Part shown: in pieces, positions 1 through 53,893 of the stretch
Position numbering within the stretch: the first letter of the stretch is position 1
Layout: each line of letters begins with the position of its first letter
Assembly (NCBI GenBank): GCA_964608035.1
Contig: CAZSNV010000001.1
Coordinates: 1 to 53,893 of the forward strand
Reading direction: 5' to 3'
From: an uncultured Gemmatimonadaceae bacterium
GTDB lineage: Bacteria > Gemmatimonadota > Gemmatimonadetes > Gemmatimonadales > Gemmatimonadaceae
DNA: 53,893 nt
Made by a program: the position numbers and the translations under genes
Notes under the pieces: generated by a model
Told to the model about the DNA's origin: nothing
Seen by the model: only the letters and a program-made list of their open reading frames with translations
The model's database searches: none

Positions 1-5
1 AAGTT

Positions 6-947
6 CTACGGGCTGCCGCCGCCTAGTATCATGATCCCGCTCAGGCCACCCGAGCGCTTGGCGCCTAACACAATCGACGCCGTCTCGTTGACGTCGGCGT
101 TGGGGTCGATAACGCACTTGTTCCCGTCGAGCGTCAGCGCCGCGATGTTCATGCCGATCGACGAATCGCCCGGCGACGACGTGTAGACGGGAACGCCGCT
201 CTCGTACGCCGCCGCCAGCAGCGACTTCTTCCCGATCCCGAGCACGCGCTCCCGCTCGTGAATGTATTTCCCGCACAGCCAGTGGAACTCCGCGCTCGAC
301 ATCGGACGCTGGAACTCCTTCCCCTGGATGATCTGCCGGAAGAACGCGTCGGTGGACAGCAGCACGTCGTAATCGAAGAACACGTCGTAGATCCGGACGA
401 CACCTTCCTCGCGCAGCACGATGTCCGACGTCTGCGGGTTCCCGCGATGCATCGACAGCCCGAGCCCGAAATGCGTGTCATGGTACAGATTCGCGCCGGT
501 CGAAATGATCCAGTCGACGAATCCAGCCTCGATCAACGGAATGATCGCTGCCATGCCCAGGCCGGCCGGCGTCAGCGCGCCAGTCATCGTCAGGCCGACG
601 GTGACATTCCTGTCCAGCATCTTGTCGACGTAGAGCTGGCACGCCTCACGCAGTCGCGCCGCATTGTACGCGAGGAACGTTCCCTCGATGAGGTCGACGA
701 CTCGCTCGGTGCCATCGATCCTCCGCGGATCGATCGCACTCCCACGAAGAAACCTGCTCCGCTCCTTCGCGACGGGGGCTCCGAGCCTTGGCTCCGCGCC
801 GGCGCGTTCGCGTTCCTCCGCTTCCCGCTTCTGCTCTGCCTTGGGCCCGCCAGCGGTCGCCCGCTGGACGTGGCGGCCGACACGAGACGCCTTGAGACCA
901 ATCGAACGTGCCGGAGCCTTCGGTGTGCTGGCGCGCTTCTTTTTCAT
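6..947 (-). CDS. Deoxyhypusine synthase family protein (homospermidine/deoxyhypusine synthase-like); 3' end runs off the window; ~70-aa Lys/Arg-rich N-terminal extension
   Basis: ORF translation has the DHS-like core [38 protein letters not shown] ... [14 protein letters not shown]. There is no stop codon before the window edge. Confidence 0.8.
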
Positions 948-972
948 TCGCCCTGAACCGTGGAGTGCGAGC

Positions 973-1941
973 TCATGGTACGTCGTGCGTGGCGCGGCGA
1001 TGCGACTCGAACGCCGCGATCACCGCATCGGCCGCCTCGCGAGGATCATCGGTGAGAAGGAAGAGATCCATGTCGCCCGGCGAGATCTTCTTTTCACCCA
1101 GCGCGCGCGCACCGAGCCAGCGAACCAGCCCCGCCCAGTAATGGCGGCCGAACAGCACCACCGGAAACTGGTTGATCTTGCCCGTCTGGATCAGCGTGAG
1201 CGCCTCGAACAGTTCATCGAGTGTGCCGAAGCCACCAGGGAAGATGATGTACGCACTCGAGTACTTGATGAACATCGTCTTGCGCACGAAGAAATACCGG
1301 AAGTGCACGACGGTATCGACGTAGGGATTCGTGCCCTGCTCGAAGGGCAATTCAATGTTGCATCCGATCGAGCGGCCACCGCCGAGTTTTGCGCCCTTGT
1401 TCGCCGCTTCCATGACGCCGGGACCGGCGCCGGTGATGATGTCGTAGCCGGCCGCCGCCAGCAGCCGCGCGGTTTCCTGCGCTGCCTGGTACATCGCGTC
1501 GTCGGGTCCTGTCCGCGCCGAACCGAAGAAGGCGACACCTTTCTCCACCGTCGCGAGAACGTCGAATCCCTCGATGAACTCGCCCATGATCCGCAGGACG
1601 CGCCACGGATCCGTCTTCGTGAAGTCTACCTGTCGAGGTCCCGGCTGCTGAAGGAGCTTGGCATCCTCTGTGAGCACGACCGCGTCGCGGATCGACGTGT
1701 CCACGCTGCGGTGCGCGCCGCTCGTGCGCGGCGTGCTGCCCTGCGAAGGCGGTGTGCGACCAGCCGCCAGATGTCCTTCCTCAGTGCGCTCCTTGGCCCC
1801 TTCCAGCGCCCGCTTCTCAGCGTCGGCCCGGCGGCCCGGATCGATGCGTGATCGTGAGTTCCTGGAACGGTTGCGCTTAGCGTCGGGACGGTCAGCAGGA
1901 TCGGCAGAGCTCGATCGGTCCCGTTGCTTGCGCTTTTTCAT
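973..1941 (-). CDS. LOG family protein (TIGR00730-type Rossmann fold nucleotide-binding protein / cytokinin riboside 5'-monophosphate phosphoribohydrolase-like) with ~95-aa basic N-terminal extension
   Basis: Motifs GSAR...[20 protein letters not shown] and [12 protein letters not shown] are typical of LOG proteins. It lies 25 nt upstream of the DHS-like gene on the same strand. Confidence 0.85.
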
Positions 1942-2250
1942 CGAGTAGGGCGATCAGAGATGGAACTGGTGGTGCGCGTCGCGGGAGTTTAGATGTGCGG
2001 CGATCTTCGCGGTACCCGGGCTGGGATCTCCGGCTGCGCTACGAGCCGATCGATCACGTATCGTCCCACGGGGCCTTGCACGCGGCGCACATGCTGGTGC
2101 CTCTTGTAGGGAACCGTCGCCTCACCCAAACGCCGCGTCGGACGGCGGATCTGTTTCCAGCCATGTTGAATGCCCTGGAACTCGGGGAACGGCGCGGATC
2201 CGGTGTAGACTTTGGCTAGCGCCCGGACGTAAAGGCGCGAGGAGGATCAA

Positions 2251-2649
2251 ATGCGCAGGGCTTTGTTGTGCGCCTTTGGCGTGGCGCTGATTGCGTGTGG
2301 CGGTGGTGGCGGCGGGGCCGCGCAGCCCTCGACCGTCTCTCGGCCGGTTCGCGGCCCGGCTGATGTGATTTCCGAAGCTGAGATCAAGGCCAGCGGCTTT
2401 CAGAGTGCGCTCGAAGTAGTCCAGAACCTCCGGCCGGCCATGATGAGGGCGCGGGGAACCAGCCCGCAGGGCGGCACGGTGGGTATAGCGCTCTTCGTTG
2501 ACGACACGAGAATGGGTGACGTGGGCGCAATGGCCAACATCCCGGCCGATCGCGTGAAGGAGATCCGGTACATCAACTCTCGCGATGCCACGACGCGCTG
2601 GGGAACGGGCTTCGGCAGCGGGGTTATTCAGGTGACGACGAAACGGTAG
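2251..2649 (+). CDS. Small lipoprotein with TonB-dependent-receptor plug-like domain (no barrel)
   Basis: Signal peptide with lipobox (LIAC). The body matches the plug-domain pattern (ISEAEI..SALEVVQNLRP...FVDD...IPADRVKEIRYI...ATTRWG..GSGVIQVTTK). An RBS-like gaggagg precedes the ATG. Confidence 0.6.
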   Translation: MRRALLCAFGVALIACGGGGGGAAQPSTVSRPVRGPADVISEAEIKASGFQSALEVVQNLRPAMMRARGTSPQGGTVGIALFVDDTRMGDVGAMANIPADRVKEIRYINSRDATTRWGTGFGSGVIQVTTKR

Positions 2650-2726
2650 GCGTCGAAGACAGCGGCGTCAGTTACCTTCATTCGAACCCGACGCGGGTTG
2701 CGCCCGTGCACCACAGGAGATTTGTC

Positions 2727-3089
2727 ATGCGAATTGCAGCGTTGGCGCTAGGCCTTGTGATCGCGGGCGGAGCGTGCGCCAGTCGAGGAACGCCCGCCGG
2801 TGAGCCGTCCGTAACCGCCACCTCGACGGCGCGACGCACAAACGTCATCTCGTCGCAGGAAATCCGGGAGAGCTCGGCGCCGTCCCTCGCGGACCTGATC
2901 CGCCAGGTCCGTCCGGGTTGGCCAACCGCGGTCACAATCGTACTGAACAACGAAGTCATGGGCGGATACGACATCCTGCGCAGCCAGCCGGTGAGCAACA
3001 CGAGCGAGATCCGCTACCTCACCAAGTCCGAGGCCCAGATGAAATGGGGATCGCGCGTCGCGGAAGTGATCCAGGTGATCACCCGATAG
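2727..3089 (+). CDS. Small lipoprotein with plug-like domain, paralog of 2251..2649
   Basis: Lipobox (AGGAC). Same architecture as its neighbour (ISSQEI...SLADLIRQVRP...IRYL...AQMKWGSRVAEVIQVITR). I prefer the start at M8 of the tracked ORF (ATG at 2727). Confidence 0.6.
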   Translation: MRIAALALGLVIAGGACASRGTPAGEPSVTATSTARRTNVISSQEIRESSAPSLADLIRQVRPGWPTAVTIVLNNEVMGGYDILRSQPVSNTSEIRYLTKSEAQMKWGSRVAEVIQVITR

Positions 3090-3095
3090 CGGGCG

Positions 3096-3371
3096 GTGAT
3101 GGGAACGGCGGAGACGGCGCGGTCACATGGATGGGGAGCCCTGCTACTCGGGCTCGCGGTCCGCGCCGCCACTTCGCCTTCACTGGCTCGGGATCTTCTG
3201 CGGTTGACTTGGGCGTTCCGGTCGCGCCGCTGGTTCCTCAGGCCGCCCTTCCTGCCGATTCCCTCCGGCGCCTATATGCGATGGCGCATGTACACCGCGT
3301 ACGGCGATGAACGCGCGGTGCCTCCGGTGCAGGACGTGATCCGGTACGCGCGATGGGCCGGGCGCCGCTGA
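3096..3371 (+). CDS. Hypothetical small protein (91 aa)
   Basis: GTG start 7 nt after the preceding stop. Coding-like GC3. Trp/Arg-rich motif WFLRPPFLPIPSGAYMRWRMYTAYGD. Overlaps the queG start by 19 nt. No family recognised. Confidence 0.35.
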   Translation: MMGTAETARSHGWGALLLGLAVRAATSPSLARDLLRLTWAFRSRRWFLRPPFLPIPSGAYMRWRMYTAYGDERAVPPVQDVIRYARWAGRR

Positions 3372-4537
3372 CGTCACCCCGCCCGGCGCCGGAAGCCGGG
3401 CGGGTCAAGGCGCAGGCCTACGCGTTAGGCTTCGACCTGGCAGGAATCGCGCGACTGGGGCCCGCCGGCACCTTCCCGGCGTTCGAGCAATGGCTGGCGC
3501 GCGGCCATGCCGGCGACATGGGCTGGCTCCGTCGCGATGCCGCCCTCCGCCGCGACACGCGACTTCCCCATCGCGGCGCCCGATCAGCGATCGTCGTTGC
3601 CCTCGACTACGGCGGCCGGCAACCCCCCGGCACCGTCGCCCGTTATGCGCGCGGGCGTGATTACCACGGCGTCATGAAGGAGCGTCTTTACGCGCTCCTT
3701 CGGTGGGTCGAAACCGAGACCGGAGGGCGTGTCTCGGGACGCCCCTACGTCGACACTGGTCCGATTTTGGAACGCGACCTCGCCCGCCTGGCCGGTCTGG
3801 GATGGTTCGGAAAGAACACGATGCTCATCCACCCCAGGCGCGGGTCGTTCCTGTTCCTAGGCGCGCTGTTCGTCGATCTCGAACTGGAAGCCGATCCGCC
3901 ATTTGGCGAGGAGCATTGCGGGACCTGCCGCCGTTGCATCGACGCCTGCCCCACCAGCGCGATTGCCGACGAAGGCGTCCTCGATGCCACCCGCTGCATT
4001 TCGTACCTCACCATCGAAAAGCGGGGCGCCATCGCCGCCGAGTGGCGAAAGCCCATCGGCACCATGGTGTATGGCTGCGACATCTGTCAGGACGTTTGCC
4101 CCTGGAACGTCCGATTCGCCCGGGACGCGGAGGATCCTGACCTGGCGACAGGAAGCCTTGAGGCATCTCCTGACCCGGTGGCGCTATTGCAGATGGACGG
4201 CGCCGCGTTCCAGCGACGCTTCGGGGGCACGGCCGTGACTCGGGCCGGCCGGCAAGGCCTCTCGAGAAATGCTGCGATCGCGCTGGGTAATCGCGGCGAT
4301 CCGGGAGATGTCGCCGCACTGGCCAACTCCCTGACGCTGGAGCCGGATCCCGTCGTGCGCGCCCACGTGGCCTGGGCACTCGGCGCACTCGGGACGCCTG
4401 ACGCGGTGGACGCGCTTCGCGCGCGCGCCCTCGAGGAGCGGGAGACGATGGTGCTTAACGAGATAGCTCTCGCGCTTCGCGCGGAGGCTCCAGGCTCGAG
4501 GCTTGAGGCTCGAGAGAGCGTGAAGAGCGGAGACTAG
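3353..4537 (+). CDS. queG: tRNA epoxyqueuosine(34) reductase QueG
   Basis: Two 4Fe-4S motifs (CGTCRRCIDACP, CDICQDVCPWN). N-terminal LGFDLAGIA...W...G..G.M.WL. HEAT-like C-terminus (DPVVRAHVAWALG). Confidence 0.9.
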   Translation: MGRAPLTSPRPAPEAGRVKAQAYALGFDLAGIARLGPAGTFPAFEQWLARGHAGDMGWLRRDAALRRDTRLPHRGARSAIVVALDYGGRQPPGTVARYARGRDYHGVMKERLYALLRWVETETGGRVSGRPYVDTGPILERDLARLAGLGWFGKNTMLIHPRRGSFLFLGALFVDLELEADPPFGEEHCGTCRRCIDACPTSAIADEGVLDATRCISYLTIEKRGAIAAEWRKPIGTMVYGCDICQDVCPWNVRFARDAEDPDLATGSLEASPDPVALLQMDGAAFQRRFGGTAVTRAGRQGLSRNAAIALGNRGDPGDVAALANSLTLEPDPVVRAHVAWALGALGTPDAVDALRARALEERETMVLNEIALALRAEAPGSRLEARESVKSGD

Positions 4538-4585
4538 AGGCGTTAGGGACAACTCTAGCCTCAAAGCCTCGAGCCTTTCGCCTCG
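4484..4585. repeat. Heptamer-built imperfect palindrome; its left arm encodes the last ~17 codons of queG
   Basis: gaggctc|caggctc|gaggctt|gaggctc|gagag pairs with ctctagcctcaaagcctcgagcctttcgcctc. Confidence 0.8.
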
Positions 4586-4610
4586 ATCGTTGCGCGCCCC
4601 CGCAACGATC
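4585..4610. repeat. Perfect 10-bp stem hairpin gatcgttgcg-cgcccc-cgcaacgatc
   Basis: Direct reading of the sequence. There is no U-tract. Confidence 0.7.
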
Positions 4611-4662
4611 AGTCGATATCGGCGGCGCCCCACCACTCGAGACGAAGGCCACAAGTCCGCTT

Positions 4663-4697
4663 CCGCTTTGCGCTTTGCGCTCTGCGCTCTGCGCTCC
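4663..4697. repeat. Tandem heptamer array (gctttgc/gctctgc x ~5); the same word family occurs at 5709-5735 (inverted), 5824-5855 and 19185-19213
   Basis: ccgctttgcgctttgcgctctgcgctctgcgctcc. Confidence 0.8.
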
Positions 4698-4908
4698 GGA
4701 GATGGCCCGTCACTTGCTTAACACAATTTGTAACGTCTCGGGCAGGACGAGAGTCTTGCATTGAGGGTCCGATCCACTTCCGTCGGCCGGAATTGAATCG
4801 GCTCTCATCTCGGTGATGCGCACGCGAAACTGGCTCTTGCCGTTCCCAGGGTCGCCAATGACATTCCCGCGCCGGTCGAATCTGAATTGGCCGCTACACG
4901 GACCCTGA

Positions 4909-5706
4909 ATGAAACGGTTCGACCTCGCAGTGGGATCTGCGCTCACTTTGCTGGGCGCCTTCGTAACGCGTGAAGCGTTGGCCACGCGTGCGCTGTCCGG
5001 TGCCGAGCGCACTGCCAGCTTCGGCATCGCCCGCGTGGACACAGTGGCGTCCCCCGACTCGGTAACCGACTCGGTAATCGTTGTTCGCCTACCCGTTGTC
5101 AGGATCCCTGCGCAGTCTTCCGCTCCTGACACCAGGCGTCGCCTCGAGCTTGCAAGCCAGGATACGTACATCGCCGATGTGATTGCGTCGCACGACTCTG
5201 CGCTGGCACGCTGGCCCGATCGCGCCGGCAATCCGTTACGAGTGTGGGTCCAGCCGTCGTCCCACCACCCGGGATTCGACGGGGCACTTGTCCCTGTCGT
5301 TCGCCGCGCCTTCGTCGAGTGGTCCGAAGTCGGAATCCCGGTGCCATTCAGCTTCGTCCTGGATTCCGGCATGGCCGACGTGCACGTGACCTGGGTCGAC
5401 AAGTTCAACGAGTCGATCAGCGGAAAGACCCTCTGGGCGCACGACGACGACTGGTGGATCATCGACGCCAACATCCAGTTGGCGGTCCACCATCACTCAG
5501 GCGAGAGGCTCGACTCAACCTCGATCCGCGCGATCGCGATGCACGAGGTGGGGCACCTCCTTGGCCTGGACCACACGACCGACACGACGTCGATCATGGC
5601 GCCCAAGGTGCGGGTCCGCGACCTGTCGGCTGCCGATCGGGCAACGGCGCAGCTGTTGTATCGGCTGCCGGCTGGGCGGCTGGGCGAGGGGTCTTCGCGC
5701 CGGTAA
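4909..5706 (+). CDS. Matrixin (M10) family zinc metalloprotease, secreted
   Basis: HEVGHLLGLDH zinc motif followed by the Met-turn SIMAP. N-terminal signal-like segment. Confidence 0.8.
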   Translation: MKRFDLAVGSALTLLGAFVTREALATRALSGAERTASFGIARVDTVASPDSVTDSVIVVRLPVVRIPAQSSAPDTRRRLELASQDTYIADVIASHDSALARWPDRAGNPLRVWVQPSSHHPGFDGALVPVVRRAFVEWSEVGIPVPFSFVLDSGMADVHVTWVDKFNESISGKTLWAHDDDWWIIDANIQLAVHHHSGERLDSTSIRAIAMHEVGHLLGLDHTTDTTSIMAPKVRVRDLSAADRATAQLLYRLPAGRLGEGSSRR

Positions 5707-5708
5707 TT

Positions 5709-5855
5709 AGCGCAAAGCGCAAAGCGCAAAGAGGGAGCGAAACCGAGACTTGGTTTTCGCTCCCTCGAGTTTTTGCCCGATAGCCAGCGAAGAGCGAAGA
5801 GCGCCGAGGGGTTGCGGGGCACCCCCTTTGCGCTTGGCGCTTTGCGCTCTGCGCT
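5709..5855. repeat. Compound palindrome: outer heptamer arms (gcgcaaa x3 / ctttgcg x3) enclosing inner hairpins
   Basis: agcgcaaagcgcaaagcgcaaagaggg ... ccctttgcgcttggcgctttgcgctctgcgct. Confidence 0.8.
5731..5775 (+). terminator. Intrinsic terminator of the metalloprotease gene (inner hairpin of the compound palindrome)
   Basis: gagggagcgaaac-cgagacttg-gttttcgctccctc, followed by gagttttt. Confidence 0.7.
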
Positions 5856-5859
5856 GCCC

Positions 5860-6996
5860 CTACCACCGGAGCTGCACCGTCTCCCGCTTACGGTCTCGCA
5901 CAATCACCAGGGTGACCACGCGATCGGTCGCGTTGTTTATCACCCGCTGCAGCTGCTGGATCGACCGAAGGTCAACGCTGTCCGCTGACACGAGGATATC
6001 TCCGCCCAGCAGACCAGCTTCGCGTCCGGGCGTGCCCGGGAGCACCTGGTTCACCAGGATACCGTGCGCCACGCCCAACGCGCGGCTCGACTCGGTGCTG
6101 AGCGCGACGAGTTGAACGCCGGCGAGAGAGTTCGCGCCGCCGGTGAAGAGCGAAACCATAGGTCCGGCCATTACGCCACCCGTCCCCCGCGCCGCGGCGA
6201 TGGCGACACCCGATGTGTCCCGGCGAGGACGGACCATGCTGTATGCGAATTTCCCCGGTCCGGTTTCGACCCGCACGATAGCCGGAGCCTGCGCCGGCAT
6301 CGGTCTCACCAGATACGCCATCGCCGGCTCAACCCACGCGCACGGGGTCGTTGTGACCTCGGGAAGCGGCTCAACCTTCGGCATCAGGGTGACCGTCTCC
6401 CCATCGCGTTGCAGCTTGATGATGATCTCCCTGCCCGGCCGAAGGATTTCGGCGAAAGCCACGCTCGTTTGCAGCAAGCGCTGCCCGCCAATCTCCAACA
6501 GCACGTCACCAGCGCGCATGCCTACGCGATCGGCGGGCGAACCCGGGTCGACTGACGCAACCGTGGGTAGCTCGAGGAACCGGATGTATGTCGTTCCATC
6601 GCCCCGCTGTTCTTTCAGTTGGACGCCCGTCGTGGCAACACCCAACCAGCCTTCCGGCTTCCGCGCCGTAGCGCACAACGTCTCGATCCGGCGCTTGAGT
6701 TTCCCCTGCTCCAGTGACGCTTCCCGCATCCGGTTGTAGAGAAGCTGCGACTCGGCCTGGAGCTTGTAGTGCTGCGAATCGGGCTGCGCGGCCTGCTTCC
6801 GCATCTCGACTTCAGCCAGCATGCGGAACAGCGCCAGTTCGAGACTGCGCTGGGTAAGGAGCTGCTCCTTCAACCGGTCGACGTCCATCTGATAGCTGGA
6901 CACCGTGCGTGCGGAGACGGTATCGCGCGGCTGCTGCGCGGCCAGCGACGACGACACCAGTGTCGCCGGTAGCAGTAACAAGACCCGCTTCGCCAT
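5860..6996 (-). CDS. PDZ domain-containing periplasmic protein (two PDZ-like domains)
   Basis: Signal peptide MAKRVLLLLPATLVSSSLAAQ (ATG at 6996). PDZ-like segments GMRAGDVLLEIGGQRL and GLLGGDILVSADSVDL. Downstream of the anti-sigma gene. Confidence 0.7.
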   Translation of the reverse strand: MAKRVLLLLPATLVSSSLAAQQPRDTVSARTVSSYQMDVDRLKEQLLTQRSLELALFRMLAEVEMRKQAAQPDSQHYKLQAESQLLYNRMREASLEQGKLKRRIETLCATARKPEGWLGVATTGVQLKEQRGDGTTYIRFLELPTVASVDPGSPADRVGMRAGDVLLEIGGQRLLQTSVAFAEILRPGREIIIKLQRDGETVTLMPKVEPLPEVTTTPCAWVEPAMAYLVRPMPAQAPAIVRVETGPGKFAYSMVRPRRDTSGVAIAAARGTGGVMAGPMVSLFTGGANSLAGVQLVALSTESSRALGVAHGILVNQVLPGTPGREAGLLGGDILVSADSVDLRSIQQLQRVINNATDRVVTLVIVRDRKRETVQLRW

Positions 6997-7069
6997 GGGA
7001 ACATGGCGACGCTTCGAGATCGGTGAAGCCGAATGCATTTCCACGTGTTGCCTGTTCAAGACTGCACTC

Positions 7070-7810
7070 CTAGAACCGCGACAGCCGCGACCCCGTGGGA
7101 AGGGCCGACGCGAGTTTGCCCAGTGTCATGTTCCTGGCGCCGAGCGTGGTGAAGTAGACCTGGTTGATGATTGGATCGGCGGGTGCTTCACTGAGCGCCC
7201 GAAGTGACGTCTCCGCCATCTCGTCGAGGGCAGCGAGCGTCGTCCGGTATGCTTCCGATGCGCCCTCCGACGTGCTCGTGTCGTTGTTGGCGAGGTACAG
7301 CGCCGCTCGTTCATAGTCCTGCTGCGCGCGTTGCAACACCTGCATGGCGGAAGCGCTGGACGCAAAGTCTTCGGTCGTCATTGAAACCTGAGACGCCGAT
7401 GCCGCATCGGAGCCGGCGAGTGCCAGCGCCGAGCGAAGCGGCATGCCAGCAGTGATTCGGCCACTCACGAGTCCCGTGACGAGGATCCCTATCCCGGCCG
7501 CGGTGCGCCACGCGATCGCTGTGATCTTCGCGATGAATACGGTGCGAGCGGTCGCCTGCTCGCGCGTCGTGATGAGGCCCTGCTCACGGAGCTCTTCACT
7601 GAGCATGCCCCAGGTGGTGATCGGTGGCGCAATGCGACGACGCTCGTCGGCCGCCATCGAGACCACCCGATAGTAGGCCACGCGCTCCGCGGCGCACATT
7701 GCGCACTCGGCGAGGTGTTGTTCTTCGGCGACGGTCGGCTCGCTATCAGCGAGTTCCGCCAGTCGTTCAATAAGCAGGTGCTGCATTCTCTTGTCCTGGT
7801 TCATGCCCAT
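7070..7810 (-). CDS. Anti-sigma factor (zf-HC2 type) with one TM segment
   Basis: HLAECAMCAAE zinc-finger-like motif near the N-terminus. Immediately downstream of, and overlapping, the ECF sigma gene. The start is ambiguous (7810, 7804 or 7786). Confidence 0.65.
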   Translation of the reverse strand: MGMNQDKRMQHLLIERLAELADSEPTVAEEQHLAECAMCAAERVAYYRVVSMAADERRRIAPPITTWGMLSEELREQGLITTREQATARTVFIAKITAIAWRTAAGIGILVTGLVSGRITAGMPLRSALALAGSDAASASQVSMTTEDFASSASAMQVLQRAQQDYERAALYLANNDTSTSEGASEAYRTTLAALDEMAETSLRALSEAPADPIINQVYFTTLGARNMTLGKLASALPTGSRLSRF

Positions 7811-8342
7811 GTGCGTCAACCAAGTGCGCGAGCAAGCGGCGAAGCTTGGCCCGCGCCTTGAACAACTGCGACTTGGATCCGCCGGCCGTGATCCCCAACT
7901 CCGTCGCGATCTCTTCGTGAGTGTAGCCTTCCACATCGTGCATCAGGAACACGGTTCGCGCTCCCGGCGAGAGCTTTGCTGCCGCCGCATCGATCACGGA
8001 ACGGAGCATTACCTGATCCCCTCCGTGTTCGACCGACACCGTGTCCTCGTCCATATCGGTCTCGATCTTGCTCAGCCGTCGAGTCCGGCGTAGCGCGTTG
8101 AGCGTTCGGTTCACGGCAATCCGGTGCGCCCAGGTCCCGAACTGCGATTCCCCGCGATACGACGGAAGCGCGCGGAAGATCTGGATCCAGACTTCCTGGG
8201 CGATGTCCTCGGCCAGGTCGGGATCTCCGGCCAGGCGTCTGACCACGGCATCGATGTGCGGCGCGTGCTGCGACCAAAGGGCTCGCAGCGCTCGCTCATC
8301 ACCTTCGATAGCGCGTTGGATCGTCAGAAAGTCCGTCGCCAT
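7767..8342 (-). CDS. RNA polymerase ECF-type sigma-70 factor
   Basis: Region 2 (DIAQEVWIQIFRALPSYRGESQFGTWAHRIAVNRTLN) and region 4 (YTHEEIATELGITAGGSKSQLFKARAKLR). Confidence 0.9.
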   Translation of the reverse strand: MATDFLTIQRAIEGDERALRALWSQHAPHIDAVVRRLAGDPDLAEDIAQEVWIQIFRALPSYRGESQFGTWAHRIAVNRTLNALRRTRRLSKIETDMDEDTVSVEHGGDQVMLRSVIDAAAAKLSPGARTVFLMHDVEGYTHEEIATELGITAGGSKSQLFKARAKLRRLLAHLVDAHGHEPGQENAAPAY

Positions 8343-8507
8343 GGCGTTTCGCTGTCTTTGTCACGGCCTGCCGCCGGGAGGTTGCAGGGAGAGGGAAAGG
8401 TGACCAATTCCGGCACGGATGGGTCTGTAGTTACGAATCATGGTCGGAAGTCGTGTAGCAGCAAGGGGATGACCCGTGATGGCCTCCTCCAATCCCTCAA
8501 GTTTTTC

Positions 8508-8536
8508 TTGACAGGTGCCGCGAATTGCCCTAATTA
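8508..8536 (+). promoter_or_regulatory. Possible sigma-70-type promoter (TTGACA-17 nt-TAATTA) in an AT-rich patch upstream of the hydrolase gene
   Basis: Perfect -35 and 17-nt spacer, but a weak -10. A T-rich tract lies just upstream. Phylum-specific consensus is unknown. Confidence 0.3.
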
Positions 8537-8714
8537 AGGCCGGGCTGGGCAGAGATCGTACACCCGAGAGATCACTTGAGGAGCGCGCCGGAACCTTTTT
8601 CAAGCCAACGAACTAAGACTCGGACAGGTCCAAGCCGGCAGATCCGTAAGCTGCCGGCTCAACTATTGCCCTGATTTCACGTAGTCTGACGTAGTAGTCA
8701 CCCGCAGGACACCT

Positions 8715-10133
8715 GTGTTCGCCACACTCACTGCGCTCGCCATCGCTTTTGCCCCGTCGGACGGCTTGCCCGCCCGGCCCGCGGCGTCGGTGGGAATGTC
8801 GGCGGATCGCCTCGAGATCATCGATCGCATCGTGAGGCGCGGTATCACAGCCGGCGGATATCCAGGTGCTTCGGTCATCGTCGGTCGCCGCGGCTATTCC
8901 GTTTTCGAGAAGGGATACGGCCGGCTCGGTTGGAGCAGCGGCAGCGCCGCGGTCGTGCCTGACGAGTCGATCTACGATCTGGCGTCGCTGACGAAGGTCG
9001 TTGGGACTGCGACGGCGGCCATGATTCTCTACGACGAAGGACGGCTGGAGCTCGATGCCCCGGTCTCCCGGTATCTCCCGTCCTTTTCGGGAGGCGCAAA
9101 GGACGACGTCACCGTCCGGCACCTCCTGACTCACACCAGCGGCCTTCCCGCCGGTCGCGATCTCCGGCGCCTGGCCAACAGCGCCTGGGAAGCACGCACC
9201 GTCGTGATGTCGACGTCGCTCGCCTGCCGGCCCGGCGCCTGCCAGGTCTACTCGGACCTTGGAGCGGACGTCCTCGGTTTTGCTGTCGAGGCTATCGCGG
9301 GCCAGGGCCTGGACGCCTTCCTCAACGAGCGGGTGTTCACGCCCCTGGGCATGAACGACACGCACTTCCAGCCCGCGCTGTCGGAACGCGACCGTATCGC
9401 GCCCACCGAGGTGTCTTCGCCACGCGGCTACCCGTTACGGGGGGAGGTGCACGACGAGAACGCCTGGGCGTTAGGCGGAGTGGCCGGCCACGCCGGCCTC
9501 TTCTCGACCGCCGCTGATCTCTCGCTCTTCGCGCAGATGATGCTGAACCGGGGCACGTACAACGGCGTCCGGATCGTGAGCGATACGGCCGTCACCCGCT
9601 TCACGCAACGCGTCTCCGGAAAGCGCGCCCTCGGATGGGACACCTCCGATGGCGACGGCACGGCCGGCATCCACATGGGCGAACGCGCCTATGGCCACAC
9701 CGGATTCACCGGCACCTCGCTCTGGATCGATCCCGATCGCGACCTGTTCGTGATCCTGCTGACGAATCGCGTGCATGCGCCGAGGGCGCGTCGCCCGGCG
9801 AAGGTGATCGCGGACGTCCGCGCCGACCTGGCCGACGCCGCGGTGTTGTCCGTGGTGGATGACAACATCCTCAAAATGCCGTCCTCTTTCCGGGCCGACA
9901 AAGCGGTCGGCTGGAACCGCAGCACCCGCCGCCGTTCAGGCTCGGCGCGCCGCCGGCCGGTCGCGACAAAGACCGTGACGAAGAAGCCGACGACCAAGAA
10001 GGCGTCGAGCACGAAAGTATCGACCGCGAAGGCGTCGAGCACGAAGGTGATGGCGTCGAAGAAGCCAGCGGCGAAACCCGCACCCAAGTCGACGTCGACG
10101 AAGGCCGCCTCGGCGAAGTCGAGCGCCAAGTAG
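8715..10133 (+). CDS. Serine hydrolase (class C beta-lactamase/PBP-like esterase family) with C-terminal Lys/Ala/Ser/Thr-rich histone-H1-like tail
   Basis: SLTK (SxxK), YSD and HTG motifs. GTG start. The last ~75 aa are KKP/KAS repeats. Confidence 0.85.
   Translation: MFATLTALAIAFAPSDGLPARPAASVGMSADRLEIIDRIVRRGITAGGYPGASVIVGRRGYSVFEKGYGRLGWSSGSAAVVPDESIYDLASLTKVVGTATAAMILYDEGRLELDAPVSRYLPSFSGGAKDDVTVRHLLTHTSGLPAGRDLRRLANSAWEARTVVMSTSLACRPGACQVYSDLGADVLGFAVEAIAGQGLDAFLNERVFTPLGMNDTHFQPALSERDRIAPTEVSSPRGYPLRGEVHDENAWALGGVAGHAGLFSTAADLSLFAQMMLNRGTYNGVRIVSDTAVTRFTQRVSGKRALGWDTSDGDGTAGIHMGERAYGHTGFTGTSLWIDPDRDLFVILLTNRVHAPRARRPAKVIADVRADLADAAVLSVVDDNILKMPSSFRADKAVGWNRSTRRRSGSARRRPVATKTVTKKPTTKKASSTKVSTAKASSTKVMASKKPAAKPAPKSTSTKAASAKSSAK
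9999..10058 (+). repeat. 2 x 30-nt tandem repeat inside the hydrolase tail (KASSTKVSTA / KASSTKVMAS)
   Basis: aaggcgtcgagcacgaaagtatcgaccgcg is followed directly by aaggcgtcgagcacgaaggtgatggcgtcg. Confidence 0.8.
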
Positions 10134-10142
10134 CAACGCCAG

Positions 10143-10341
10143 GCGCGGTTGACCCTTGACGCGGTTGACTGTTTTACGATGTCGGTCGCCGACTCTTTCC
10201 CGCCGTCTCAGTCTTTACCTATAGCGCTGTTTACGCCGCTGAGAACCTGAACAGCGGCATAGGTAAAGACAAATAACTGCGGGAAACGGTCGGCGACCGA
10301 CATCGTAAGACGGTCAACGGCGTAAAACGGTCAACGGCGTC
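10143..10341. repeat. ~200-bp near-perfect long hairpin/palindrome
   Basis: The left arm ...ggttgactgttttacgatgtcggtcgccgac...gtctttacctat... pairs with ...ataggtaaagac...gtcggcgaccgacatcgtaagacggtcaacc.... Confidence 0.85.
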
Positions 10342-10346
10342 GGGTA

Positions 10347-10445
10347 CAGGCTTCGGGCCTCAGCCTTCAGAGAAGTCTGCAGGTTTGAGCCTCCAGGCTG
10401 GCACTTCCCCCTGCCCGGAAGCCTGAAGCCCGAAGCCTGAACCCT
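10347..10445. repeat. Heptamer-built palindrome (gcttcgg|gcctcag|ccttcag ... ctgaagc|ccgaagc|ctgaa)
   Basis: Direct reading; the arms lie at ~10347-10370 and ~10417-10445. Confidence 0.75.
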
Positions 10446-10467
10446 CGAGCCTAGGTAAGTTTCTTCC

Positions 10468-10824
10468 ATGTCCCAGGATCCGTTCGCCCCAGAGAGTAAC
10501 GAAGAGGCCGAGCCTGTTGAGAGCGGGGAACTCAGCGAGGATCAGGTGCGGCTCGCGCTTCGGCGCGTGAAGGACCCGGAAATCGGCCTGAACATCGTCG
10601 ACCTGGGGCTGATCTACACGGTGAGCCTCGACGGGGCCGACGTGAGCGTCGACATGAGCCTGACGTCACCCGGTTGTCCCGCCGGACCACAGATCCTGCA
10701 GGAAGCCGAGGAGCAGGTCCGCGCGCTGCCAGGCGTGGGAGGGGTCAACGTGAACCTCGTGTGGTCGCCGCCCTGGACGCCCGACAGGATAGAACCTCGC
10801 GTCAGGGCGTACTTGGGCTTTTGA
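10468..10824 (+). CDS. DUF59/MIP18-family Fe-S cluster assembly protein (SufT/PaaD-like)
   Basis: VKDPEIGLNIVDLGLIY...LTSPGCP motif. Confidence 0.8.
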   Translation: MSQDPFAPESNEEAEPVESGELSEDQVRLALRRVKDPEIGLNIVDLGLIYTVSLDGADVSVDMSLTSPGCPAGPQILQEAEEQVRALPGVGGVNVNLVWSPPWTPDRIEPRVRAYLGF

Positions 10825-10825
10825 T

Positions 10826-10935
10826 CAACGATCAGCGATCAGCGATCGGTGTGATCGACCAAAAGACTGAAACACGGGGTTCACGGGTTCGCGGCCTTGA
10901 TATCCTTACTCCGTGAACTCTGTGAACTCCGTGTT
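10826..10935. repeat. cgatcag x3 heptamer array plus palindrome cacggggttcacgggttcgcgg / ccgtgaactctgtgaactccgtg, between convergent genes
   Basis: Direct reading of the sequence. Confidence 0.75.
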
Positions 10936-10949
10936 AAAGTGTTTTGCCG

Positions 10950-12554
10950 TTACGGCTGCCCCGTAGCCCGCAGAGTGCCCGAAACCAATCTCACCGGTGG
11001 CGATTCGACTCCCGCCCGATCAACCGCGTTGACCACGACAAAATCCGGCAGGTCTCCGACAGGTCCGGCCGGCAGTATGACGACGGTAGTGCCGGCATCC
11101 ACGACATGGGCGTGCCAGCCATCGCCATAACGAGACCTGACGAGCCACCACCGCGGCGGCTGAGAGGTGGCGGGGCGACCTGCAGCCGCTGAGATGCGCA
11201 GCGTGATGTTCCCGGCCCCGCGTGTTACCGAGACGGTTGGTGCCGCCGGAGGCAGCGCAGCAAGCCACGGCGACGCCGGCACCAGCGCGGGTCGAAGGTA
11301 CGGACCTCTGGCCAGCAGATCGGCGAGCCCGTCGAAGCCCCGCACCAGGGCGGTCATGTTGTAGTGCACATTCCCACCCGCCCCGGGTTGATCGCGGGTG
11401 AGCATGATCTGCTGAAGCATTTCTGACGCCGGCCAGCGCGCGCCGGTATTCGTCACCTTGAAGGTCCCATTCCCCGGCCACAGGTGGCGCCCGCGCCGAT
11501 TCTGCCCAGCCCACCATTCGAGTAACTCGGGATAGCTCTGCTGCGGCGCTCCGATGGCCCAGTACAACTGGGGCGTGAAGTAGTCGAGCCATCCCTCGAC
11601 CAGCCATCGCCGGGAATCGGCGAAGAGCACCTCGTAAGCGTTCAGGCCACGCACCGACGCAGGGAATCCGGGACGCCAGATGCCGAATGGACTGACCCCG
11701 AACTTCACCCACGGCTTGGCGGCCTTGATCCCGCGATAGAGCGATTCAACCAGCAGGTCGACGTTCTGGCGACGCCACGAGTCGCGATCGAGCGTCCCGC
11801 CCGATCGGCGATAACGCGTCCACGATCTGTCATCCGGAAAGGGGATTTCCCGACGCCGGCGATCCAGTTCAGGATACGGGTAGAAGTAGTCGTCGATGTG
11901 CACGCCGTCGATGTCGTACCGCCTGACGACGTCGAGTATGACCTTGGTCGTGTGCGCGCGGACGGTTGGCTCCCCCGGGTCCATCCACAGGTGCGTGCCA
12001 TAGCGCTTCACCACCGTGGGCATGGTGCGGCTCACGTGACTCGAGGAGAGCGGTCCCCGATCGCCGGGATGCTTGGCGCGATACGGGTTGAACCACGCGT
12101 GCAACTCCATGCCGCGCCGATGCGCCTCGGCAACCGCGAACGACAGAGGATCCCATGCCGGCACGGGTGCGCGCCCATTGCGCCCGGTCAGGAAGGCCGA
12201 CCACGGCTCGAGCGACGATCGGTACAGGGCATCGGCGGCCGGGCGCACTTGCAGGATCACCGCGTTCAGCCGGAGGAGCGCGGAATGATCGAGCAGGGCG
12301 ATCAGCTCGGCTTTCTGAGAATCGACGGGGAGTCCTGGTTTCGACGGCCAATCGATGTTGTCGACCGTTGCAATCCAGACGCCCCGGAACTCGCGCGGCA
12401 CCGGCGGCGCATCGGCATCCGCCACAAGCGCGGGCGCGTACACGTCGCGATTCGTGACTCGCAGTTCGATACCCCGAACACCGCTGCCTTGCGCTGCACC
12501 CAGCCTGGCGACGGCAAGCGCGCCAACCGCGATGATGATGGAGCTCGTTCGCAT
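10950..12554 (-). CDS. Glycoside hydrolase-like family 10 (GHL10/DUF187, YngK/YddW-type) protein
   Basis: FRGVWIATVDNIDWPS, LNAVILQVRP..DA.Y.S..EPW, and HAWFNPYR motifs. N-terminal signal peptide. The ATG overlaps the rnd stop (TGATG). Confidence 0.8.
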   Translation of the reverse strand: MRTSSIIIAVGALAVARLGAAQGSGVRGIELRVTNRDVYAPALVADADAPPVPREFRGVWIATVDNIDWPSKPGLPVDSQKAELIALLDHSALLRLNAVILQVRPAADALYRSSLEPWSAFLTGRNGRAPVPAWDPLSFAVAEAHRRGMELHAWFNPYRAKHPGDRGPLSSSHVSRTMPTVVKRYGTHLWMDPGEPTVRAHTTKVILDVVRRYDIDGVHIDDYFYPYPELDRRRREIPFPDDRSWTRYRRSGGTLDRDSWRRQNVDLLVESLYRGIKAAKPWVKFGVSPFGIWRPGFPASVRGLNAYEVLFADSRRWLVEGWLDYFTPQLYWAIGAPQQSYPELLEWWAGQNRRGRHLWPGNGTFKVTNTGARWPASEMLQQIMLTRDQPGAGGNVHYNMTALVRGFDGLADLLARGPYLRPALVPASPWLAALPPAAPTVSVTRGAGNITLRISAAAGRPATSQPPRWWLVRSRYGDGWHAHVVDAGTTVVILPAGPVGDLPDFVVVNAVDRAGVESPPVRLVSGTLRATGQP

Positions 12555-13807
12555 CAGGCGCTGCGGTAGGGCGACTCGTCAGGCGCGCCGGTTCGCAGCG
12601 CCTGAATGAACTCCTCGCCGAGCACCTCGGCTTGCCAGCGCCGGACGTCGGGAACTTTCATCAGTTCATCGAGTGAATGCGGGTTGCGGCGGGCGATCGC
12701 TTCGAGCCGCTCTCGCGGACACAGCACACCCGGATCGAGCTCCAGTTCCGCGGCGCGACGATCACGCACCGCCTTGAGCGCGGTGACTCGATCCTCGAAA
12801 TCCGGATCCCGCGCCCAGCGCATCCCCCGCGGGAACTTCGGCAGGTCCGCTTCGGCGACCTGCTGGCCGCGGGCGACGGCGTCGAGGATGGCCTTCGCGT
12901 GCTTCGCCACGACGCTTCGCGACAAGCCCTTCCTGGATTCCACGGCGGCCGTGCTCGTCGGTGCTTCGCGCGACATGGCGAGCAGCACTTCGTTTCCCGC
13001 GACCCGGAAGGTGCTTCGATCGAGTTCCTTAGCCACGCCATCGCGCCAGGCGACGAGTTCGCGCAGGATCGCCAGTTCCCGCCTGGTGATGTCGCGGGCT
13101 CCCTTGATGCGGAGGAAACTCGTATCCTCGCCGGCTTCTTCCCACCGCGTGCCCTCGAGCCGCTCGAACTCCTCCCGGGCCCAGTGGAGTCGTCCTTTCT
13201 TGTCGAGCGCGTCATGCAGCCGCTGCCGCAGCTGGAGCAGGTGCAAGGTGTCCTGGGCGGCGTATTCGAGCATGTCGACAGGCAGCGGACGCATGGACCA
13301 GTCCGCGCGCTGGTGCTTCTTGTCCAGGCGGACGCCGAAGAATCCTTCGAGCAGTGCGGCGAGGCCGAACGCTTTCATCCCGAGAAGCTGCGCCGCGACT
13401 CGCGTGTCGAAGATGTTGGTGACGCGCCAACCATAGTCCTGGTGCAGCAGGCGGAGGTCGTAGTCGGCGTCGTGAAAGACGACCTCGACGTCGCGCGACT
13501 CGAGGAGGGTGCCGAGTCCGGCGGGCGCGACCTTCAGCGGATCGATGATCGCGTGTTGATGATCCGTCGAGAGCTGCAGCAGGTAGACGCGATCGACGTA
13601 CCGGTGGAAGCTCGCGCCCTCGGTGTCGAGCGCGAGGGCACGCGTCCCCGCAATCGAGGCCAGGAAGCGGTCCGCAGCCTCGGTGGAATCGATGTATTGC
13701 GGTCCGTTGGACCCCGGGGATCCTGACACGGAGCAGTATTGAGTAACGGGTAGGCGCTGACTCGCGACGGACGAGGAATCTAGCAGGGTACCGGCTGGGG
13801 AGCGCAT
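12554..13807 (-). CDS. rnd: Ribonuclease D (3'-5' exonuclease + HRDC domains)
   Basis: DTEG...Y..RVYLLQLS, HDADYDLRLL, YAAQDT exonuclease motifs. Two HRDC-like segments (REL..WRD..A.E.D). Confidence 0.85.
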   Translation of the reverse strand: MRSPAGTLLDSSSVASQRLPVTQYCSVSGSPGSNGPQYIDSTEAADRFLASIAGTRALALDTEGASFHRYVDRVYLLQLSTDHQHAIIDPLKVAPAGLGTLLESRDVEVVFHDADYDLRLLHQDYGWRVTNIFDTRVAAQLLGMKAFGLAALLEGFFGVRLDKKHQRADWSMRPLPVDMLEYAAQDTLHLLQLRQRLHDALDKKGRLHWAREEFERLEGTRWEEAGEDTSFLRIKGARDITRRELAILRELVAWRDGVAKELDRSTFRVAGNEVLLAMSREAPTSTAAVESRKGLSRSVVAKHAKAILDAVARGQQVAEADLPKFPRGMRWARDPDFEDRVTALKAVRDRRAAELELDPGVLCPRERLEAIARRNPHSLDELMKVPDVRRWQAEVLGEEFIQALRTGAPDESPYRSA

Positions 13808-13836
13808 GTTTGCGGAAACGACAGCCAGCTTGGTTG

Positions 13837-13936
13837 TTGATGCTGTTTGTTAGGGGTGGAAGGGTGAGAGGGTGGAAGGGTGACCTTGTCACCCTCTCAC
13901 CCTCCCACCCTCCCACCCCTGGCAAACAGCATTAAG
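13837..13936. repeat. ~100-bp palindrome (ggtggaa/gggtgag words) centred at ~13886, between divergent rnd and hydrolase genes
   Basis: gttgatgctgtttgttaggggtggaagggtgagagggtggaagggtgac-cttg-tcaccctctcaccctcccaccctcccacccctggcaaacagcattaa. Confidence 0.85.
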
Positions 13937-13984
13937 AACTCAGCGTCAGTTCGTCTGTTAGGCAGCTCCGTCAACCGAGATAAC

Positions 13985-14779
13985 ATGATTGCCCTGCTTG
14001 AGAACATCGAGCTCGCGTACGACGAGGGCGGGACGGGTATCCCCGTCCTGTTCGTTCACGGCTTCCCGCACGATCGGTCCCTGTGGGCTCCGCAGCTCCA
14101 GGCTTTGACCGTTCAGGCCCGGTGTCTGGCCGTGGACCTGCGCGGTTTCGGCGAGACGATCGCGGCGCCTCCGTACTCCATGGATCAGTACGCGGACGAC
14201 CTGGTGGGGCTCCTCGACGTGCTGCGCGTGGATCGGGCTGTCATCGCCGGACTGTCGATGGGCGGCTACGCGGCCTTCGCCCTCTGGAGACGGCATCCGG
14301 ATCGTGTGCGAGGCCTGGTGTTATCCAACACCAAGGCGACCGCCGACAGTGACGAAGCGCGTGAGAAACGCCGGGCGCTCATGACCGTGGCCCGCGACCA
14401 GGGCAGCTCCGCCATCGCCGATTCCATGCTGCCCGGCATGCTCGGCAAGACGACCCGGAGCAACAGACCGGACATCACCAACACCGTTCATCGCATGATC
14501 TCGTCGCAGCCGGTGGAAGGAGTGATTGGCGCGCTGCAGGCGATGATGGACCGGCCCGACTCGACACCGACGCTATCCACCATCGACGTCCCGACACTCG
14601 TCGTGACGGGAGACGAAGACACGATCATTCCGGTCGCGGAGGCGAGATTGATGCACGACGCGATTCGTGGCAGCTCGCTCGAAGTGATCACCGGCGCGGG
14701 ACATCTGTCCAACCTCGAGCGACCGGCTGCGTTCAACCATGTCGTCTCGGAGTTTCTGGCGAGACTCGCCCTTCAGTAA
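13985..14779 (+). CDS. Alpha/beta hydrolase (3-oxoadipate enol-lactonase-like)
   Basis: HGFP...W, and the nucleophile elbow GLSMGG. The start is moved to ATG 13985 because the upstream part of the tracked ORF is just the right arm of a palindrome. Confidence 0.85.
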   Translation: MIALLENIELAYDEGGTGIPVLFVHGFPHDRSLWAPQLQALTVQARCLAVDLRGFGETIAAPPYSMDQYADDLVGLLDVLRVDRAVIAGLSMGGYAAFALWRRHPDRVRGLVLSNTKATADSDEAREKRRALMTVARDQGSSAIADSMLPGMLGKTTRSNRPDITNTVHRMISSQPVEGVIGALQAMMDRPDSTPTLSTIDVPTLVVTGDEDTIIPVAEARLMHDAIRGSSLEVITGAGHLSNLERPAAFNHVVSEFLARLALQ

Positions 14780-14819
14780 GACAGAGCGCTGCTTCAGACC
14801 GTCACGTACTCAGCTGTTT

Positions 14820-15083
14820 TTACTTGGTCGGTCGCCCAGGCGGATTATCGCCCTTGAAAACTTCCCGATTCGATTCGATGTACTGCTTGAGATTCCCCGG
14901 CACGTCCTCTTCGGGGAAGATCGCGGTCACCGGGCATTCGGGTTCACAGGCGCCGCAGTCGATGCACTCATCCGGGTGGATGAACAGCATGTCTGGGCCC
15001 TCATAGATGCAGTCGACTGGGCACACGTCGACGCACGACTTGTCCTTGACGCCGATGCAGGCTTCGGTGATGACGTACGGCAT
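14820..15083 (-). CDS. fdxA: 7Fe (3Fe-4S + 4Fe-4S) ferredoxin, FdxA type
   Basis: [29 protein letters not shown]...[14 protein letters not shown]. Confidence 0.85.
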
Positions 15084-15218
15084 GGTGACCGGGTGGTGGG
15101 TCCTTTGTGCGGAGTTGAATAATAGGGCCCCCGCAGGGCGCAATGAAGCCGCACCCGGTGCGTTGGCGGGCACAACTCACGCACTGGACATCACCGGACG
15201 CGCCTCCTATCTCACGAC

Positions 15219-15689
15219 ATGCGACTGGTCGTCAACGGAAAGGAACGTGAGGTGTCGCCGGGTCCGGTGGAATCGCTCGCTGAGACAATCCGCGGGCGAC
15301 TGCACCTCACCGGCACCAAGGTCTCGTGCGGCCGCGGCGAATGCGGCTCCTGCACCGTGCTGCTCGACGGTCGCGCCGTCTATTCCTGCCTGACGATCAC
15401 AAATGCGTGTGATGGCGCCGCTGTCACGACGATCGAGGGCCTGGCGTCGCCGGGCGAGTTGCACCCCGTACAGCGCGCCTTCATCGATCACGACGCGGTG
15501 CAGTGCGGATTCTGCACTCCGGGCCAGGTCATGGCCGCCGTGGCGCTGCTCGCCGCGAACGCAGCGCCAGACGAGTCCGAGATAAAACATGCCATGAGCG
15601 GCAATCTGTGTCGCTGCGGAACCTATCCGCGCATCGTGGCGGCGATCCGCGCCGCGGCCCCGCAAATGGAACCTCGCCATGCCGGCTGA
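15219..15689 (+). CDS. (2Fe-2S)-binding small subunit of xanthine dehydrogenase/aldehyde oxidoreductase family
   Basis: CGRGECGSCTV and CGFCTPG...CRCGTY motifs. Overlaps the next gene by 11 nt. Confidence 0.9.
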   Translation: MRLVVNGKEREVSPGPVESLAETIRGRLHLTGTKVSCGRGECGSCTVLLDGRAVYSCLTITNACDGAAVTTIEGLASPGELHPVQRAFIDHDAVQCGFCTPGQVMAAVALLAANAAPDESEIKHAMSGNLCRCGTYPRIVAAIRAAAPQMEPRHAG

Positions 15690-18180
15690 ATCACCGCGCC
15701 GCTTCATCACCACGACCATCGAAGTCGAGGGACGCGAGGAGACCAAGGTCGTCGAAATCCCCGATCGCACCTTGCGGCCGTGGGATGCTGAGGAGCAGCT
15801 CGACGTGGTCGGGAAGCCCGTGCCGCGCGTCGACGCGCGTGAAAAGGTCACCGGTGCCGCGGTCTATACGGCTGACCGGTGGGCACCGGGCATGCTCCAC
15901 GCGGTGCTGGTGCGATCCACCATCCCGCGGGGCCGTGCGAAGTCGATCGACCTTGCTGCCGCTCGTCGCATGCCGGGCGTCCTGGATGTCATCACCTTCG
16001 AAGACCTGCCGTCATCGCGAAAGGCGATCCGCGCCGGCGGCGTGCGCTTCCTTGACCCCGACATCTCCTATGCGGGACAGCCGGTGGCCTGTGTCTGCGC
16101 CGAGTCGATGGGGCGGGCGCGAGCCGCGGCTCACGCGGTCCGCATTGACTACGAGCCCACGCCCTTTGCCATCACGGCCGCTGCGGCTGTGTCACCAGAT
16201 GCACCCGCGGTGCGGTCGAAAGGAGCCAAGGCTCGAGGCGGCAACGTCTCGCGTTCATCACCGATGGTGAGTGCCCGCGGCGACGTCGACCATGGGTTAG
16301 CCGAATCCGACGTGGTCGTCCATGGACGGTACACCACCTCCAGCGCGCTGCACTCGGCGATGGAAGCGCACGGCGCGGTGGCGGAGTGGCACGGCGACCA
16401 GCTCACGATCTACGAAGGGACGCAGGGCATCTTCGCCGTCCGGGATGAAGTCGCGGCGGCGCTGGGCATCCCGAAGTCGCGGGTGCGCGTGGTCATGGAA
16501 CACATGGGGGGCGGGTTCGGGGCGAAGAACCACGCCGGGGCCCACACGTACGCTGCGGCGATCCTGTCGCGTCGAACGGGGCGGCCGGTGCGCTGCGTGC
16601 TGGATCGCGCCGGGGAGCAGTCGGACGCGGGACACAGGGCGCCCGCGGCAATAAACGTGACGTTAGGCGCCATGCGGGACGGCCGGCTGACGGCAATTGT
16701 TGTAGACGCCCTGGTGGACCAGGGCGTCTCAGGCTGGGAATCGTCGACGACAAAGATCTTCCACGAGCTCTACGCCTGTCCCAACGTGCGCACCACTGAG
16801 ACGTTCGCCTACACGAACACGCACGCCATGGCGGCGTTTCGTGGCCCCGGGCATACCGAGGGAGCGTTCGCGCAGGAGCGCGCGATGGACGACCTGGCGC
16901 GGAAGCTGAACATCGATCCATTGGCCCTTCGCGTCATCAACCACGCAGACCACGATCAGGAGAAGTCGCGGCCGTATTCGGGTGGGAACCTGGCGCGGTG
17001 CCTCGAGGAAGGAGCGCGGCGATTCGGCTGGGCCGAGAGGCGCTCGCGTTCGATTGATCCCGGGCGCCGTGAAACGATGGCGCACAACCGGGATTCCGGC
17101 ATCAACTTCATTCGAGAGACGGGGGACGAGAGACGGGAGACGGGAGAGGTTGCAATCGAACCTGCAAAACGCATCGACCCGCGCCCCGCGAATCGCCCGT
17201 CACCCGTCACCCGTCTCCCGTCGCGGTACGAGGGGGCCCCCCGCCTGCGCCGCGGATTCGGGCTCGCCGCGCAGATCTGGCCCGCCGGCGGCGGACCGCC
17301 CGCCTACGCCACCGTCCGCATTCACCCCGACGGATCCGTCGACGTCCTCACCGGCACGCAGGACCTCGGCACCGGCGCCCGCACCATCCTCGCCCAGGTA
17401 GCCGCCGAAGCGTTAGGCGCCAAGCTCGCCGACGTGCGGGTCATCCTGGGAGACACCGAGCGAACACCGTATACGCCCAATTCGTGGGGCTCCATGACCA
17501 CGCCGTCGGTGGCGCCCGCCGTCCGCATGGCCGCCGAGGACGCTCGCGAACACCTGGTCGAGGCGGCCGCCGAGATACTCGGCGTCGCGACCGAACACCT
17601 GTCGGTCCGCGACGGCATGATCATTCCCTGCACCGGCGCCCCTGCCGTCCCCATCGCCGAAGTCACCGCAAAGCTGGGCGATGTGACCATCCTCGGCCAC
17701 GGATCGCGCGGCCCGAATCAGTCAGGCGTGGGCCTGATGACGTTCGGCGCGCAGTTCGCCGAGGTCGAAGTCGACACATGGACAGGCGTGGTGCGCGTCG
17801 TCCGCCTGACCGCGGTGCACGACGTGGGCCGCGTGCTCAACCCGCTGCTCGCGCGGAGCCAGCTCGAGGGCGGCATCATCCAGGGACTCGGCCTTGCCTT
17901 GTTCGAAGAGCGCGTCATCGACGAGCGGCTCGGCCGCCCGCTCAACGCCGGTCTGCACGACTACAAGATCCCGACGATGGCCGACCTGCCGGAGATCGAT
18001 GCGACCTGCCTTGACGCCGTGGACACCGTCGCCAATCCCGTGGGCGCCAGGGGACTGGCGGAACCGCCGATCATTCCGACCGCGCCGGCGATAGCTAACG
18101 CCGTCGTTGACGCGTTAGGCGTCCACGTGAACGACTTGCCGCTCACCCCCTGGAGAGTATTAGCGGCGCTCGGGAATTGA
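15679..18180 (+). CDS. Xanthine dehydrogenase family molybdopterin-binding large subunit, carrying an in-frame palindromic-repeat insertion
   Basis: Typical a/b-hammerhead and Moco-binding segments (GKPVPRVDAREKVTG, GGGFG, GTQDLGTGART, GLAEPP). An extra ~40-60 aa lies around nt 17095-17235. Confidence 0.9.
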   Translation: MPAESPRRFITTTIEVEGREETKVVEIPDRTLRPWDAEEQLDVVGKPVPRVDAREKVTGAAVYTADRWAPGMLHAVLVRSTIPRGRAKSIDLAAARRMPGVLDVITFEDLPSSRKAIRAGGVRFLDPDISYAGQPVACVCAESMGRARAAAHAVRIDYEPTPFAITAAAAVSPDAPAVRSKGAKARGGNVSRSSPMVSARGDVDHGLAESDVVVHGRYTTSSALHSAMEAHGAVAEWHGDQLTIYEGTQGIFAVRDEVAAALGIPKSRVRVVMEHMGGGFGAKNHAGAHTYAAAILSRRTGRPVRCVLDRAGEQSDAGHRAPAAINVTLGAMRDGRLTAIVVDALVDQGVSGWESSTTKIFHELYACPNVRTTETFAYTNTHAMAAFRGPGHTEGAFAQERAMDDLARKLNIDPLALRVINHADHDQEKSRPYSGGNLARCLEEGARRFGWAERRSRSIDPGRRETMAHNRDSGINFIRETGDERRETGEVAIEPAKRIDPRPANRPSPVTRLPSRYEGAPRLRRGFGLAAQIWPAGGGPPAYATVRIHPDGSVDVLTGTQDLGTGARTILAQVAAEALGAKLADVRVILGDTERTPYTPNSWGSMTTPSVAPAVRMAAEDAREHLVEAAAEILGVATEHLSVRDGMIIPCTGAPAVPIAEVTAKLGDVTILGHGSRGPNQSGVGLMTFGAQFAEVEVDTWTGVVRVVRLTAVHDVGRVLNPLLARSQLEGGIIQGLGLALFEERVIDERLGRPLNAGLHDYKIPTMADLPEIDATCLDAVDTVANPVGARGLAEPPIIPTAPAIANAVVDALGVHVNDLPLTPWRVLAALGN
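17114..17226. repeat. Heptamer-built palindrome located inside the Moco-subunit CDS (in frame)
   Basis: gagagac|gggggac|gagagac|gggagac|gggagag ... cgcccgt|cacccgt|cacccgt|ctcccgt|cgcgg. Confidence 0.8.
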
Positions 18181-18210
18181 GATGGGAGATGGTTCTCCCA
18201 TTCCCATCCC
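18172..18210. repeat. Short palindrome of gagatggg words between the convergent XDH-L and yhbY genes; likely bidirectional terminator
   Basis: gggaattgagatgggaga-tggt-tctcccattcccatccc. Confidence 0.7.
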
Positions 18211-18212
18211 GA

Positions 18213-18521
18213 CTACCGCCACGGCGGTGGTGCGTCGCTCTTGCGTTGGAGTTCCGGGTTGTATCGATAGAGTGTCGTCTTCCTCCCTATCACCTGAACC
18301 ACCTCCGCCCTCACCTGCATCGCCAGTTCACCCGCAATCTCCTTCATGGGTAACGGCGCATTGCGTTCAACCTGCACCTTCACCAGCTCACGCGCCTCGA
18401 GTGCCTCGTGAAGCGACTGCAGCAGCGTCGCGGTAATCCCGTGATGGCCGACATGAACCGTCGCGCGCAGGTGATGGGCTTCGGCGCGCAGTTCGGCCCG
18501 GTCCTTCCCGCGCATCGTCAT
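18213..18521 (-). CDS. yhbY: Ribosome assembly RNA-binding protein YhbY (CRM domain)
   Basis: LRAEAHHLRATVHVGHHGIT...ARELVKVQV...IGRKTTLYR. Confidence 0.8.
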   Translation of the reverse strand: MTMRGKDRAELRAEAHHLRATVHVGHHGITATLLQSLHEALEARELVKVQVERNAPLPMKEIAGELAMQVRAEVVQVIGRKTTLYRYNPELQRKSDAPPPWR

Positions 18522-19147
18522 TGCCGACGGCTGGAGCGGGTCAGATAGGGATGCGGGTTGATCGGGTCGCCGCCCCAGTACTGTCCGCGACCGCGATAGA
18601 GCATGACCTGGAAATGCAGGTGAGGGGTGTCCTTGGGAGCGTTCCCGGTGGTGCCGACGAACCCGAGCACGTCTCCCTGATGAATCGCCATGCCTTCTAC
18701 CAGTCCATCCTGGTAGCGATCGAGGTGGGCGTAATAGTAGACAAAGCGCTCGGCCCGGTCGAGTTGATAGATGGTGATCCCCCCAGCGTCGTTCTGCCTG
18801 AGCTTGAGGATCGTCCCGCTATCCGCGGCAATGACTGGCGTGCCGCGCGGAGCCATGATGTCCACCGCGTCATGCGTGCGGCCGCCGCGTGCCGCGGTGT
18901 AGGAGTCGCGGACGCGCGAAATGTCCACGCCCTGCACCGGGATGATCAGCCCTTTCGCGGCCAGCGCCGCTTCAGGCGTGGCAAAAACGATCGTCGCTGA
19001 ATCCGGCGTGGCGGGCGACGCCTCGGCGGGGACCGGAAGTGGCGCAGGCTCCGTCGTTATGCGCGCGCGCGAACATCCCCCGAGGAGTATCGCGCTCGCG
19101 AGCGCGACCGTGCGGCAAAAGGTGAAGGAGGCTCTGAGTGTACTCAT
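18518..19147 (-). CDS. M23 family metallopeptidase lipoprotein
   Basis: Lipobox LLGGCS. HDAVDI, YYYAHLD and PHLHFQV motifs. The start is moved to ATG 19147. Confidence 0.8.
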   Translation of the reverse strand: MSTLRASFTFCRTVALASAILLGGCSRARITTEPAPLPVPAEASPATPDSATIVFATPEAALAAKGLIIPVQGVDISRVRDSYTAARGGRTHDAVDIMAPRGTPVIAADSGTILKLRQNDAGGITIYQLDRAERFVYYYAHLDRYQDGLVEGMAIHQGDVLGFVGTTGNAPKDTPHLHFQVMLYRGRGQYWGGDPINPHPYLTRSSRRQ

Positions 19148-19214
19148 CGTCAGAAACTTGACGACGAACGGCGCCAGACCGAAACCCTTTGCGCTTTGCC
19201 CTTTGCGCTTGCTC

Positions 19215-19865
19215 TTATCGTGCCCCCGTAGCCAACACATGAACCACGGCCGAGCCGCGATGCTTGTTGGCGATCGCCGTGATCGTCGCCGTTCCAACTC
19301 CAGCCGCGCGCACGAGACCGCTGTTGTCGACGGTGGCTACCGAACTCGCGGATGACTGCCACGTGAACGCTACTTCCGGAAGCAACGCTCCGGTGAGGTC
19401 GCGGGCCGTTGCTCTCAATCGAAGGGTATCCCGGGTGTCCACGATAGGCAGCGTCACGAGGATGGTATCGATCGCGGGCGCAACTGACACGGTCATTGTT
19501 GCCGGAAGGATCACGAGGGTTGCCCGGCCGATCTTGTCCGCGCTCGCGGCGACTTGCACGGTTCCAACCAATCTCGGGGTGACCACGCCGAACGCATCCA
19601 CCGTTGCGATCAAGGAATTCGACGTGGTCCAGGCAAAAACCGACACCGACAACAGCCCGCCGTTCTTACCCGTGGCGGATGCCGTGAAGGTGACGCGGTC
19701 TGTGGCGCGGATCGGGTCGGTGACGAAGATCGTATCGACTGACGGATTCACCCTTACAGCACTGATCAGGTATCCGGGAGTGTCGCTGAGATTGGGACCG
19801 GTAGCGTCCGTGCACGACGTTGCGCCGAGCAAAAGCAGGCCATGGAAAACATTTCGCGCACCCAT
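19215..19865 (-). CDS. Bacterial Ig-like (Big_2) domain lipoprotein
   Basis: Lipobox GATSC. Two Big_2-like repeats ending ...SSVATVDNSGLVRAAGVGTATITA. Confidence 0.65.
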   Translation of the reverse strand: MGARNVFHGLLLLGATSCTDATGPNLSDTPGYLISAVRVNPSVDTIFVTDPIRATDRVTFTASATGKNGGLLSVSVFAWTTSNSLIATVDAFGVVTPRLVGTVQVAASADKIGRATLVILPATMTVSVAPAIDTILVTLPIVDTRDTLRLRATARDLTGALLPEVAFTWQSSASSVATVDNSGLVRAAGVGTATITAIANKHRGSAVVHVLATGAR

Positions 19866-20109
19866 CTTCCGTCCTCCCAGTTCCAGTCACGAGACTTGAC
19901 GCAACCTGCACAATGCGAGTCGCGAATTGCAGGTGGCTGTCAGCAGGATCACATAAATGTAAGCCGTTTCTCTGCAATGGCTTACGGTCGCCGGGCTGAA
20001 TTCGCTTGCCCGTGGCGGCGGTCATGTCTCATCCGAGCCGCCAAGGCGGTACGATTCGCCTCGACGAAGTTCCGCCCCGAACTGCCGGCCGACTCCGAAT
20101 ACCCCCGCT

Positions 20110-21069
20110 GTGGAATACGAGCGCCCCACAAGTACGTCGCGAGCAGTCGAGATACTGGCCGGCGCGCATACGCATGCGCTCGGTGGAGGCACTGACCTCC
20201 TCGTGACCATGCGTGAAGGTCTCGTCAGACCGGAACGCATCGTGGACTTGCGCGCACTCCCCGACAGCGACGCGATGACGTGGGGCACGGACGGCTCGCT
20301 CCGACTCGGCGCGGCGACCACCATCGCTACCATCGCGGGTGATGCGCAGGTGCGCGCGCGATTCGCTGCACTCGCCGAGTCGTGCGAATCGGTCGGAAGC
20401 ACCGCGCTGCGCAACATGGGCACGATTGGAGGCAACCTGTGCCAGCGGCCGCGATGCTGGTATTTCCGATCGGCAATTCCCTGCCTCAAGTCGAACGGCA
20501 CCGATTGCCCCGCCCACGAGGGCGAGAACACGCATCACGTCATTTTCGGAGGCGGGCCGTGCTACGCGGTGCATCCCTCCGATCCCGCGGTAGCGCTCAC
20601 GGCGCTCGAAGCCATCATTCAGATCGAAGGCCCGCAGGGACGACGCGCGGTTCCCATTGCCGATTTCTTTGTCCTTCCGGATCCTGATCCGCACCGGGAG
20701 ACCGTGCTCGAGCCGGGCGAGTTCGTCATCGCCGTAGATCTGCCCGCCGAGTCGTCAGGCGGACGACAGCGTTACACGAAGGTGTTGCAACGGGCCGCGT
20801 GGGACTTCGCCCTCGCGTCGATTGCCGTCGTCAGGCGTGTTGACGGTTCGGTCCGGATGGTGCTGGGCGGCGTTGCTCCAGTGCCCTGGCGCGTAAATCC
20901 ATCAGTAGAAGAGGATGTTGCCTCGGCGCCGCTGTCCGGCGACGACCTGGATGTTCTGGCGGAGCGCGCGTTGTACGATGCGCGCCCGCTCTCAGGGAAC
21001 GGGTATAAGGTTACGCTCTCGAAGGCGCTGTTGCGTGAAGCAATGGCTTTTGTGGGAAGCGAGATGTGA
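20110..21069 (+). CDS. FAD-binding (CoxM/XdhB-like) subunit of xanthine dehydrogenase family enzyme
   Basis: GGGTDLL, and GTIGGNLCQRPRCWYFR (the extra Cys cluster seen in some CoxM-like proteins). GTG start. Confidence 0.85.
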   Translation: MEYERPTSTSRAVEILAGAHTHALGGGTDLLVTMREGLVRPERIVDLRALPDSDAMTWGTDGSLRLGAATTIATIAGDAQVRARFAALAESCESVGSTALRNMGTIGGNLCQRPRCWYFRSAIPCLKSNGTDCPAHEGENTHHVIFGGGPCYAVHPSDPAVALTALEAIIQIEGPQGRRAVPIADFFVLPDPDPHRETVLEPGEFVIAVDLPAESSGGRQRYTKVLQRAAWDFALASIAVVRRVDGSVRMVLGGVAPVPWRVNPSVEEDVASAPLSGDDLDVLAERALYDARPLSGNGYKVTLSKALLREAMAFVGSEM

Positions 21070-21164
21070 GATGGGAGACGTGAGATAACCTGCAATGTCC
21101 GATCAATTCCGATCTGATCGGAAAGCAGTTTATCTCACTTCTCCCATCTCACATCTCCCATCCC
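21054..21164. repeat. ~110-bp heptamer-built palindrome; its left arm covers the last codons and stop of the FAD-subunit gene
   Basis: gagatgt|gagatgg|gagacgt|gagataa ... ttatctc|acttctc|ccatctc|acatctc, with the central hairpin ccgatca-attccgatc-tgatcgg. Confidence 0.85.
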
Positions 21165-21186
21165 GTCTGCTCAACTCAATCGTCTC

Positions 21187-22470
21187 ATGAAAAAGCTTCT
21201 GGTCGTTTTCGAGCGGGAGTACATGGAACGGGTCCGGACCCGCTGGTTCCTGGTGGCGACCGTCTTCGGACCGGTGTTCTTCGGCGCCCTCATGTTCCTT
21301 CCCGCCTGGATGGCGACTCGCTCGAATGCCTCCGCCGACGTCGGGCGCATCCGCATCCTCGACGCGACCGGCGTCAACCTCGGACAACAGGTCGCGCTCG
21401 AGCTGGGCGGCGGCGTCCTTGGCGACACCACTTCCACTCAGGTGGAACTCGTCAGGCCTGAAGCGCTCGCGCAAGCCGAATCGACGGCCACGCGCGACAT
21501 CAGGAGTCGAGTGATCAAGGGTTATCTGGTGCTCGATCCCGGCACGCTTGAGGGGAGAGGTTCGCGTTATGCGGGATTGAACGCCACGGCCCTCGCCGAC
21601 ATGAGGCGCATCGAAAACGCCGTGTCGCGCGAACTGATCGGGCTCGAACTGAGCCGGGCCGGGATATCGACGGTCGAAGTCGATCGCGTGAAGCGATTGC
21701 GGGCCGGCCTGCGCGCGGAACGGGTGTCGCTGAGCGGACGAGGCGGATCAGCGCGCGTGAACATCCTGTTCGCATCGGTCGTGGGCATTCTGCTGTACAT
21801 GACCATCCTGATGTACGGGCAGAACGTGCTGCGGGGCGTGATCGAGGAAAAGCAGTCCCGGGTGGCGGAGGTCGTGGTGTCGAGTGTGCGGCCGACGACG
21901 CTGCTGGCGGGGAAGGTGCTGGGGGTGGGAGCTGTTGGGCTGACGCAGATGGCCATCTGGCTCTTTGCGACCATCGTCATGATGCGTTACCGCGCACCGG
22001 TGATGGGAGTGTTCGGCCTGGAAGCCGCACCAATCCCGATGCCAGCGGTCTCGATAGGCCAGCTGGCGATCCTGCTGATCTTCTTCCTGCTGGGCTATAC
22101 GCTCTACTCGGCGCTATTCGCTACGGTTGGCGCCATGGTGAGCAGCGAACAGGAGGCGCAACAGGCGCAGATGCCGGTCGTGCTGATGCTCGTTGTCTCC
22201 ATCATGTTCCTTCAACCGGTGCTGCTGGAGCCGGACGGGCAATTGGCGATGACTCTCGGGCTCCTTCCCATCTCATCGCCGATCATGATGCCGCTGCGCA
22301 TGACCACCGTCGACGTTCCCCCGTGGGAGATCGGCTTGTCGATCCTGGCGTTGATCGCGGGATGTTATCTGGCGGTATACCTGGCGGCGACGGTCTATCG
22401 CACCGGGATGCTCATGCACGGCAAGCGGGTCACAATACGGGAGATGTTTCGTTGGATCAGAGCCACCTAA
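21187..22470 (+). CDS. ABC-2 family transporter permease (NatB-like); no cognate ATPase in window
   Basis: N-terminal TM, then a large extracytoplasmic loop, then 5 C-terminal TMs. EKQSRVAEVVVSSVRP motif typical of ABC-2 NatB-type permeases. Confidence 0.8.
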   Translation: MKKLLVVFEREYMERVRTRWFLVATVFGPVFFGALMFLPAWMATRSNASADVGRIRILDATGVNLGQQVALELGGGVLGDTTSTQVELVRPEALAQAESTATRDIRSRVIKGYLVLDPGTLEGRGSRYAGLNATALADMRRIENAVSRELIGLELSRAGISTVEVDRVKRLRAGLRAERVSLSGRGGSARVNILFASVVGILLYMTILMYGQNVLRGVIEEKQSRVAEVVVSSVRPTTLLAGKVLGVGAVGLTQMAIWLFATIVMMRYRAPVMGVFGLEAAPIPMPAVSIGQLAILLIFFLLGYTLYSALFATVGAMVSSEQEAQQAQMPVVLMLVVSIMFLQPVLLEPDGQLAMTLGLLPISSPIMMPLRMTTVDVPPWEIGLSILALIAGCYLAVYLAATVYRTGMLMHGKRVTIREMFRWIRAT

Positions 22471-22471
22471 C

Positions 22472-22545
22472 CGGGATGGCGGATTTCGGATGGCGGATGT
22501 GAGATAAACTGCTCACACCCTGATTACACCGATTTCGATTGGGAT
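22472..22545. repeat. Truncated, half-only heptamer element (ggatggc|ggatttc|ggatggc|ggatgtg|agataaactgc) at the left junction of the inserted block
   Basis: It shares gagataaactgc with the right arm of the 21054-21164 element. No matching right arm is present. Confidence 0.6.
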
Positions 22546-22549
22546 CAGG

Positions 22550-23002
22550 TTGCTTGTTACAATTGCAGCATCGCTGTACGTGACGCCCATGCGTGTCCAC
22601 GGCCCGCTCGGCCCCGTGAGTTGGGAAAGCGTTGCAGTCCTCAACCTGCCGCGAGGCGGTCTCCGTATCGGGAGCGTGGATGCCAGGTTATATCCAGAGG
22701 CGATCCGCTTGCTGCAGTCCCGGGCAACTTCCGGCGTGATCTACGCCGGCCCCGACGCCCCGGAGCTGTACTTCCTTGCACAATTGAAGAACCCGACTCC
22801 GGCGATCTTCGACTTTCTCGTCCCCGACACGCTGTTTCATCCGAACCTCATCCAGCGCCTCGATTCGTCCGGCGTTACCGCGGTGGCTCTCAGGCGGCAC
22901 GTGGTGCACTCACCGCCCCTGGAGCCGGAGGTCGCCGCGGCGTTCGTCAGGCAGTTCCCGATGGCGCTCGAGATCGGGCGCTTCACGCTCCGCTGGAAGT
23001 AA
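22550..23002 (+). pseudogene. C-terminal ~150-aa fragment of a GT-C-like membrane protein, paralogous to the C-terminus of 32486..34459; may still be expressed as a soluble domain
   Basis: ~65% aa identity to residues ~510-657 of the 657-aa protein (YAGPDAPE(L/V)YFLAQL(K/R)NPTPAIFDFLVPDTLFH...GRFT(L/I)RWK). Homology starts abruptly at ~22550, next to a truncated repeat. Confidence 0.55.
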
Positions 23003-23601
23003 TGACGGTCCTCGATCGGATCATGTCGCAGCCGGTGGTCTATCGGCTCTGGCAAGCACCATTCGCGGCCACCAAGCTGGCACCGGTCCTCGCACGGCAG
23101 CCAATCAGGGACGTGCGACGGGTCCTCGACGTTGCCTGTGGGCCCGGAACGAACGCCGCCTGGTTTGCCGGCACGGATTACATCGGCATTGATATCAATG
23201 ACCGCTACATCGCAACGGCGCGCGACCGGCAGCCGGGTCGATTCGTCGCCGCCGACGCGATCACGTGGTCCGCGGAAACCAGCGAACAGTTCGACTTCAT
23301 TCTCGTGAACAGCTTCCTCCATCACCTCGACGATCGCTCTGTCAGCACGCTGCTGCGCAGCCTGCGGACCCGGCTCGAGGTTGGAGGGAAGATGCACATC
23401 CTGGAGCTCGTTCGTCCCCCTTCGTGGGGAGTCGCGCGAGCGCTGGCGCGCCTCGATCGCGGGAGTTACGCCAGACCGCTCGAGGCATGGAGGAAGCTCG
23501 TGGACGAATCGCTGCACATTGAGTGGTTCCAGCCATACGACCTTTCGGCCATGGGCGTGCCGCTGTGGCACATGCTGTACGCCGTGGGCACCGCTCGCTG
23601 A
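23002..23601 (+). CDS. Class I SAM-dependent methyltransferase
   Basis: VLDVACGPGTNA motif I. The ATG overlaps the upstream stop (TAATG). The first 127 codons of tracked ORF 22621..23601 are out-of-frame overlap. Confidence 0.8.
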   Translation: MTVLDRIMSQPVVYRLWQAPFAATKLAPVLARQPIRDVRRVLDVACGPGTNAAWFAGTDYIGIDINDRYIATARDRQPGRFVAADAITWSAETSEQFDFILVNSFLHHLDDRSVSTLLRSLRTRLEVGGKMHILELVRPPSWGVARALARLDRGSYARPLEAWRKLVDESLHIEWFQPYDLSAMGVPLWHMLYAVGTAR

Positions 23602-24545
23602 TGGGCGCACCTGTCCGTGTTTCCGTCGCCCTGCCGGTCTATGACGAGCGCGAAGTCATTCCCGAGCTGGTCGCGCGGCTGCAGGCCGTCCTTCGCGGCA
23701 TACCGGGTGGGCCGCATGAGATCGTATTCGCGGACGACGGGAGTGCTGATGGATCGTTTGAGCTTCTCGTGCAGGCGGCGGCTGGGGATCCATCGATCGT
23801 GGTCGTCCGGCTCGCGAGAAACTTCGGGCATCAGGTGGCGCTGAGCGCGGCGCTTGACCACGCGACCGGAGATGTCGTCGTCCTCATGGACAGCGACCTG
23901 CAGGATGCTCCCGAGGCCATTCCGCTCCTCCTGGCCAAATACGCCGAGGGGTACGACGTGGTTTTCGCGCAGCGCGAGAAGCGGAAGGAGCACCTTCTCC
24001 TGCGGTTGAGCTACTTCCTGTTTTATCGGCTCGCCGCCTGGGTATCGCGCGTGGACCTTCCCCTGGACGCCGGTGACTTTTCGCTGCTGTCGCGGCGCGT
24101 CGCTGACGTCATGCGGCGCTCCCCGGAGCGACATCGTTATCTCAGGGGCCTGCGAGCGTGGTCGGGGTTCCGGCAAGTCGGCGTGCCCATTGAGCGGGCT
24201 GCTCGCACCAAGGGAGCGCCCAAATACACGCTCCGCCGACTCATGGCCCTCGCCCTCGACGGCGTGTTCTCATTCTCCATCGCTCCCCTGCGGGCCGCCG
24301 CGGTCGCGGGAGCGTTGGCGATCCTGGCGTCCACCGCATTCGCGCTCTACAGCATCATCGCAAAGCTGTTCCTGGACAGGTCACCACAAGGGTTCACGGC
24401 ACTCATCGTGGTCATGACATTCGTGTCGGGCGTGCAACTCGTCTTCCTCGGCCTCGTGGGCGAATACGTGGGCAGGATTTACGAGGAGGTCAAGCGTCGG
24501 CCGCTGTATGTCGTGGACCGGGTTGTCGGTCGTGCCGGGACGTAA
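23601..24545 (+). CDS. Polyprenyl-phosphate glycosyltransferase, GT2 (ArnC/DPM1/GtrB-like) with 2 C-terminal TMs
   Basis: VSVALPVYDE, DDGSADGS, RNFGHQ.A and MDSDLQD motifs. C-terminal FVSGVQLVFLGLVGEYVGRIYEEV. The ATG overlaps the upstream stop (TGATG). Confidence 0.85.
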   Translation: MGAPVRVSVALPVYDEREVIPELVARLQAVLRGIPGGPHEIVFADDGSADGSFELLVQAAAGDPSIVVVRLARNFGHQVALSAALDHATGDVVVLMDSDLQDAPEAIPLLLAKYAEGYDVVFAQREKRKEHLLLRLSYFLFYRLAAWVSRVDLPLDAGDFSLLSRRVADVMRRSPERHRYLRGLRAWSGFRQVGVPIERAARTKGAPKYTLRRLMALALDGVFSFSIAPLRAAAVAGALAILASTAFALYSIIAKLFLDRSPQGFTALIVVMTFVSGVQLVFLGLVGEYVGRIYEEVKRRPLYVVDRVVGRAGT

Positions 24546-24581
24546 GGCGAAAGTTCTCCGCCGCCCGGTGCGAAGACGGTC

Positions 24582-25346
24582 ATGAGGCCTGACTACGCGA
24601 GCCACTATCGCGACCTGTACGAGCGGCACTGGTGGTGGCGCACCCGTGAAGTGCTCCTGCTCGACGAGTTGAAGCGGCACGCACCCGCCGGCGGATGGGG
24701 ATCAATCCTCGATGTCGGGTGTGGCGACGGATTGTTCTTCGATCAGCTTGGGCAGTTCGGTGAGGTGTGGGGTGTGGAGCCCGACGCGCGACTGCTCACG
24801 ACGGGCGGCAATCACCGATCTCGCATTCATGAAGGCCCCTTCGATTCCGGGTACAAGCCGGAACGAACTTTTCGGCTCATCCTCATGCTCGACGTGCTGG
24901 AGCACATGTCGAATCCCGAGGATGCCCTGCGTCGCGCCGCCCTGCTTCTCGAACCGGACGGTCGACTGTTACTGACCGTGCCGGCTTTCAGGCTGCTGTG
25001 GACGGCGCACGACGACTTCAACCAGCATGTCGATCGCTACACGATCCGGAGAATCCGCGATCTCGCAGAGCGCGGCGGCTTTGCGGTCGACTCCGCGCGG
25101 TACCTCTTTCGCTGGCTCGTCCCGGCGAAGCTTGCTGTACGCGCCCTCGAGGTGATCACGCCGGGACGCGCCACGCCCGAACGAGTGCCGCACCAGTGGT
25201 TGAACCGTCTGCTCCTAGGACTAAGCCTCGCTGAGGCGCGGCTGCTGGCTCACGTGCCGCTGCCGTTCGGCTCGTCGGTGCTGGTCTGGTGTCGGCGGAA
25301 CGCCGCAGCCTTTTCAGGTACGGCGCCACCGCCTCACGCGTCATGA
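24582..25346 (+). CDS. Class I SAM-dependent methyltransferase
   Basis: ILDVGCGDG motif I, and LDVLEH. Confidence 0.8.
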   Translation: MRPDYASHYRDLYERHWWWRTREVLLLDELKRHAPAGGWGSILDVGCGDGLFFDQLGQFGEVWGVEPDARLLTTGGNHRSRIHEGPFDSGYKPERTFRLILMLDVLEHMSNPEDALRRAALLLEPDGRLLLTVPAFRLLWTAHDDFNQHVDRYTIRRIRDLAERGGFAVDSARYLFRWLVPAKLAVRALEVITPGRATPERVPHQWLNRLLLGLSLAEARLLAHVPLPFGSSVLVWCRRNAAAFSGTAPPPHAS

Positions 25347-25430
25347 GCGTCAACGCCGGTGACGGTGCCGAGGGCAATGATGATCCCTGGAATGTCCAAA
25401 CGTTCATGAACCAGTAGTCGGGTCTCGCGC
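25347..25430 (-). pseudogene. 84-bp fragment of a UbiA-family gene N-terminus (paralog of 26389..27339), frameshifted
   Basis: nt alignment to 27216-27300. Encodes ARPDYWF(M/K)NV...IPGIIIALGTVT(G/D)VDA with one frameshift. Confidence 0.6.
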
Positions 25431-25515
25431 AGCGACCGTGTATCGCACAGGCCTGTTGATGCACGGGAAGCGGGTCACGTTCCGGGAAATGTTTCGTTGG
25501 ATGAAAGCGGCGTAG
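25427..25515 (+). pseudogene. Orphan copy of the last ~29 codons of the ABC-2 permease gene
   Basis: AATVYRTGLLMHGKRVTFREMFRWMKAA* compared with AATVYRTGMLMHGKRVTIREMFRWIRAT* at 22384-22470. Confidence 0.65.
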
Positions 25516-25541
25516 CCGGGATCCCTGGTAGTTCCCCTCGT

Positions 25542-26351
25542 TTAGTGCCCAGCCGAGACGCGGGCGCGCGTCGATGCGTCCCGCGCGGCCTCGAAGTCGC
25601 GGCGGACGATGTCATCCAGTGTGGGCGAATCGTACCGGCCGTTTAGCTGGTTCACCTTGATCGACAGCACGTCCACGACGCTCCGGACAGAATCGCGAAG
25701 CAGTCGGACAGAGGACGTTTCGTTATTCAGCAGCTTGACCGGGATGCGCTTGATGTCGAGCCGGTGTTTTAGGGCCACGTAGACCAGTTCGACGTCAAAC
25801 GCGAATCGGTCGAGCTGCAGGATGGGGAACAAGACATCTGCCACGTCGCCGCGGATGCCCTTGAGGCCGCACTGGGTATCGAAGAAACCGCCCGTGACGA
25901 TCGTGCCGACGAACCCAGTGAAGACCGCCGAGGCAGCGCGGCGACCCCACTCAGTCGCGTGGTGGTAGCTGGATCCCGGAAGCGTACGATCGCCGATGAC
26001 CACGTGAAAAGGGCCATCGCGAAGGTACGCGGTGATCACTGGGATCAAGTCGGTGCCGAACGGCAGGTCCACATCAGTGAAGATGCGGACGTGACCCGTG
26101 GCGGCCAGCATGCCTGTGCGAACCGCTGCGCCTTTTCCGCGGTTCTCTGGATGTTGCAAGAGGCGCGCGTGCGCGGACCCCAAGCGGTTGCCCTCGTGGA
26201 AGTCATTCCCACCGTCGTCAACGACAATGACTTCCCAGGTGAGGCCGTAGTCCTCCAGTGCCGTCGAGAGTTCATCGACTGACCGCCTCGCGAGTTGGGC
26301 AGTCCGGTAACATGGAAGGATGACCGAGAGGTCTGGGCGGGGGCCGTTCAC
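25542..26351 (-). CDS. GT2 glycosyltransferase, soluble (dolichyl-phosphate beta-glucosyltransferase/ALG5-like)
   Basis: LSVILPCY, VVDDGGND, ENRGKGAAV, DVDLPF, and GFFDTQCGLKG motifs. Confidence 0.8.
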   Translation of the reverse strand: MNGPRPDLSVILPCYRTAQLARRSVDELSTALEDYGLTWEVIVVDDGGNDFHEGNRLGSAHARLLQHPENRGKGAAVRTGMLAATGHVRIFTDVDLPFGTDLIPVITAYLRDGPFHVVIGDRTLPGSSYHHATEWGRRAASAVFTGFVGTIVTGGFFDTQCGLKGIRGDVADVLFPILQLDRFAFDVELVYVALKHRLDIKRIPVKLLNNETSSVRLLRDSVRSVVDVLSIKVNQLNGRYDSPTLDDIVRRDFEAARDASTRARVSAGH

Positions 26352-26388
26352 GTCTCCTCGTTGTGCGCCGCGTACGATCCTTGTTGCG

Positions 26389-27339
26389 TCATCCCTGTTG
26401 GGTGGGGGCTGTTGGTGTAAAGAGGCGGTGCAACACCGGTAGATCGACGCGCAGCAGGATGATCATCGCGATGGTCGTGGCCACGACGGCCGTCATCAGT
26501 CCTCGCTCCCGGTAGAGGTGCTCCGGATTCTGGGCGGCGCTGTTCGGCTTGAGCGCCACGCGCAGGTACATCGACATCACCAGCGCCACGAGCGGGAACG
26601 AGAGGATGAGCTCGAGCCTGTAGCGCATGCAGAACGCGCCGAAGAACAGCATCGCCGCGGCTGCGAAGAACATTATCGCGACGATCAGGCGGTCGGGCGT
26701 GTAGTACGCGAAGGAGCGGCGGTACGCGCCCGCTCGTGCTCGATCGCCGATGGCCACTAACTCGGCGTAACGCTTCAGCGCCATGAAATAGCAGCCGATC
26801 ATCCAGTAACTCAGGAGCAGCGACGCCGGAGCCATCGTGTCGCTGGTGACGATGAACCAGCCCGCCAGCATGCGGAGCGGGTTGTTGATCGCTTCCGACA
26901 GCACATCCATGTAAGGCTGGTCCTTGGCGCGCATGGGCGGGACGTTGTAGACCACAGCCATGATCCAGAGCGCCAGGAGCGAGAGCGCGAACGGAATCGA
27001 GACGGTGAGCGCGAGCGCCATGCCGGCGATGAAGAGCACTAGCCATTGCACGTAGGCCGCGGCCGGTCGAACGCGGCCCGATGGGACAGCGCGATTCCGC
27101 TTCTCCGGATGATGGAGGTCGAACGGGGCGTCGAGTACTTCGTTGAGCGTGTAGTTGCTGGACGCGATCAGGCAGGTGGCGACAAGGCCTATGATGATGC
27201 GGACGGCGAGGTCCCGGGCATCCACGTCCGTAACCGTGCCCAGGGCGATGATGATCCCGGGGATGACGAAGACGTTCTTGAACCAGTAGTCCGGTCGCGC
27301 GATTTCGACGTGCGACCGCCAGTCGAATGTTGACTTCAT
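26389..27339 (-). CDS. UbiA family prenyltransferase, decaprenyl-phosphate phosphoribosyltransferase (DPPR synthase, Rv3806c)-like
   Basis: NYTLNEVLDAPFDLHHPEKRNRAVPSG resembles the N(D/E)xxDxxxDxxHPxKxxR motif. ~8 TMs. The start is moved to ATG 27339 (MKSTFDW). Confidence 0.8.
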   Translation of the reverse strand: MKSTFDWRSHVEIARPDYWFKNVFVIPGIIIALGTVTDVDARDLAVRIIIGLVATCLIASSNYTLNEVLDAPFDLHHPEKRNRAVPSGRVRPAAAYVQWLVLFIAGMALALTVSIPFALSLLALWIMAVVYNVPPMRAKDQPYMDVLSEAINNPLRMLAGWFIVTSDTMAPASLLLSYWMIGCYFMALKRYAELVAIGDRARAGAYRRSFAYYTPDRLIVAIMFFAAAAMLFFGAFCMRYRLELILSFPLVALVMSMYLRVALKPNSAAQNPEHLYRERGLMTAVVATTIAMIILLRVDLPVLHRLFTPTAPTQQG

Positions 27340-27436
27340 CGAAGATGGCTGCGATGTACTCGCCGAATACTCCAAGAAAAATGAGCTGGACACCGCTGAA
27401 CACTGAAATCAGGATGGCGAGGGTGGCGCAGTGCAA
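27340..27436 (-). pseudogene. C-terminal TM fragment of an ArnC-like GT2 gene, abutting the UbiA start codon
   Basis: ATLAILISVFSGVQLIFLGVFGEYIAAIFDEV compared with FVSGVQLVFLGLVGEYVGRIYEEV (23601..24545) and LGLAIVMLGVIGEYVWRIFDEV (38321..39244). Confidence 0.55.
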
Positions 27437-27532
27437 CCATCGAGGCTAACATCTTGGTCATCTGTCGGCTTCCAAGCCGACGTAGGTTCGGCCGCTGGGG
27501 TTGCCGGCTGCCCGCTCGGTTCGTCGTCCGTC

Positions 27533-28504
27533 ATGCCACGCGTCCGCATCGTCCAGCTTCGGATTCTCGGCGCCATGCTTGGTGCCTGCTGGGCCGTGCA
27601 GGTCGCGAAACCGATGGTGGGCACTCCCTACGTCAGCGACATGGACCAGAACCGCGTCGCCATGCGCCTGCTTTGGGAGGGCCGGGACCCATACGCTACA
27701 ATCGGTCCGCACCAGACCGCGGAGCTGCGCCAGGGTTTCAGGTACCTCTATCCGCTGACAGCGCCGCTCGTGGTAGCCCCGCTCGCGTGGCTGACTGCGG
27801 GACAATTTCGCCTCGTCTGGGTCGCGCTCACCGCATTTGCCTTTCTGTTCCTCGCGAGTCGCGATGGGCTTCACCGGATGCTCATCGCCGGTTCCGGCGC
27901 CTTCTACATGTTCGCGTACTTGGTCCAATGGACGCCCGCGTTGGCAACAGCACTGTTTGTGCCGGCTACTGGGTTCCTCATCGCCGCGAAACCGCAGCTC
28001 GGGCTCGCCGTACTCGCTGGCCTCCGGTCGTGGCGCGACCTGTGGATTGTGCTGACGCTCGCCGCCGCGCTCTCGCTCGCGAGCGTAATTCTGTGGCCGT
28101 GGTGGCCATCCCGATGGCTCGCGATGCTAGGCACTGCCGACCATGTGCGGTCGCTCGTCTCCGTACCCGGTGGCCCCCTTTTATTGCTCGCCCTAATCCG
28201 GTGGCGTCAGTGGGAGGGGCGTTTGCTCGCCGCGATGGCGATCATTCCACAGACGCCCAGCGTCGAAACAACTCTACTTCTGCTGCTCATCCCCCAGACC
28301 TGGGCTGGTGTGACAGTGCTCGCTGTCGGCACGTGGATCACAGTCCTCGCCGTCTCGAACGTACATAGCTTCCCATCATACTTGGACTTCTCGGCCGCGC
28401 ACGCGCAAATGCTTGTGCTCACGGTCTATCTGCCCGCGCTGGTGATGGTCCTCCGTCGCCCGAAGGGGACGCCGGCCGAAGTTGGTCATGCGCTCATCCA
28501 ATGA
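27533..28504 (+). CDS. Polytopic membrane protein, GT87/DUF2029-like GT-C glycosyltransferase (paralog 1 of 3)
   Basis: First-loop motif D.D....A.RLLWEGRDPY. ~9 TMs. Alignable along its length with 43032..44021 and 45634..46605. The start is moved to ATG 27533. Confidence 0.65.
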   Translation: MPRVRIVQLRILGAMLGACWAVQVAKPMVGTPYVSDMDQNRVAMRLLWEGRDPYATIGPHQTAELRQGFRYLYPLTAPLVVAPLAWLTAGQFRLVWVALTAFAFLFLASRDGLHRMLIAGSGAFYMFAYLVQWTPALATALFVPATGFLIAAKPQLGLAVLAGLRSWRDLWIVLTLAAALSLASVILWPWWPSRWLAMLGTADHVRSLVSVPGGPLLLLALIRWRQWEGRLLAAMAIIPQTPSVETTLLLLLIPQTWAGVTVLAVGTWITVLAVSNVHSFPSYLDFSAAHAQMLVLTVYLPALVMVLRRPKGTPAEVGHALIQ

Positions 28505-28556
28505 AGGTGGGCACAAAGACACGTGCACTGCATCGAGCGAACCTGCCACGTTGAGG

Positions 28557-30293
28557 TCAGCGAGGCAACATCTGTTGAGCAAAGCCATTTGCTGCCTGTG
28601 AAGGGCGGTACAGCAGCAGAGTACCGTCGCTGTTGACAGGAACCCACTCCGCGGGCGTGGGAAAATGCTCGCTGACCTGCGCAAGAACGAACTCAGCGCC
28701 ATGATCCCTCATCTTCTCCAGCACCGCTACTCGGCGGAGCGAATCTGCTTCCCAGAAGGCCGCCACCTCAGGAGCGGGAATCACGCTGACAAAGCGAAGC
28801 CCCGCTAGTTGCGCCCAGTAGGCCTTGTAGGGATTTCCCACCAAGCCGATCCGCGTTCCCGAGCGAATCCCCAACTGCCGAAGCATGTCGGTTGATGCGG
28901 TCCACGCCGCGTAGACGCGCTCGTTAGTCCGTCGTCCTTTGAATAGCGCAATCGTTTCGGTGAAGCTATACGCCACCAGCAGAAGCGCCGCGAAGGTGAA
29001 TCCACGACGCATTCGGCTTGACAGCTGATCAACTGCGTCGGGAAGAACGAGCCCGGCAAGCAATATCACAGCGAATGGAGCGATATAGCGTGGCTCCGAG
29101 TACGAGAGCGCATAGAGCGCCAGCACGAACAGAGCCGGTAGAACCAGAACACCCCCAGTTCGGAATCGATTCTTCGCCAGGCTTCGTTGGCGCGACGTGA
29201 TCAGCGCGAGAAGCGCGGCAAGGATGAACAGAAAGAAATGGCGCACATAGCCGAGCGCATTTCTAGCTGCTCCTGTGAGCGTTTCTTTCAGCGCCAACGG
29301 CACATGCACGTGACGATACCAGTACGAAGCGTCATACCAGATCGGCAGCGTACCCGGGACCGGACCATCGACAGGGTAGACCATCGGATGATCATCGGTG
29401 ACGGGATCGAGGACTCGCAACTTCTGCTTCGGTCCGTCCGGCGAAGGCATGAATGCCGGAAGAATCCCTGGACCGATGTCCCCCAGGGGCGCGGGCACAC
29501 GTGCAGTGTACCATGCGTGCGCGAGGCGCCCAACATCGCCAATGGTAGGTGCTCCCTTGAGTAGGGACACGTAAACCATCTGGGGCATACAAATCACCGC
29601 GAACACCGCCACAGCGACTATTACGCCAAGCCGACTGCGACGAGTTGCAGTCAATGCCACAGCCGCTAGGATCGCGATGCCAATCGGAAGCATCGCGGTC
29701 TTCGTCAAGTAGCCAAGTCCGAGGACCACTCCGAGCGCAATCCATCGATACACGAGACCATCGTTGCGCACAATTCTTATAGATAGCCCGGCGGCAAGGT
29801 ATGCCAGCACCGCGACGCCGAGGTCTGGAGTGAGAAGACGCAGTGTAATCCACGACAGAGACGTCCAGGCGAAGAGCAGATACACGAGCACGGTCCACGT
29901 GAACATCGTTTCGTAAAAACCGGGATCATCCCGCGGCGTGACCGCACGGACACTCCGAATGAAATACTCTGCCGCTGCGAGGCTGCTCAAAAAGAGAATG
30001 AGATTCACGGCATGGGCGAGCACCCACGCATTCGTCATGTTCGTGCCGCCGACGAGGCGCGCTGCCGCCAACAACGTCGGATAGATCGGGCTCCAGTATC
30101 CGGAGCTCGAGAGCGGCCAGTTCCCCTCGAGGTAGTGCCCACTCACGTCGACATACGAGATGCCATCTGGATTGGGGATGTAGCGCCAGGTCCAGGCTGC
30201 AAGGGCACCGAGCACGACGATCAGCAGCCGTAACGCCACAAGAAGCCGTCGCTGCAAGGCAGTTTCCAAACTGCCTGTCTCTGGAGCGCTCAT
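28557..30293 (-). CDS. GT-C fold membrane glycosyltransferase (ArnT/PMT, GT39/GT83-like) with C-terminal soluble domain
   Basis: Acidic/aromatic first loop (PNPDGISYVDVSGHY). GLGYLTKTAM motif. >10 TMs. Confidence 0.7.
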   Translation of the reverse strand: MSAPETGSLETALQRRLLVALRLLIVVLGALAAWTWRYIPNPDGISYVDVSGHYLEGNWPLSSSGYWSPIYPTLLAAARLVGGTNMTNAWVLAHAVNLILFLSSLAAAEYFIRSVRAVTPRDDPGFYETMFTWTVLVYLLFAWTSLSWITLRLLTPDLGVAVLAYLAAGLSIRIVRNDGLVYRWIALGVVLGLGYLTKTAMLPIGIAILAAVALTATRRSRLGVIVAVAVFAVICMPQMVYVSLLKGAPTIGDVGRLAHAWYTARVPAPLGDIGPGILPAFMPSPDGPKQKLRVLDPVTDDHPMVYPVDGPVPGTLPIWYDASYWYRHVHVPLALKETLTGAARNALGYVRHFFLFILAALLALITSRQRSLAKNRFRTGGVLVLPALFVLALYALSYSEPRYIAPFAVILLAGLVLPDAVDQLSSRMRRGFTFAALLLVAYSFTETIALFKGRRTNERVYAAWTASTDMLRQLGIRSGTRIGLVGNPYKAYWAQLAGLRFVSVIPAPEVAAFWEADSLRRVAVLEKMRDHGAEFVLAQVSEHFPTPAEWVPVNSDGTLLLYRPSQAANGFAQQMLPR

Positions 30294-30320
30294 GTTCGTC
30301 GTCCGGCTGCTGGCATGCAG

Positions 30321-30872
30321 TTAGGCAGCCTGCTTACGGAAGACGAACAGATTGTTCAGGCCGAATTGGAACCGTCGATGTGCGACGACGGCAAAGCCGT
30401 GTGGAATGAAGATCGACGGAGTGGATCGCGGATTGAAGCCGTAGTGCTCCTCCAAGGACATACCGTCGAGCAGTCGCATCGCTCGAAGGACCGAAAGTAT
30501 GGTGTCCACTCGTGGCGAGGGCACTGTTATCACCAGATGCCCGCCGGGTCTCAGGCACCGAGCACAGGCCGTGGCGAGCGCTGACTGGCGATCTCGCGGG
30601 ACATGCTCAAGCACGGCCAGCATCGTGATAACATCGAAAGGTGCACACTCAGGGAGATCTTCGGGGAAGGCGCCTCGCAACAGAGTAGCTGCGAGGCCTT
30701 GTGCATCAGTCTGAAGATCGGGATCGATCCCAACACCTTCTCGCAGATGCCGTGCCCGTCGGAACAATGCGCCGTCCGCACACCCAACGTCTAGGACTCG
30801 ATCCCCAGGCGAGATCCACGGGAGCGCTTGATCGATGCGCAGCCGCTGAATGACTCGATCGAGCCGTCGCAT
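30321..30872 (-). CDS. Class I SAM-dependent methyltransferase
   Basis: VLDVGCADG, and MLAVLEHV. Lies 3 nt downstream of the GT2 gene. Confidence 0.8.
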   Translation of the reverse strand: MRRLDRVIQRLRIDQALPWISPGDRVLDVGCADGALFRRARHLREGVGIDPDLQTDAQGLAATLLRGAFPEDLPECAPFDVITMLAVLEHVPRDRQSALATACARCLRPGGHLVITVPSPRVDTILSVLRAMRLLDGMSLEEHYGFNPRSTPSIFIPHGFAVVAHRRFQFGLNNLFVFRKQAA

Positions 30873-30875
30873 TCC

Positions 30876-32108
30876 TTACCGACGCTTCAGTCCGAGGACG
30901 CTCAGGAAGAAGCTCCCGAAGATGATCTGTACGCCGAGGATGAGCAGAAGCATCGCAGGAATCGCCACGCGCATAGTCTCCTGCGGATTAAGGGGCCCGA
31001 AGGCGCGCCGGTCCCAAGAGAACACGGCGTAGGCAGCCAATCCAATGCCGGTGATGAAGAGCAAGAGACCCGCGACAATTCCAAATTCCAGGCTGTGACG
31101 GCCCGAAAGAACCGATAGCCGCGGGTCTGGCGGTAATAACCCCTCGCTCGTCGCAAAAGCCTTGCCGAACAACCAGAACATCATGCTTTGAGCACCAACA
31201 GCCACCGCTGCTGCCGCAAACAGCATGGTGTGAATGTCGAACGCGACTCGGCCTACGACGCGCGACCCCGGCAGAAGCCACGACAAGAGCCCGAGCCCCG
31301 CTAGCGTCAGCACCGCGCCAGGAACAAGAAACAGGTATCGCGGACTGTAGAGCAGGAGAAATCGCAGGTGCCGCCAGCCATCGCGCCAGCTACGGAGGTG
31401 TGGCGGACGACTCCTGCCATCCCTTGAGAGCGTGGTGGGCACCTCGGTGATTCGCAGTCCCATCAGGGTCGCCTTCACGACCATCTCGCTGGCGAACTCC
31501 ATGCCTGTAGTGCGCAGATTCAGGCGCGGAATTGCGCTCCGCCTGAAACCTCGCATCCCGCAATGGAAATCGCCGCTCGGGCTATGAAAGAACAATCGGC
31601 CAAGAGCTGTGAGTACCGGATTGCCGAGATAACGATGTAAGGATGGCATCGCGCCGGGTGCGATGCCGCCCAGAAAACGATTGCCCATGACGAGATCGTA
31701 CCCGGCACGCAGCTGCTCCAGGAAAGGCTCCAGCCGCGAGAAGTCGTAGCTATCGTCAGCATCACCCATGATCACAAACTCGCCACGCGCTGCCTGGATC
31801 CCCTCCTGCAGCGCCGCACCGTATCCGCGCGTTGACACGTCGATTACCCGAGCTCCCAGTGCACCCGCGAGCTCACGCGACCCGTCCGTACTTCCATTAT
31901 CGGCGATCACTACTTCCCCGCGGATACCGAGCTTCGCGATCGACGCTTGGGCCTTCGCTATACAGCTCTCAATGGTCTCCGCTTCATCGAGGCACGGCAT
32001 GACAACACTAAGTTCAAACGTGTTGGCGGACTGCTGATCGTCGGTTGAGAGCGGATGGGGCCCGATCGCTAAGTCCAGAGGCCATGTCATTTCGAGGCGG
32101 GGGCGCAC
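30876..32108 (-). CDS. GT2 polyprenyl-phosphate glycosyltransferase with 4 C-terminal TMs
   Basis: LSVVMPCLDE, ADNGSTDGS, YGAAL and GDADDSYDF motifs. GTG start at 32108, or ATG at 32090. Confidence 0.85.
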   Translation of the reverse strand: MRPRLEMTWPLDLAIGPHPLSTDDQQSANTFELSVVMPCLDEAETIESCIAKAQASIAKLGIRGEVVIADNGSTDGSRELAGALGARVIDVSTRGYGAALQEGIQAARGEFVIMGDADDSYDFSRLEPFLEQLRAGYDLVMGNRFLGGIAPGAMPSLHRYLGNPVLTALGRLFFHSPSGDFHCGMRGFRRSAIPRLNLRTTGMEFASEMVVKATLMGLRITEVPTTLSRDGRSRPPHLRSWRDGWRHLRFLLLYSPRYLFLVPGAVLTLAGLGLLSWLLPGSRVVGRVAFDIHTMLFAAAAVAVGAQSMMFWLFGKAFATSEGLLPPDPRLSVLSGRHSLEFGIVAGLLLFITGIGLAAYAVFSWDRRAFGPLNPQETMRVAIPAMLLLILGVQIIFGSFFLSVLGLKRR

Positions 32109-32153
32109 GACATCATGGTGAAGTTTACTCCCGGTGCTTGCCTTCGGAAAAGA

Positions 32154-32272
32154 CTACTTAACATGATGGGTCGAACGAGGGTGGGTGCTGCCCGGGCCGA
32201 CCGTCCCAGGGTCGTCAATCGGCTTGAAGATCCCCACGATTTCTGCCTCATCGAAGACAGGAGTTTTGTCGG
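32154..32272 (-). pseudogene. Decayed 3' end (~39 codons) of a TadG-like gene, paralog of 48265..49488 and 49815..51038
   Basis: KTPVFDEAEIVGIFKPIDDPGTVGPGSThprsthhVK* compared with QTPAFDAAEIVGIFKPIDDPGTVGPGSTTLVRPILVK*. There are compensating indels near the end, and the gaagactactt context 3' of the stop codon is also conserved. Confidence 0.65.
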
Positions 32273-32485
32273 CTTGCTGAGGTAGCGGTGCTGGCGCTGG
32301 CCACCGTCCTGATCGCCGGGTGGGCTGTCAGACTTCGTATTGAAAGAGACAGTGAGTCAGCGTCGTGATACGCGCCAGTTGTTCATCGCGATTGGATTCC
32401 CGTTGCGGGGCGCCATGACATATTTGCCCTGGCCGACCTACAATCGGTTTCACGCCATTCCGTTGATGAGCCGGACGCATCGGCC

Positions 32486-34459
32486 GTGCAAGTGGGTAAC
32501 CGAGCTGAATCGGCGCTTGAGTCGGAAACTGAATCTCCACCCAGAGAACACGTGGCGACTTCCGGGCCTCTTTTGTTTAATGACCGAGCGCTGAAGGGGG
32601 AGGCGGCGCTAGGTGAGCCGCAGGTACGGGCGACGAGCCGCGTTGAGTGGTGGTTTTGGCTCGCCGTGGCATGGGTCGTTGGAGGCCTCTACATGCTGTA
32701 CTTCGTCGATCGGGGCTGGATCCCCCACGACGAAGGTACGCTCGCACACAGTGCAGAGCGGGTACTGGGTGGTGAGATGCCGCACCGCGACTTTGCCGAC
32801 CCATACACAGGTGGGCTGAGCTACCTCAACGCTGTTGCATTCAAAGTCTTCGGCGTTCATCTCCTCGCCATTCGCTACCTGCTTTTCGCCGCATTCGTCA
32901 CCTGGGTTCCCCTCCTCTACTATGCCGCCACACGCCTAGCGTCGCCGCCCGTCGCAGGAGCCGTGACGCTATTGGCAGTGTTCTGGAGTGTTCCGAACTA
33001 CCCCGCGGCCATGCCCAGTTGGTACAACCTGTTTTTCGCAACCGGTGGTGTTGCAGCGCTGCTTGCGTACATCGATTCCGGGAAACGCCACTGGCTCGTC
33101 GTTGCCGGCCTTGCTGGGGGCTTCTCCGTGCTAGTTAAGACCACAGGCGTGCTGTTCGTCGGCGCTGGTCTCCTATTCCTGCTCTATCATGAATCGCGGC
33201 CCACCAATCCTCTACGCGAGTACCGAAAGAGCGGGACCCTATTCAATCTCGCTGCAGGCTTTCCGCTAGTCATTGCTGCGATCGCGCTCGTCGCTATTAG
33301 CATGTCGCGCGGGAGGTGGGTGGATGTGTACCAGTTCGCCGTTCCAGGGTTCGCGATGGTTGGCACGGTTGCATGGGAGCTGTTTCGGGCGCCGGGGCCT
33401 TCGGTCACAGCCGCGAGGCTGACCGTCGGTGCCGTCGTTCCGTACATGCTTGGCGTGGCAATTCCTCTGGGGGCGTTCGCCGCCTATTACGCGATCGCGG
33501 AAGCTCTTCCGGAGCTGGTGCGAGGCGTCGTCAGTCTTCCTACAAGACGGTTTGACCACGCTTCGGTGAGCCCCGCGCTGCCGTATGCGGTAATTCCTAT
33601 GGCGCTCGCAGCTTTCGTCGCCATCGACACAAAAGGGAAGGCGCCCCGCGTCGCGCTCTTCCAGCACGCCATTGCGATCGCGGTGGTTGCAGTAACACTC
33701 GTGCCGAAACTGGCCTTGGAGTTGGAACCGATGGTTTGGCAGTCGCTGGCGGAGGCCACGCCGATAGTCGTAGCACTCCTCGCGATCATCACTGTGCGGA
33801 ACAGCATACGCGGCGGCGTTGATCCGAAGCAGCAGTCGCGATCCGTTCTCGTGGGCTGCGTGGCGGCTTTCTGCAGCTTGATCCAGTATCCGTTCGCCGC
33901 GCCGATCTACTTTAGTTACTCCCTACCGCTTTTGTTGCTCGCGGTTGTCGCGTTGGCTCAATCGACTACTCTCGTGCGAAAGCGAGCACTCCAAGGACTC
34001 ACTTGCGTCTACTTGCTGTACGGGGCCTTGTTCATCACGCCAATGCAAGTCCAAGGACTCCTTGGGCCGGTGTCCCGGGATGATGTCGCCCTTCTCAAGC
34101 TGCCACGTGCCGGCCTTCGCGTCGGACGCGAGGACGCGGAACAGTATCCCAAGGCTGTGGAACTCCTGCGAACGCACACGACCTCCGGTGTGACATACGC
34201 GGGACCCGATGCGCCGGAGGTGTACTTCCTTGCTCAGTTAAGAAACCCTACCCCGGCGATCTTCGACTTTCTCGTCCCCGACACTCTTTTTCATCAACAC
34301 TTGGTTCAGAGCCTCGATTCGTATGGCATCAACGCGGTGGCCCTCAGACGCCGCGTCGTGCACTCCGCCCCGCTGGAACCGGAGATTCAGGCTGCGCTCG
34401 AAACCAAGTTCCCGTCCGCGCATGAGGCGGGACGCTTCACGATTCGGTGGAAACCATGA
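32486..34459 (+). CDS. GT-C fold membrane glycosyltransferase (ArnT/PMT-like) with C-terminal soluble domain
   Basis: First loop IPHDEGTLAHSAERVLGGEMPHRDFADPYTGG. >12 TMs. The start is uncertain (GTG 32486 or GTG 32552). Confidence 0.7.
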   Translation: MQVGNRAESALESETESPPREHVATSGPLLFNDRALKGEAALGEPQVRATSRVEWWFWLAVAWVVGGLYMLYFVDRGWIPHDEGTLAHSAERVLGGEMPHRDFADPYTGGLSYLNAVAFKVFGVHLLAIRYLLFAAFVTWVPLLYYAATRLASPPVAGAVTLLAVFWSVPNYPAAMPSWYNLFFATGGVAALLAYIDSGKRHWLVVAGLAGGFSVLVKTTGVLFVGAGLLFLLYHESRPTNPLREYRKSGTLFNLAAGFPLVIAAIALVAISMSRGRWVDVYQFAVPGFAMVGTVAWELFRAPGPSVTAARLTVGAVVPYMLGVAIPLGAFAAYYAIAEALPELVRGVVSLPTRRFDHASVSPALPYAVIPMALAAFVAIDTKGKAPRVALFQHAIAIAVVAVTLVPKLALELEPMVWQSLAEATPIVVALLAIITVRNSIRGGVDPKQQSRSVLVGCVAAFCSLIQYPFAAPIYFSYSLPLLLLAVVALAQSTTLVRKRALQGLTCVYLLYGALFITPMQVQGLLGPVSRDDVALLKLPRAGLRVGREDAEQYPKAVELLRTHTTSGVTYAGPDAPEVYFLAQLRNPTPAIFDFLVPDTLFHQHLVQSLDSYGINAVALRRRVVHSAPLEPEIQAALETKFPSAHEAGRFTIRWKP

Positions 34460-34830
34460 CTCTTCTCGACCGCATCATGGGCAAGCCGTTGATCTATCGG
34501 CTCTGGCAGGCGCGATTCGCGCCAAGCAAACTGGCTCCAGTTTTGGCGCGTCAGGACGTCGCAAGCGTTCGGCGCGTCCTGGATGTCGCGTGCGGACCCG
34601 GTACCAATGCCGGGTATTTCGACAGCGAGAGTACGTGGGCGTCGATCTGAAGCTTGCGGTGCGCGCCATCGAGGCGATCGTACCCCGACGCGCGGTTCCA
34701 GAACGTGTCCCGCGTCCCTGACTCAACGACCTTTTGCGTCGAATGAGCATTGCCGAGTCGCGGCTCTTTGCTCGCGGATCACTGCCGTTTGGTTCGTCAG
34801 TGATCCGCTGGTGTCGCCCCTACGCCGCGT
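34456..34830 (+). pseudogene. Fusion remnant of two methyltransferase genes, homologs of 23002..23601 and 24582..25346, with the intervening ~1.9 kb (including the GT2) deleted; frameshift plus internal stop
   Basis: MTLLDRIMGKPLIYRLWQA...VLDVACGPGTNA matches MT1. After a frameshift, EYVGVDL joins directly to KLAVRAIEAIVPRRAVPERVP*LN..L...AE.RL.A...LPFGSSV..WCR, which matches the MT2 C-terminus. Confidence 0.65.
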
Positions 34831-35055
34831 AGCGGCATCGGCGGGTGGTGTCCGATCGTAGTTAAAGCACTGCGAAATCGATGCCCTCTGCGTCTGCACT
34901 TCGCGTGCTGCCTGACGCTGCCCGGGTCCTGCCAATCCTGACTTCACCAGCGGCGTCGATCAGGTGTGGGCAGGGCGGAATCCGGAACGTGTGGCGCCAG
35001 GAGCGACTGAGTCAGTCAGGCTCGCCAAATCGATAGGACCGTCACACCGAGCGGC

Positions 35056-36642
35056 TCACGGCCGCGCGCCGCGAACGCTAGTCGTGGCGTTCGTCAGGAT
35101 GTCCGCGTTCATCGAATCCACGACGACTCGCCACCTCCGCCAGTCTACCGATCGATGAGTGGCTGTAATGCGGTACGTGGGCAACGTGGTCGCTTCACAT
35201 TGCGAGGAGAATACGACAATTGCGCTTAGGGGTCTGGTTCCCCGAAACTGTTCAATCTCGCCGCAACGAATGTCCCGCGTCGCTGGCCATGGGCGATCCG
35301 TCGCAGCTGCCAATCTGTACAGCGTGGGGCCTAGACCGATCCAAGGCGGGTTCGCCGCGCGAACCGTACCGACGAAAACGGAATCGATACCGTGCTGAGA
35401 AGCGACTGTGGCTACAACCTGATCTGCGGCGCGTTGCACAGCATCTGTTCTCGACGCGTGCGCCGCAGCACCGCTTGATCCAAATGCACCTATCACAAGC
35501 CACGCCAGACCGCCGGCTAACATTCCCATCCTCCAGCGCCGCTGCAAGTGGCTCGCGGCCAGCCCGATCAGCAGCGAGGTGGCAACAAGATAAGGGAAGG
35601 AGTAACGCTCCTCATACGTCGGCCATGGAGCGTACGAGAGTACTCCCACTACCGGGAATGCGATCGCTGCGATGAAGAGGCTCTTCGCACGCTCTCGATC
35701 GGTTGCGTGATGGAACGCCATCCACCAGCCTGACGTCAACAGGCCAATGAAGCTTACGACGGCTGCTCCCCACATGATTGATGTCTGCCGCGGGCCGAGC
35801 TCGAATGGCACGAGCGTGCTGAGCCAGATCGCCAGCATCCCCCCTAACGACTGCATCCCACTTCCGTATTGGGAAGCCAACGCCGTCGAGGAGGCGTTCA
35901 GGTAGACAACGGCGAGTGGGATGAGAGTCGCAAGCGACACGACACCGACCGCACTCACAAGCGCAATATTGCGTTTGCTCCAGAGCGGTCGCGAAAACCC
36001 TCCATCCGTCTGCGAGGCAACCGCCAGGTAAACAGGAAGGAGGAGAACCGGCGCCATAAGCTCCTTCGTCAGGATCACGAACACCGCGCCAAATGCAAAC
36101 CACCATAGGTCAGGCCTCCACCGTTGGCGGTTCTGAAAACCGGTCGCGCGTAACGCAAGTGCGAGGACGCACACCATGGCCATTGGTTCAGCCATCGTCA
36201 GGCGCACCCACCCCCGCGCGGCCGAAGGTGCGAACAGGAAGACCGACGCCCCTGCAGCGGCGCCGAAGACGGTGGCGCCGAATCGTCGAAGAAGCAGAAA
36301 CGACTGCGCGGTAACGATACCCATGATCGCAGCCTGCACGAGCTGCCAGCCCGGCATCCAGTCCCCGAACCACCTCCACTTCAGGACGGCGGCGAGAACC
36401 TGCAACACGTTGGCGCGCCCTGATTGCGTGATACCGTAATCAAGTACGCTCGAAAACTGCTCAGTCCAACTCTCGGTGGCCTTCAGGAGAGGGATGAACT
36501 CACCGAAGTCGAGCACGTCGAATGGACGGACTCGATCAGGGCGGTACAACGCCCACGCAACGAGAATCCCTGCGACGGCCCAAAACAGAATCCCTGCTCG
36601 GGAGCGTTGATTGTCAGCAGGTCTTGACAGCGACACAATCAC
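35056..36642 (-). CDS. Polytopic membrane protein, divergent GT-C-like (paralog of 44028..45554)
   Basis: Conserved AWALYRP(D/E)..RPFD..DF.E motif straight after TM1. W(R/S)WFG(D/N)W(M/T)PGWQL motif. LTKE/WTKE motif. GTG start overlaps the aminotransferase stop (GTGA). Confidence 0.6.
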   Translation of the reverse strand: MIVSLSRPADNQRSRAGILFWAVAGILVAWALYRPDRVRPFDVLDFGEFIPLLKATESWTEQFSSVLDYGITQSGRANVLQVLAAVLKWRWFGDWMPGWQLVQAAIMGIVTAQSFLLLRRFGATVFGAAAGASVFLFAPSAARGWVRLTMAEPMAMVCVLALALRATGFQNRQRWRPDLWWFAFGAVFVILTKELMAPVLLLPVYLAVASQTDGGFSRPLWSKRNIALVSAVGVVSLATLIPLAVVYLNASSTALASQYGSGMQSLGGMLAIWLSTLVPFELGPRQTSIMWGAAVVSFIGLLTSGWWMAFHHATDRERAKSLFIAAIAFPVVGVLSYAPWPTYEERYSFPYLVATSLLIGLAASHLQRRWRMGMLAGGLAWLVIGAFGSSGAAAHASRTDAVQRAADQVVATVASQHGIDSVFVGTVRAANPPWIGLGPTLYRLAAATDRPWPATRDIRCGEIEQFRGTRPLSAIVVFSSQCEATTLPTYRITATHRSVDWRRWRVVVDSMNADILTNATTSVRGARP

Positions 36643-37784
36643 CGATCGAGGCTCGGGAGTGATTTCGACTGACTCCAGGCAGGTGCGGTCGCATGAAGTG
36701 CGTCGATCACGCGGGCCTGCTGTTCGCCCGTTAGGTGCGGCCCCAGCGGAAGGCTGAGAACCTCGTCGTGCAAGGTCCGCGCGATGGGGAAGTCATCCGG
36801 CGCAAATCCCATGCTCGAATACGCATCCTGCATGTGCGGCGCCACCGGATAGTGCACGATCGTTTCGATGCCTGAATCCTGGAGCGACTGACGCAACGCG
36901 TCACGCCCTGCACACCGAATTACATAGAGATGCCATACCGGGGCGGCCCACGGTGGCACGATCGGCAGCCGCAAAGGAAGTCCTTCGAGTGCTTCCGAAT
37001 AGGTTCGGGCATTATGGGTTCGCCGCTCATTCCATTCGTCGAGCTTCGACAGTTTCACTCGCAGAATGGCGGCCTGCAGTTCGTCGAGACGACTGTTGTA
37101 ACCAATGACCTCGTTCACGTACTTCTGCCGTGATCCGTAGTTGCGCACTACGCGCAGCTTATCGGCCAGAACGTCGTCATCGGTAGTCACTGCACCGGCA
37201 TCTCCCCAGGCGCCGAGGTTCTTCGTTGGATAGAAGCTCCACGCGGTAGCGTCCGTGCTGGTTCCGATCGCGCGCTTCCTGTAACGGGCGCCATGCGCCT
37301 GCGCCGCATCATCCACGACGCGCAGACCGTGCTCGCGGGCCAACTGCAGGATTGGATCGAGATCCGCCGGCTGGCCGTACAGGTGCACCGGCGCAATCGC
37401 GCGAGTCCGGGGCGTGATTGCCGCGCGTATCCGATCGACGTCGATGTTGTAGGTCGCAGGATCGGGTTCTACAGGAACCGGCGTTGCGCCGGCGTGGGTC
37501 ACGCCGAGCCAGGTAGCTACGTACGTGTTTGACGGCACAACGACTTCGTCGCCGGCTCCAATGCCAAGAGCGCGAAGCGACAGATGAATGGCTTCGAGTC
37601 CGTTCGCAACTCCAACGCAGTGTCGGGCACCGACATATTGCGCGAACTCTGTCTCGAACGCGCGTAACTCCGCCCCCAGCAGATACCACCCACTCGCCGA
37701 AACCCGACCGATTGCGTCGTCAAGCTCGAGACGCAACTCGTCGTACTGGGGTCGTAGATCCAGAAACGGGATGTTCGCGTTCAT
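36639..37784 (-). CDS. DegT/DnrJ/EryC1/StrS aminotransferase; by context dTDP-3-amino-3,6-dideoxy-hexose transaminase (FdtB/QdtB-like)
   Basis: PLP-aminotransferase pattern (NGLEAIHL, DDAAQAHGA, SFYPTKNLGA). ATGA overlap with the fdtA-like gene. Confidence 0.8.
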   Translation of the reverse strand: MNANIPFLDLRPQYDELRLELDDAIGRVSASGWYLLGAELRAFETEFAQYVGARHCVGVANGLEAIHLSLRALGIGAGDEVVVPSNTYVATWLGVTHAGATPVPVEPDPATYNIDVDRIRAAITPRTRAIAPVHLYGQPADLDPILQLAREHGLRVVDDAAQAHGARYRKRAIGTSTDATAWSFYPTKNLGAWGDAGAVTTDDDVLADKLRVVRNYGSRQKYVNEVIGYNSRLDELQAAILRVKLSKLDEWNERRTHNARTYSEALEGLPLRLPIVPPWAAPVWHLYVIRCAGRDALRQSLQDSGIETIVHYPVAPHMQDAYSSMGFAPDDFPIARTLHDEVLSLPLGPHLTGEQQARVIDALHATAPAWSQSKSLPSLDR

Positions 37785-38185
37785 CGCGCCCCGCCGACTC
37801 CCAACTCATCGAGCGATCGGATGTAATCACCGGCATCGTACCGGTCCGACGCCAGCACCAGCACGACGGTATCCGGCGCGAAATCGCTCTGTTCTCCCCA
37901 GACCATCGGCGGAATATGAACACCAACGGCCGGCGACGAGAGCATGATATCGTCGCGTCCATTCGTGTCGATCAAGGTCAGCCGACACGATCCCCGCGGG
38001 ACGATTACGAACTGATGGCAGTGCTTGTGTGCATGAGCGCCGCGAACTGCCGTAGCAGGCACGTCGCAGACGAGAAAGAAGCGTTTGGGCTCGAATGGCA
38101 GCGCCGCACCGAGTTCCCCGACGCTCAGCATGCCGCGGGCGTCGCTGAAAGTCGGCAGTTGGACGATTCGCGCGCTTGTTCTCAT
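37781..38185 (-). CDS. dTDP-4-keto-6-deoxyhexose 3,4-ketoisomerase (FdtA/WxcM-like cupin)
   Basis: F.DARG.L...E....PFEPKRFF....P....RG.HAHK.C.QF...RGS, and LASD.YD..DYI. Confidence 0.8.
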   Translation of the reverse strand: MRTSARIVQLPTFSDARGMLSVGELGAALPFEPKRFFLVCDVPATAVRGAHAHKHCHQFVIVPRGSCRLTLIDTNGRDDIMLSSPAVGVHIPPMVWGEQSDFAPDTVVLVLASDRYDAGDYIRSLDELGVGGAR

Positions 38186-38320
38186 CGACTCGTCGACCTC
38201 GTTACTGACAGTTGCCGTCCTTCGAGCGCGGCGCCATCCTCCAGCGGCGAGGTTGCCTCGGCTGGTCCGGTGGTCCGGACGGTCGACGACATTCCGGGAG
38301 TGAGGCGCACCCCTTTCCTC

Positions 38321-39244
38321 ATGAAGACCCTGTCGGTTGTCATTCCGGTCTACTACAACGAAGAGTCGCTCCCTCTGTTGTTCGAGGAGCTGCGTACCGT
38401 GGAGCGGGCGCTCGCCGAGCGAAACCTCGCGCTGGAACTCATCTTCGTGGACGATGGATCCGGCGATCAGTCATATCGGGAGCTGATTCGCATCAAGGAG
38501 CAGCGCTCGGCAACGCGGCTGATCAAGTTAACACGGAACTTCGGCGGCGTGCACGCGGTGAAGGTGGGCTTCCAGTATGTCACCGGCGACTGCTTCGTGA
38601 TGCTCGCCGCCGACGGACAGGATCCGCCCGACATGATCGTCGCCATGGCCGATCGCTGGCTGGCGGGCTCGAAATACACCGTGTGTGCCCGCGCGGGCCG
38701 CTCTGATCCGTTGACGAATCGCATATTCTCGAATCTCTACTATCGACTCGTCAGGCTCTACGTCGCCAAGGACTACCCGTCCACCGGTTACGACCTGGCG
38801 CTCATGGACAAGGCGATGCTGGGGTACCTGCAGACGAGCGCGAAGAACATCAACACCCCGCTGTTCGCCTACTGGCTGGGGTTCAAGCCCACCGTCCTGA
38901 CATACGAGCGGCGAAAGCGCATTCACGGCAGGAGCCGGTGGAGCTTCACCAAGCGAGTCAAGTTCATGCTCGATTCGCTGCTCGGATTCTCCATCGTGCC
39001 CATCCGCATGATTTCGCTGATCGGCATCCTGGTCTCGATTCTCAGCTTCGGGTACGGCCTGGTCGTTGTGTTCTCGGCGTTGCGCGGGGGACCCGACGTT
39101 CCTGGCTGGGCCAGCATGGCCGCGCTCGTATCGTTTCTGCTGGGGCTCGCGATCGTCATGCTCGGTGTGATCGGCGAGTACGTCTGGCGGATATTCGACG
39201 AAGTGAGTCGACGCCCCGAAGCCGTGATCGAGGAAGTGCGATGA
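38321..39244 (+). CDS. Polyprenyl-phosphate glycosyltransferase GT2 (ArnC-like) with 2 C-terminal TMs
   Basis: LSVVIPVYYNEE, VDDGSGDQS, RNFGG, and AADGQDPP motifs. C-terminal LGVIGEYVWRIFDEV. The upstream 264 codons of the tracked ORF are antisense to fdtA/fdtB. Confidence 0.85.
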   Translation: MKTLSVVIPVYYNEESLPLLFEELRTVERALAERNLALELIFVDDGSGDQSYRELIRIKEQRSATRLIKLTRNFGGVHAVKVGFQYVTGDCFVMLAADGQDPPDMIVAMADRWLAGSKYTVCARAGRSDPLTNRIFSNLYYRLVRLYVAKDYPSTGYDLALMDKAMLGYLQTSAKNINTPLFAYWLGFKPTVLTYERRKRIHGRSRWSFTKRVKFMLDSLLGFSIVPIRMISLIGILVSILSFGYGLVVVFSALRGGPDVPGWASMAALVSFLLGLAIVMLGVIGEYVWRIFDEVSRRPEAVIEEVR

Positions 39245-40212
39245 GGACGCGGTACGCGCCCTGTCCGATAGACGAGAACCTCGAACTGATCGTCAACGGC
39301 GCGTTGGACGGGACCGATCTGGACCTGTTCAACCTGCGTGCCTTTCAGGACCTCCACGCGCCGGACGCGCTACGCAGTTTCCATTCGGCACTGATCGACC
39401 GCCGGTCCGGTGCAGTCACGGCCACGGTGCACTTTCACGAACGGTCGGCGGGAGAGATGGCGAGCCCATTCCGCGGGTCATTCGGCGGCTTCACCGTGGT
39501 TCCCGGCGCGCCGCTCACAATTGCGGAAATGGTTGCTTTCGTTGGCGCCGTAGAGGCGCATCTGGTGACTGAGGGCGCGACACGATTGAGCGTAGTCATG
39601 CCGGCGCTTGCGTACCACCTTCCCGAGACGTCAACCTGGATCGATATCCTGCTGCGCCGCGGGTTCAACGTTTCGCGGCACGAACTGAGTTACGGGATCA
39701 ACGTAGTCGGGGAATTCGTGGATCGAATCGATTCCGGCAACCGGAAACGACTTCAGAAGTGCATCCGCGACGGACTGATGGCCTCAAGCCTCCCCCGATC
39801 TGAGTTCGAGACTGCCTACCGAGTCGTGGCTGAAAATAGGAGCAAGCGGGGATACACGTTGTCGATGTCGTGGCAGACATTCGTTGCAATGGCAGACGCG
39901 TTGCCGGATCACGTCACCTGCTTCGCCGTCAAGCGCGGCGCTGATCCAATCGCAGCCGCCCTGTGTCTGCGCATCAACAGTCACGCGCTGTACGTGGCGC
40001 ATTGGGGCGAGATTGCCGGCGTCGAGGCGTGGAGCCCGGTGACATTCCTCGCCAGTCACCTGTTCGAGTACTGCCGCGCAGCCGACATCCGGCTCCTGGA
40101 CCTCGGCACTGCCAACATCGATGGCGCTCCAAATCACGGCCTGATTCGGTACAAGAAGAACCTCGGTTGTTCCGAAAGCCTGAAGCTCACGCTCGACAAG
40201 CGGTTCTCGTGA
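39241..40212 (+). CDS. FemAB/CelD-like GNAT-fold acyl(aminoacyl)transferase (PF13480-like)
   Basis: ...FAVKRGADPIAAALCLRINSHALYVAHWGE... and GLIRYKKNLGC resemble the BioF2/FemAB-like acetyltransferase fold. ATGA overlap with the upstream GT2. Confidence 0.6.
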   Translation: MRTRYAPCPIDENLELIVNGALDGTDLDLFNLRAFQDLHAPDALRSFHSALIDRRSGAVTATVHFHERSAGEMASPFRGSFGGFTVVPGAPLTIAEMVAFVGAVEAHLVTEGATRLSVVMPALAYHLPETSTWIDILLRRGFNVSRHELSYGINVVGEFVDRIDSGNRKRLQKCIRDGLMASSLPRSEFETAYRVVAENRSKRGYTLSMSWQTFVAMADALPDHVTCFAVKRGADPIAAALCLRINSHALYVAHWGEIAGVEAWSPVTFLASHLFEYCRAADIRLLDLGTANIDGAPNHGLIRYKKNLGCSESLKLTLDKRFS

Positions 40213-40946
40213 GAGATCTCGACCGATACCAGTCGGAATACGTTGCGACCTATGGATTCGAGGCCCACATGGTCCGGTACCGGCGACGCCAGGTCCTCAA
40301 GTGCCTGAGGGACTATTCGCACCGCCACGTGCTCGAAGTGAGTTGTGGGCTTGATCCACTCGCACATTATGTCGATGACTGGGACACTTACATCGTCGTA
40401 GAACCAGGGGCCACCTTCGCGGCGAATGCTCGCGAGTTAGCCAGCAAAGGCAAGCCGTTTGTCGTGCACGAAGCGACCATTGAGCAGGCGGCGACCGTGC
40501 TGACCGGTCAACATTTCGATTTCATCGTCGTATCCGGGCTCATTCACGAGGTCGTTGCTCCTCAGCAGGTTCTGGGAGCCGTCCGAACACTCTGCGACGA
40601 TGACACGATCGTGCACGTCAACGTTCCCAACGCGCGGTCGCTGCACAACAGGCTGGGATTGAGGATGGGCCTGATCCCCGATCTTTTCGCGCTGTCACCG
40701 CTCGCCGAGCGCCTTCAACGCAAGAGCACGTTTGACTTGCGATCGCTCAGCGACTTCGTGCGCCAGGCAGGCTTCGAGGTTGACTCATCCGGCTCGTACT
40801 TTCTGAAGCCGTTCACGCATGAGCAGATGCAACAGATGCTGGATCAGGGCGTCATCGATGTGCGCGTGCTCGACGCGCTATTCGACGTCAACGAGGAGTT
40901 CAGCGATCTCGGAGCCGAGATTTTCGTGAACCTGAAACGCCGATGA
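40209..40946 (+). CDS. SAM-dependent methyltransferase
   Basis: VLEVSCGLDP, and FDFIVVSGLIHEV. The GTG start overlaps the upstream stop (GTGA). Confidence 0.7.
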   Translation: MRDLDRYQSEYVATYGFEAHMVRYRRRQVLKCLRDYSHRHVLEVSCGLDPLAHYVDDWDTYIVVEPGATFAANARELASKGKPFVVHEATIEQAATVLTGQHFDFIVVSGLIHEVVAPQQVLGAVRTLCDDDTIVHVNVPNARSLHNRLGLRMGLIPDLFALSPLAERLQRKSTFDLRSLSDFVRQAGFEVDSSGSYFLKPFTHEQMQQMLDQGVIDVRVLDALFDVNEEFSDLGAEIFVNLKRR

Positions 40947-41006
40947 GCGACAGTCAGCTCACCTTGCTGGTGCGGGTAGTGACATTGCCGCGACAAGCCT
41001 AACGAC

Positions 41007-41891
41007 CTATCTGGACGAACTACCAGGTTCTCGCAGCAGAGACCGCAGGTAGACTCCGTACGAAGAGTTTCCCAGCGTGTCTGCCAGCCGCTCAAGCTCT
41101 TGAGCCGTGATATAGCCCTGCCGGTAGGCGATCTCCTCCGGGCACGCGATTTTTAGTCCCTGCCGTGACTCGATTGTCTGGATGAATGAACTCGCATCCT
41201 GAAGCGATTCGTGCGTTCCCGTGTCCAGCCATGCCATACCGCGGCCCAGCATCTCGAGATGAAGCGTGCGGCGGCGCAGGTACTCGCGGTTCACGTCCGT
41301 GATCTCGTACTCGCCGCGGCTGGAAGGTCGCAGACCGCGCACGATCTCGAGCACTTCATTGTCGTAGAAATAGAGGCCCGCAATGGCGTAGTTGGAGCGA
41401 GGCCGCTCAGGTTTCTCTTCGATGGATAGAACGCGTCCGTCGGCATCGACCTCAGCTACGCCGTAACGCTCCGGGTCCTTGACATAGTAGCCGAAGATCG
41501 TAGCGCCAACCGGCCGTGACGCGGCGCGGTGAAGGAGTCCCGTCAGCCCGCCGCCGTAGAAAATGTTGTCGCCAAGGACGAGGGATACGGGTGCCGAGCC
41601 AACAAACTCGCGTCCAATGGTGAACGCCTGCGCCAGCCCACCCGGCGTTTCCTGGACTGCGTATTGCAAGCTCAATCCCCATTGTGTTCCGTCGCCGAGC
41701 AGTTCCGAGAAGCGCGGCACGTCCCTTGGCGTCGAAATGACGAGAATATCCCGAATGCCCGCCAGCATCAGCGTCGTCAGCGGATAGTAGACCATCGGCT
41801 TGTCGAACACCGGAAGCAGCTGCTTGCTGATCACCCGTGTCACCGGGTACAGCCTTGTGCCCTCTCCCCCAGCCAGGATGATCCCTTTCAC
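41007..41891 (-). CDS. rfbA: Glucose-1-phosphate thymidylyltransferase
   Basis: [17 protein letters not shown]...[18 protein letters not shown] at 41891 overlaps the rfbB stop (GTGA). Confidence 0.9.
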
Positions 41892-42955
41892 TGGTCTCCT
41901 CCCAGTCCAAGGCGATGGCCCCGATACCCGCCGCTTCGGATCCGTTGCCACCACGCATCATGGTCCGCGTACCAGCGAACGGTATCGCGTAACGCCGAGT
42001 CGAAATCCGTCGAGGGGCGCCATCCGAGTTCCTGGCGGAGTTGCGTGGCATCAATCGCGTATCTGAGGTCGTGCCCGGGTCGATCGGTGGTGAACTCGAT
42101 GAGCTGACGGCGCGATCCCGGTTTGTCGCCCAGCAGCGCGTCGACGCTGTCGCAGATTGCATGGGCGACATCGATATTGCGCCGCTCGTTTTCCGCGCTG
42201 ACCACGTACGTTGCTCCGGGGGTTCCGCGGCGAAGCATCAGCAGAAGGGCCGCGACATGATCGGTCACGAAGAGCCAGTCCCGGACGTTTTCTCCACGTC
42301 CGTAGATAGGAATCGGTTTTCCTTCGAGCGCGTTGAGAATGGTCAATGGAATCAGCTTCTCGGGAAACTGAAACGGACCAAAATTGTTCGAGCAGTTCGA
42401 CACCATGGTTGGCAGGCCGTAAGTCCGTTGCCAGGCGCGAACAAAGTGGTCTGCCGACGCCTTGCTGGCCGCGTAGGGAGAACTCGGATCATATGGGGTA
42501 GTCTCGGAGAAAAACCCGGTGTGCCCCAATGATCCGAAAACCTCGTCCGTTGATACATGAAGAAACCGAAAACTATCCCCCGCGCCGGCATCCAATGACT
42601 GCCAGTATTCGTGCGCCTCGCGAAGCATCTCGAACGTGCCAACCACATTGGTCTCGACGAATGGCGCCGGACCGTCGATTGAACGGTCTACATGCGTTTC
42701 GGCGGCGAGGTGAATGACGTACTTGGGCCGGTGCCGGTCGAAGATCCGACGGATCGCAGGAGCATCGCAGATGTCTGCGTTTTCGAAATGGTACCGGGGG
42801 CTACCCGCAACCGATGCCAGGGAATCAAGGTTGCCAGCGTAGGTGAGTTTGTCGATGTTGACGACGTTGCCGGCCGCTTCCCCAATCAACGCACGTACCA
42901 GAGCTGAGCCAATGAAACCCGCGCCACCGGTAACCAGATAGGTTGTGTCGGACAT
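41888..42955 (-). CDS. rfbB: dTDP-glucose 4,6-dehydratase
   Basis: [15 protein letters not shown](F/Y)G, YAASKA. The start is at ATG 42955. Confidence 0.9.
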
Positions 42956-43031
42956 AGCCCCTGGAAGGGTGACCAACAATTTGGGACGCGATCAGCCCCT
43001 CGCGCCACGTCCAGCACCTGAACCACCGTCG

Positions 43032-44021
43032 GTGAAACAGCGGCTTATGGTCGCCGCGGTGATTGGATTCGTGTGCGCACTTTACGTCGTAATGCACGGA
43101 CGTGCCAACCCTGATTTCACGAGCGATTTCGATCAGGTTTGGGCAGGGGCCCGCGCGCTGTGGCAGGACAAGGATCCATACACCGTCGTGGGACCAGGGC
43201 GGGAGTTCGGTTGGCGATGGCCGCTGTATTATCCTCTCCCCGCGCTCGTCACCGTCGCTCCGTTAGGCCTGCTGCCCGTGCTTGCCGCGCGCGCGATCTT
43301 TGGCGGGATGTCCGCGGCCCTTCTCGCATGGGCGATTACGCGCGACGGCTGGAGCCGACTCCCCATCTTCCTCAGCGTCTCCTTCATGGTCACGATGGAG
43401 CTTGGTCAATGGTCGGCGCTCTACGCCGCTGCGTTCTTCATCCCGGCGCTAGGAGCCATTGGCATCGCAAAGCCGAACTTCGGGGTCGCTCTGGCCGCGG
43501 CAGCGCCTCGACAACAGACGCTGGCGTGGCTCGCCGCGGGCACGTTCGCCCTTCTCGCCATCAGCCAGCTCCTGCAGCCGGGTTGGCACGAATCCTGGCT
43601 CGACAACCTCCGCGCCGCCGACCACTTCAAGCCGCACGTGCTGCGGCCCTTCGGTTTCCTCCTTCTGCTGGCCGCCCTCAAGTGGCGGCGGCCGGAAGCG
43701 CGATGGCTGCTCGCCCTCGCCCTCATTCCGCAGGCCCCATCGTTCTACGATCAGCTGCTGCTGGCCGTGGTCTGCCTGACGAGAGCGGAGGCGCTTGTCT
43801 TTGCGTCCGCCACTATCGTGTTGTTTTTCTATGTGGGGTTCAACACGCCACAGCCGGACTATGAATCCTGGGGACGCATGGTCGGCAATGGAACGCTCTG
43901 GATCTGCTACTTCCCGGCGTTGGTGATGGTGTTGCGGCGGCCTAACGAGGGAGTGATGACAATACCCTTCTCCTGGCTGGATCGGATCGGGCGTAACAGC
44001 AAACGCGATGTGCGGTCGTAG
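43032..44021 (+). CDS. GT87/DUF2029-like GT-C membrane protein (paralog 2 of 3)
   Basis: SDFDQVWAGARALWQDKDPY, then an aligned TM pattern. The start is ambiguous (GTG 43032 or ATG 43047). Divergent from rfbB. Confidence 0.6.
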   Translation: MKQRLMVAAVIGFVCALYVVMHGRANPDFTSDFDQVWAGARALWQDKDPYTVVGPGREFGWRWPLYYPLPALVTVAPLGLLPVLAARAIFGGMSAALLAWAITRDGWSRLPIFLSVSFMVTMELGQWSALYAAAFFIPALGAIGIAKPNFGVALAAAAPRQQTLAWLAAGTFALLAISQLLQPGWHESWLDNLRAADHFKPHVLRPFGFLLLLAALKWRRPEARWLLALALIPQAPSFYDQLLLAVVCLTRAEALVFASATIVLFFYVGFNTPQPDYESWGRMVGNGTLWICYFPALVMVLRRPNEGVMTIPFSWLDRIGRNSKRDVRS

Positions 44022-44027
44022 AATTCG

Positions 44028-45554
44028 ATGACGCGCTCGGATGCACGCATGGACTCCCTTGAGGGACCTGACCGGACTACAGGACGGATTCTCCTCATTC
44101 TGCTCATAGTGAGCGCCTGGGCTCTGTATCGGCCGGAACTCGCCCGTCCTTTTGACTATGTGGACTTTCCCGAGGACATCCTCGTCCTTCAGCCGCATGA
44201 GGGCCTCCGGGAGCAGTATGAGACACTGTCGCAGGTGTACGCCGCCCACGGACGCTGGAAGCCAATCGCGAATGCGCTGTTGGCGGGCCAGTGGTCCTGG
44301 TTTGGGAATTGGACGCCGGGGTGGCAATTGGCACGCTTCGCCGTAATGGTCGCTGTCCTTTTCATTTCGTTCTCGTTGTTTCGCAAGCTTCGATTGGGTC
44401 CTGCAGGCGCCTTCGCCGCTGCCGCAGCGCTTGTCGTATCGCCTCCAGCCGTGATGGGTTGGCTGCGACTCAGCACGCCAGAGCCGGTCGGTCTATTGCT
44501 GTTGGCAATCGCGTGTCATGTGGCTCTGGCGCGCGCAAAGCTTGCGCCGTGGCTCCTGGCATTGCTGCTGCTTGGCGTGATGTGGACGAAAGAGATCATG
44601 ACCGCAGCGTTTGTGGTGCCTGCCCTTCTGGTTATCACCTCGAGCGACAATGGCTCACTCAGGAAGTTCCAGTTCGATCGCCAGCGACTGTTGATGCTCA
44701 TGCCGTCATTCCTGGTTCTCGTCGTGGGCTCGCTCCCGATCTTGTGGACCTGGCGGTCTTCTCCTCCCGACTCGTTCGCCTCGCGCTACGCTAGCAGCGG
44801 CATATCGTTCGCGGATATCGCGGGCGGGTCGCTCGCCGCATGGCTCCCCTTCGCGCCTGTGCCAGAACCCTCGCGCCTTGCGCTGCTTGTCGTGATTGTG
44901 GCGTTTCTTGTCCTCATCGTCGCCGGCTGGCAGCAGGCATTGGAACCAGATGAATTGCAGGGGCACCGTCGGGTTGTTCTCTTACTCGCTCTTGGTGTGC
45001 CGGTTCTCGGTGCTGCGATGTATTCACCTTGGCCGTTCTATCTTCTCATTTACGCGCTTCCGTTTGTGCTCGCCGGGTCCCTCCTTATGGGCCAGGCCGT
45101 GTCTTCGCTCAGCGTCGTGCGGCATTTGCGCGCCATCAGCCTCTCGTGCCTGACGATTGTGTTGACCTACGCCCTGGCGCAGGCGGCCAACGAATCCTCG
45201 CGCATGCGCGCGCTGCACCGGGCGTTCGCGGAATCGGTCACCCGCGTCGCCGCTATGCAGAATGTGGATACTGTCCTGGTGGACGTTGCGATGAACCAGT
45301 ATGACAGCCGCGGGAATTTCGGACCGAGATTCAAGAACTACGCAAGGATGCTGGGCCTTGAGTGGCCGCATGTCGTCGACGTACCGTGTGCTCGCCCGGG
45401 CGCGTTGGGTCCGAGGACTATTCAACTGCGTCTCAATCTGATGTGCGCCATTGAGGGGACTGTCCCGTCTCTCGTCGAGCGCTTCGCGCGATTTGACTGG
45501 CCGAATCCCCGTCCCCAGCGTGACAGCATCACAGTTTCCTTTCTGGCTAACTGA
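44028..45554 (+). CDS. Divergent GT-C-like polytopic membrane protein (paralog of 35056..36642)
   Basis: AWALYRPELARPFDYVDFPED, WSWFGNWTPGWQL, and MWTKE. Confidence 0.6.
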   Translation: MTRSDARMDSLEGPDRTTGRILLILLIVSAWALYRPELARPFDYVDFPEDILVLQPHEGLREQYETLSQVYAAHGRWKPIANALLAGQWSWFGNWTPGWQLARFAVMVAVLFISFSLFRKLRLGPAGAFAAAAALVVSPPAVMGWLRLSTPEPVGLLLLAIACHVALARAKLAPWLLALLLLGVMWTKEIMTAAFVVPALLVITSSDNGSLRKFQFDRQRLLMLMPSFLVLVVGSLPILWTWRSSPPDSFASRYASSGISFADIAGGSLAAWLPFAPVPEPSRLALLVVIVAFLVLIVAGWQQALEPDELQGHRRVVLLLALGVPVLGAAMYSPWPFYLLIYALPFVLAGSLLMGQAVSSLSVVRHLRAISLSCLTIVLTYALAQAANESSRMRALHRAFAESVTRVAAMQNVDTVLVDVAMNQYDSRGNFGPRFKNYARMLGLEWPHVVDVPCARPGALGPRTIQLRLNLMCAIEGTVPSLVERFARFDWPNPRPQRDSITVSFLAN

Positions 45555-45633
45555 CGTTGACTTGCTGCGATTCAACTGGATGCGTCACCGCGCCACCTGA
45601 AATGGTCGATCTGGCCCTATATGGGGCGACCTG

Positions 45634-46605
45634 GTGAAGACCGGCGACCGGGCCGTTACCGCGCTCGCTCTGGGCGGCTGGGGCGCGTTCATCGCGTACT
45701 TCTCGATGGTTTCGCACCCGCAACACCTCGCCAAGGACTTCTCGTACCCCTGGCGCGCCGCGCGCGCCCTGCTCGCCGGCGACAATCCCTATGAGGTCAT
45801 GCGGGCCGTCGGCGAGTACCCGTTCAACGCCGGGTTGCTGTATCCACTCCCCGCCGCCCTCGTCGCCACACCATTTGCTCCCCTGCGACCCGAGATCGCT
45901 GGCGCCCTCTTCGTGGGACTCTCCGCCGCGCTCCTCGGCTGGGCCGTGCTTCGCGATTGCCCGTACCGCCTCCCGCTCTTCATCAGCGCTCCCTTCGTCC
46001 AGGCTGCAATCCTCGGCCAATGGTCGCCGCTCCTGACCGCGGCTGCGCTGATGCCCACACTGCAGTTCCTGGCCGCGGCCAAACCGACCGTTGGCCTGGC
46101 GGCCTGGCTTTACCGCCCGTCGCTCAGGGGAATCATCGGAGGACTGATCCTCGTCGCCGCCGCATTCCTCGTGCTGCCGCAATGGCTGGGCGACTGGCGC
46201 GAGGTCTTGGGGAGCACCAACAAGTACCGCGGGCCGGCGACGACCTTGTTAGGCGCTTTCCTCCTCCTCGGCCTGCTCCGCTGGCGGCGGCGCGAAGGGA
46301 GGCTCTTCGTCGCGATGTCGCTGATTCCCCAGCTCCCAGTCTTCTACGACTCGCTGATCCTCTGGCTCATTCCGTCCACGCTCTGGCGATCTCTCGCTCT
46401 CTCCGCGGCGAGCTGGGTCGGTTACCTCGCCTGGTATCCCAGCCGGGCATCACCACTCCAAAACGAAATCGCGTTCCCTTGGCTCGTCTTAACCATCTAC
46501 GCTCCTGCGCTCGTGCTCCTGCTACTGCTACCGGCGCGGGAAGAGCCCGAAAAAACGCAGAGCGCAGATTCCGGATTACAGGTCGCAGGAAAAAGCGAGC
46601 AGTGA
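45634..46605 (+). CDS. GT87/DUF2029-like GT-C membrane protein (paralog 3 of 3)
   Basis: KDFSYPWRAARALLAGDNPY. GTG start. Collinear with the other two paralogs. Confidence 0.6.
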   Translation: MKTGDRAVTALALGGWGAFIAYFSMVSHPQHLAKDFSYPWRAARALLAGDNPYEVMRAVGEYPFNAGLLYPLPAALVATPFAPLRPEIAGALFVGLSAALLGWAVLRDCPYRLPLFISAPFVQAAILGQWSPLLTAAALMPTLQFLAAAKPTVGLAAWLYRPSLRGIIGGLILVAAAFLVLPQWLGDWREVLGSTNKYRGPATTLLGAFLLLGLLRWRRREGRLFVAMSLIPQLPVFYDSLILWLIPSTLWRSLALSAASWVGYLAWYPSRASPLQNEIAFPWLVLTIYAPALVLLLLLPAREEPEKTQSADSGLQVAGKSEQ

Positions 46606-46619
46606 GAAGCTGAGTGCGG

Positions 46620-48200
46620 TCACTCGCGGTTACGACCCACGGTTTCAGCCAGCATCCGCACGACCGCTGTATCGGTTCGAATCGCACCAAGCCGCCGACT
46701 GAGCAACGCAACACGAAGGTCGGCGCCCACGGGGCGAGCGCGCCGCAGCGATTCTATGGCCCTCCGCTGGTCACCCATCGTCAGGTACGCCAGCGCCAGG
46801 TACTCCGCGTCACGGACGCTGAACTGCGTTCCTGACGCCAGCCAGGCCACGGTGAGACCCATGACCTGCTGCCTGGCCTCGTCCACGTTGCTCGCGCCGT
46901 TGGAAATCAGGACACGCAGCGCCTGCGGCCAGGCCCCCGTCGCCAGACGTCTCACCATTTCAGCGTCCGAGTATGCGTCTCGCGTGTCGGCCAGTCGCAG
47001 CCTCGCTTCGGCGCGAACAGCATAGGGCAGCGGATCGTACGGCCACGCCGCGATGCTGGCGTTGCTCAGAACGCACGCCGAATCCCACCGCGACCCCTGC
47101 AGGTCCATCCAGGACAGCGCCGCGAGCGTCGTGGCTCGGCCGGGTGCCAGCGCCAGTGCCCGCCGGAATCGGGCTTCCGCTAAACGCGAATCGCCAAGTC
47201 TCAGGAGCGTCATTCCGTATTCGTGTTCGGCGTCCGCATCACGAGGATCGGTGCTGACCGCACGGAAATGAGCCGCCGACGCCCCCGTGAACCGGATCGG
47301 GTCCATCACGCGCGCCAGCATCGCCCTGATGGTCCAGCCCTCGGCGCTGGTGTCGGAGGGAAAAGCGCGGCCAATCAGTTCGCTGACGCGCCGCGGACCA
47401 GCGGCACCGGGATATCCGGGGATCTCACCGCCACGCTCGAGGCTCGTCACAGAGGCTCGCGCCAGCCGTGCCGCTGCCACCGTAGATCCGGGATCGAGGG
47501 CGAGTGCCCGTTCGTAGAAAACAATGGCCGAGTCGGAACCGACACGGGTCGTGGATCGCAGATACGCATCACCGGCCAGGATCGCGTCATGACCCTCGTC
47601 ACTGGTTGGCCACCCCTTCGGCATTGGTGGCGCCGCAGGCAAACCCAGCGCGCGCGACAGGCCACGTACGATTCCATCCTCGACGGATCGCAACGACGTG
47701 GTGGCACGGAAGGTTGCTCGCCACACCGGCACGGCCTGGCCGCGGCGCTGGAGTACGACTTCCACCTCCTGTTGCGAGCGGATGAGGAGCAGCCTGCCCG
47801 ACACCAGGTACTCGGCGCCGAGGAGCACACCCGCCGAATCCTGGCGGGAGCGCGCGTCGCTCATTGCACGGGCAACGCTCCCTTCAGAGGCGATGCGCAA
47901 GCGAGGGTCCTGCGCCAGTCGCTGGCGAATCCGGTCCGGTAGCGCAACCGCGAGGTACACCCGCCCCGCATCATCGACGTCGGGCTGAAGCGAGAAGACC
48001 GCCACCTTCCGACGCGAATCGCGACCAGCGTCGCTGGCCCAATAGCTGAGAAGGGCGGGCGCAGCAAAGCTGGCGCGGCAAGGCGGAGGCGGCGCGAGTC
48101 GCGGAAACTGCGCAGCCGCCGGCTGCGCAACGAAGACCACTAACAAGGTCCCGATGGCGGCGCGAGTGCTTGACACGTTCAAATAATAGGCAAAGGCCAT
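46620..48200 (-). CDS. Secreted tetratricopeptide (TPR) repeat protein
   Basis: Signal peptide from ATG 48200 (MAFAYYLNVSSTRAAIGTLLVVFVAQPAAAQ). Repeated A..(F/Y)..AL.L.P TPR-like units. Confidence 0.7.
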   Translation of the reverse strand: MAFAYYLNVSSTRAAIGTLLVVFVAQPAAAQFPRLAPPPPCRASFAAPALLSYWASDAGRDSRRKVAVFSLQPDVDDAGRVYLAVALPDRIRQRLAQDPRLRIASEGSVARAMSDARSRQDSAGVLLGAEYLVSGRLLLIRSQQEVEVVLQRRGQAVPVWRATFRATTSLRSVEDGIVRGLSRALGLPAAPPMPKGWPTSDEGHDAILAGDAYLRSTTRVGSDSAIVFYERALALDPGSTVAAARLARASVTSLERGGEIPGYPGAAGPRRVSELIGRAFPSDTSAEGWTIRAMLARVMDPIRFTGASAAHFRAVSTDPRDADAEHEYGMTLLRLGDSRLAEARFRRALALAPGRATTLAALSWMDLQGSRWDSACVLSNASIAAWPYDPLPYAVRAEARLRLADTRDAYSDAEMVRRLATGAWPQALRVLISNGASNVDEARQQVMGLTVAWLASGTQFSVRDAEYLALAYLTMGDQRRAIESLRRARPVGADLRVALLSRRLGAIRTDTAVVRMLAETVGRNRE

Positions 48201-48208
48201 GCCTGAAA

Positions 48209-48245
48209 CCCGAAAAAGAAGGACCGGAGCGATGGCTCCGGTCCC
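48209..48245 (-). terminator. Rho-independent terminator after the TadG-like gene at 48265..49488
   Basis: ggaccggagc-gatg-gctccggtcc stem-loop, followed on the minus strand by ttcttttt. Confidence 0.75.
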
Positions 48246-48264
48246 AGACTGTATTCGGGGAAGA

Positions 48265-49488
48265 CTACTTGACCAGGATGGGTCGAACGAGCGTGGTGCT
48301 GCCCGGTCCCACGGTCCCAGGGTCGTCAATCGGCTTGAAGATCCCGACGATCTCCGCAGCGTCGAAGGCCGGTGTCTGGTTTTTCTTGGAAGAGCCCGGG
48401 TACACCTTCGTCAACGTGAAGGATCCGAGAAGGCTCACCTCGACCGTCGAGTTGCCGTTGCATGAGGTCATACATCGGTAGAACGCCGCCTTGATGTCGA
48501 CCCCGACACCTCCGCTCGCATCTTTGCAATCGCCGTAGGTGGAGTTGGTAACCGGAGTGTTGTCGGTTTCGCCGGGTAGACTGGAGCAGATCCCCGGTCC
48601 GGGGGCGGGATTGCAGCCCGAATTGCCTACGGCGCCGCAAATGGTCGGCCCGACCATGTTACCCGGCTCCGTGATCAGCGAGTCTCCGACGGCCAGCGTG
48701 TAACACGTTCCGCCCGACATATGGGACCTGTACGCGTTTGCGCCCCCGTTGTCCGGTCCCGGGGTGGCCAACGCTCCTGTGGAAACATCCCAGTACTTGC
48801 CGAGCTTCACGGCCTGGTAGTTCCCGCTCATCTGCCCGAGCGTATCGTTGACCTGACCGGATCCGATCTTCAGGGAAAACGTGCGCTCCGCGGTCGTCAT
48901 GTTGTTGAGCGCCGCCATGTCGTTCACGGTATCGAATGGCCGGTACATGCCAAGCGTATCGGGAGTATTCGCGATCCCGCGTTCGATATTGAGCCGCCAC
49001 ATCAACTGCGTGAAAGGAATGGCCACCGGCTTGAGGCAGCCGGCCGAGGTGTTCACCGGGGCATCGGCCCAGCCAATAGCGCGTGCCTTCAGGCGGGGAG
49101 GCAGTACGCCCAGCATCGACATGATGAGTCCGGACGACTGGCGGCTGACCGTTACGCTGACCGCATCGGTGTGGGGAGCGCCGGCCGTGAATGTCTTCCC
49201 GATGTCATCCCAGTCGCCGAGGATGACCGAGTCCACGGTGACTGTGCGGTACATCGCGAGATTCACATTGGCATACGAAGTCGCGACCGCGACCGTGGTG
49301 CCGGCGTTGTTAGGCGGAAGGAGCTGGATGGCGCCCGCGTGTGCCGCGGCATCGGCGGACGTCTGGAGTTCATTCCGCAGCGCCCAGAGCCGGCTGAAAT
49401 CGATCGAGATCGCCGAGACGCTCACCAGCGCGCTGATCATGATTCCCAGCAGCACCACCACGGCGCCGCGCCGTGCCTTGTATCTCAT
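48265..49488 (-). CDS. TadG-like (TadE/G N-terminal, PF13400-like) pilus-associated protein with Cys-rich C-terminal domain, copy 1
   Basis: RRGAVVVLLGIMISALVSVSAISIDFSRLWALRNELQTSADAAAHAGA. ATG 49488 is preceded by ggaaggag. Confidence 0.7.
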   Translation of the reverse strand: MRYKARRGAVVVLLGIMISALVSVSAISIDFSRLWALRNELQTSADAAAHAGAIQLLPPNNAGTTVAVATSYANVNLAMYRTVTVDSVILGDWDDIGKTFTAGAPHTDAVSVTVSRQSSGLIMSMLGVLPPRLKARAIGWADAPVNTSAGCLKPVAIPFTQLMWRLNIERGIANTPDTLGMYRPFDTVNDMAALNNMTTAERTFSLKIGSGQVNDTLGQMSGNYQAVKLGKYWDVSTGALATPGPDNGGANAYRSHMSGGTCYTLAVGDSLITEPGNMVGPTICGAVGNSGCNPAPGPGICSSLPGETDNTPVTNSTYGDCKDASGGVGVDIKAAFYRCMTSCNGNSTVEVSLLGSFTLTKVYPGSSKKNQTPAFDAAEIVGIFKPIDDPGTVGPGSTTLVRPILVK

Positions 49489-49747
49489 TGTGCTTCTCCT
49501 TCCAGTGCGGCGACCGCCACCCGAACAAAACCGTCCGCTCACTGGTGAAACCGAAATCGGATTGTTTGAAGACACAGGACCCTGACCCGCCCGGATTCCG
49601 GCCCCGCAACGACGATCAGATCTTACTCAACTCCTGTGTGAATATCACTGGTGGTTCCAATGCGACGACCATTGCCGGATTCATGCCACGGAGACAAAGA
49701 ACCGTTACTCATTGGAGCACTCCAATGAGTAGGTGACCCCTGCCTTC

Positions 49748-49786
49748 GGAAATGAAAGCGGGGATCGAAGCATGGCTTCGATCCCC
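49748..49786 (-). terminator. Stem-loop terminator after the TadG-like gene at 49815..51038
   Basis: ggggatcgaag-catg-cttcgatcccc, followed on the minus strand by gctttcatttcc (a weak U-tract). Confidence 0.55.
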
Positions 49787-49814
49787 GGTCTCTCTCATGC
49801 GAGGAACGCGCGAC

Positions 49815-51038
49815 CTATTTCACAAGGATCGGCCTGACGAGCGTCGTGCTACCGGGACCCACGGTGCCGGGGTCGTCAACCGGCTTGAAGATCCCGACGA
49901 TCTGCGCTTTGTCGAAAGCGGGAGTCTGGTTTTTCTTGGACTTGTCGGGATACACCTTCGTCAAGGTGAAGGAGCCGAGCAGGCTTACCTCAACGGTCGA
50001 CCTTCCGTTGCATCCGGTCACGCATCGGTAAAAGGCCGCCTTGATGTCGACCCCCACGCCTCCACTCGCATCTTTGCAATCGCCGTAGGTGGAGCTGGTG
50101 GTCGGAGTGTTGTCGGTTTCGCCGGGTAGACTGGAGCAGATCCCCGGTCCGGGGGCGGGATTGCAGCTCGCATTGCCTACGGCGCCACAAATCGTCGGCC
50201 CGGCCATGTTACCCGGCTCGGTGATCAGCGAATCGCCGACCGCCAGCGTGTGACAGGTGCTGCCGGACATGTGGCCTCTGAATGCGTTTGCGCCCCCGCT
50301 GGCGGGACCCGGGACAGCCAGCGCGCCGGTGGAAACATCCCAGTACTTCCCCAGCTTCACGGCCTGATAGTTCCCGCTCATCGCGCCGAGCGTATCATTG
50401 ACCTGACCGGAGCCGATCTTCAGGGAAAACGTGCGCTCCGCGGTCGTCATGTTGTTGAGCGCCGCCATGTCGTTCACAGTATCGAATGGCCGGTACATGC
50501 CAAGCGTGTCCGGAGTATTCGCGATCCCGCGTTCGATGTTGATCCGCCACATCAACTGCGTGAACGGAACGGCGACCGGCTTCATGCAGCCGGACGAGGT
50601 AGTTACCGGCGCATCGGCCCAGCCGATCGCCCTGGCCTTCATGCGAGGCTGCGCGACGCCGAGCAACGACATCATCAGGCCGGTCGACTGTCGGCTGACC
50701 GTGACGCTGACCGCGTCAGTGTGTGCCGCACCTGGCGCGAACGTCTTCCCCACATCATCCCAGTCGCCAAGGAGCACGGAATCGACCGTGACCACACCCT
50801 GCATTGCCTTGTTCACGTTGGCGTATGAAGTCGCGACCGCCGCCGTAGTGCCGGCGTTGTTAGGCGGGAGGAGCTGGATGGCTCCGGCGTGGGCCGCTGC
50901 GTCAGCCGACGTCTGCAGCTCGTTCCGAAGCGTCCAGAGCCGGCTGAAGTCGATCGCGATTGCCGAGATGCTTACCAGGGTGACCATCATGATGCCCAGC
51001 ATCACCACCACTGCGCCGCGGCGTGCTTGCAGTCTCAC
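49815..51038 (-). CDS. TadG-like protein, copy 2 (tandem duplicate, unit offset 1550 bp)
   Basis: ~88% aa identity to copy 1. GTG 51038 is preceded by gggagggg. Confidence 0.7.
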   Translation of the reverse strand: MRLQARRGAVVVMLGIMMVTLVSISAIAIDFSRLWTLRNELQTSADAAAHAGAIQLLPPNNAGTTAAVATSYANVNKAMQGVVTVDSVLLGDWDDVGKTFAPGAAHTDAVSVTVSRQSTGLMMSLLGVAQPRMKARAIGWADAPVTTSSGCMKPVAVPFTQLMWRINIERGIANTPDTLGMYRPFDTVNDMAALNNMTTAERTFSLKIGSGQVNDTLGAMSGNYQAVKLGKYWDVSTGALAVPGPASGGANAFRGHMSGSTCHTLAVGDSLITEPGNMAGPTICGAVGNASCNPAPGPGICSSLPGETDNTPTTSSTYGDCKDASGGVGVDIKAAFYRCVTGCNGRSTVEVSLLGSFTLTKVYPDKSKKNQTPAFDKAQIVGIFKPVDDPGTVGPGSTTLVRPILVK

Positions 51039-51234
51039 CGATTCCCCTCCCGGGACGGCCCCACCCCACCCAGGAAACCACTGAACCACTGGGCCGGATA
51101 ATCGGAACCGGATCTTGTTGTGGTAACACCGGACCCGACCTCGCCCGGATTCAGATCCTTCAACGAAGATTAGATCCTACTAAACTATCAGGGATTGCTC
51201 TAGGGCCCAGCCACGGAAGACGAGCTTCGCCAAG

Positions 51235-52137
51235 CTAGATCTTCCCAAACTCCTGAATGATCTGCACCACTGCCGGCCCAAGAATCACGGCGAACAAGGC
51301 AGGGAGGATGAACAGCAGGAGCGGGAACGTCATCTTGAGCGGGGCCATTTTGGCGCGCCTCTCGGCGTCCTGCTTGCGTTTCCGCCGCAGTGTCTCCGCC
51401 GCCACCCGTAGCACCGTCGCAATACTGGTCCCCCACTTCTCGCTCTGAATCAGGCTGGAAACCAGGGCGCGGATGTCCAACACCCCGGTCCTTTTCCAGA
51501 GACCGCGAAGGGCCTCGTCCCGAGGCATGCCGGCGTTCGTGAGACGGTTCACGACTGCGAGTTCGTGTGCCAGGTCGGGGTGAGCCAGGCGCAACTCTTT
51601 CGCGACCCTGAGGATAGCCGCGTCGAGTGATGTCCCCGCCTCCACACAAACGACCAGCAGGTCGAGCGCATCAGGTACCGATCTCTTGACGCGGTCCTGC
51701 CGCAGTCGCACCAGCCGGTCGAGCATTGCAATCGGGGCAATCAGCCCCAGAAAAACACCAACGGCCATCGACATCACCCACAGAATGAACGCCGTCCGCG
51801 GAATCACCAGCAGGGCGATCAATGGCAGCATCACGATCGAGCTTGTGCGCGCCAGGAAGTAGACCGCTGGCGCTGACGGGGACTCGAACCCCGCTTGAAT
51901 GAGCTTGTGTTGAAGATCCTCGTTCTCCTCGCGATCCTTGGCCCAGGCTTCGAGCCGGTCTCTCATGCGCCCTCGCTCAGTCTTCTCCGGACGCAGCACG
52001 AGGCTCGGACCCACAATGGCATCTTCTGACGCACGCGTCATCACATCCCGGCGCTGCAGCATCGACACCAGCGACGTGCTGGCAATGAGCACCGCCAGGC
52101 CGCCGAGGATGAGGAGAACGATGAGGAGTGGGCTCAT
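51235..52137 (-). CDS. tadC: Type II secretion system F-family protein TadC
   Basis: T2SSF domain pattern (PDALDLLVVCVEAG.SL..A). 3-4 TMs. The start is moved to ATG 52137. Confidence 0.8.
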   Translation of the reverse strand: MSPLLIVLLILGGLAVLIASTSLVSMLQRRDVMTRASEDAIVGPSLVLRPEKTERGRMRDRLEAWAKDREENEDLQHKLIQAGFESPSAPAVYFLARTSSIVMLPLIALLVIPRTAFILWVMSMAVGVFLGLIAPIAMLDRLVRLRQDRVKRSVPDALDLLVVCVEAGTSLDAAILRVAKELRLAHPDLAHELAVVNRLTNAGMPRDEALRGLWKRTGVLDIRALVSSLIQSEKWGTSIATVLRVAAETLRRKRKQDAERRAKMAPLKMTFPLLLFILPALFAVILGPAVVQIIQEFGKI

Positions 52138-52148
52138 GGCGACTCTCG

Positions 52149-53111
52149 TCAGATCTCGATGTCGGCGATCTTCATCATCACCCAGTAGCCCATCATCACG
52201 GACAGCGTGGCGGCGAAAAACACCCATGGCCCGTAGTCCGTCTGCATCATCGGGCGCATGAAGCCCGGGTTGAGCAGGTTCACGGCCCCGAAGACCACGA
52301 ACGGCAGCGAGCCGAGGATGCGCGCTGAAAGCTTTGACTCGGCCGTCAGCGTTTCGATTTCACCTTTCAGCGCCGATCGTTCGCGCATGAGGGTGGAGAT
52401 CTTCCCCAGCACCTCACTCAGGTTGCCGCCTGTTTCACGCTGGATCAGAATGGCCGTCACGAACATCCGCAGGTCCAGGCTGTTGATGCGGTCCTGCAGC
52501 TGGAGGAGTGCCGTGCGCACTTCCATACCCAGCCGCTGCTCTTCATAGAAGCGCGCGAACTCAGGCCCCAGCGGCTCCGGCACTTCCTCACCGATGAACT
52601 TCATTGCTGCCTGGAACGAATAGCCGGCCTTCATGGCGCTGACCAGCATGTCGAGCGCGTCGGGCAACTGTTCCTGGAAAGTGTGCAGGCGTTTCCGCTC
52701 TTTCCTGCCTAACCAGATGATCGGCAGGAAGAGTCCGATGCCGGTGCCGATCGCTGCACCGATGATGCTACCCGACAGTGCGCGGCCAAGCATCATCAAT
52801 CCAAATGCCGAGATCCCCATGGCGAGGACCAGGCTGCCGGGCGTCATTTGCACGCCGGCGTTCTGCAGTTTCTCCGTCAGCTTTGCCGTCAGGTCGCGGC
52901 CGCCCAGCAGTCGGTCGAGGGCGGGGACGCTGCTGACGCTCTCGTCACGCAGGATATTGCGTGCCGCGTCCTGAGCCTGCTCGACCTCGCGCAGCCGTTC
53001 GAGCGCCGCGTCGCTGACCGTCAGCGAGGTCCTGTTGAGGAATGTCCAGGTCCCGACCAGGATCCCGATGGTTCCCAGGAAGACGAGGGCGAGGGTCAGC
53101 AGTTCGCCCAT
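52149..53111 (-). CDS. tadB: Type II secretion system F-family protein TadB
   Basis: LPDALDMLVSAMKAGYSF..A... with TM segments at both ends. Confidence 0.8.
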   Translation of the reverse strand: MGELLTLALVFLGTIGILVGTWTFLNRTSLTVSDAALERLREVEQAQDAARNILRDESVSSVPALDRLLGGRDLTAKLTEKLQNAGVQMTPGSLVLAMGISAFGLMMLGRALSGSIIGAAIGTGIGLFLPIIWLGRKERKRLHTFQEQLPDALDMLVSAMKAGYSFQAAMKFIGEEVPEPLGPEFARFYEEQRLGMEVRTALLQLQDRINSLDLRMFVTAILIQRETGGNLSEVLGKISTLMRERSALKGEIETLTAESKLSARILGSLPFVVFGAVNLLNPGFMRPMMQTDYGPWVFFAATLSVMMGYWVMMKIADIEI

Positions 53112-53114
53112 GGT

Positions 53115-53893
53115 CTACTCGAAGAGTCCGCGCGGCATCTCGACGCCCGCGATCTTGAGTTTCTCGGCGAACAGCGGACGAACACCCGTAGGCTCGAAGG
53201 AGCCTACGATCTTGCCATCCGGCGTGACGCCACGCCGCTTGAACCGGAAGATCTCCTGTGTCGTGACCATGTCGCCTTCCATGCCTACGACTTCGACCAC
53301 ACTGGTGACGCGGCGACCGCCATCGCTGAGGCGCTGCACCTGGATGATGACGTCGAGCGCCGAAGCGATCTGCTCCCGCATGGCGCGTTGGGGAAGGTTT
53401 GTGCCGGCCATGAGGATCATCGTTTCGAGACGCGCCAGCGCGTCGCGCGGCGAGTTCGAGTGGACCGTGCTGAGCGAGCCTTCGTGACCGGTATTCATGG
53501 CCTGCAGCATGTCCAGTGCTTCGGCCGATCGAACTTCGCCGACGACGATCCGGTCTGGACGCATACGCAGGGCGTTCTTGACCAGGTCGCGGGCGAGTAC
53601 CTCGCCACGTCCTTCCGAGTTGGGCGGACGCGTTTCGAGCCGGACCACGTGCTCCTGCTGCAGCCGCAATTCCGCGGCGTCTTCGATGGTGATCAATCGC
53701 TCGTCGGACGGAATGAACGAGCTGAGCGCATTGAGCAATGTCGTTTTTCCGGAACCGGTACCGCCGGAGATCAGGATGTTGAGCCGCGCCTTCACGCAGC
53801 CGGACAGCAGTACCAGCATGTCCGGTGTGATGCTCCCGTACTCGACGAGTTCCTTGACCGTGATATCCGCGCCGAAGCGGCGGATGGAAAGCA
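53115..53893 (-). CDS. cpaF: CpaF/TadA family pilus assembly ATPase (5' end outside the window)
   Basis: Walker [44 protein letters not shown]. The frame stays open to the window edge. Confidence 0.9.

Follow-up and report, generated by a model that had tools for sequence, protein, structure and literature searches.

What does a 24-kb stretch of a Gemmatimonadaceae genome make, if it encodes seven membrane glycosyltransferases of the GT-C type, which fall into four sequence families (three in family A, two in family B, one each in C1 and C2), four GT2 enzymes, four SAM methyltransferases, one DPPRS-like UbiA protein and a dTDP-3-amino-6-deoxyhexose pathway? In the window (the whole stretch of DNA analysed, 54 kb) we found no initiating transferase, Wzx, Wzy, Wzz, Wza or Wzm/Wzt, no PGT, and no Leloir glycosyltransferase beyond the four GT2s. 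An earlier, sequence-only reading had likewise noted no WbaP/WecA, Wzx, Wzy, Wzz, Wza or ABC exporter set, and all the elements that it listed were recovered at or near where it had placed them (Table 1).

The island is a patchwork of enzymes for loading single sugars onto lipid carriers and attaching them outside the cytoplasm. Its chemistry is of a known type; several of its enzyme families, and their glycan product, are uncharacterised. We consider it probable that this island modifies glycans, varies between strains while occupying a fixed chromosomal slot, and works by periplasmic glycosylation of the three-component type in several modules.

Table 1. Features of the island and its flanks (MT, SAM methyltransferase)
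Feature	Coordinates	Strand	Evidence
ABC-2 family permease, conserved left flank	21187..22470	+	ABC2_membrane_3 E 1.2e-42
5'-truncated remnant of C2-type GT-C gene, C-terminal 144 aa only	22550..23002	+	identity to 32486 protein (see text)
MT	23002..23601	+	Methyltransf_25/23/11; TAATG overlap with upstream fragment's stop
GT2 polyprenyl-phosphate glycosyltransferase, ArnC/PgfS-like	23601..24545	+	Glycos_transf_2 E 6e-28; two C-terminal TM helices
MT	24582..25346	+	Methyltransf_23 E 4e-21
ABC-2 permease gene 3'-end remnant	25429..25522	+	direct repeat D4, 80% identical to 22384-22477
GT2, PpgS/Dol-P-hexose-synthase-like	25542..26351	-	Glycos_transf_2 E 5e-16; PpgS E 7e-12, full length
UbiA family, nearest DPPRS/PPPRS (polyprenyl-phosphate phosphoribosyltransferases)	26389..27393	-	UbiA E 6e-25
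Family A GT-C, paralogue 1	27533..28504	+	35% identity to 42945 protein; family's invariant positions shared
C1, candidate GT-C, C-terminal periplasmic domain	28557..30293	-	PMT_2 19.3 bits (below cut-off); invariant D43 and K198
MT	30321..30872	-	Methyltransf_23 E 7e-17
GT2 polyprenyl-phosphate hexose synthase, AglJ/DPMS-like	30876..32108	-	Glycos_transf_2 E 1.5e-26; AglJ E 1.7e-38
tadG-like gene 3'-end remnant, upstream of GT2-MT-C1 cassette	32184..32270	-	repeat D3; translation DKTPVFDEAEIVGIFKPIDDPGTVGPGST
C2, candidate GT-C, ~150-aa C-terminal periplasmic domain	32486..34459	+	PMT_2 25.6 bits (below cut-off)
Deletion scar	34456..34830	+	first 55 codons of MT_23002 paralogue joined to last 60 codons of MT_24582 paralogue
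Family B predicted GT-C	35056..36642	-	28% identity to 44028 protein; GTGA overlap with upstream aminotransferase gene
DegT/ArnB-family sugar aminotransferase	36639..37784	-	DegT_DnrJ_EryC1 E 1e-119; best NCBIfam ArnB and PseC
FdtA/WxcM-type dTDP-4-keto-6-deoxyhexose 3,4-isomerase	37781..38185	-	FdtA E 7e-42
GT2 polyprenyl-phosphate glycosyltransferase, ArnC/PgfS-like	38321..39244	+	Glycos_transf_2; two C-terminal TM helices
FemAB-like/GNAT (Acetyltransf_6) acyltransferase	39241..40212	+	Acetyltransf_6 E 2.8e-7; ATGA overlap with GT2 gene
MT	40212..40946	+	Methyltransf_23 E 2.8e-11; GTGA overlap
RmlA, glucose-1-phosphate thymidylyltransferase	41007..41888	-	NTP_transferase E 5e-71
RmlB, dTDP-glucose 4,6-dehydratase	41888..42979	-	GDP_Man_Dehyd/Epimerase E 8e-85
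Family A GT-C, paralogue 2	43047..44021	+	modelled protein; AlphaFold pLDDT 91.4
Family B predicted GT-C	44028..45554	+	modelled protein; AlphaFold pLDDT 89.5; ~100-aa C-terminal beta-rich domain
Family A GT-C, paralogue 3	45634..46605	+	orthologue always last gene before Tad locus
TPR protein of Tad locus, conserved right flank	46620..48329	-	TPR families; orthologues at same position in relatives

Four GT-C families and their donor synthases

Family alignments revealed an invariant Asp after TM1 and an invariant mid-protein Lys in all four GT-C families; the acidic motifs SDFDQ, RPFDYVDF, NPDGISYVD and PHDEG, and the lysines of TK(E/T) or AKPN, are invariant or nearly so. This bears out the view of the seven polytopic proteins as GT-C candidates with an acidic post-TM1 motif and TK(E/T). 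The large periplasmic tails also ascribed to them hold for four of the seven, which have a sizeable C-terminal periplasmic domain, but not for the compact family A. Structure prediction, which had been proposed for all seven, gave GT-C folds for the models of families A and B.

The three family-A proteins are 35% identical to each other, and in a Foldseek search the 43047 model best matched PimE (9dm5 and 9dm7, probability 1.0, TM 0.50-0.57), followed by ALG3 and ALG12. They had been described as GT87/DUF2029-like; none of the three passes the Pfam GT87 threshold, and weak matches occur in 7 of 30 relatives. Family-A proteins measure about 320 aa, versus 367-383 residues in the matched PimE chains. 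By analogy with PimE, whose mechanism has been described (PMC12041525), and with ALG3/ALG12, these compact enzymes would most likely lengthen, one step at a time, a glycan anchored to a lipid or otherwise close to the membrane, with one linkage per paralogue.

The two family-B proteins align over about 500 aa. The best 23 Foldseek matches of the 44028 model were all GT-C enzymes, and its structural neighbours include ALG12 (E 3.6e-6), ArnT (E 5.5e-5), STT3, AftD and PglB; this family, previously left unassigned, is thereby predicted to have a GT-C fold without annotation. C1 and C2 are weakly PMT_2-like candidates, their scores both lying below the 26.1-bit cut-off. PMT_2 was matched by 6 of 23 members of the C1 family (best E 5e-7, with one GT22 match otherwise) and by 18 of 25 C2 relatives, which matched no other family; C2 relatives number 523 in metagenome contigs. 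These weak matches agree with the ArnT/PMT-like label given to 28557 and 32486, but the two proteins have no detectable similarity to each other, and we therefore count four GT-C families, not the three first proposed.

By their sequence matches, all four GT2s are placed in the polyprenyl-phosphate-sugar synthase group, as ArnC/PgfS-, AglJ- or PpgS-like enzymes. Full-length matches link GT2_23601 to PgfS (E 3e-68) and ArnC (E 4e-55), and GT2_38321 to the same two (E 1.6e-45 and 3.6e-39). GT2_30876 has four C-terminal TM helices, and no C-terminal TM anchor was detected in GT2_25542, in line with the proposal of three anchored enzymes and one soluble one. The methyltransferases, the DPPR-synthase-like UbiA and the dTDP-amino-sugar pathway were each matched by profile families, as had been suggested. 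UbiA matched the NCBIfam models PRK08238 and DPPRS at E 1e-21 to 1e-25 and the next subfamily at 1e-10; all these matches are below curated cut-offs, and DPPRS/PPPRS models are preferred over other UbiA subfamilies by more than 10 orders of magnitude. Its top PDB match is Rv3806c (8j8j, E 2.9e-13), and its motif is NExxDxxxD, not NDxxDxxxD. It is accompanied by no 5'-phosphoribose phosphatase or DprE1/E2, and has no HAD or PAP2 phosphatase, MATE flippase or epimerase as a partner.

These genes are paired into modules, and start/stop overlaps (ATGA, GTGA, TAATG) at seven junctions are consistent with the translational coupling proposed earlier. Cassette 1 is GT2_30876–MT–C1; a related locus (L015) has an 82% identical GT2_30876 orthologue directly upstream of a C1 orthologue. 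Cassette 2, C2–MT–GT2_23601–MT, is now divided between two copies with reciprocal decay. Among 37 metagenomic loci with a C2 homologue, 24 have a GT2_23601-type gene immediately 3' of it (20 of these with a methyltransferase alongside), and MT→GT2→MT comes next in 12; the GT-C–MT–GT2–MT cassette is widespread in metagenomes. Cassette 3, for a dTDP-3-amino-3,6-dideoxyhexose, comprises RmlA/B, FdtA–DegT–B_35056 and GT2_38321–acyltransferase–MT, in which the acyltransferase is probably the N-acylase of the amino sugar.

A conserved core and mobile cassettes in a fixed slot

Every relative that the genome collection yielded is a Gemmatimonadaceae MAG. They have in common a core, situated between the ABC-2 permease gene and the genes for the Tad pilus, of UbiA, 3-7 family-A genes in tandem and, often, a PpgS-like GT2; the remainder consists of accessory cassettes of GT2, methyltransferase and GT-C genes. 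We assign UbiA, GT2_25542, the three family-A genes and B_44028 to the core. UbiA (orthologues 66-75% identical) and the family-A array are found again in most of the related loci whose flanks are long enough; GT2_25542 orthologues (53-68%) adjoin UbiA in L005-L007 and L010-L012, and in L002-L012 and L015 the 45634 orthologues (55-87%) have a TPR or TadG gene as neighbour. One locus (L009) has the core alone between permease and Tad genes. Another (L014) carries seven family-A genes and an ArnC-like GT2 without UbiA on its 12-kb contig, so that family A is not tied exclusively to UbiA. The adjacency to the Tad locus seen by the sequence-only reading is thus kept in relatives, but the 24 kb that it took as one unit is not conserved whole.

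The 21187 permease, with a weak ABC_perm_CPBP match, occupies the same position in L003, L007, L009 and L010. We rejected it as a Wzm-type exporter: it is not Wzm-like, and no ATPase gene adjoins it here.

Four recombination scars indicate that the cassettes were inserted. The 22550 fragment is 67% identical to residues 513-656 of the 32486 protein (74% at the nucleotide level over 432 bp), and we therefore discarded it as an intact gene. The permease remnant at 25429 marks 22478-25428 as an inserted cassette. Repeat D3 is 84% identical to 48295-48380 and 76% to 49845-49930. The two pieces of the 34456 scar show 75% and 63% identity (tblastn), with an in-frame stop in the second. GC content is 0.60-0.62 inside the island versus 0.63-0.69 in most flanking windows, and one 5.5-Mb assembly carries two divergent versions of the locus, one at each end. 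The 24 kb combines a core conserved in the lineage with cassettes that are each mobile on their own, and it bears scars of both insertion and deletion.

A proposed mechanism and competing readings

We propose that a cytoplasmic synthase would load one sugar onto polyprenyl (undecaprenyl) phosphate; this step would fall to an ArnC/GtrB/DPMS/PpgS-type GT2 or, where the sugar is a pentofuranose, to the DPPRS-like UbiA drawing on PRPP. The SAM methyltransferase of a neighbouring gene may then modify the sugar while still on the cytoplasmic side, since SAM is available there only. A putative flippase would turn the lipid-linked sugar over (no GtrA-, SMR-, MATE- or ArnE/F-type flippase gene lies in 22-47 kb), and a GT-C would move the sugar to an acceptor at the periplasmic face. 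No gene in the window points to LPS, another polysaccharide, a lipoglycan or a protein as this acceptor.

Three-component systems of this kind, including PPPRS with GT-C and a UbiA-dependent pentofuranose version, are established and have been described as widespread in bacteria (PMC11127046). The earlier suggestion of an uncharacterised system therefore holds for lineage, enzyme families and architecture, wherein the novelty lies, but not for the general principle. Likewise, its single-sugar lipid-carrier logic stands for the enzymology (folds, GT2 types, UbiA), but an autonomous system does not follow from absences in 54 kb: the modules could serve to decorate a polymer whose synthesis is encoded at another place in the genome.

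Decoration alone is a serious contender that we hold somewhat short of even chances. Each module would add one side-chain sugar (a methylated hexose, an N-acyl-3-amino-6-deoxyhexose or a pentofuranose) to a polysaccharide or LPS O-chain built by a Wzx/Wzy or ABC-transporter pathway elsewhere, as with Gtr, GacI-L and the Citrobacter Ribf system. The accessory cassettes fit this well, each having one synthase and one GT-C as in known side-chain systems (PMC11127046) and being mobile and strain-variable like serotype-converting modules; B, C1 and C2, with their extra C-terminal domains, resemble the carbohydrate-binding-module-carrying ORF12 and Emb enzymes. However, the backbone pathway is absent from the 54 kb, and the core has 3-7 distinct paralogous GT-Cs versus only one or two donor synthases, a ratio more in keeping with sequential elongation or with branching than with a single decoration.

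Such elongation might go as far as an autonomous lipoglycan, with a lipid primer extended wholly outside the cytoplasm from polyprenyl-P-sugars by families A and B, as in mycobacterial LM/LAM or arabinan; we regard this as unlikely. The PimE-like fold of family A argues for it, as do AftA and AftD among the structural neighbours of family B, minimal islands whose only donor synthases are the DPPRS-like UbiA and a PpgS/Ppm1-like GT2, and several conserved paralogue groups, which imply several linkages. Yet family A falls below the GT87 threshold, the window lacks a PimA/PimB-like GT4 to form the primer as well as DprE1/E2, and a full-text literature search, of little informative value, retrieved no lipoglycan from Gemmatimonadota.

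We find it improbable that UbiA and family A serve to build oligomers of pentofuranose on envelope proteins such as Flp/Tad pilins: in all related loci whose flanks reach far enough, the family-A array does adjoin Tad genes (49-87% identity) despite other rearrangements, a tadG remnant lies within the island, PMT_2-like enzymes include protein O-mannosyltransferases, and the DPPRS-like UbiA parallels P. aeruginosa, in which TfpW transfers D-Araf onto type IV pilin via a DPPRS orthologue (PMC11127046), but island and Tad genes converge in their transcription and therefore do not form one operon, comparisons are confined to one bacterial family so that the synteny may be simply inherited, a family-A gene (45% identity) in L013 sits beside DnaA/DnaN and an acyltransferase rather than Tad, PimE, ALG3 and ALG12 act on lipid-linked glycans rather than proteins, and the window has no Flp pilin gene.

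Comparison with known systems

A strain-variable island of several periplasmic glycosylation modules, our preferred reading, shares elements with four groups of systems. In archaeal Agl N-glycosylation (AglJ and AglD Dol-P-hexose synthases, AglP methyltransferase, AglS/AglB GT-C), a SAM methyltransferase acts on the lipid-linked sugar ahead of transfer. GT2_30876 is most similar to AglJ and Dol-P-hexose transferase; the island, in contrast, is bacterial, no STT3/AglB/PglB oligosaccharyltransferase members were found by sequence, and its methyltransferases belong to Methyltransf families, for which we claim no AglP kinship.

The mycobacterial PIM/LM/LAM and arabinogalactan set (PimE and other GT87, Aft/Emb, DPPRS Rv3806c, Ppm1, PpgS/Rv3779) provides the best structural neighbour of family A (PimE), the top PDB match of UbiA (Rv3806c) and the enzyme that GT2_25542 resembles (PpgS), and likewise combines many GT-C paralogues with few lipid-linked donors. 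Our host belongs to Gemmatimonadota, however, its family A is below the GT87 threshold and shorter than PimE chains, and neither the island nor the rest of the window has DprE1/E2, PimA/B or Emb-type enzymes.

As in the PPPRS-dependent pentofuranose systems (Citrobacter youngae O1/O2 ORF12-15, GT136; P. aeruginosa Pa5196 TfpW D-Araf pilin glycosylation), a DPPRS-nearest UbiA gene lies beside GT-C genes in a Gram-negative (PMC11127046), and pilus genes neighbour the island as in P. aeruginosa. Unlike those systems, the island lacks the HAD or PAP2 phosphatase, MATE flippase and epimerase, its UbiA has the NExxDxxxD motif, and the GT-C partners are 3-7 compact PimE-like paralogues instead of one GT136 or TfpW enzyme.

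Finally, in three-component systems (GtrA/B/C of Shigella/Salmonella phages, ArnC/ArnT, GacI/GacL, CsbB/YfhO, S. mutans PgfS/PgfM) a C-terminally TM-anchored GT2 makes a polyprenyl-P-monosaccharide that a GT-C transfers outside the cytoplasm. The island shares this layout, with GT2_23601 and GT2_38321 aligning over their full length with PgfS and ArnC, and with one GT2 paired with one GT-C per cassette. It differs in having no flippase gene (22-47 kb), and in one cassette apparently fed by a dTDP-3-amino-6-deoxyhexose pathway and not by a UDP-sugar; we know of no characterised ArnC-type GT2 that takes dTDP-sugars. It differs further in that SAM methyltransferases are regular members of its cassettes, with an MT–GT2 fusion protein in one relative (L002), and in that three cassettes and a core are here stacked at one locus.

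Gene content of the island and its flanks

The contig, whose GC content is 60-69% over 53,893 bp, was mapped from six-frame ORFs, GC3 and Pfam/NCBIfam scans (see table). Named homologues of its proteins derive from Gemmatimonadaceae MAGs. The gene map bears out, between the flanks, the seven polytopic membrane proteins in which the sequence-only reading had seen GT-C hallmarks. They are accompanied by four GT2 genes (named below by their start), a UbiA-type gene and a set of sugar and modification genes: four SAM methyltransferases (MTs), RmlA, RmlB, FdtA, a DegT-family aminotransferase and a FemAB-like acyltransferase.

Features of the contig and of the putative glycosylation island
Feature	Position (nt unless kb)	Strand	Remarks
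Housekeeping genes	1-21 kb		deoxyhypusine-synthase-like protein, QueG, proteases, ECF sigma factor, beta-lactamase-fold protein, RNase D, GHL10 protein, xanthine/CO-dehydrogenase set, M23 peptidase
ECF sigma factor gene and overlapping ORF	7070-8342	-	sigma factor gene 7767-8342
GGGAGATGTGAGA-type repeat	21054-21164		long hairpin
ABC-2 permease	21187-22470		PF12698; ATPase gene not adjacent
GGGAGATGTGAGA-type repeat, inverted copy	22472-22513
Putative insertion	22478-25428
Scar 1	22550-23002		C2 paralogue remnant
Scar 3	25429-25522		permease-gene end
UbiA	26389-27393	-
Family A	27533-28504	+
C1	28557-30293	-
Scar 4	32184-32270	-	TadG-like remnant
C2	32486-34459	+
Scar 2	34456-34830		MT remnants
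Family B	35056-36642	-
Family A	43047-44021	+
Family B	44028-45554	+
Family A	45634-46605	+
Tad pilus locus	46.6-53.9 kb		TPR protein, two TadG-like proteins, TadC, TadB, TadA
TadG-like genes	48265-49575; 49815-51089	-	tandem

The expected lack of classical polysaccharide genes was confirmed. An initiating phosphoglycosyltransferase, Wzx, Wzy, Wzz, Wza, Wzm/Wzt and a WaaL-type ligase are absent from all window ORFs, which gave no Pfam match to PF02397, PF00953, PF01943, PF04932, PF02706 or PF02563 and no Leloir glycosyltransferase other than the four GT2s. Pfam families of dedicated flippases (GtrA, SMR, MATE, ArnE/F) were likewise missing from the scanned window ORFs, and no unannotated multi-TM ORF that might be a small flippase was found in 22-47 kb. 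The ABC-2 permease was weighed as a possible Wzm-type exporter or flippase, then dropped: it is a PF12698 member with a large TM1-TM2 loop, lacks an ATPase gene here and is a conserved flank beside the island in relatives. It is embedded among island genes in one related locus (L010), and in another (L007) a divergent ABC ATPase gene adjoins it.

Several features lie beside the island. The repeat upstream of the permease gene (~40 nt) has its inverted copy just past the permease stop codon; its 15-nt core pattern has 9 matches in the window at up to 3 mismatches, 7 of them inside these repeats, against 1.8 expected, and the repeat could act as a terminator or be a REP-like element. The two tandem TadG-like genes share 84% nucleotide identity over the first 300 nt compared, and relatives carry one or two copies. 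Unrelated to the island, the ECF sigma factor gene is followed by an ORF of 288 aa that Pfam does not match and that may encode an anti-sigma factor. Neither Rfam nor tRNA scanning found anything in the window, and a tandem-repeat scan found no phase-variation tracts inside island genes.

GT-C families and their putative donor synthases

The seven GT-C candidates had been sorted into three families; BLASTP and profile comparison give four groups. Family A (three genes, mutual identity ~35%) and family B (two genes, 28% over ~500 aa) are joined by C1 and C2, which each stand alone. Because hhalign found no significant similarity among the four profiles, these families cannot be merged.

PDB sequence and profile searches with families A, B, C1 and C2 returned no relevant match, and fold comparison alone was informative. 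An AlphaFold model of the family-A protein encoded at 43047 (pLDDT 91.4) matched PimE at Foldseek ranks 1-2 (9dm5 and 9dm7; probability 1.0, TM 0.50-0.57), followed by ALG3 and ALG12. These three were the sole matches with TM >0.3, the remainder being noise with TM <0.2. The closest solved structure, PimE, is a GT87 enzyme. Pfam did not directly bear out the GT87/DUF2029-like label for the three window proteins, none of which has a Pfam match at E<=0.01 (ORFs 27431, 42945 and 45634); among 30 distant representatives of the family, 7 weakly match Pfam GT87 (PF09594; best E 2.7e-4), and no other family recurs. For the family-B protein encoded at 44028 (pLDDT 89.5), the top 23 structure matches are all GT-C enzymes at probability 1.0, including ALG12, ArnT, STT3, AftD, AftA, PglB, DPY19 and Pmt4. 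One modelled member each of families A and B thus yielded the anticipated GT-C fold. Direct annotation of the family-A and family-B window proteins gave no Pfam match and, in NCBIfam, only faint WsfD and Rv1678 matches; they represent two GT-C families without a name in these databases. Family A is large, with 2061 clusters at 50% identity (E<=0.001), and family B is small, with 21 matches; 523 relatives of C2 were found on metagenome contigs.

C1 and C2 had been proposed to be ArnT/PMT-like. Both match PMT_2 (PF13231) just under the 26.1-bit gathering threshold, C2 with 25.6 and C1 with 19.3 bits. Eighteen of 25 C2 relatives match PMT_2 at E<=0.01 and no other family; for C1 the count is 6 of 23, one of them also matching GT22, and two C1 homologues carry a precomputed PF13231 annotation. 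We count C1 and C2 as putative GT-C enzymes on the basis of these PMT_2 HMM matches, just below threshold as they are.

An Asp just after TM1 is invariant or nearly so in every family (D27 in A; D46 in B, where D43 is nearly invariant; D43 in C1; D82 of an HDEG motif in C2), and a mid-protein Lys is invariant in all four. By the positive-inside rule, the acidic residue would face the periplasm. Both family-A alignments, A1 and A5, show K142 invariant; D27 never varies in A1 and hardly varies in A5. Compared by region, these two residues are located much like the catalytic Asp of PimE, D58 at the tip of JM1, and its phosphate-binding Lys, K195 (PMC12041525).

All four GT2 proteins match PF00535 above threshold. 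GT2_23601 and GT2_38321, with two C-terminal TM helices each, align end to end with PgfS and ArnC; GT2_30876, with four such helices, resembles AglJ/Dol-P-hexose transferases; and GT2_25542 is PpgS-like and has no C-terminal anchor, as is also the case for PpgS and Ppm1. These best matches to characterised members all span the full length yet stay below curated cut-offs, with 230 vs 500 bits for PgfS, 187 vs 529 for ArnC, 133 vs 325 for AglJ and 45 vs 370 for PpgS. Judged by this homology, the four are members of the polyprenyl-phosphate-sugar synthase group, and their presence implies that the GT-C enzymes would use polyprenyl-phosphate-linked sugar donors.

The UbiA protein scores best with models of decaprenyl- and polyprenyl-phosphate phosphoribosyltransferases (DPPRS/PPPRS; E 1e-21 to 1e-25 vs 1e-10 for chlorophyll synthase, all below cut-offs). 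Its best PDB match is Rv3806c (E 2.9e-13), and its motif reads NEVLDAPFD vs NDxxDxxxD in the DPPRS type. The ORF at 26348-27436 on the reverse strand was rejected as the UbiA gene, being in the wrong frame. A PRPP-dependent step needs a phosphatase afterwards; window ORFs include no 5'-phosphatase (HAD PRP or PAP2), DprE1/E2 or ORF13-like epimerase, and the smallest related island (L009) has no 5'-phosphatase or epimerase gene between its flanks.

A shared core, exchangeable cassettes and their scars

We mapped the window proteins onto 13 related loci from Gemmatimonadaceae MAGs (L002-L014, most with <=10 kb of flank per side) and later onto L015. The idea of the 24-kb cluster as one conserved unit had to be abandoned: relatives share only a core, and cassettes vary between loci. 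On the left, CoxM and the ABC-2 permease recur where covered (L003, L007, L009 and L010), and the adjacency to a Tad locus is upheld, with TPR, TadG, TadC and TadB genes on the other side of the island in L002-L012. What recurs between the flanks is UbiA (66-75% identity) and a tandem run of 3-7 family-A genes, often accompanied by the PpgS-like GT2 (53-68%); the 45634 orthologue is always the last of the run and adjoins the Tad genes. The L009 island contains four family-A genes and UbiA, nothing more. Family B, GT2_30876, C1 and the sugar-nucleotide genes are present or absent depending on the locus. Family A is not always Tad-linked, since in L013 (5283-7534) a 45%-identical member adjoins an Acyl_transf_3 membrane acyltransferase, an IS110 transposase and dnaN/dnaA. 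The largest array among the related loci mapped, seven tandem family-A paralogues, is found on a 12-kb contig (L014, 3301-10918), which also encodes an ArnC-like GT2 and a protein of 651 aa without Pfam match.

Groups of GT2, MT and GT-C genes, already noted as recurrent within the window, also occur in relatives. The order MT_23002-like, GT2_23601-like, MT_24582-like follows 3' of C2 homologues in 12 of the 37 loci with enough sequence, and 8 more have partial versions (MT then GT2, or GT2 then MT). These C2-cassette loci are metagenomic and span 51 to 71% GC, making GT-C–MT–GT2–MT a widespread cassette. In L015, an orthologue of GT2_30876 (82% identity) lies directly upstream of that of C1 (58%). 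A functional link between MTs and lipid-sugar synthases is supported by a 492-aa protein of L002 (3185-4663, reverse strand) that fuses methyltransferase and GT2 domains according to precomputed Pfam annotation.

The island itself carries scars of a mosaic history. Scar 1 retains just the final 144 aa of a C2 paralogue, at 67% identity, and is followed by an intact MT–GT2–MT set; in scar 2, right after the intact C2, an MT_23002 paralogue cut down to its first 55 codons is joined to the last 60 of an MT_24582 paralogue. Two copies of the GT-C–MT–GT2–MT cassette have thus decayed reciprocally, as the left one keeps MT–GT2–MT and the right one the GT-C gene. In scar 3 the final 94 nt of the permease gene reappear (80% identity), and the segment bracketed by this repeated end is therefore taken as an insertion. 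Scar 4, the C-terminus of a TadG-like protein, lies just upstream of GT2_30876–MT–C1. Such flank-gene remnants inside the island are a sign that recombination at the conserved flanks brought cassettes in. GC content is 0.60-0.62 in 28-46 kb vs 0.63-0.69 in most flanking windows.

Variation of this kind is also seen within one assembly. Both ends of the 5.5-Mb ENA contig ctg4075650 lie inside the locus (L002, 5484272-5505189; L015, 1-16868), and the two versions share 64-90% nucleotide identity. Their difference points to strain-level variation, and strain heterogeneity of the island likely broke the assembly. The scars show how such loci diversify, by cassette exchange via recombination at conserved flanks, much like O-antigen loci.

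Proposed mechanism and relation to known systems

The best-supported reading is that the island encodes several periplasmic glycosylation modules of the three-component type. In each, a cytoplasmic synthase would load a single sugar onto polyprenyl phosphate, and a GT-C enzyme would then transfer it at the periplasmic side. Seven junctions at which genes overlap, together with the conservation of cassettes, suggest that GT2_23601 is paired with C2, GT2_30876 with C1, GT2_38321 and the dTDP-amino-sugar genes with the family-B protein at 35056, and UbiA and GT2_25542 with family A and the family-B protein at 44028. The MTs presumably have to work inside the cytoplasm, with either the nucleotide sugar or the lipid-linked sugar as substrate. 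PimE, ALG3 and ALG12 extend lipid-linked glycans, and by analogy with these structural neighbours of the model, family-A paralogues would probably extend a membrane-proximal glycan stepwise.

Two alternatives are sub-cases of this mechanism that differ in the acceptor. The modules may decorate a polymer made elsewhere in the genome, which we regard as a real possibility, if short of probable; autonomous assembly of a lipoglycan seems somewhat unlikely. A bolder idea concerns the core of a DPPRS-like UbiA and 3-7 PimE-like GT-C paralogues by Tad genes, which could assemble a pentofuranose-containing oligomer or polymer wholly in the diderm periplasm, attached either to a lipid anchor or to Flp/Tad pilins. 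We consider this unlikely, but if true it would mean an arabinan- or ribofuranan-like glycan outside Actinobacteria, made by a large database-unnamed GT-C family (>2000 clusters at 50% identity). Glycosylation of Tad pilins, conceivable by analogy with P. aeruginosa TfpW, is improbable, and the 17-18% S/T content of the TadG-like proteins is uninformative about glycosylation.

As periplasmic glycosylation modules, the genes of this locus suggest that Gemmatimonadota bear a glycoconjugate that varies between strains and is built mostly outside the cytoplasm; our searches for literature on surface or envelope glycans of Gemmatimonas/Gemmatimonadota and on GT-C enzymes in Gemmatimonadetes found nothing relevant. 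Three handles are available: the two unnamed GT-C families, of which PimE-like family A is large and family B rare; the minimal testable unit of UbiA and four family-A genes (L009); and the widespread four-gene cassette, which puts methyltransferases beside a lipid-linked-sugar pathway. Should the MTs act on polyprenyl-P-sugars, this would amount to a route of general use for making O-methylated side-chain sugars.

The island resembles the Arn pathway in having ArnB-like (231 vs 631 bits), ArnC-like and ArnT-like proteins, but it lacks the UDP-GlcA decarboxylase/formyltransferase, the deformylase and the SMR pair, and its sugar-nucleotide pathway starts from dTDP-glucose. Three-component systems have a dedicated flippase gene, whereas none is present in 22-47 kb. 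Three-component periplasmic glycosylation is established, including a version, described as widespread, that combines a UbiA-type PPPRS with a GT-C enzyme (PMC11127046), and the principle is therefore not new. The island differs from known systems in its lineage, in the two unnamed GT-C families, in an array of compact PimE-like paralogues partnering a DPPRS-like enzyme, in MTs as regular cassette members, in a cassette apparently fed by a dTDP-amino sugar, and in that four modules are stacked at a single recombination hotspot.

Follow-up and report, generated by a model that had tools for sequence, protein, structure and literature searches.

Gene organisation of the locus

Eight genes of the window, which is the whole stretch of 53,893 nucleotides that we analysed, form the module described here (Table 1). 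All of them lie at the positions given in a preliminary description and have the domains predicted there. Adjacent genes overlap by 4 nt, as read directly in the sequence: ATGA between FdtA and DegT, GTGA between DegT and GT-C, ATGA between GT2 and Fem, and GTGA between Fem and the methyltransferase. To these overlaps, already listed in that description, we added a fifth, the GTGA shared by RfbB and RfbA, which has a GGAGA Shine-Dalgarno upstream. The five overlaps translationally couple FdtA-DegT-GT-C, GT2-Fem-methyltransferase, and RfbB-RfbA. The FdtA and GT2 genes are divergent and separated by a gap of 135 bp. The likely start of rfbB is the ATG at 42958, and its longest ORF reaches 42979.

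Table 1. Genes of the module, with positions in the window and profile matches.
Product	Position	Strand	Length (aa)	Remarks
GT-C-like membrane protein	35056-36642	-	528	Without Pfam match; fold from model
DegT aminotransferase	36639-37784	-	381	PF01041 at 1e-119
FdtA cupin	37781-38185	-	134	PF05523 at 7e-42
GT2 (PI-GT)	38321-39244	+	307	Start ATG at 38321
Fem-like protein	39241-40212	+	323	PF13480 at 2e-7 (above cut-off); FemAB_like at 8e-5 (below cut-off)
SAM-dependent methyltransferase	40209-40946	+	245	PF13489 at 1e-11
RfbA, glucose-1-phosphate thymidylyltransferase	41007-41891	-		Start GTG at 41891; TIGR01207 at 9e-144, above cut-off
RfbB, dTDP-glucose 4,6-dehydratase	41888-42958	-		TIGR01181 at 3e-136, above cut-off; PF16363 at 8e-85

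The reported lack of rfbC and rfbD held: there was no RmlC or RmlD Pfam match in the large ORFs of the window, and tblastn with RmlC-like queries returned noise. The span of the module contains no Leloir-type glycosyltransferase. In the window we found neither a hexapeptide (LbH) N-acetyltransferase nor any GtrA-, SMR-, MATE- or ArnE/F-like flippase candidate, and the Pfam/NCBIfam scans of its ORFs gave no ArnA- or ArnD-type domain.

Assignment of the sugar-making enzymes and of the GT2

The assignments by homology and by fold were tested directly and found support. The cupin had been taken for an FdtA-like 3,4-ketoisomerase. Its PF05523 match agrees with this, as do its best solved relatives (FdtD 4zu4, 8e-31; FdtA 2pa7, 1e-26; QdtA, 1e-21) and the alignment of its histidine pair, H51 and H53, with the pair of FdtA 2pa7. 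By homology, it is an FdtA/QdtA-type dTDP-4-keto-6-deoxyglucose 3,4-ketoisomerase. The placement of the aminotransferase, either with FdtB/QdtB or with WecE/ArnB, had been singled out as a check. Its matches in the PDB side with the former: the C-3 enzymes DesV (2e-125), QdtB (1e-109), and WlaRG (1e-95), which are among its six best solved relatives, score far better than ArnB (1e-57) and WecE-type enzymes (2e-35). These similarities class it as a C-3 sugar aminotransferase (DesV/QdtB/FdtB), grouping apart from ArnB and WecE.

The 307-aa GT2 aligns from end to end, C-terminal membrane helices included, with GtrB (5e-53) and ArnC (2e-35), and its D158 aligns with D157 of GtrB. This full-length alignment makes it a predicted polyprenyl-phosphate glycosyltransferase (PI-GT) of the GtrB/ArnC/DPMS type, in line with the ArnC-like function first proposed. 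Its DXD position reads A96-A97-D98, and the first Asp is an Ala across the orthogroup. Judging from the gene neighbourhood, its donor would be the dTDP-3-amino sugar.

The Fem-type transferase and the methyltransferase

The product of the gene following the GT2 had been called a FemAB/CelD-like acyltransferase. The PF13480 match and a Fem-type fold agree with this name, which we narrow to a candidate aminoacyl-tRNA-dependent enzyme. The protein is a tandem GNAT (AF2 model, pLDDT 94.7), and Foldseek matched the model to Sbb17/Sba18 (TM 0.74/0.82), FemX (0.69), and FemA, then to MprF and PG synthases. The family profile has FemX as its sole match in the PDB (E 0.0075), whereas a single-sequence search gave none, so that similarity to FemABX enzymes is close in predicted fold but marginal in sequence. 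Known members of this type act on sugar amines in the synthesis of streptothricin-type antibiotics (Orf11/Sba18/Sbb17) or, like FemX, on a nucleotide-linked substrate, UDP-MurNAc-pentapeptide. In the BD-12 pathway, the FemABX-like Orf11 aminoacylates an amino sugar from Gly-tRNA (PMC12945691). Their context is peptidoglycan or antibiotic synthesis, whereas that of the window is a sugar pathway for an envelope glycan. From the predicted fold, the one weak profile match, and a putative motif parallel, we infer that the protein is a candidate for N-acylating the 3-amino sugar with an aminoacyl-tRNA as donor. Given this structural resemblance, the sugar may be N-aminoacylated and methylated instead of N-acetylated; an amino acid is the most likely acyl group because the window lacks a hexapeptide N-acetyltransferase. 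The product is thus probably not plain Fuc3NAc.

Alternatively, the protein could be an ordinary acyl-CoA-dependent GNAT that replaces FdtC/QdtC on dTDP-Fuc3N or dTDP-Qui3N, which would give plain Fuc3NAc or Qui3NAc, O- or N-methylated. We give this an appreciable chance, though well short of even. Its only Pfam match above the cut-off is to Acetyltransf_6, a GNAT domain; acyl-CoA-using tandem GNATs are among the fold matches, with lower TM-scores (0.4-0.5); and no other N-acyltransferase was found in the window. However, aminoacyl-tRNA-dependent enzymes account for all of the eleven best fold matches, and the profile matched nothing but FemX in the PDB. Furthermore, a homologous Fem-like gene (hhalign 98.8%) stands alongside a hexapeptide acetyltransferase gene in five other loci (L028, L029, L030, L032, and L002), and is therefore not simply the substitute of that enzyme.

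The candidate N-acylase and the methyltransferase are also associated elsewhere. An orthologue of the methyltransferase always comes after the Fem-like gene in L003, L024 (40% identity), L026, and L027. Nostoc and an unclassified MAG (GCA_030012885.1) have the Fem-type gene linked with both FdtA and DegT; in a Bacteroidia MAG it is linked with DegT, without FdtA. FdtA and DegT are the only conserved partners of the Fem-like and methyltransferase genes in other loci.

The GT-C membrane protein

The 528-aa protein, described earlier as a GT-C-like membrane protein, has a confident AF2 model with a GT-C fold (pLDDT 86.8). The top Foldseek matches of the model are ArnT structures (5f15/5ezm, E 5.5e-6, TM 0.48-0.50), followed by STT3, AglB, PglB, AftD, Pmt4, and AftB, and the protein matches no Pfam profile, PMT_2/ArnT included. 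In the loop after TM1, D45 is invariant in the family and E48 nearly so. Relatives were found only in genomes of Gemmatimonadota (472 cluster representatives), and in about 19 of 23 loci the family member adjoins an aminotransferase gene.

The pairing of this protein with the sugar is loose, because its closest orthologue with long flanks (L001, 59% identity) is surrounded by other deoxysugar genes with no FdtA nearby, and because L002, L003, and L031 have PMT_2-type GT-Cs within the cassette or next to it. In the last of these, from Acidobacteria, a homologue of the window's 28557-30293 gene (30% identity) is divergent from DegT-FdtA-GT2, and the window as a whole encodes at least four GT-C-fold proteins and three membrane-anchored GT2s. 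One could thus accept the lipid-carrier route and assign the transfer to a PMT_2-type GT-C (32486-34459 or 28557-30293), leaving the 528-aa family to a different sugar. We consider this unlikely, since the 528-aa gene is coupled to the aminotransferase gene by the GTGA overlap, its family usually adjoins such genes, and L003 and L005 preserve the order FdtA-DegT-GT-C, which in L002 is interrupted by a single gene. Although the pairing is uncertain, we favour the 528-aa ArnT-like protein as the candidate transferase for the sugar.

Conservation of the module

Within Gemmatimonadota, L003 has FdtA-DegT-GT-C, RfbB-RfbA, and GT2-Acetyltransf_6-methyltransferase; L002 has the same set plus a PMT_2 gene; and L005 has FdtA-DegT-GT-C and RfbB-RfbA. 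A search with the PI-GT gave 4387 matches at E<=1e-30, among them over 100 proteins of 307 aa that share 60-67% identity with it. We sampled five loci from other phyla (Chthoniobacterales, Syntrophomonas, Nitrospirae, Acidobacteria, and Deltaproteobacteria), and in all of them the PI-GT orthologue (58-91% identity) lies beside FdtA. GtrA adjoins in four of the five and a Fem-like gene is found in four. DegT is present in the four with contigs long enough and is not on the Deltaproteobacteria contig. In three loci the cassette has a large polytopic membrane protein next to it (PMT_2-like, YfhO-like, or unclassified). This comparative conservation of the PI-GT orthogroup is the strongest evidence for the module. 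The preliminary description had named beforehand the conservation of the operon as a point on which its reading might fail; the arrangement recurs in the three Gemmatimonadota loci and the association of GT2 with FdtA extends to the other phyla. Its view that routing through a lipid monophosphate would be unusual has to be abandoned: the core set is widespread across phyla, and the wxcK-O genes of Xanthomonas provide a genetic precedent (PMC4878081, PMC12573098).

These neighbourhoods also bear on whether the membrane GT2 works with the genes for the dTDP-3-amino sugar or simply lies next to them. In the latter case, the GT2 would make polyprenyl-phosphate-glucose or another common sugar, and a cytoplasmic Leloir glycosyltransferase elsewhere in the cluster (e.g., the soluble GT2 at 25542-26351) would use the dTDP-sugar. 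The nearest solved homologue of the GT2, GtrB, is indeed a UDP-glucose enzyme, the wider cluster has other GT2s, including one without membrane helices, and the Fem-methyltransferase-FdtA-DegT cassette of Nostoc is followed by a large soluble multidomain glycosyltransferase instead of a PI-GT. Yet the orthologous GT2 sits among FdtA, Fem-like, and GtrA genes in the sampled loci, often as the sole glycosyltransferase of the cassette, and in the window it is translationally coupled to the Fem-like and methyltransferase genes, with their FdtA/DegT partners elsewhere. This makes the lack of a partnership quite improbable. A mycaminose- or desosamine-type pathway for a secondary metabolite, to which the DesV match (macrolide biosynthesis) and the methyltransferase gene might point, is highly implausible, since no PKS, NRPS, or macrolide glycosyltransferase genes occur in the window, the PDB search matched the methyltransferase to neither TylM1 nor DesVI, and the module is surrounded by membrane glycosyltransferases and an ABC-2 permease.

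Comparison with known systems

By the described roles of its genes, Xanthomonas wxcK-wxcO is a genetically studied analogue of the module. The genes wxcK (aminotransferase), wxcL (glycosyltransferase), wxcM (isomerase and acetyltransferase), wxcN (small membrane protein), and wxcO are required for the Fuc3NAc branches that the O-antigen receives after polymerisation (PMC4878081, PMC12573098). FucNAc is missing from the LPS of wxcK and wxcN mutants (PMC4878081). Each of the five genes also scored as needed for infection by a phage whose proposed target is the Fuc3NAc branches, and the requirement was confirmed individually for wxcK, wxcO, and the deletion of the whole region (PMC12573098). Compared by the roles of its genes, wxc region 3 of X. 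campestris and X. hortorum (Fuc3NAc side branches on a rhamnan O-antigen), whose route is known from genetics, follows the same logic as the module: a dTDP-3-amino-3,6-dideoxyhexose aminotransferase, a 3,4-isomerase, a glycosyltransferase (wxcL), and a small and a large membrane protein, the branch being added after the backbone. Xanthomonas has the isomerase-acetyltransferase fusion WxcM and the small WxcN, whereas the window has a Fem-type transferase and a methyltransferase, without acetyltransferase or GtrA, and a Gemmatimonadota-specific GT-C. Vorholter et al. (2001) reportedly described WxcN as GtrA-like and WxcL as resembling bactoprenol or dolichol-phosphate glycosyltransferases.

The Arn pathway (ArnA/B/C/D/E/F/T, L-Ara4N on lipid A) follows a similar logic: an aminotransferase that makes a nucleotide amino sugar, a GT2 (ArnC) that loads an N-acylated form of it on undecaprenyl phosphate, and a GT-C (ArnT) that transfers it in the periplasm. 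The Arn-like logic of the preliminary description stands for the C-3 aminotransferase, the polyprenyl-phosphate GT2, and the GT-C fold, but since the window lacks a flippase and ArnA-/ArnD-type domains, the module is Arn-like in logic only. It would also use a dTDP-linked 3-amino-6-deoxyhexose and an aminotransferase of the C-3 clade, whereas Arn uses a UDP-linked 4-aminopentose; its GT-C lacks the PMT_2/ArnT match; and nothing ties its acceptor to lipid A, the Arn acceptor. The GtrA/GtrB/GtrC O-antigen modification systems and the pentofuranose system of Kelly et al. 2024 (PMC11127046) have the same components (PI-GT, flippase, and acceptor-specific GT-C), and GtrB is the closest solved homologue of our GT2. 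They differ in the donor, UDP-Glc or a PRPP-derived pentose instead of the putative dTDP-linked modified amino-deoxysugar, and in the motif, DXD in GtrB and AAD in our PI-GT orthogroup. The window lacks a GtrA, SMR, or MATE gene, although modules from other phyla do include GtrA.

Proposed pathway

Taken together, we find it fairly likely that the locus encodes a periplasmic (extracytoplasmic) glycosylation module of the GtrB/ArnC-plus-GT-C kind, through which a modified 3-amino-3,6-dideoxyhexose reaches the cell surface. RfbA and RfbB would make dTDP-4-keto-6-deoxy-D-glucose, the FdtA-type cupin would move the keto group to C-3, and the C-3 aminotransferase would yield dTDP-Fuc3N or dTDP-Qui3N (either C-4 configuration). 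In the next step, the Fem-type transferase would acylate the amino group at C-3, most likely using an aminoacyl-tRNA as amino acid donor, and the methyltransferase would methylate the product. On the inner face of the membrane, the 307-aa PI-GT would load polyprenyl phosphate with the sugar of the dTDP donor. After flipping, a GT-C, with the 528-aa ArnT-like protein as the leading candidate, would attach the sugar to an envelope acceptor, probably a polysaccharide. If this reading is true, the core gene set would be a recurrent lipid-carrier route for 3-amino-6-deoxysugars in many phyla.

Organization of the locus

The span 35056-42979 comprises eight genes in three co-directional groups (see table), in a window with a G+C content of about 62%. 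The fdtA-like gene and the gene of the 307-aa GT2, a polyprenyl-phosphate glycosyltransferase (PI-GT), are divergent and separated by a gap of 135 bp. Direct reading of the junctions revealed 4-nt overlaps within the groups: ATGA for FdtA/DegT and GT2/Fem, and GTGA for DegT/GT-C and Fem/methyltransferase. The genes and overlaps are placed as in the preliminary description, which did not list one further GTGA overlap, between rfbB and rfbA, with a GGAGA ribosome-binding site 5' of it. At 42945-42979, the longest ORF of rfbB shares its 5' end with that of a 358-aa membrane protein, which runs divergently on the plus strand from a GTG at 42945; the true start of the latter is probably further downstream, e.g., at a Met around 43047.

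Features of the module and of the DNA around it
Feature	Coordinates	Strand	Remark
ABC-2 permease	21187-22470
Methyltransferases (four in the super-cluster)	22621-23601, 24582-25346, 30321-30872, 40209-40946
UbiA-family gene	26389-27393	minus	PF01040, 6e-25
Three paralogous ~350-aa polytopic proteins	27431-28504, 42945-44021, 45634-46605		Faint GT87 similarity only
PMT_2-like GT-C proteins	28557-30293, 32486-34459
67-aa ORF	34447-34650	plus
528-aa polytopic GT-C	35056-36642	minus
DegT aminotransferase	36639-37784	minus
fdtA-like	37781-38185	minus
307-aa GT2 (PI-GT)	38321-39244	plus
323-aa Fem/GNAT-like	39241-40212	plus
245-aa methyltransferase	40209-40946	plus
rfbA	41007-41891	minus	Convergent with the GT2-Fem-methyltransferase group
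rfbB	41888-42958	minus	Convergent with the GT2-Fem-methyltransferase group
508-aa membrane protein	44028-45554	plus	Second member of the GT-C family
Tad/Flp pilus locus	46620-53893	minus

The dTDP-sugar enzymes

RfbA and RfbB both pass the NCBIfam equivalog cut-offs (TIGR01207, 9e-144, and TIGR01181, 3e-136, respectively). The cupin scores 142.7 bits against PF05523 (cut-off 23, E 7e-42) and had no match to the RmlC family dTDP_sugar_isom in the profile search. Among solved structures, it comes closest to FdtD from Shewanella (ketoisomerase domain; 4zu4, 8e-31), FdtA (2pa7, 1e-26), and QdtA (1e-21), and its residues H51 and H53 (RGAHAHKH) line up with RGFHAHKK of FdtA and RGEHAHKE of FdtD. This pair of histidines is reported to be catalytic (Davis et al. 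2007). On these grounds, the protein is the 3,4-ketoisomerase that it had been proposed to be. It scores higher with FdtD and FdtA than with QdtA, which is a hint, at most, on the choice between the galacto (Fuc3N) and gluco (Qui3N) configurations. The reported absence of rfbC and rfbD also holds in our searches: RmlC and RmlD had no Pfam match in any large ORF of the window, and tblastn of the window retrieved no homologue of RmlC-like proteins, whose queries gave noise, or of hexapeptide acetyltransferases.

The aminotransferase had been left to be placed between the C-3 and C-4 enzymes. Its six best PDB matches (2e-125 to 7e-95) include the C-3 enzymes DesV (2e-125), QdtB (1e-109), and WlaRG (1e-95), whereas the C-4 enzymes perosamine synthase (3e-65), ArnB (1e-57), and those of the WecE type (~2e-35) come behind. 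Judged by these PDB match scores, it stands on the C-3 side.

The PI-GT defines a widespread orthogroup

The GT2 gives full-length alignments with GtrB, the Und-P-glucose synthase (residues 4-303, 5e-53), and with ArnC (residues 2-306, 2e-35). They take in the C-terminal membrane helices, with hydrophobic segments beginning at residues 216, 235, and 260. D158 aligns with D157 of GtrB, the proposed catalytic residue (PMC4728340). These features bear out its assignment as an ArnC-like polyprenyl-phosphate GT2, except that the canonical DXD (D94-x-D96 in GtrB; DAD in both GtrB and ArnC) reads A96-A97-D98. Because all but two of the 120 best homologues (P0062-P0181; 118) share AAD, with the second Asp and the D157 equivalent kept, it is a mark of the orthogroup and not a defect of the window's copy. 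The motif might be related to the use of a dTDP instead of a UDP donor.

The orthogroup has 4387 matches at E<=1e-30, more than 100 of which are 307-aa proteins of 60-67% identity from many phyla. We sampled five orthologous loci: from Chthoniobacterales (L028), Syntrophomonas (L029), Nitrospirae (L030), Acidobacteria (L031), and Deltaproteobacteria (L032). The PI-GT lies directly among FdtA genes in all five and is accompanied by DegT in four. GtrA is directly downstream in 4/5 (L028, L029, L030, and L032), an Acetyltransf_6 gene is directly upstream in 4/5, and a large polytopic membrane protein (PMT_2-like, YfhO-like, or unclassified) stands beside the cassette in 3/5. The Syntrophomonas locus also encodes RmlA, RmlB, and an FdtA-hexapeptide fusion. 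The gene neighbourhoods, from which this assignment is drawn, argue strongly that the donor of the orthogroup is a dTDP-3-amino-3,6-dideoxyhexose derivative. Since the association with FdtA and, mostly, DegT recurs in at least six phyla, the orthogroup is probably the enzyme that generally makes a lipid-linked derivative of Fuc3N or Qui3N.

The modules of other phyla contain genes that the window lacks. A conserved protein of ~304 aa, 40-55% identical across phyla and with faint GH43-related or GH130 matches, is encoded alongside the hexapeptide acetyltransferase, the Fem-like protein, and the PI-GT (L028 4819-5733 and 9022-9933, L030 6107-7021, L032 4148-5062); it is also found in the Gemmatimonadota locus L002 (3673-4590). 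These modules frequently hold a PhyH-family dioxygenase and a TylF-type methyltransferase as well. None of the three is in the window.

The 528-aa protein represents a lineage-specific GT-C family

The 528-aa membrane protein has no Pfam match at E<=0.01, which leaves it outside PMT_2 (PF13231) and GT83, and its sole NCBIfam match is to WsfD (16 bits, cut-off 80). The AF2 model (pLDDT 86.8, alignment of 22 relatives) bears out the GT-C-like fold attributed to it: Foldseek matches 1-24 are all of GT-C type, with ArnT first (E 5.5e-6, TM 0.48-0.50), followed by STT3, AglB, PglB, AftD, Pmt4, and AftB. Among 22 family members, D45 is invariant and E48 nearly so. In the topology given by the model, both lie between helices 10-33 and 50-55, i.e., in the loop that follows helix one; in GT-C enzymes, the catalytic acidic residue sits in the first extracytoplasmic loop. 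The model suggests that the protein works like ArnT; by sequence, it is no member of ArnT/PMT_2.

The family is small: it has 27 matches in a set of 5.8 billion proteins and 472 cluster representatives in another of 1.84 billion. Among species-representative genomes, it is found in Gemmatimonadota only (19 loci). Conservation of the operon in relatives, which had been named as a test, is observed in L002, L003, and L005, three Gemmatimonadota loci whose GT-C is 48-56% identical: they keep FdtA-DegT-GT-C together with RfbB-RfbA and, where the contig allows, such relatives also keep the GT2, the Fem-like gene, and the methyltransferase. Distant members (~30% identity) are nearly always divergent from a 4,6-dehydratase-like SDR and a PseC/ArnB-like C-4 aminotransferase. 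An aminotransferase gene adjoins the GT-C in ~19/23 loci, so the family looks like an amino-sugar-transferring lineage. One clear exception is the closest orthologue on a long contig (L001, 59% identity), which has no FdtA or DegT nearby. There (1852-11587), another kind of deoxysugar set precedes the GT-C: it encodes a nucleotidyltransferase, a dehydratase, a TylCIII-like C-methyltransferase, an RmlC-like protein, two reductases, a CmcI-type methyltransferase, and two GT2s. Donor specificity seems to shift quickly in the family.

The window encodes a second family member, a 508-aa membrane protein (27-30% identical, phmmer 1e-54), so that this lineage-specific family occurs twice in it. Because there are also two PMT_2-like GT-Cs and two more membrane-anchored GT2s, the GT-C/GT2 pairings are not unique.

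A Fem-type transferase and a methyltransferase

The model of the 323-aa protein (AF2, pLDDT 94.7) has the tandem-GNAT Fem fold. Its eleven best Foldseek matches are all aminoacyl-tRNA-dependent transferases, namely Sbb17/Sba18, FemX, and FemA (TM 0.74/0.82 to Sbb17 and 0.69/0.67 to FemX); MprF and aminoacyl-PG synthases come next. The Sbb17/Sba18 structures were crystallised with the amino-sugar compound streptothrisamine. Tandem GNATs that use acyl-CoA score clearly lower. The FemAB-like acyltransferase of the preliminary description is seen in the fold. In sequence, the protein scores 22.4 bits against PF04339 (FemAB_like, cut-off 27) and 31.7 bits against PF13480 (cut-off 22), and the family profile matches only FemX in the PDB (E 0.0075). 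K305, ~15 residues after a DLG motif, is invariant and is preceded by Tyr in the window protein; the pair may correspond to the Phe-Lys of FemX. In view of the model, the enzyme is probably a tRNA-dependent transferase.

Homologues with 31-39% identity occur in Nostoc, in the unclassified MAG GCA_030012885.1, and in a Bacteroidia MAG. An orthologous methyltransferase always follows the Fem-like gene, and DegT is always present. FdtA stands beside it in Nostoc and GCA_030012885.1 and was undetected at the Bacteroidia locus, whose cassette holds a PI-GT 32% identical to the window's GT2. The Acetyltransf_6 genes of the other phyla form a second subfamily, whose homology to the window protein spans 271 columns (hhalign 98.8%, E 9e-17) and takes in a shared C-terminal Lys motif. 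This second subfamily co-occurs with hexapeptide acetyltransferases, which argues that the Fem-like enzyme is not merely a substitute for FdtC.

A longer cassette is found in Gemmatimonadota, Nostoc, GCA_030012885.1, and Bacteroidia (L003 9085-12945, L024 10001-15434, L026 8513-13704, L027 10001-15831). It consists of the Fem-like gene, the methyltransferase, a Rossmann/FAD-like protein of ~450-470 aa, and a second methyltransferase, with DegT throughout and FdtA except at the Bacteroidia locus. The window retains only the first two genes and is devoid of the flavoprotein-like gene and the second methyltransferase. This gene set loosely recalls the glycyl-then-FAD-enzyme chemistry of the BD-12 pathway. 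As the ~470-aa flavoprotein-like protein has no PDB sequence match, we made no link to the FAD enzyme of that pathway.

The 245-aa methyltransferase has generic class-I matches only. An assignment as an N,N-dimethyltransferase of the TylM1/DesVI type was rejected because its only PDB match is the hypothetical protein 2p7h (1e-6).

Comparison with known systems

The module shares the general logic of the Arn and Gtr systems. The proposed parallel with ArnB/ArnC/ArnT stands at this level and fails at that of membership. Domains of ArnA (decarboxylase/formyltransferase) and ArnD (deformylase) are absent from every scanned ORF of the window, and the GT-C lies outside the ArnT/PMT_2 sequence family. 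We looked for ArnE/F-like flippase candidates and found none: no ORF of 70-260 aa in the six frames of the window has at least three hydrophobic segments, i.e., there is no small polytopic ORF. With respect to the three-component Gtr systems, the window lacks GtrA (PF04138), the neighbour of the orthologous PI-GT in L028, L029, L030, and L032; four GtrA sequences of related modules, used as tblastn queries, gave nothing. By the ORF screen and tblastn, the window thus encodes no GtrA-, SMR-, or MATE-like flippase candidate.

The closest known system is region 3 of the Xanthomonas wxc cluster, compared here by the described roles and genetics of its genes. These are wxcK (dTDP-3-amino-3,6-dideoxygalactose transaminase), wxcL (glycosyltransferase), wxcM (isomerase-acetyltransferase fusion), wxcN (small membrane protein), and wxcO (membrane protein) (PMC4878081, PMC12573098). 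Mutants of wxcK and wxcN lose the FucNAc branches and have a longer rhamnan backbone, and the description given there has the Fuc3NAc branch put on once the main chain is made (PMC4878081). All five genes were scored as needed for phage infection, and the phage is proposed to recognise Fuc3NAc branches; individual confirmation was given for wxcK, wxcO, and the deletion of the whole region (PMC12573098). In the literature searched, we found no publication showing a lipid-linked intermediate or assaying a PI-GT with a dTDP-sugar, and none that explicitly names Und-P-Fuc3NAc as an intermediate or WxcL as a PI-GT. To our knowledge, no PI-GT has so far been demonstrated to use a dTDP-sugar. Periplasmic 'three-component' glycosylation is well established for glucose, GlcNAc, galactose, Ara4N, GalN, and pentofuranoses; the Xanthomonas genetics are the only evidence for it with 3-amino-3,6-dideoxyhexoses.

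The preliminary description considered the routing of such a sugar through a lipid carrier to be unusual. The five PI-GT neighbourhoods in other phyla indicate that the route is common, and we conclude that it is not unusual in nature, because it is widespread across phyla and has a genetic precedent in Xanthomonas. The overall reading is otherwise supported.

The surrounding glycan super-cluster

The module is inside a glycan super-cluster of ~25 kb (21187-46605), with three membrane-anchored GT2s, one soluble GT2, and at least four GT-C-fold proteins. The UbiA-family gene, over which 'orf362' (26348-27436) was rejected as a shadow frame, together with the many GT-Cs, is suggestive of a system with a polyprenyl-phosphoribose (pentofuranose) donor, comparable to the one of Kelly et al. 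2024 or to mycobacterial DPA. UbiA-like genes are also present in L002 and, beside fdtA, in L003 and L005. Two convergent GT-C genes are separated by a gap of 596 bp (34460-35055). The 67-aa ORF there, VLDVACGPGTNAGYF, resembles the N-terminus of a SAM methyltransferase and may be what is left of a gene after decay or a frameshift. The glycan cluster is followed directly downstream by a Tad/Flp pilus locus, which encodes a TPR protein, two TadG-like proteins, TadB/TadC-like T2SSF proteins, and a TadA-type ATPase; no evidence ties it to glycosylation.

A proposed pathway and its implications

Direct tests support the enzyme classes and folds of the module. In the pathway that we propose, RfbA and RfbB would produce dTDP-4-keto-6-deoxyglucose, the cupin would convert it to the 3-keto isomer, and the aminotransferase would yield dTDP-Fuc3N or dTDP-Qui3N. 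The Fem-type enzyme would then N-acylate the 3-amino group, for which aminoacyl-tRNA would probably supply an amino acid, and the methyltransferase would modify the acylated product. The PI-GT would make the polyprenyl-phosphate-linked sugar, and after flipping, a GT-C, for which the 528-aa protein is the best candidate, would attach it to an envelope glycan. We infer the PI-GT donor, the donor and acceptor of the Fem-type enzyme, the order of acylation, methylation, and lipid transfer, the GT-C pairing, and the final acceptor. The most novel form of this pathway, the scheme in which a Fem-type enzyme uses aminoacyl-tRNA to aminoacylate the 3-amino group of a dTDP- or lipid-linked 3-amino-3,6-dideoxyhexose, before methylation and delivery to a GT-C on polyprenyl phosphate, is a tentative one, which we think somewhat more apt to fail than to hold.

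New in this module are a Fem-type transferase and a methyltransferase replacing the N-acetyltransferase, a lineage-specific GT-C, and a window with no flippase gene; also new is the recognition that the AAD-motif PI-GT orthogroup is tied to FdtA/DegT genes across phyla. The observations on the PI-GT, the Fem-like protein, and the GT-C overturn no current concepts. They show that Gemmatimonadota have a GT-C family of their own, consistently tied to amino-sugar genes, and that the Fem-type transferase is a regular member of the PI-GT cassette. N-(aminoacyl) amino sugars occur in many bacterial surface polysaccharides, and the Fem-type transferase is, as a third new point, a concrete candidate for making them. 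If the scheme is true, the translation machinery would feed directly into the biosynthesis of envelope-glycan sugars, and the widespread Fem-like gene that precedes the PI-GT would encode the enzyme long sought for such N-(aminoacyl) sugars of surface polysaccharides.
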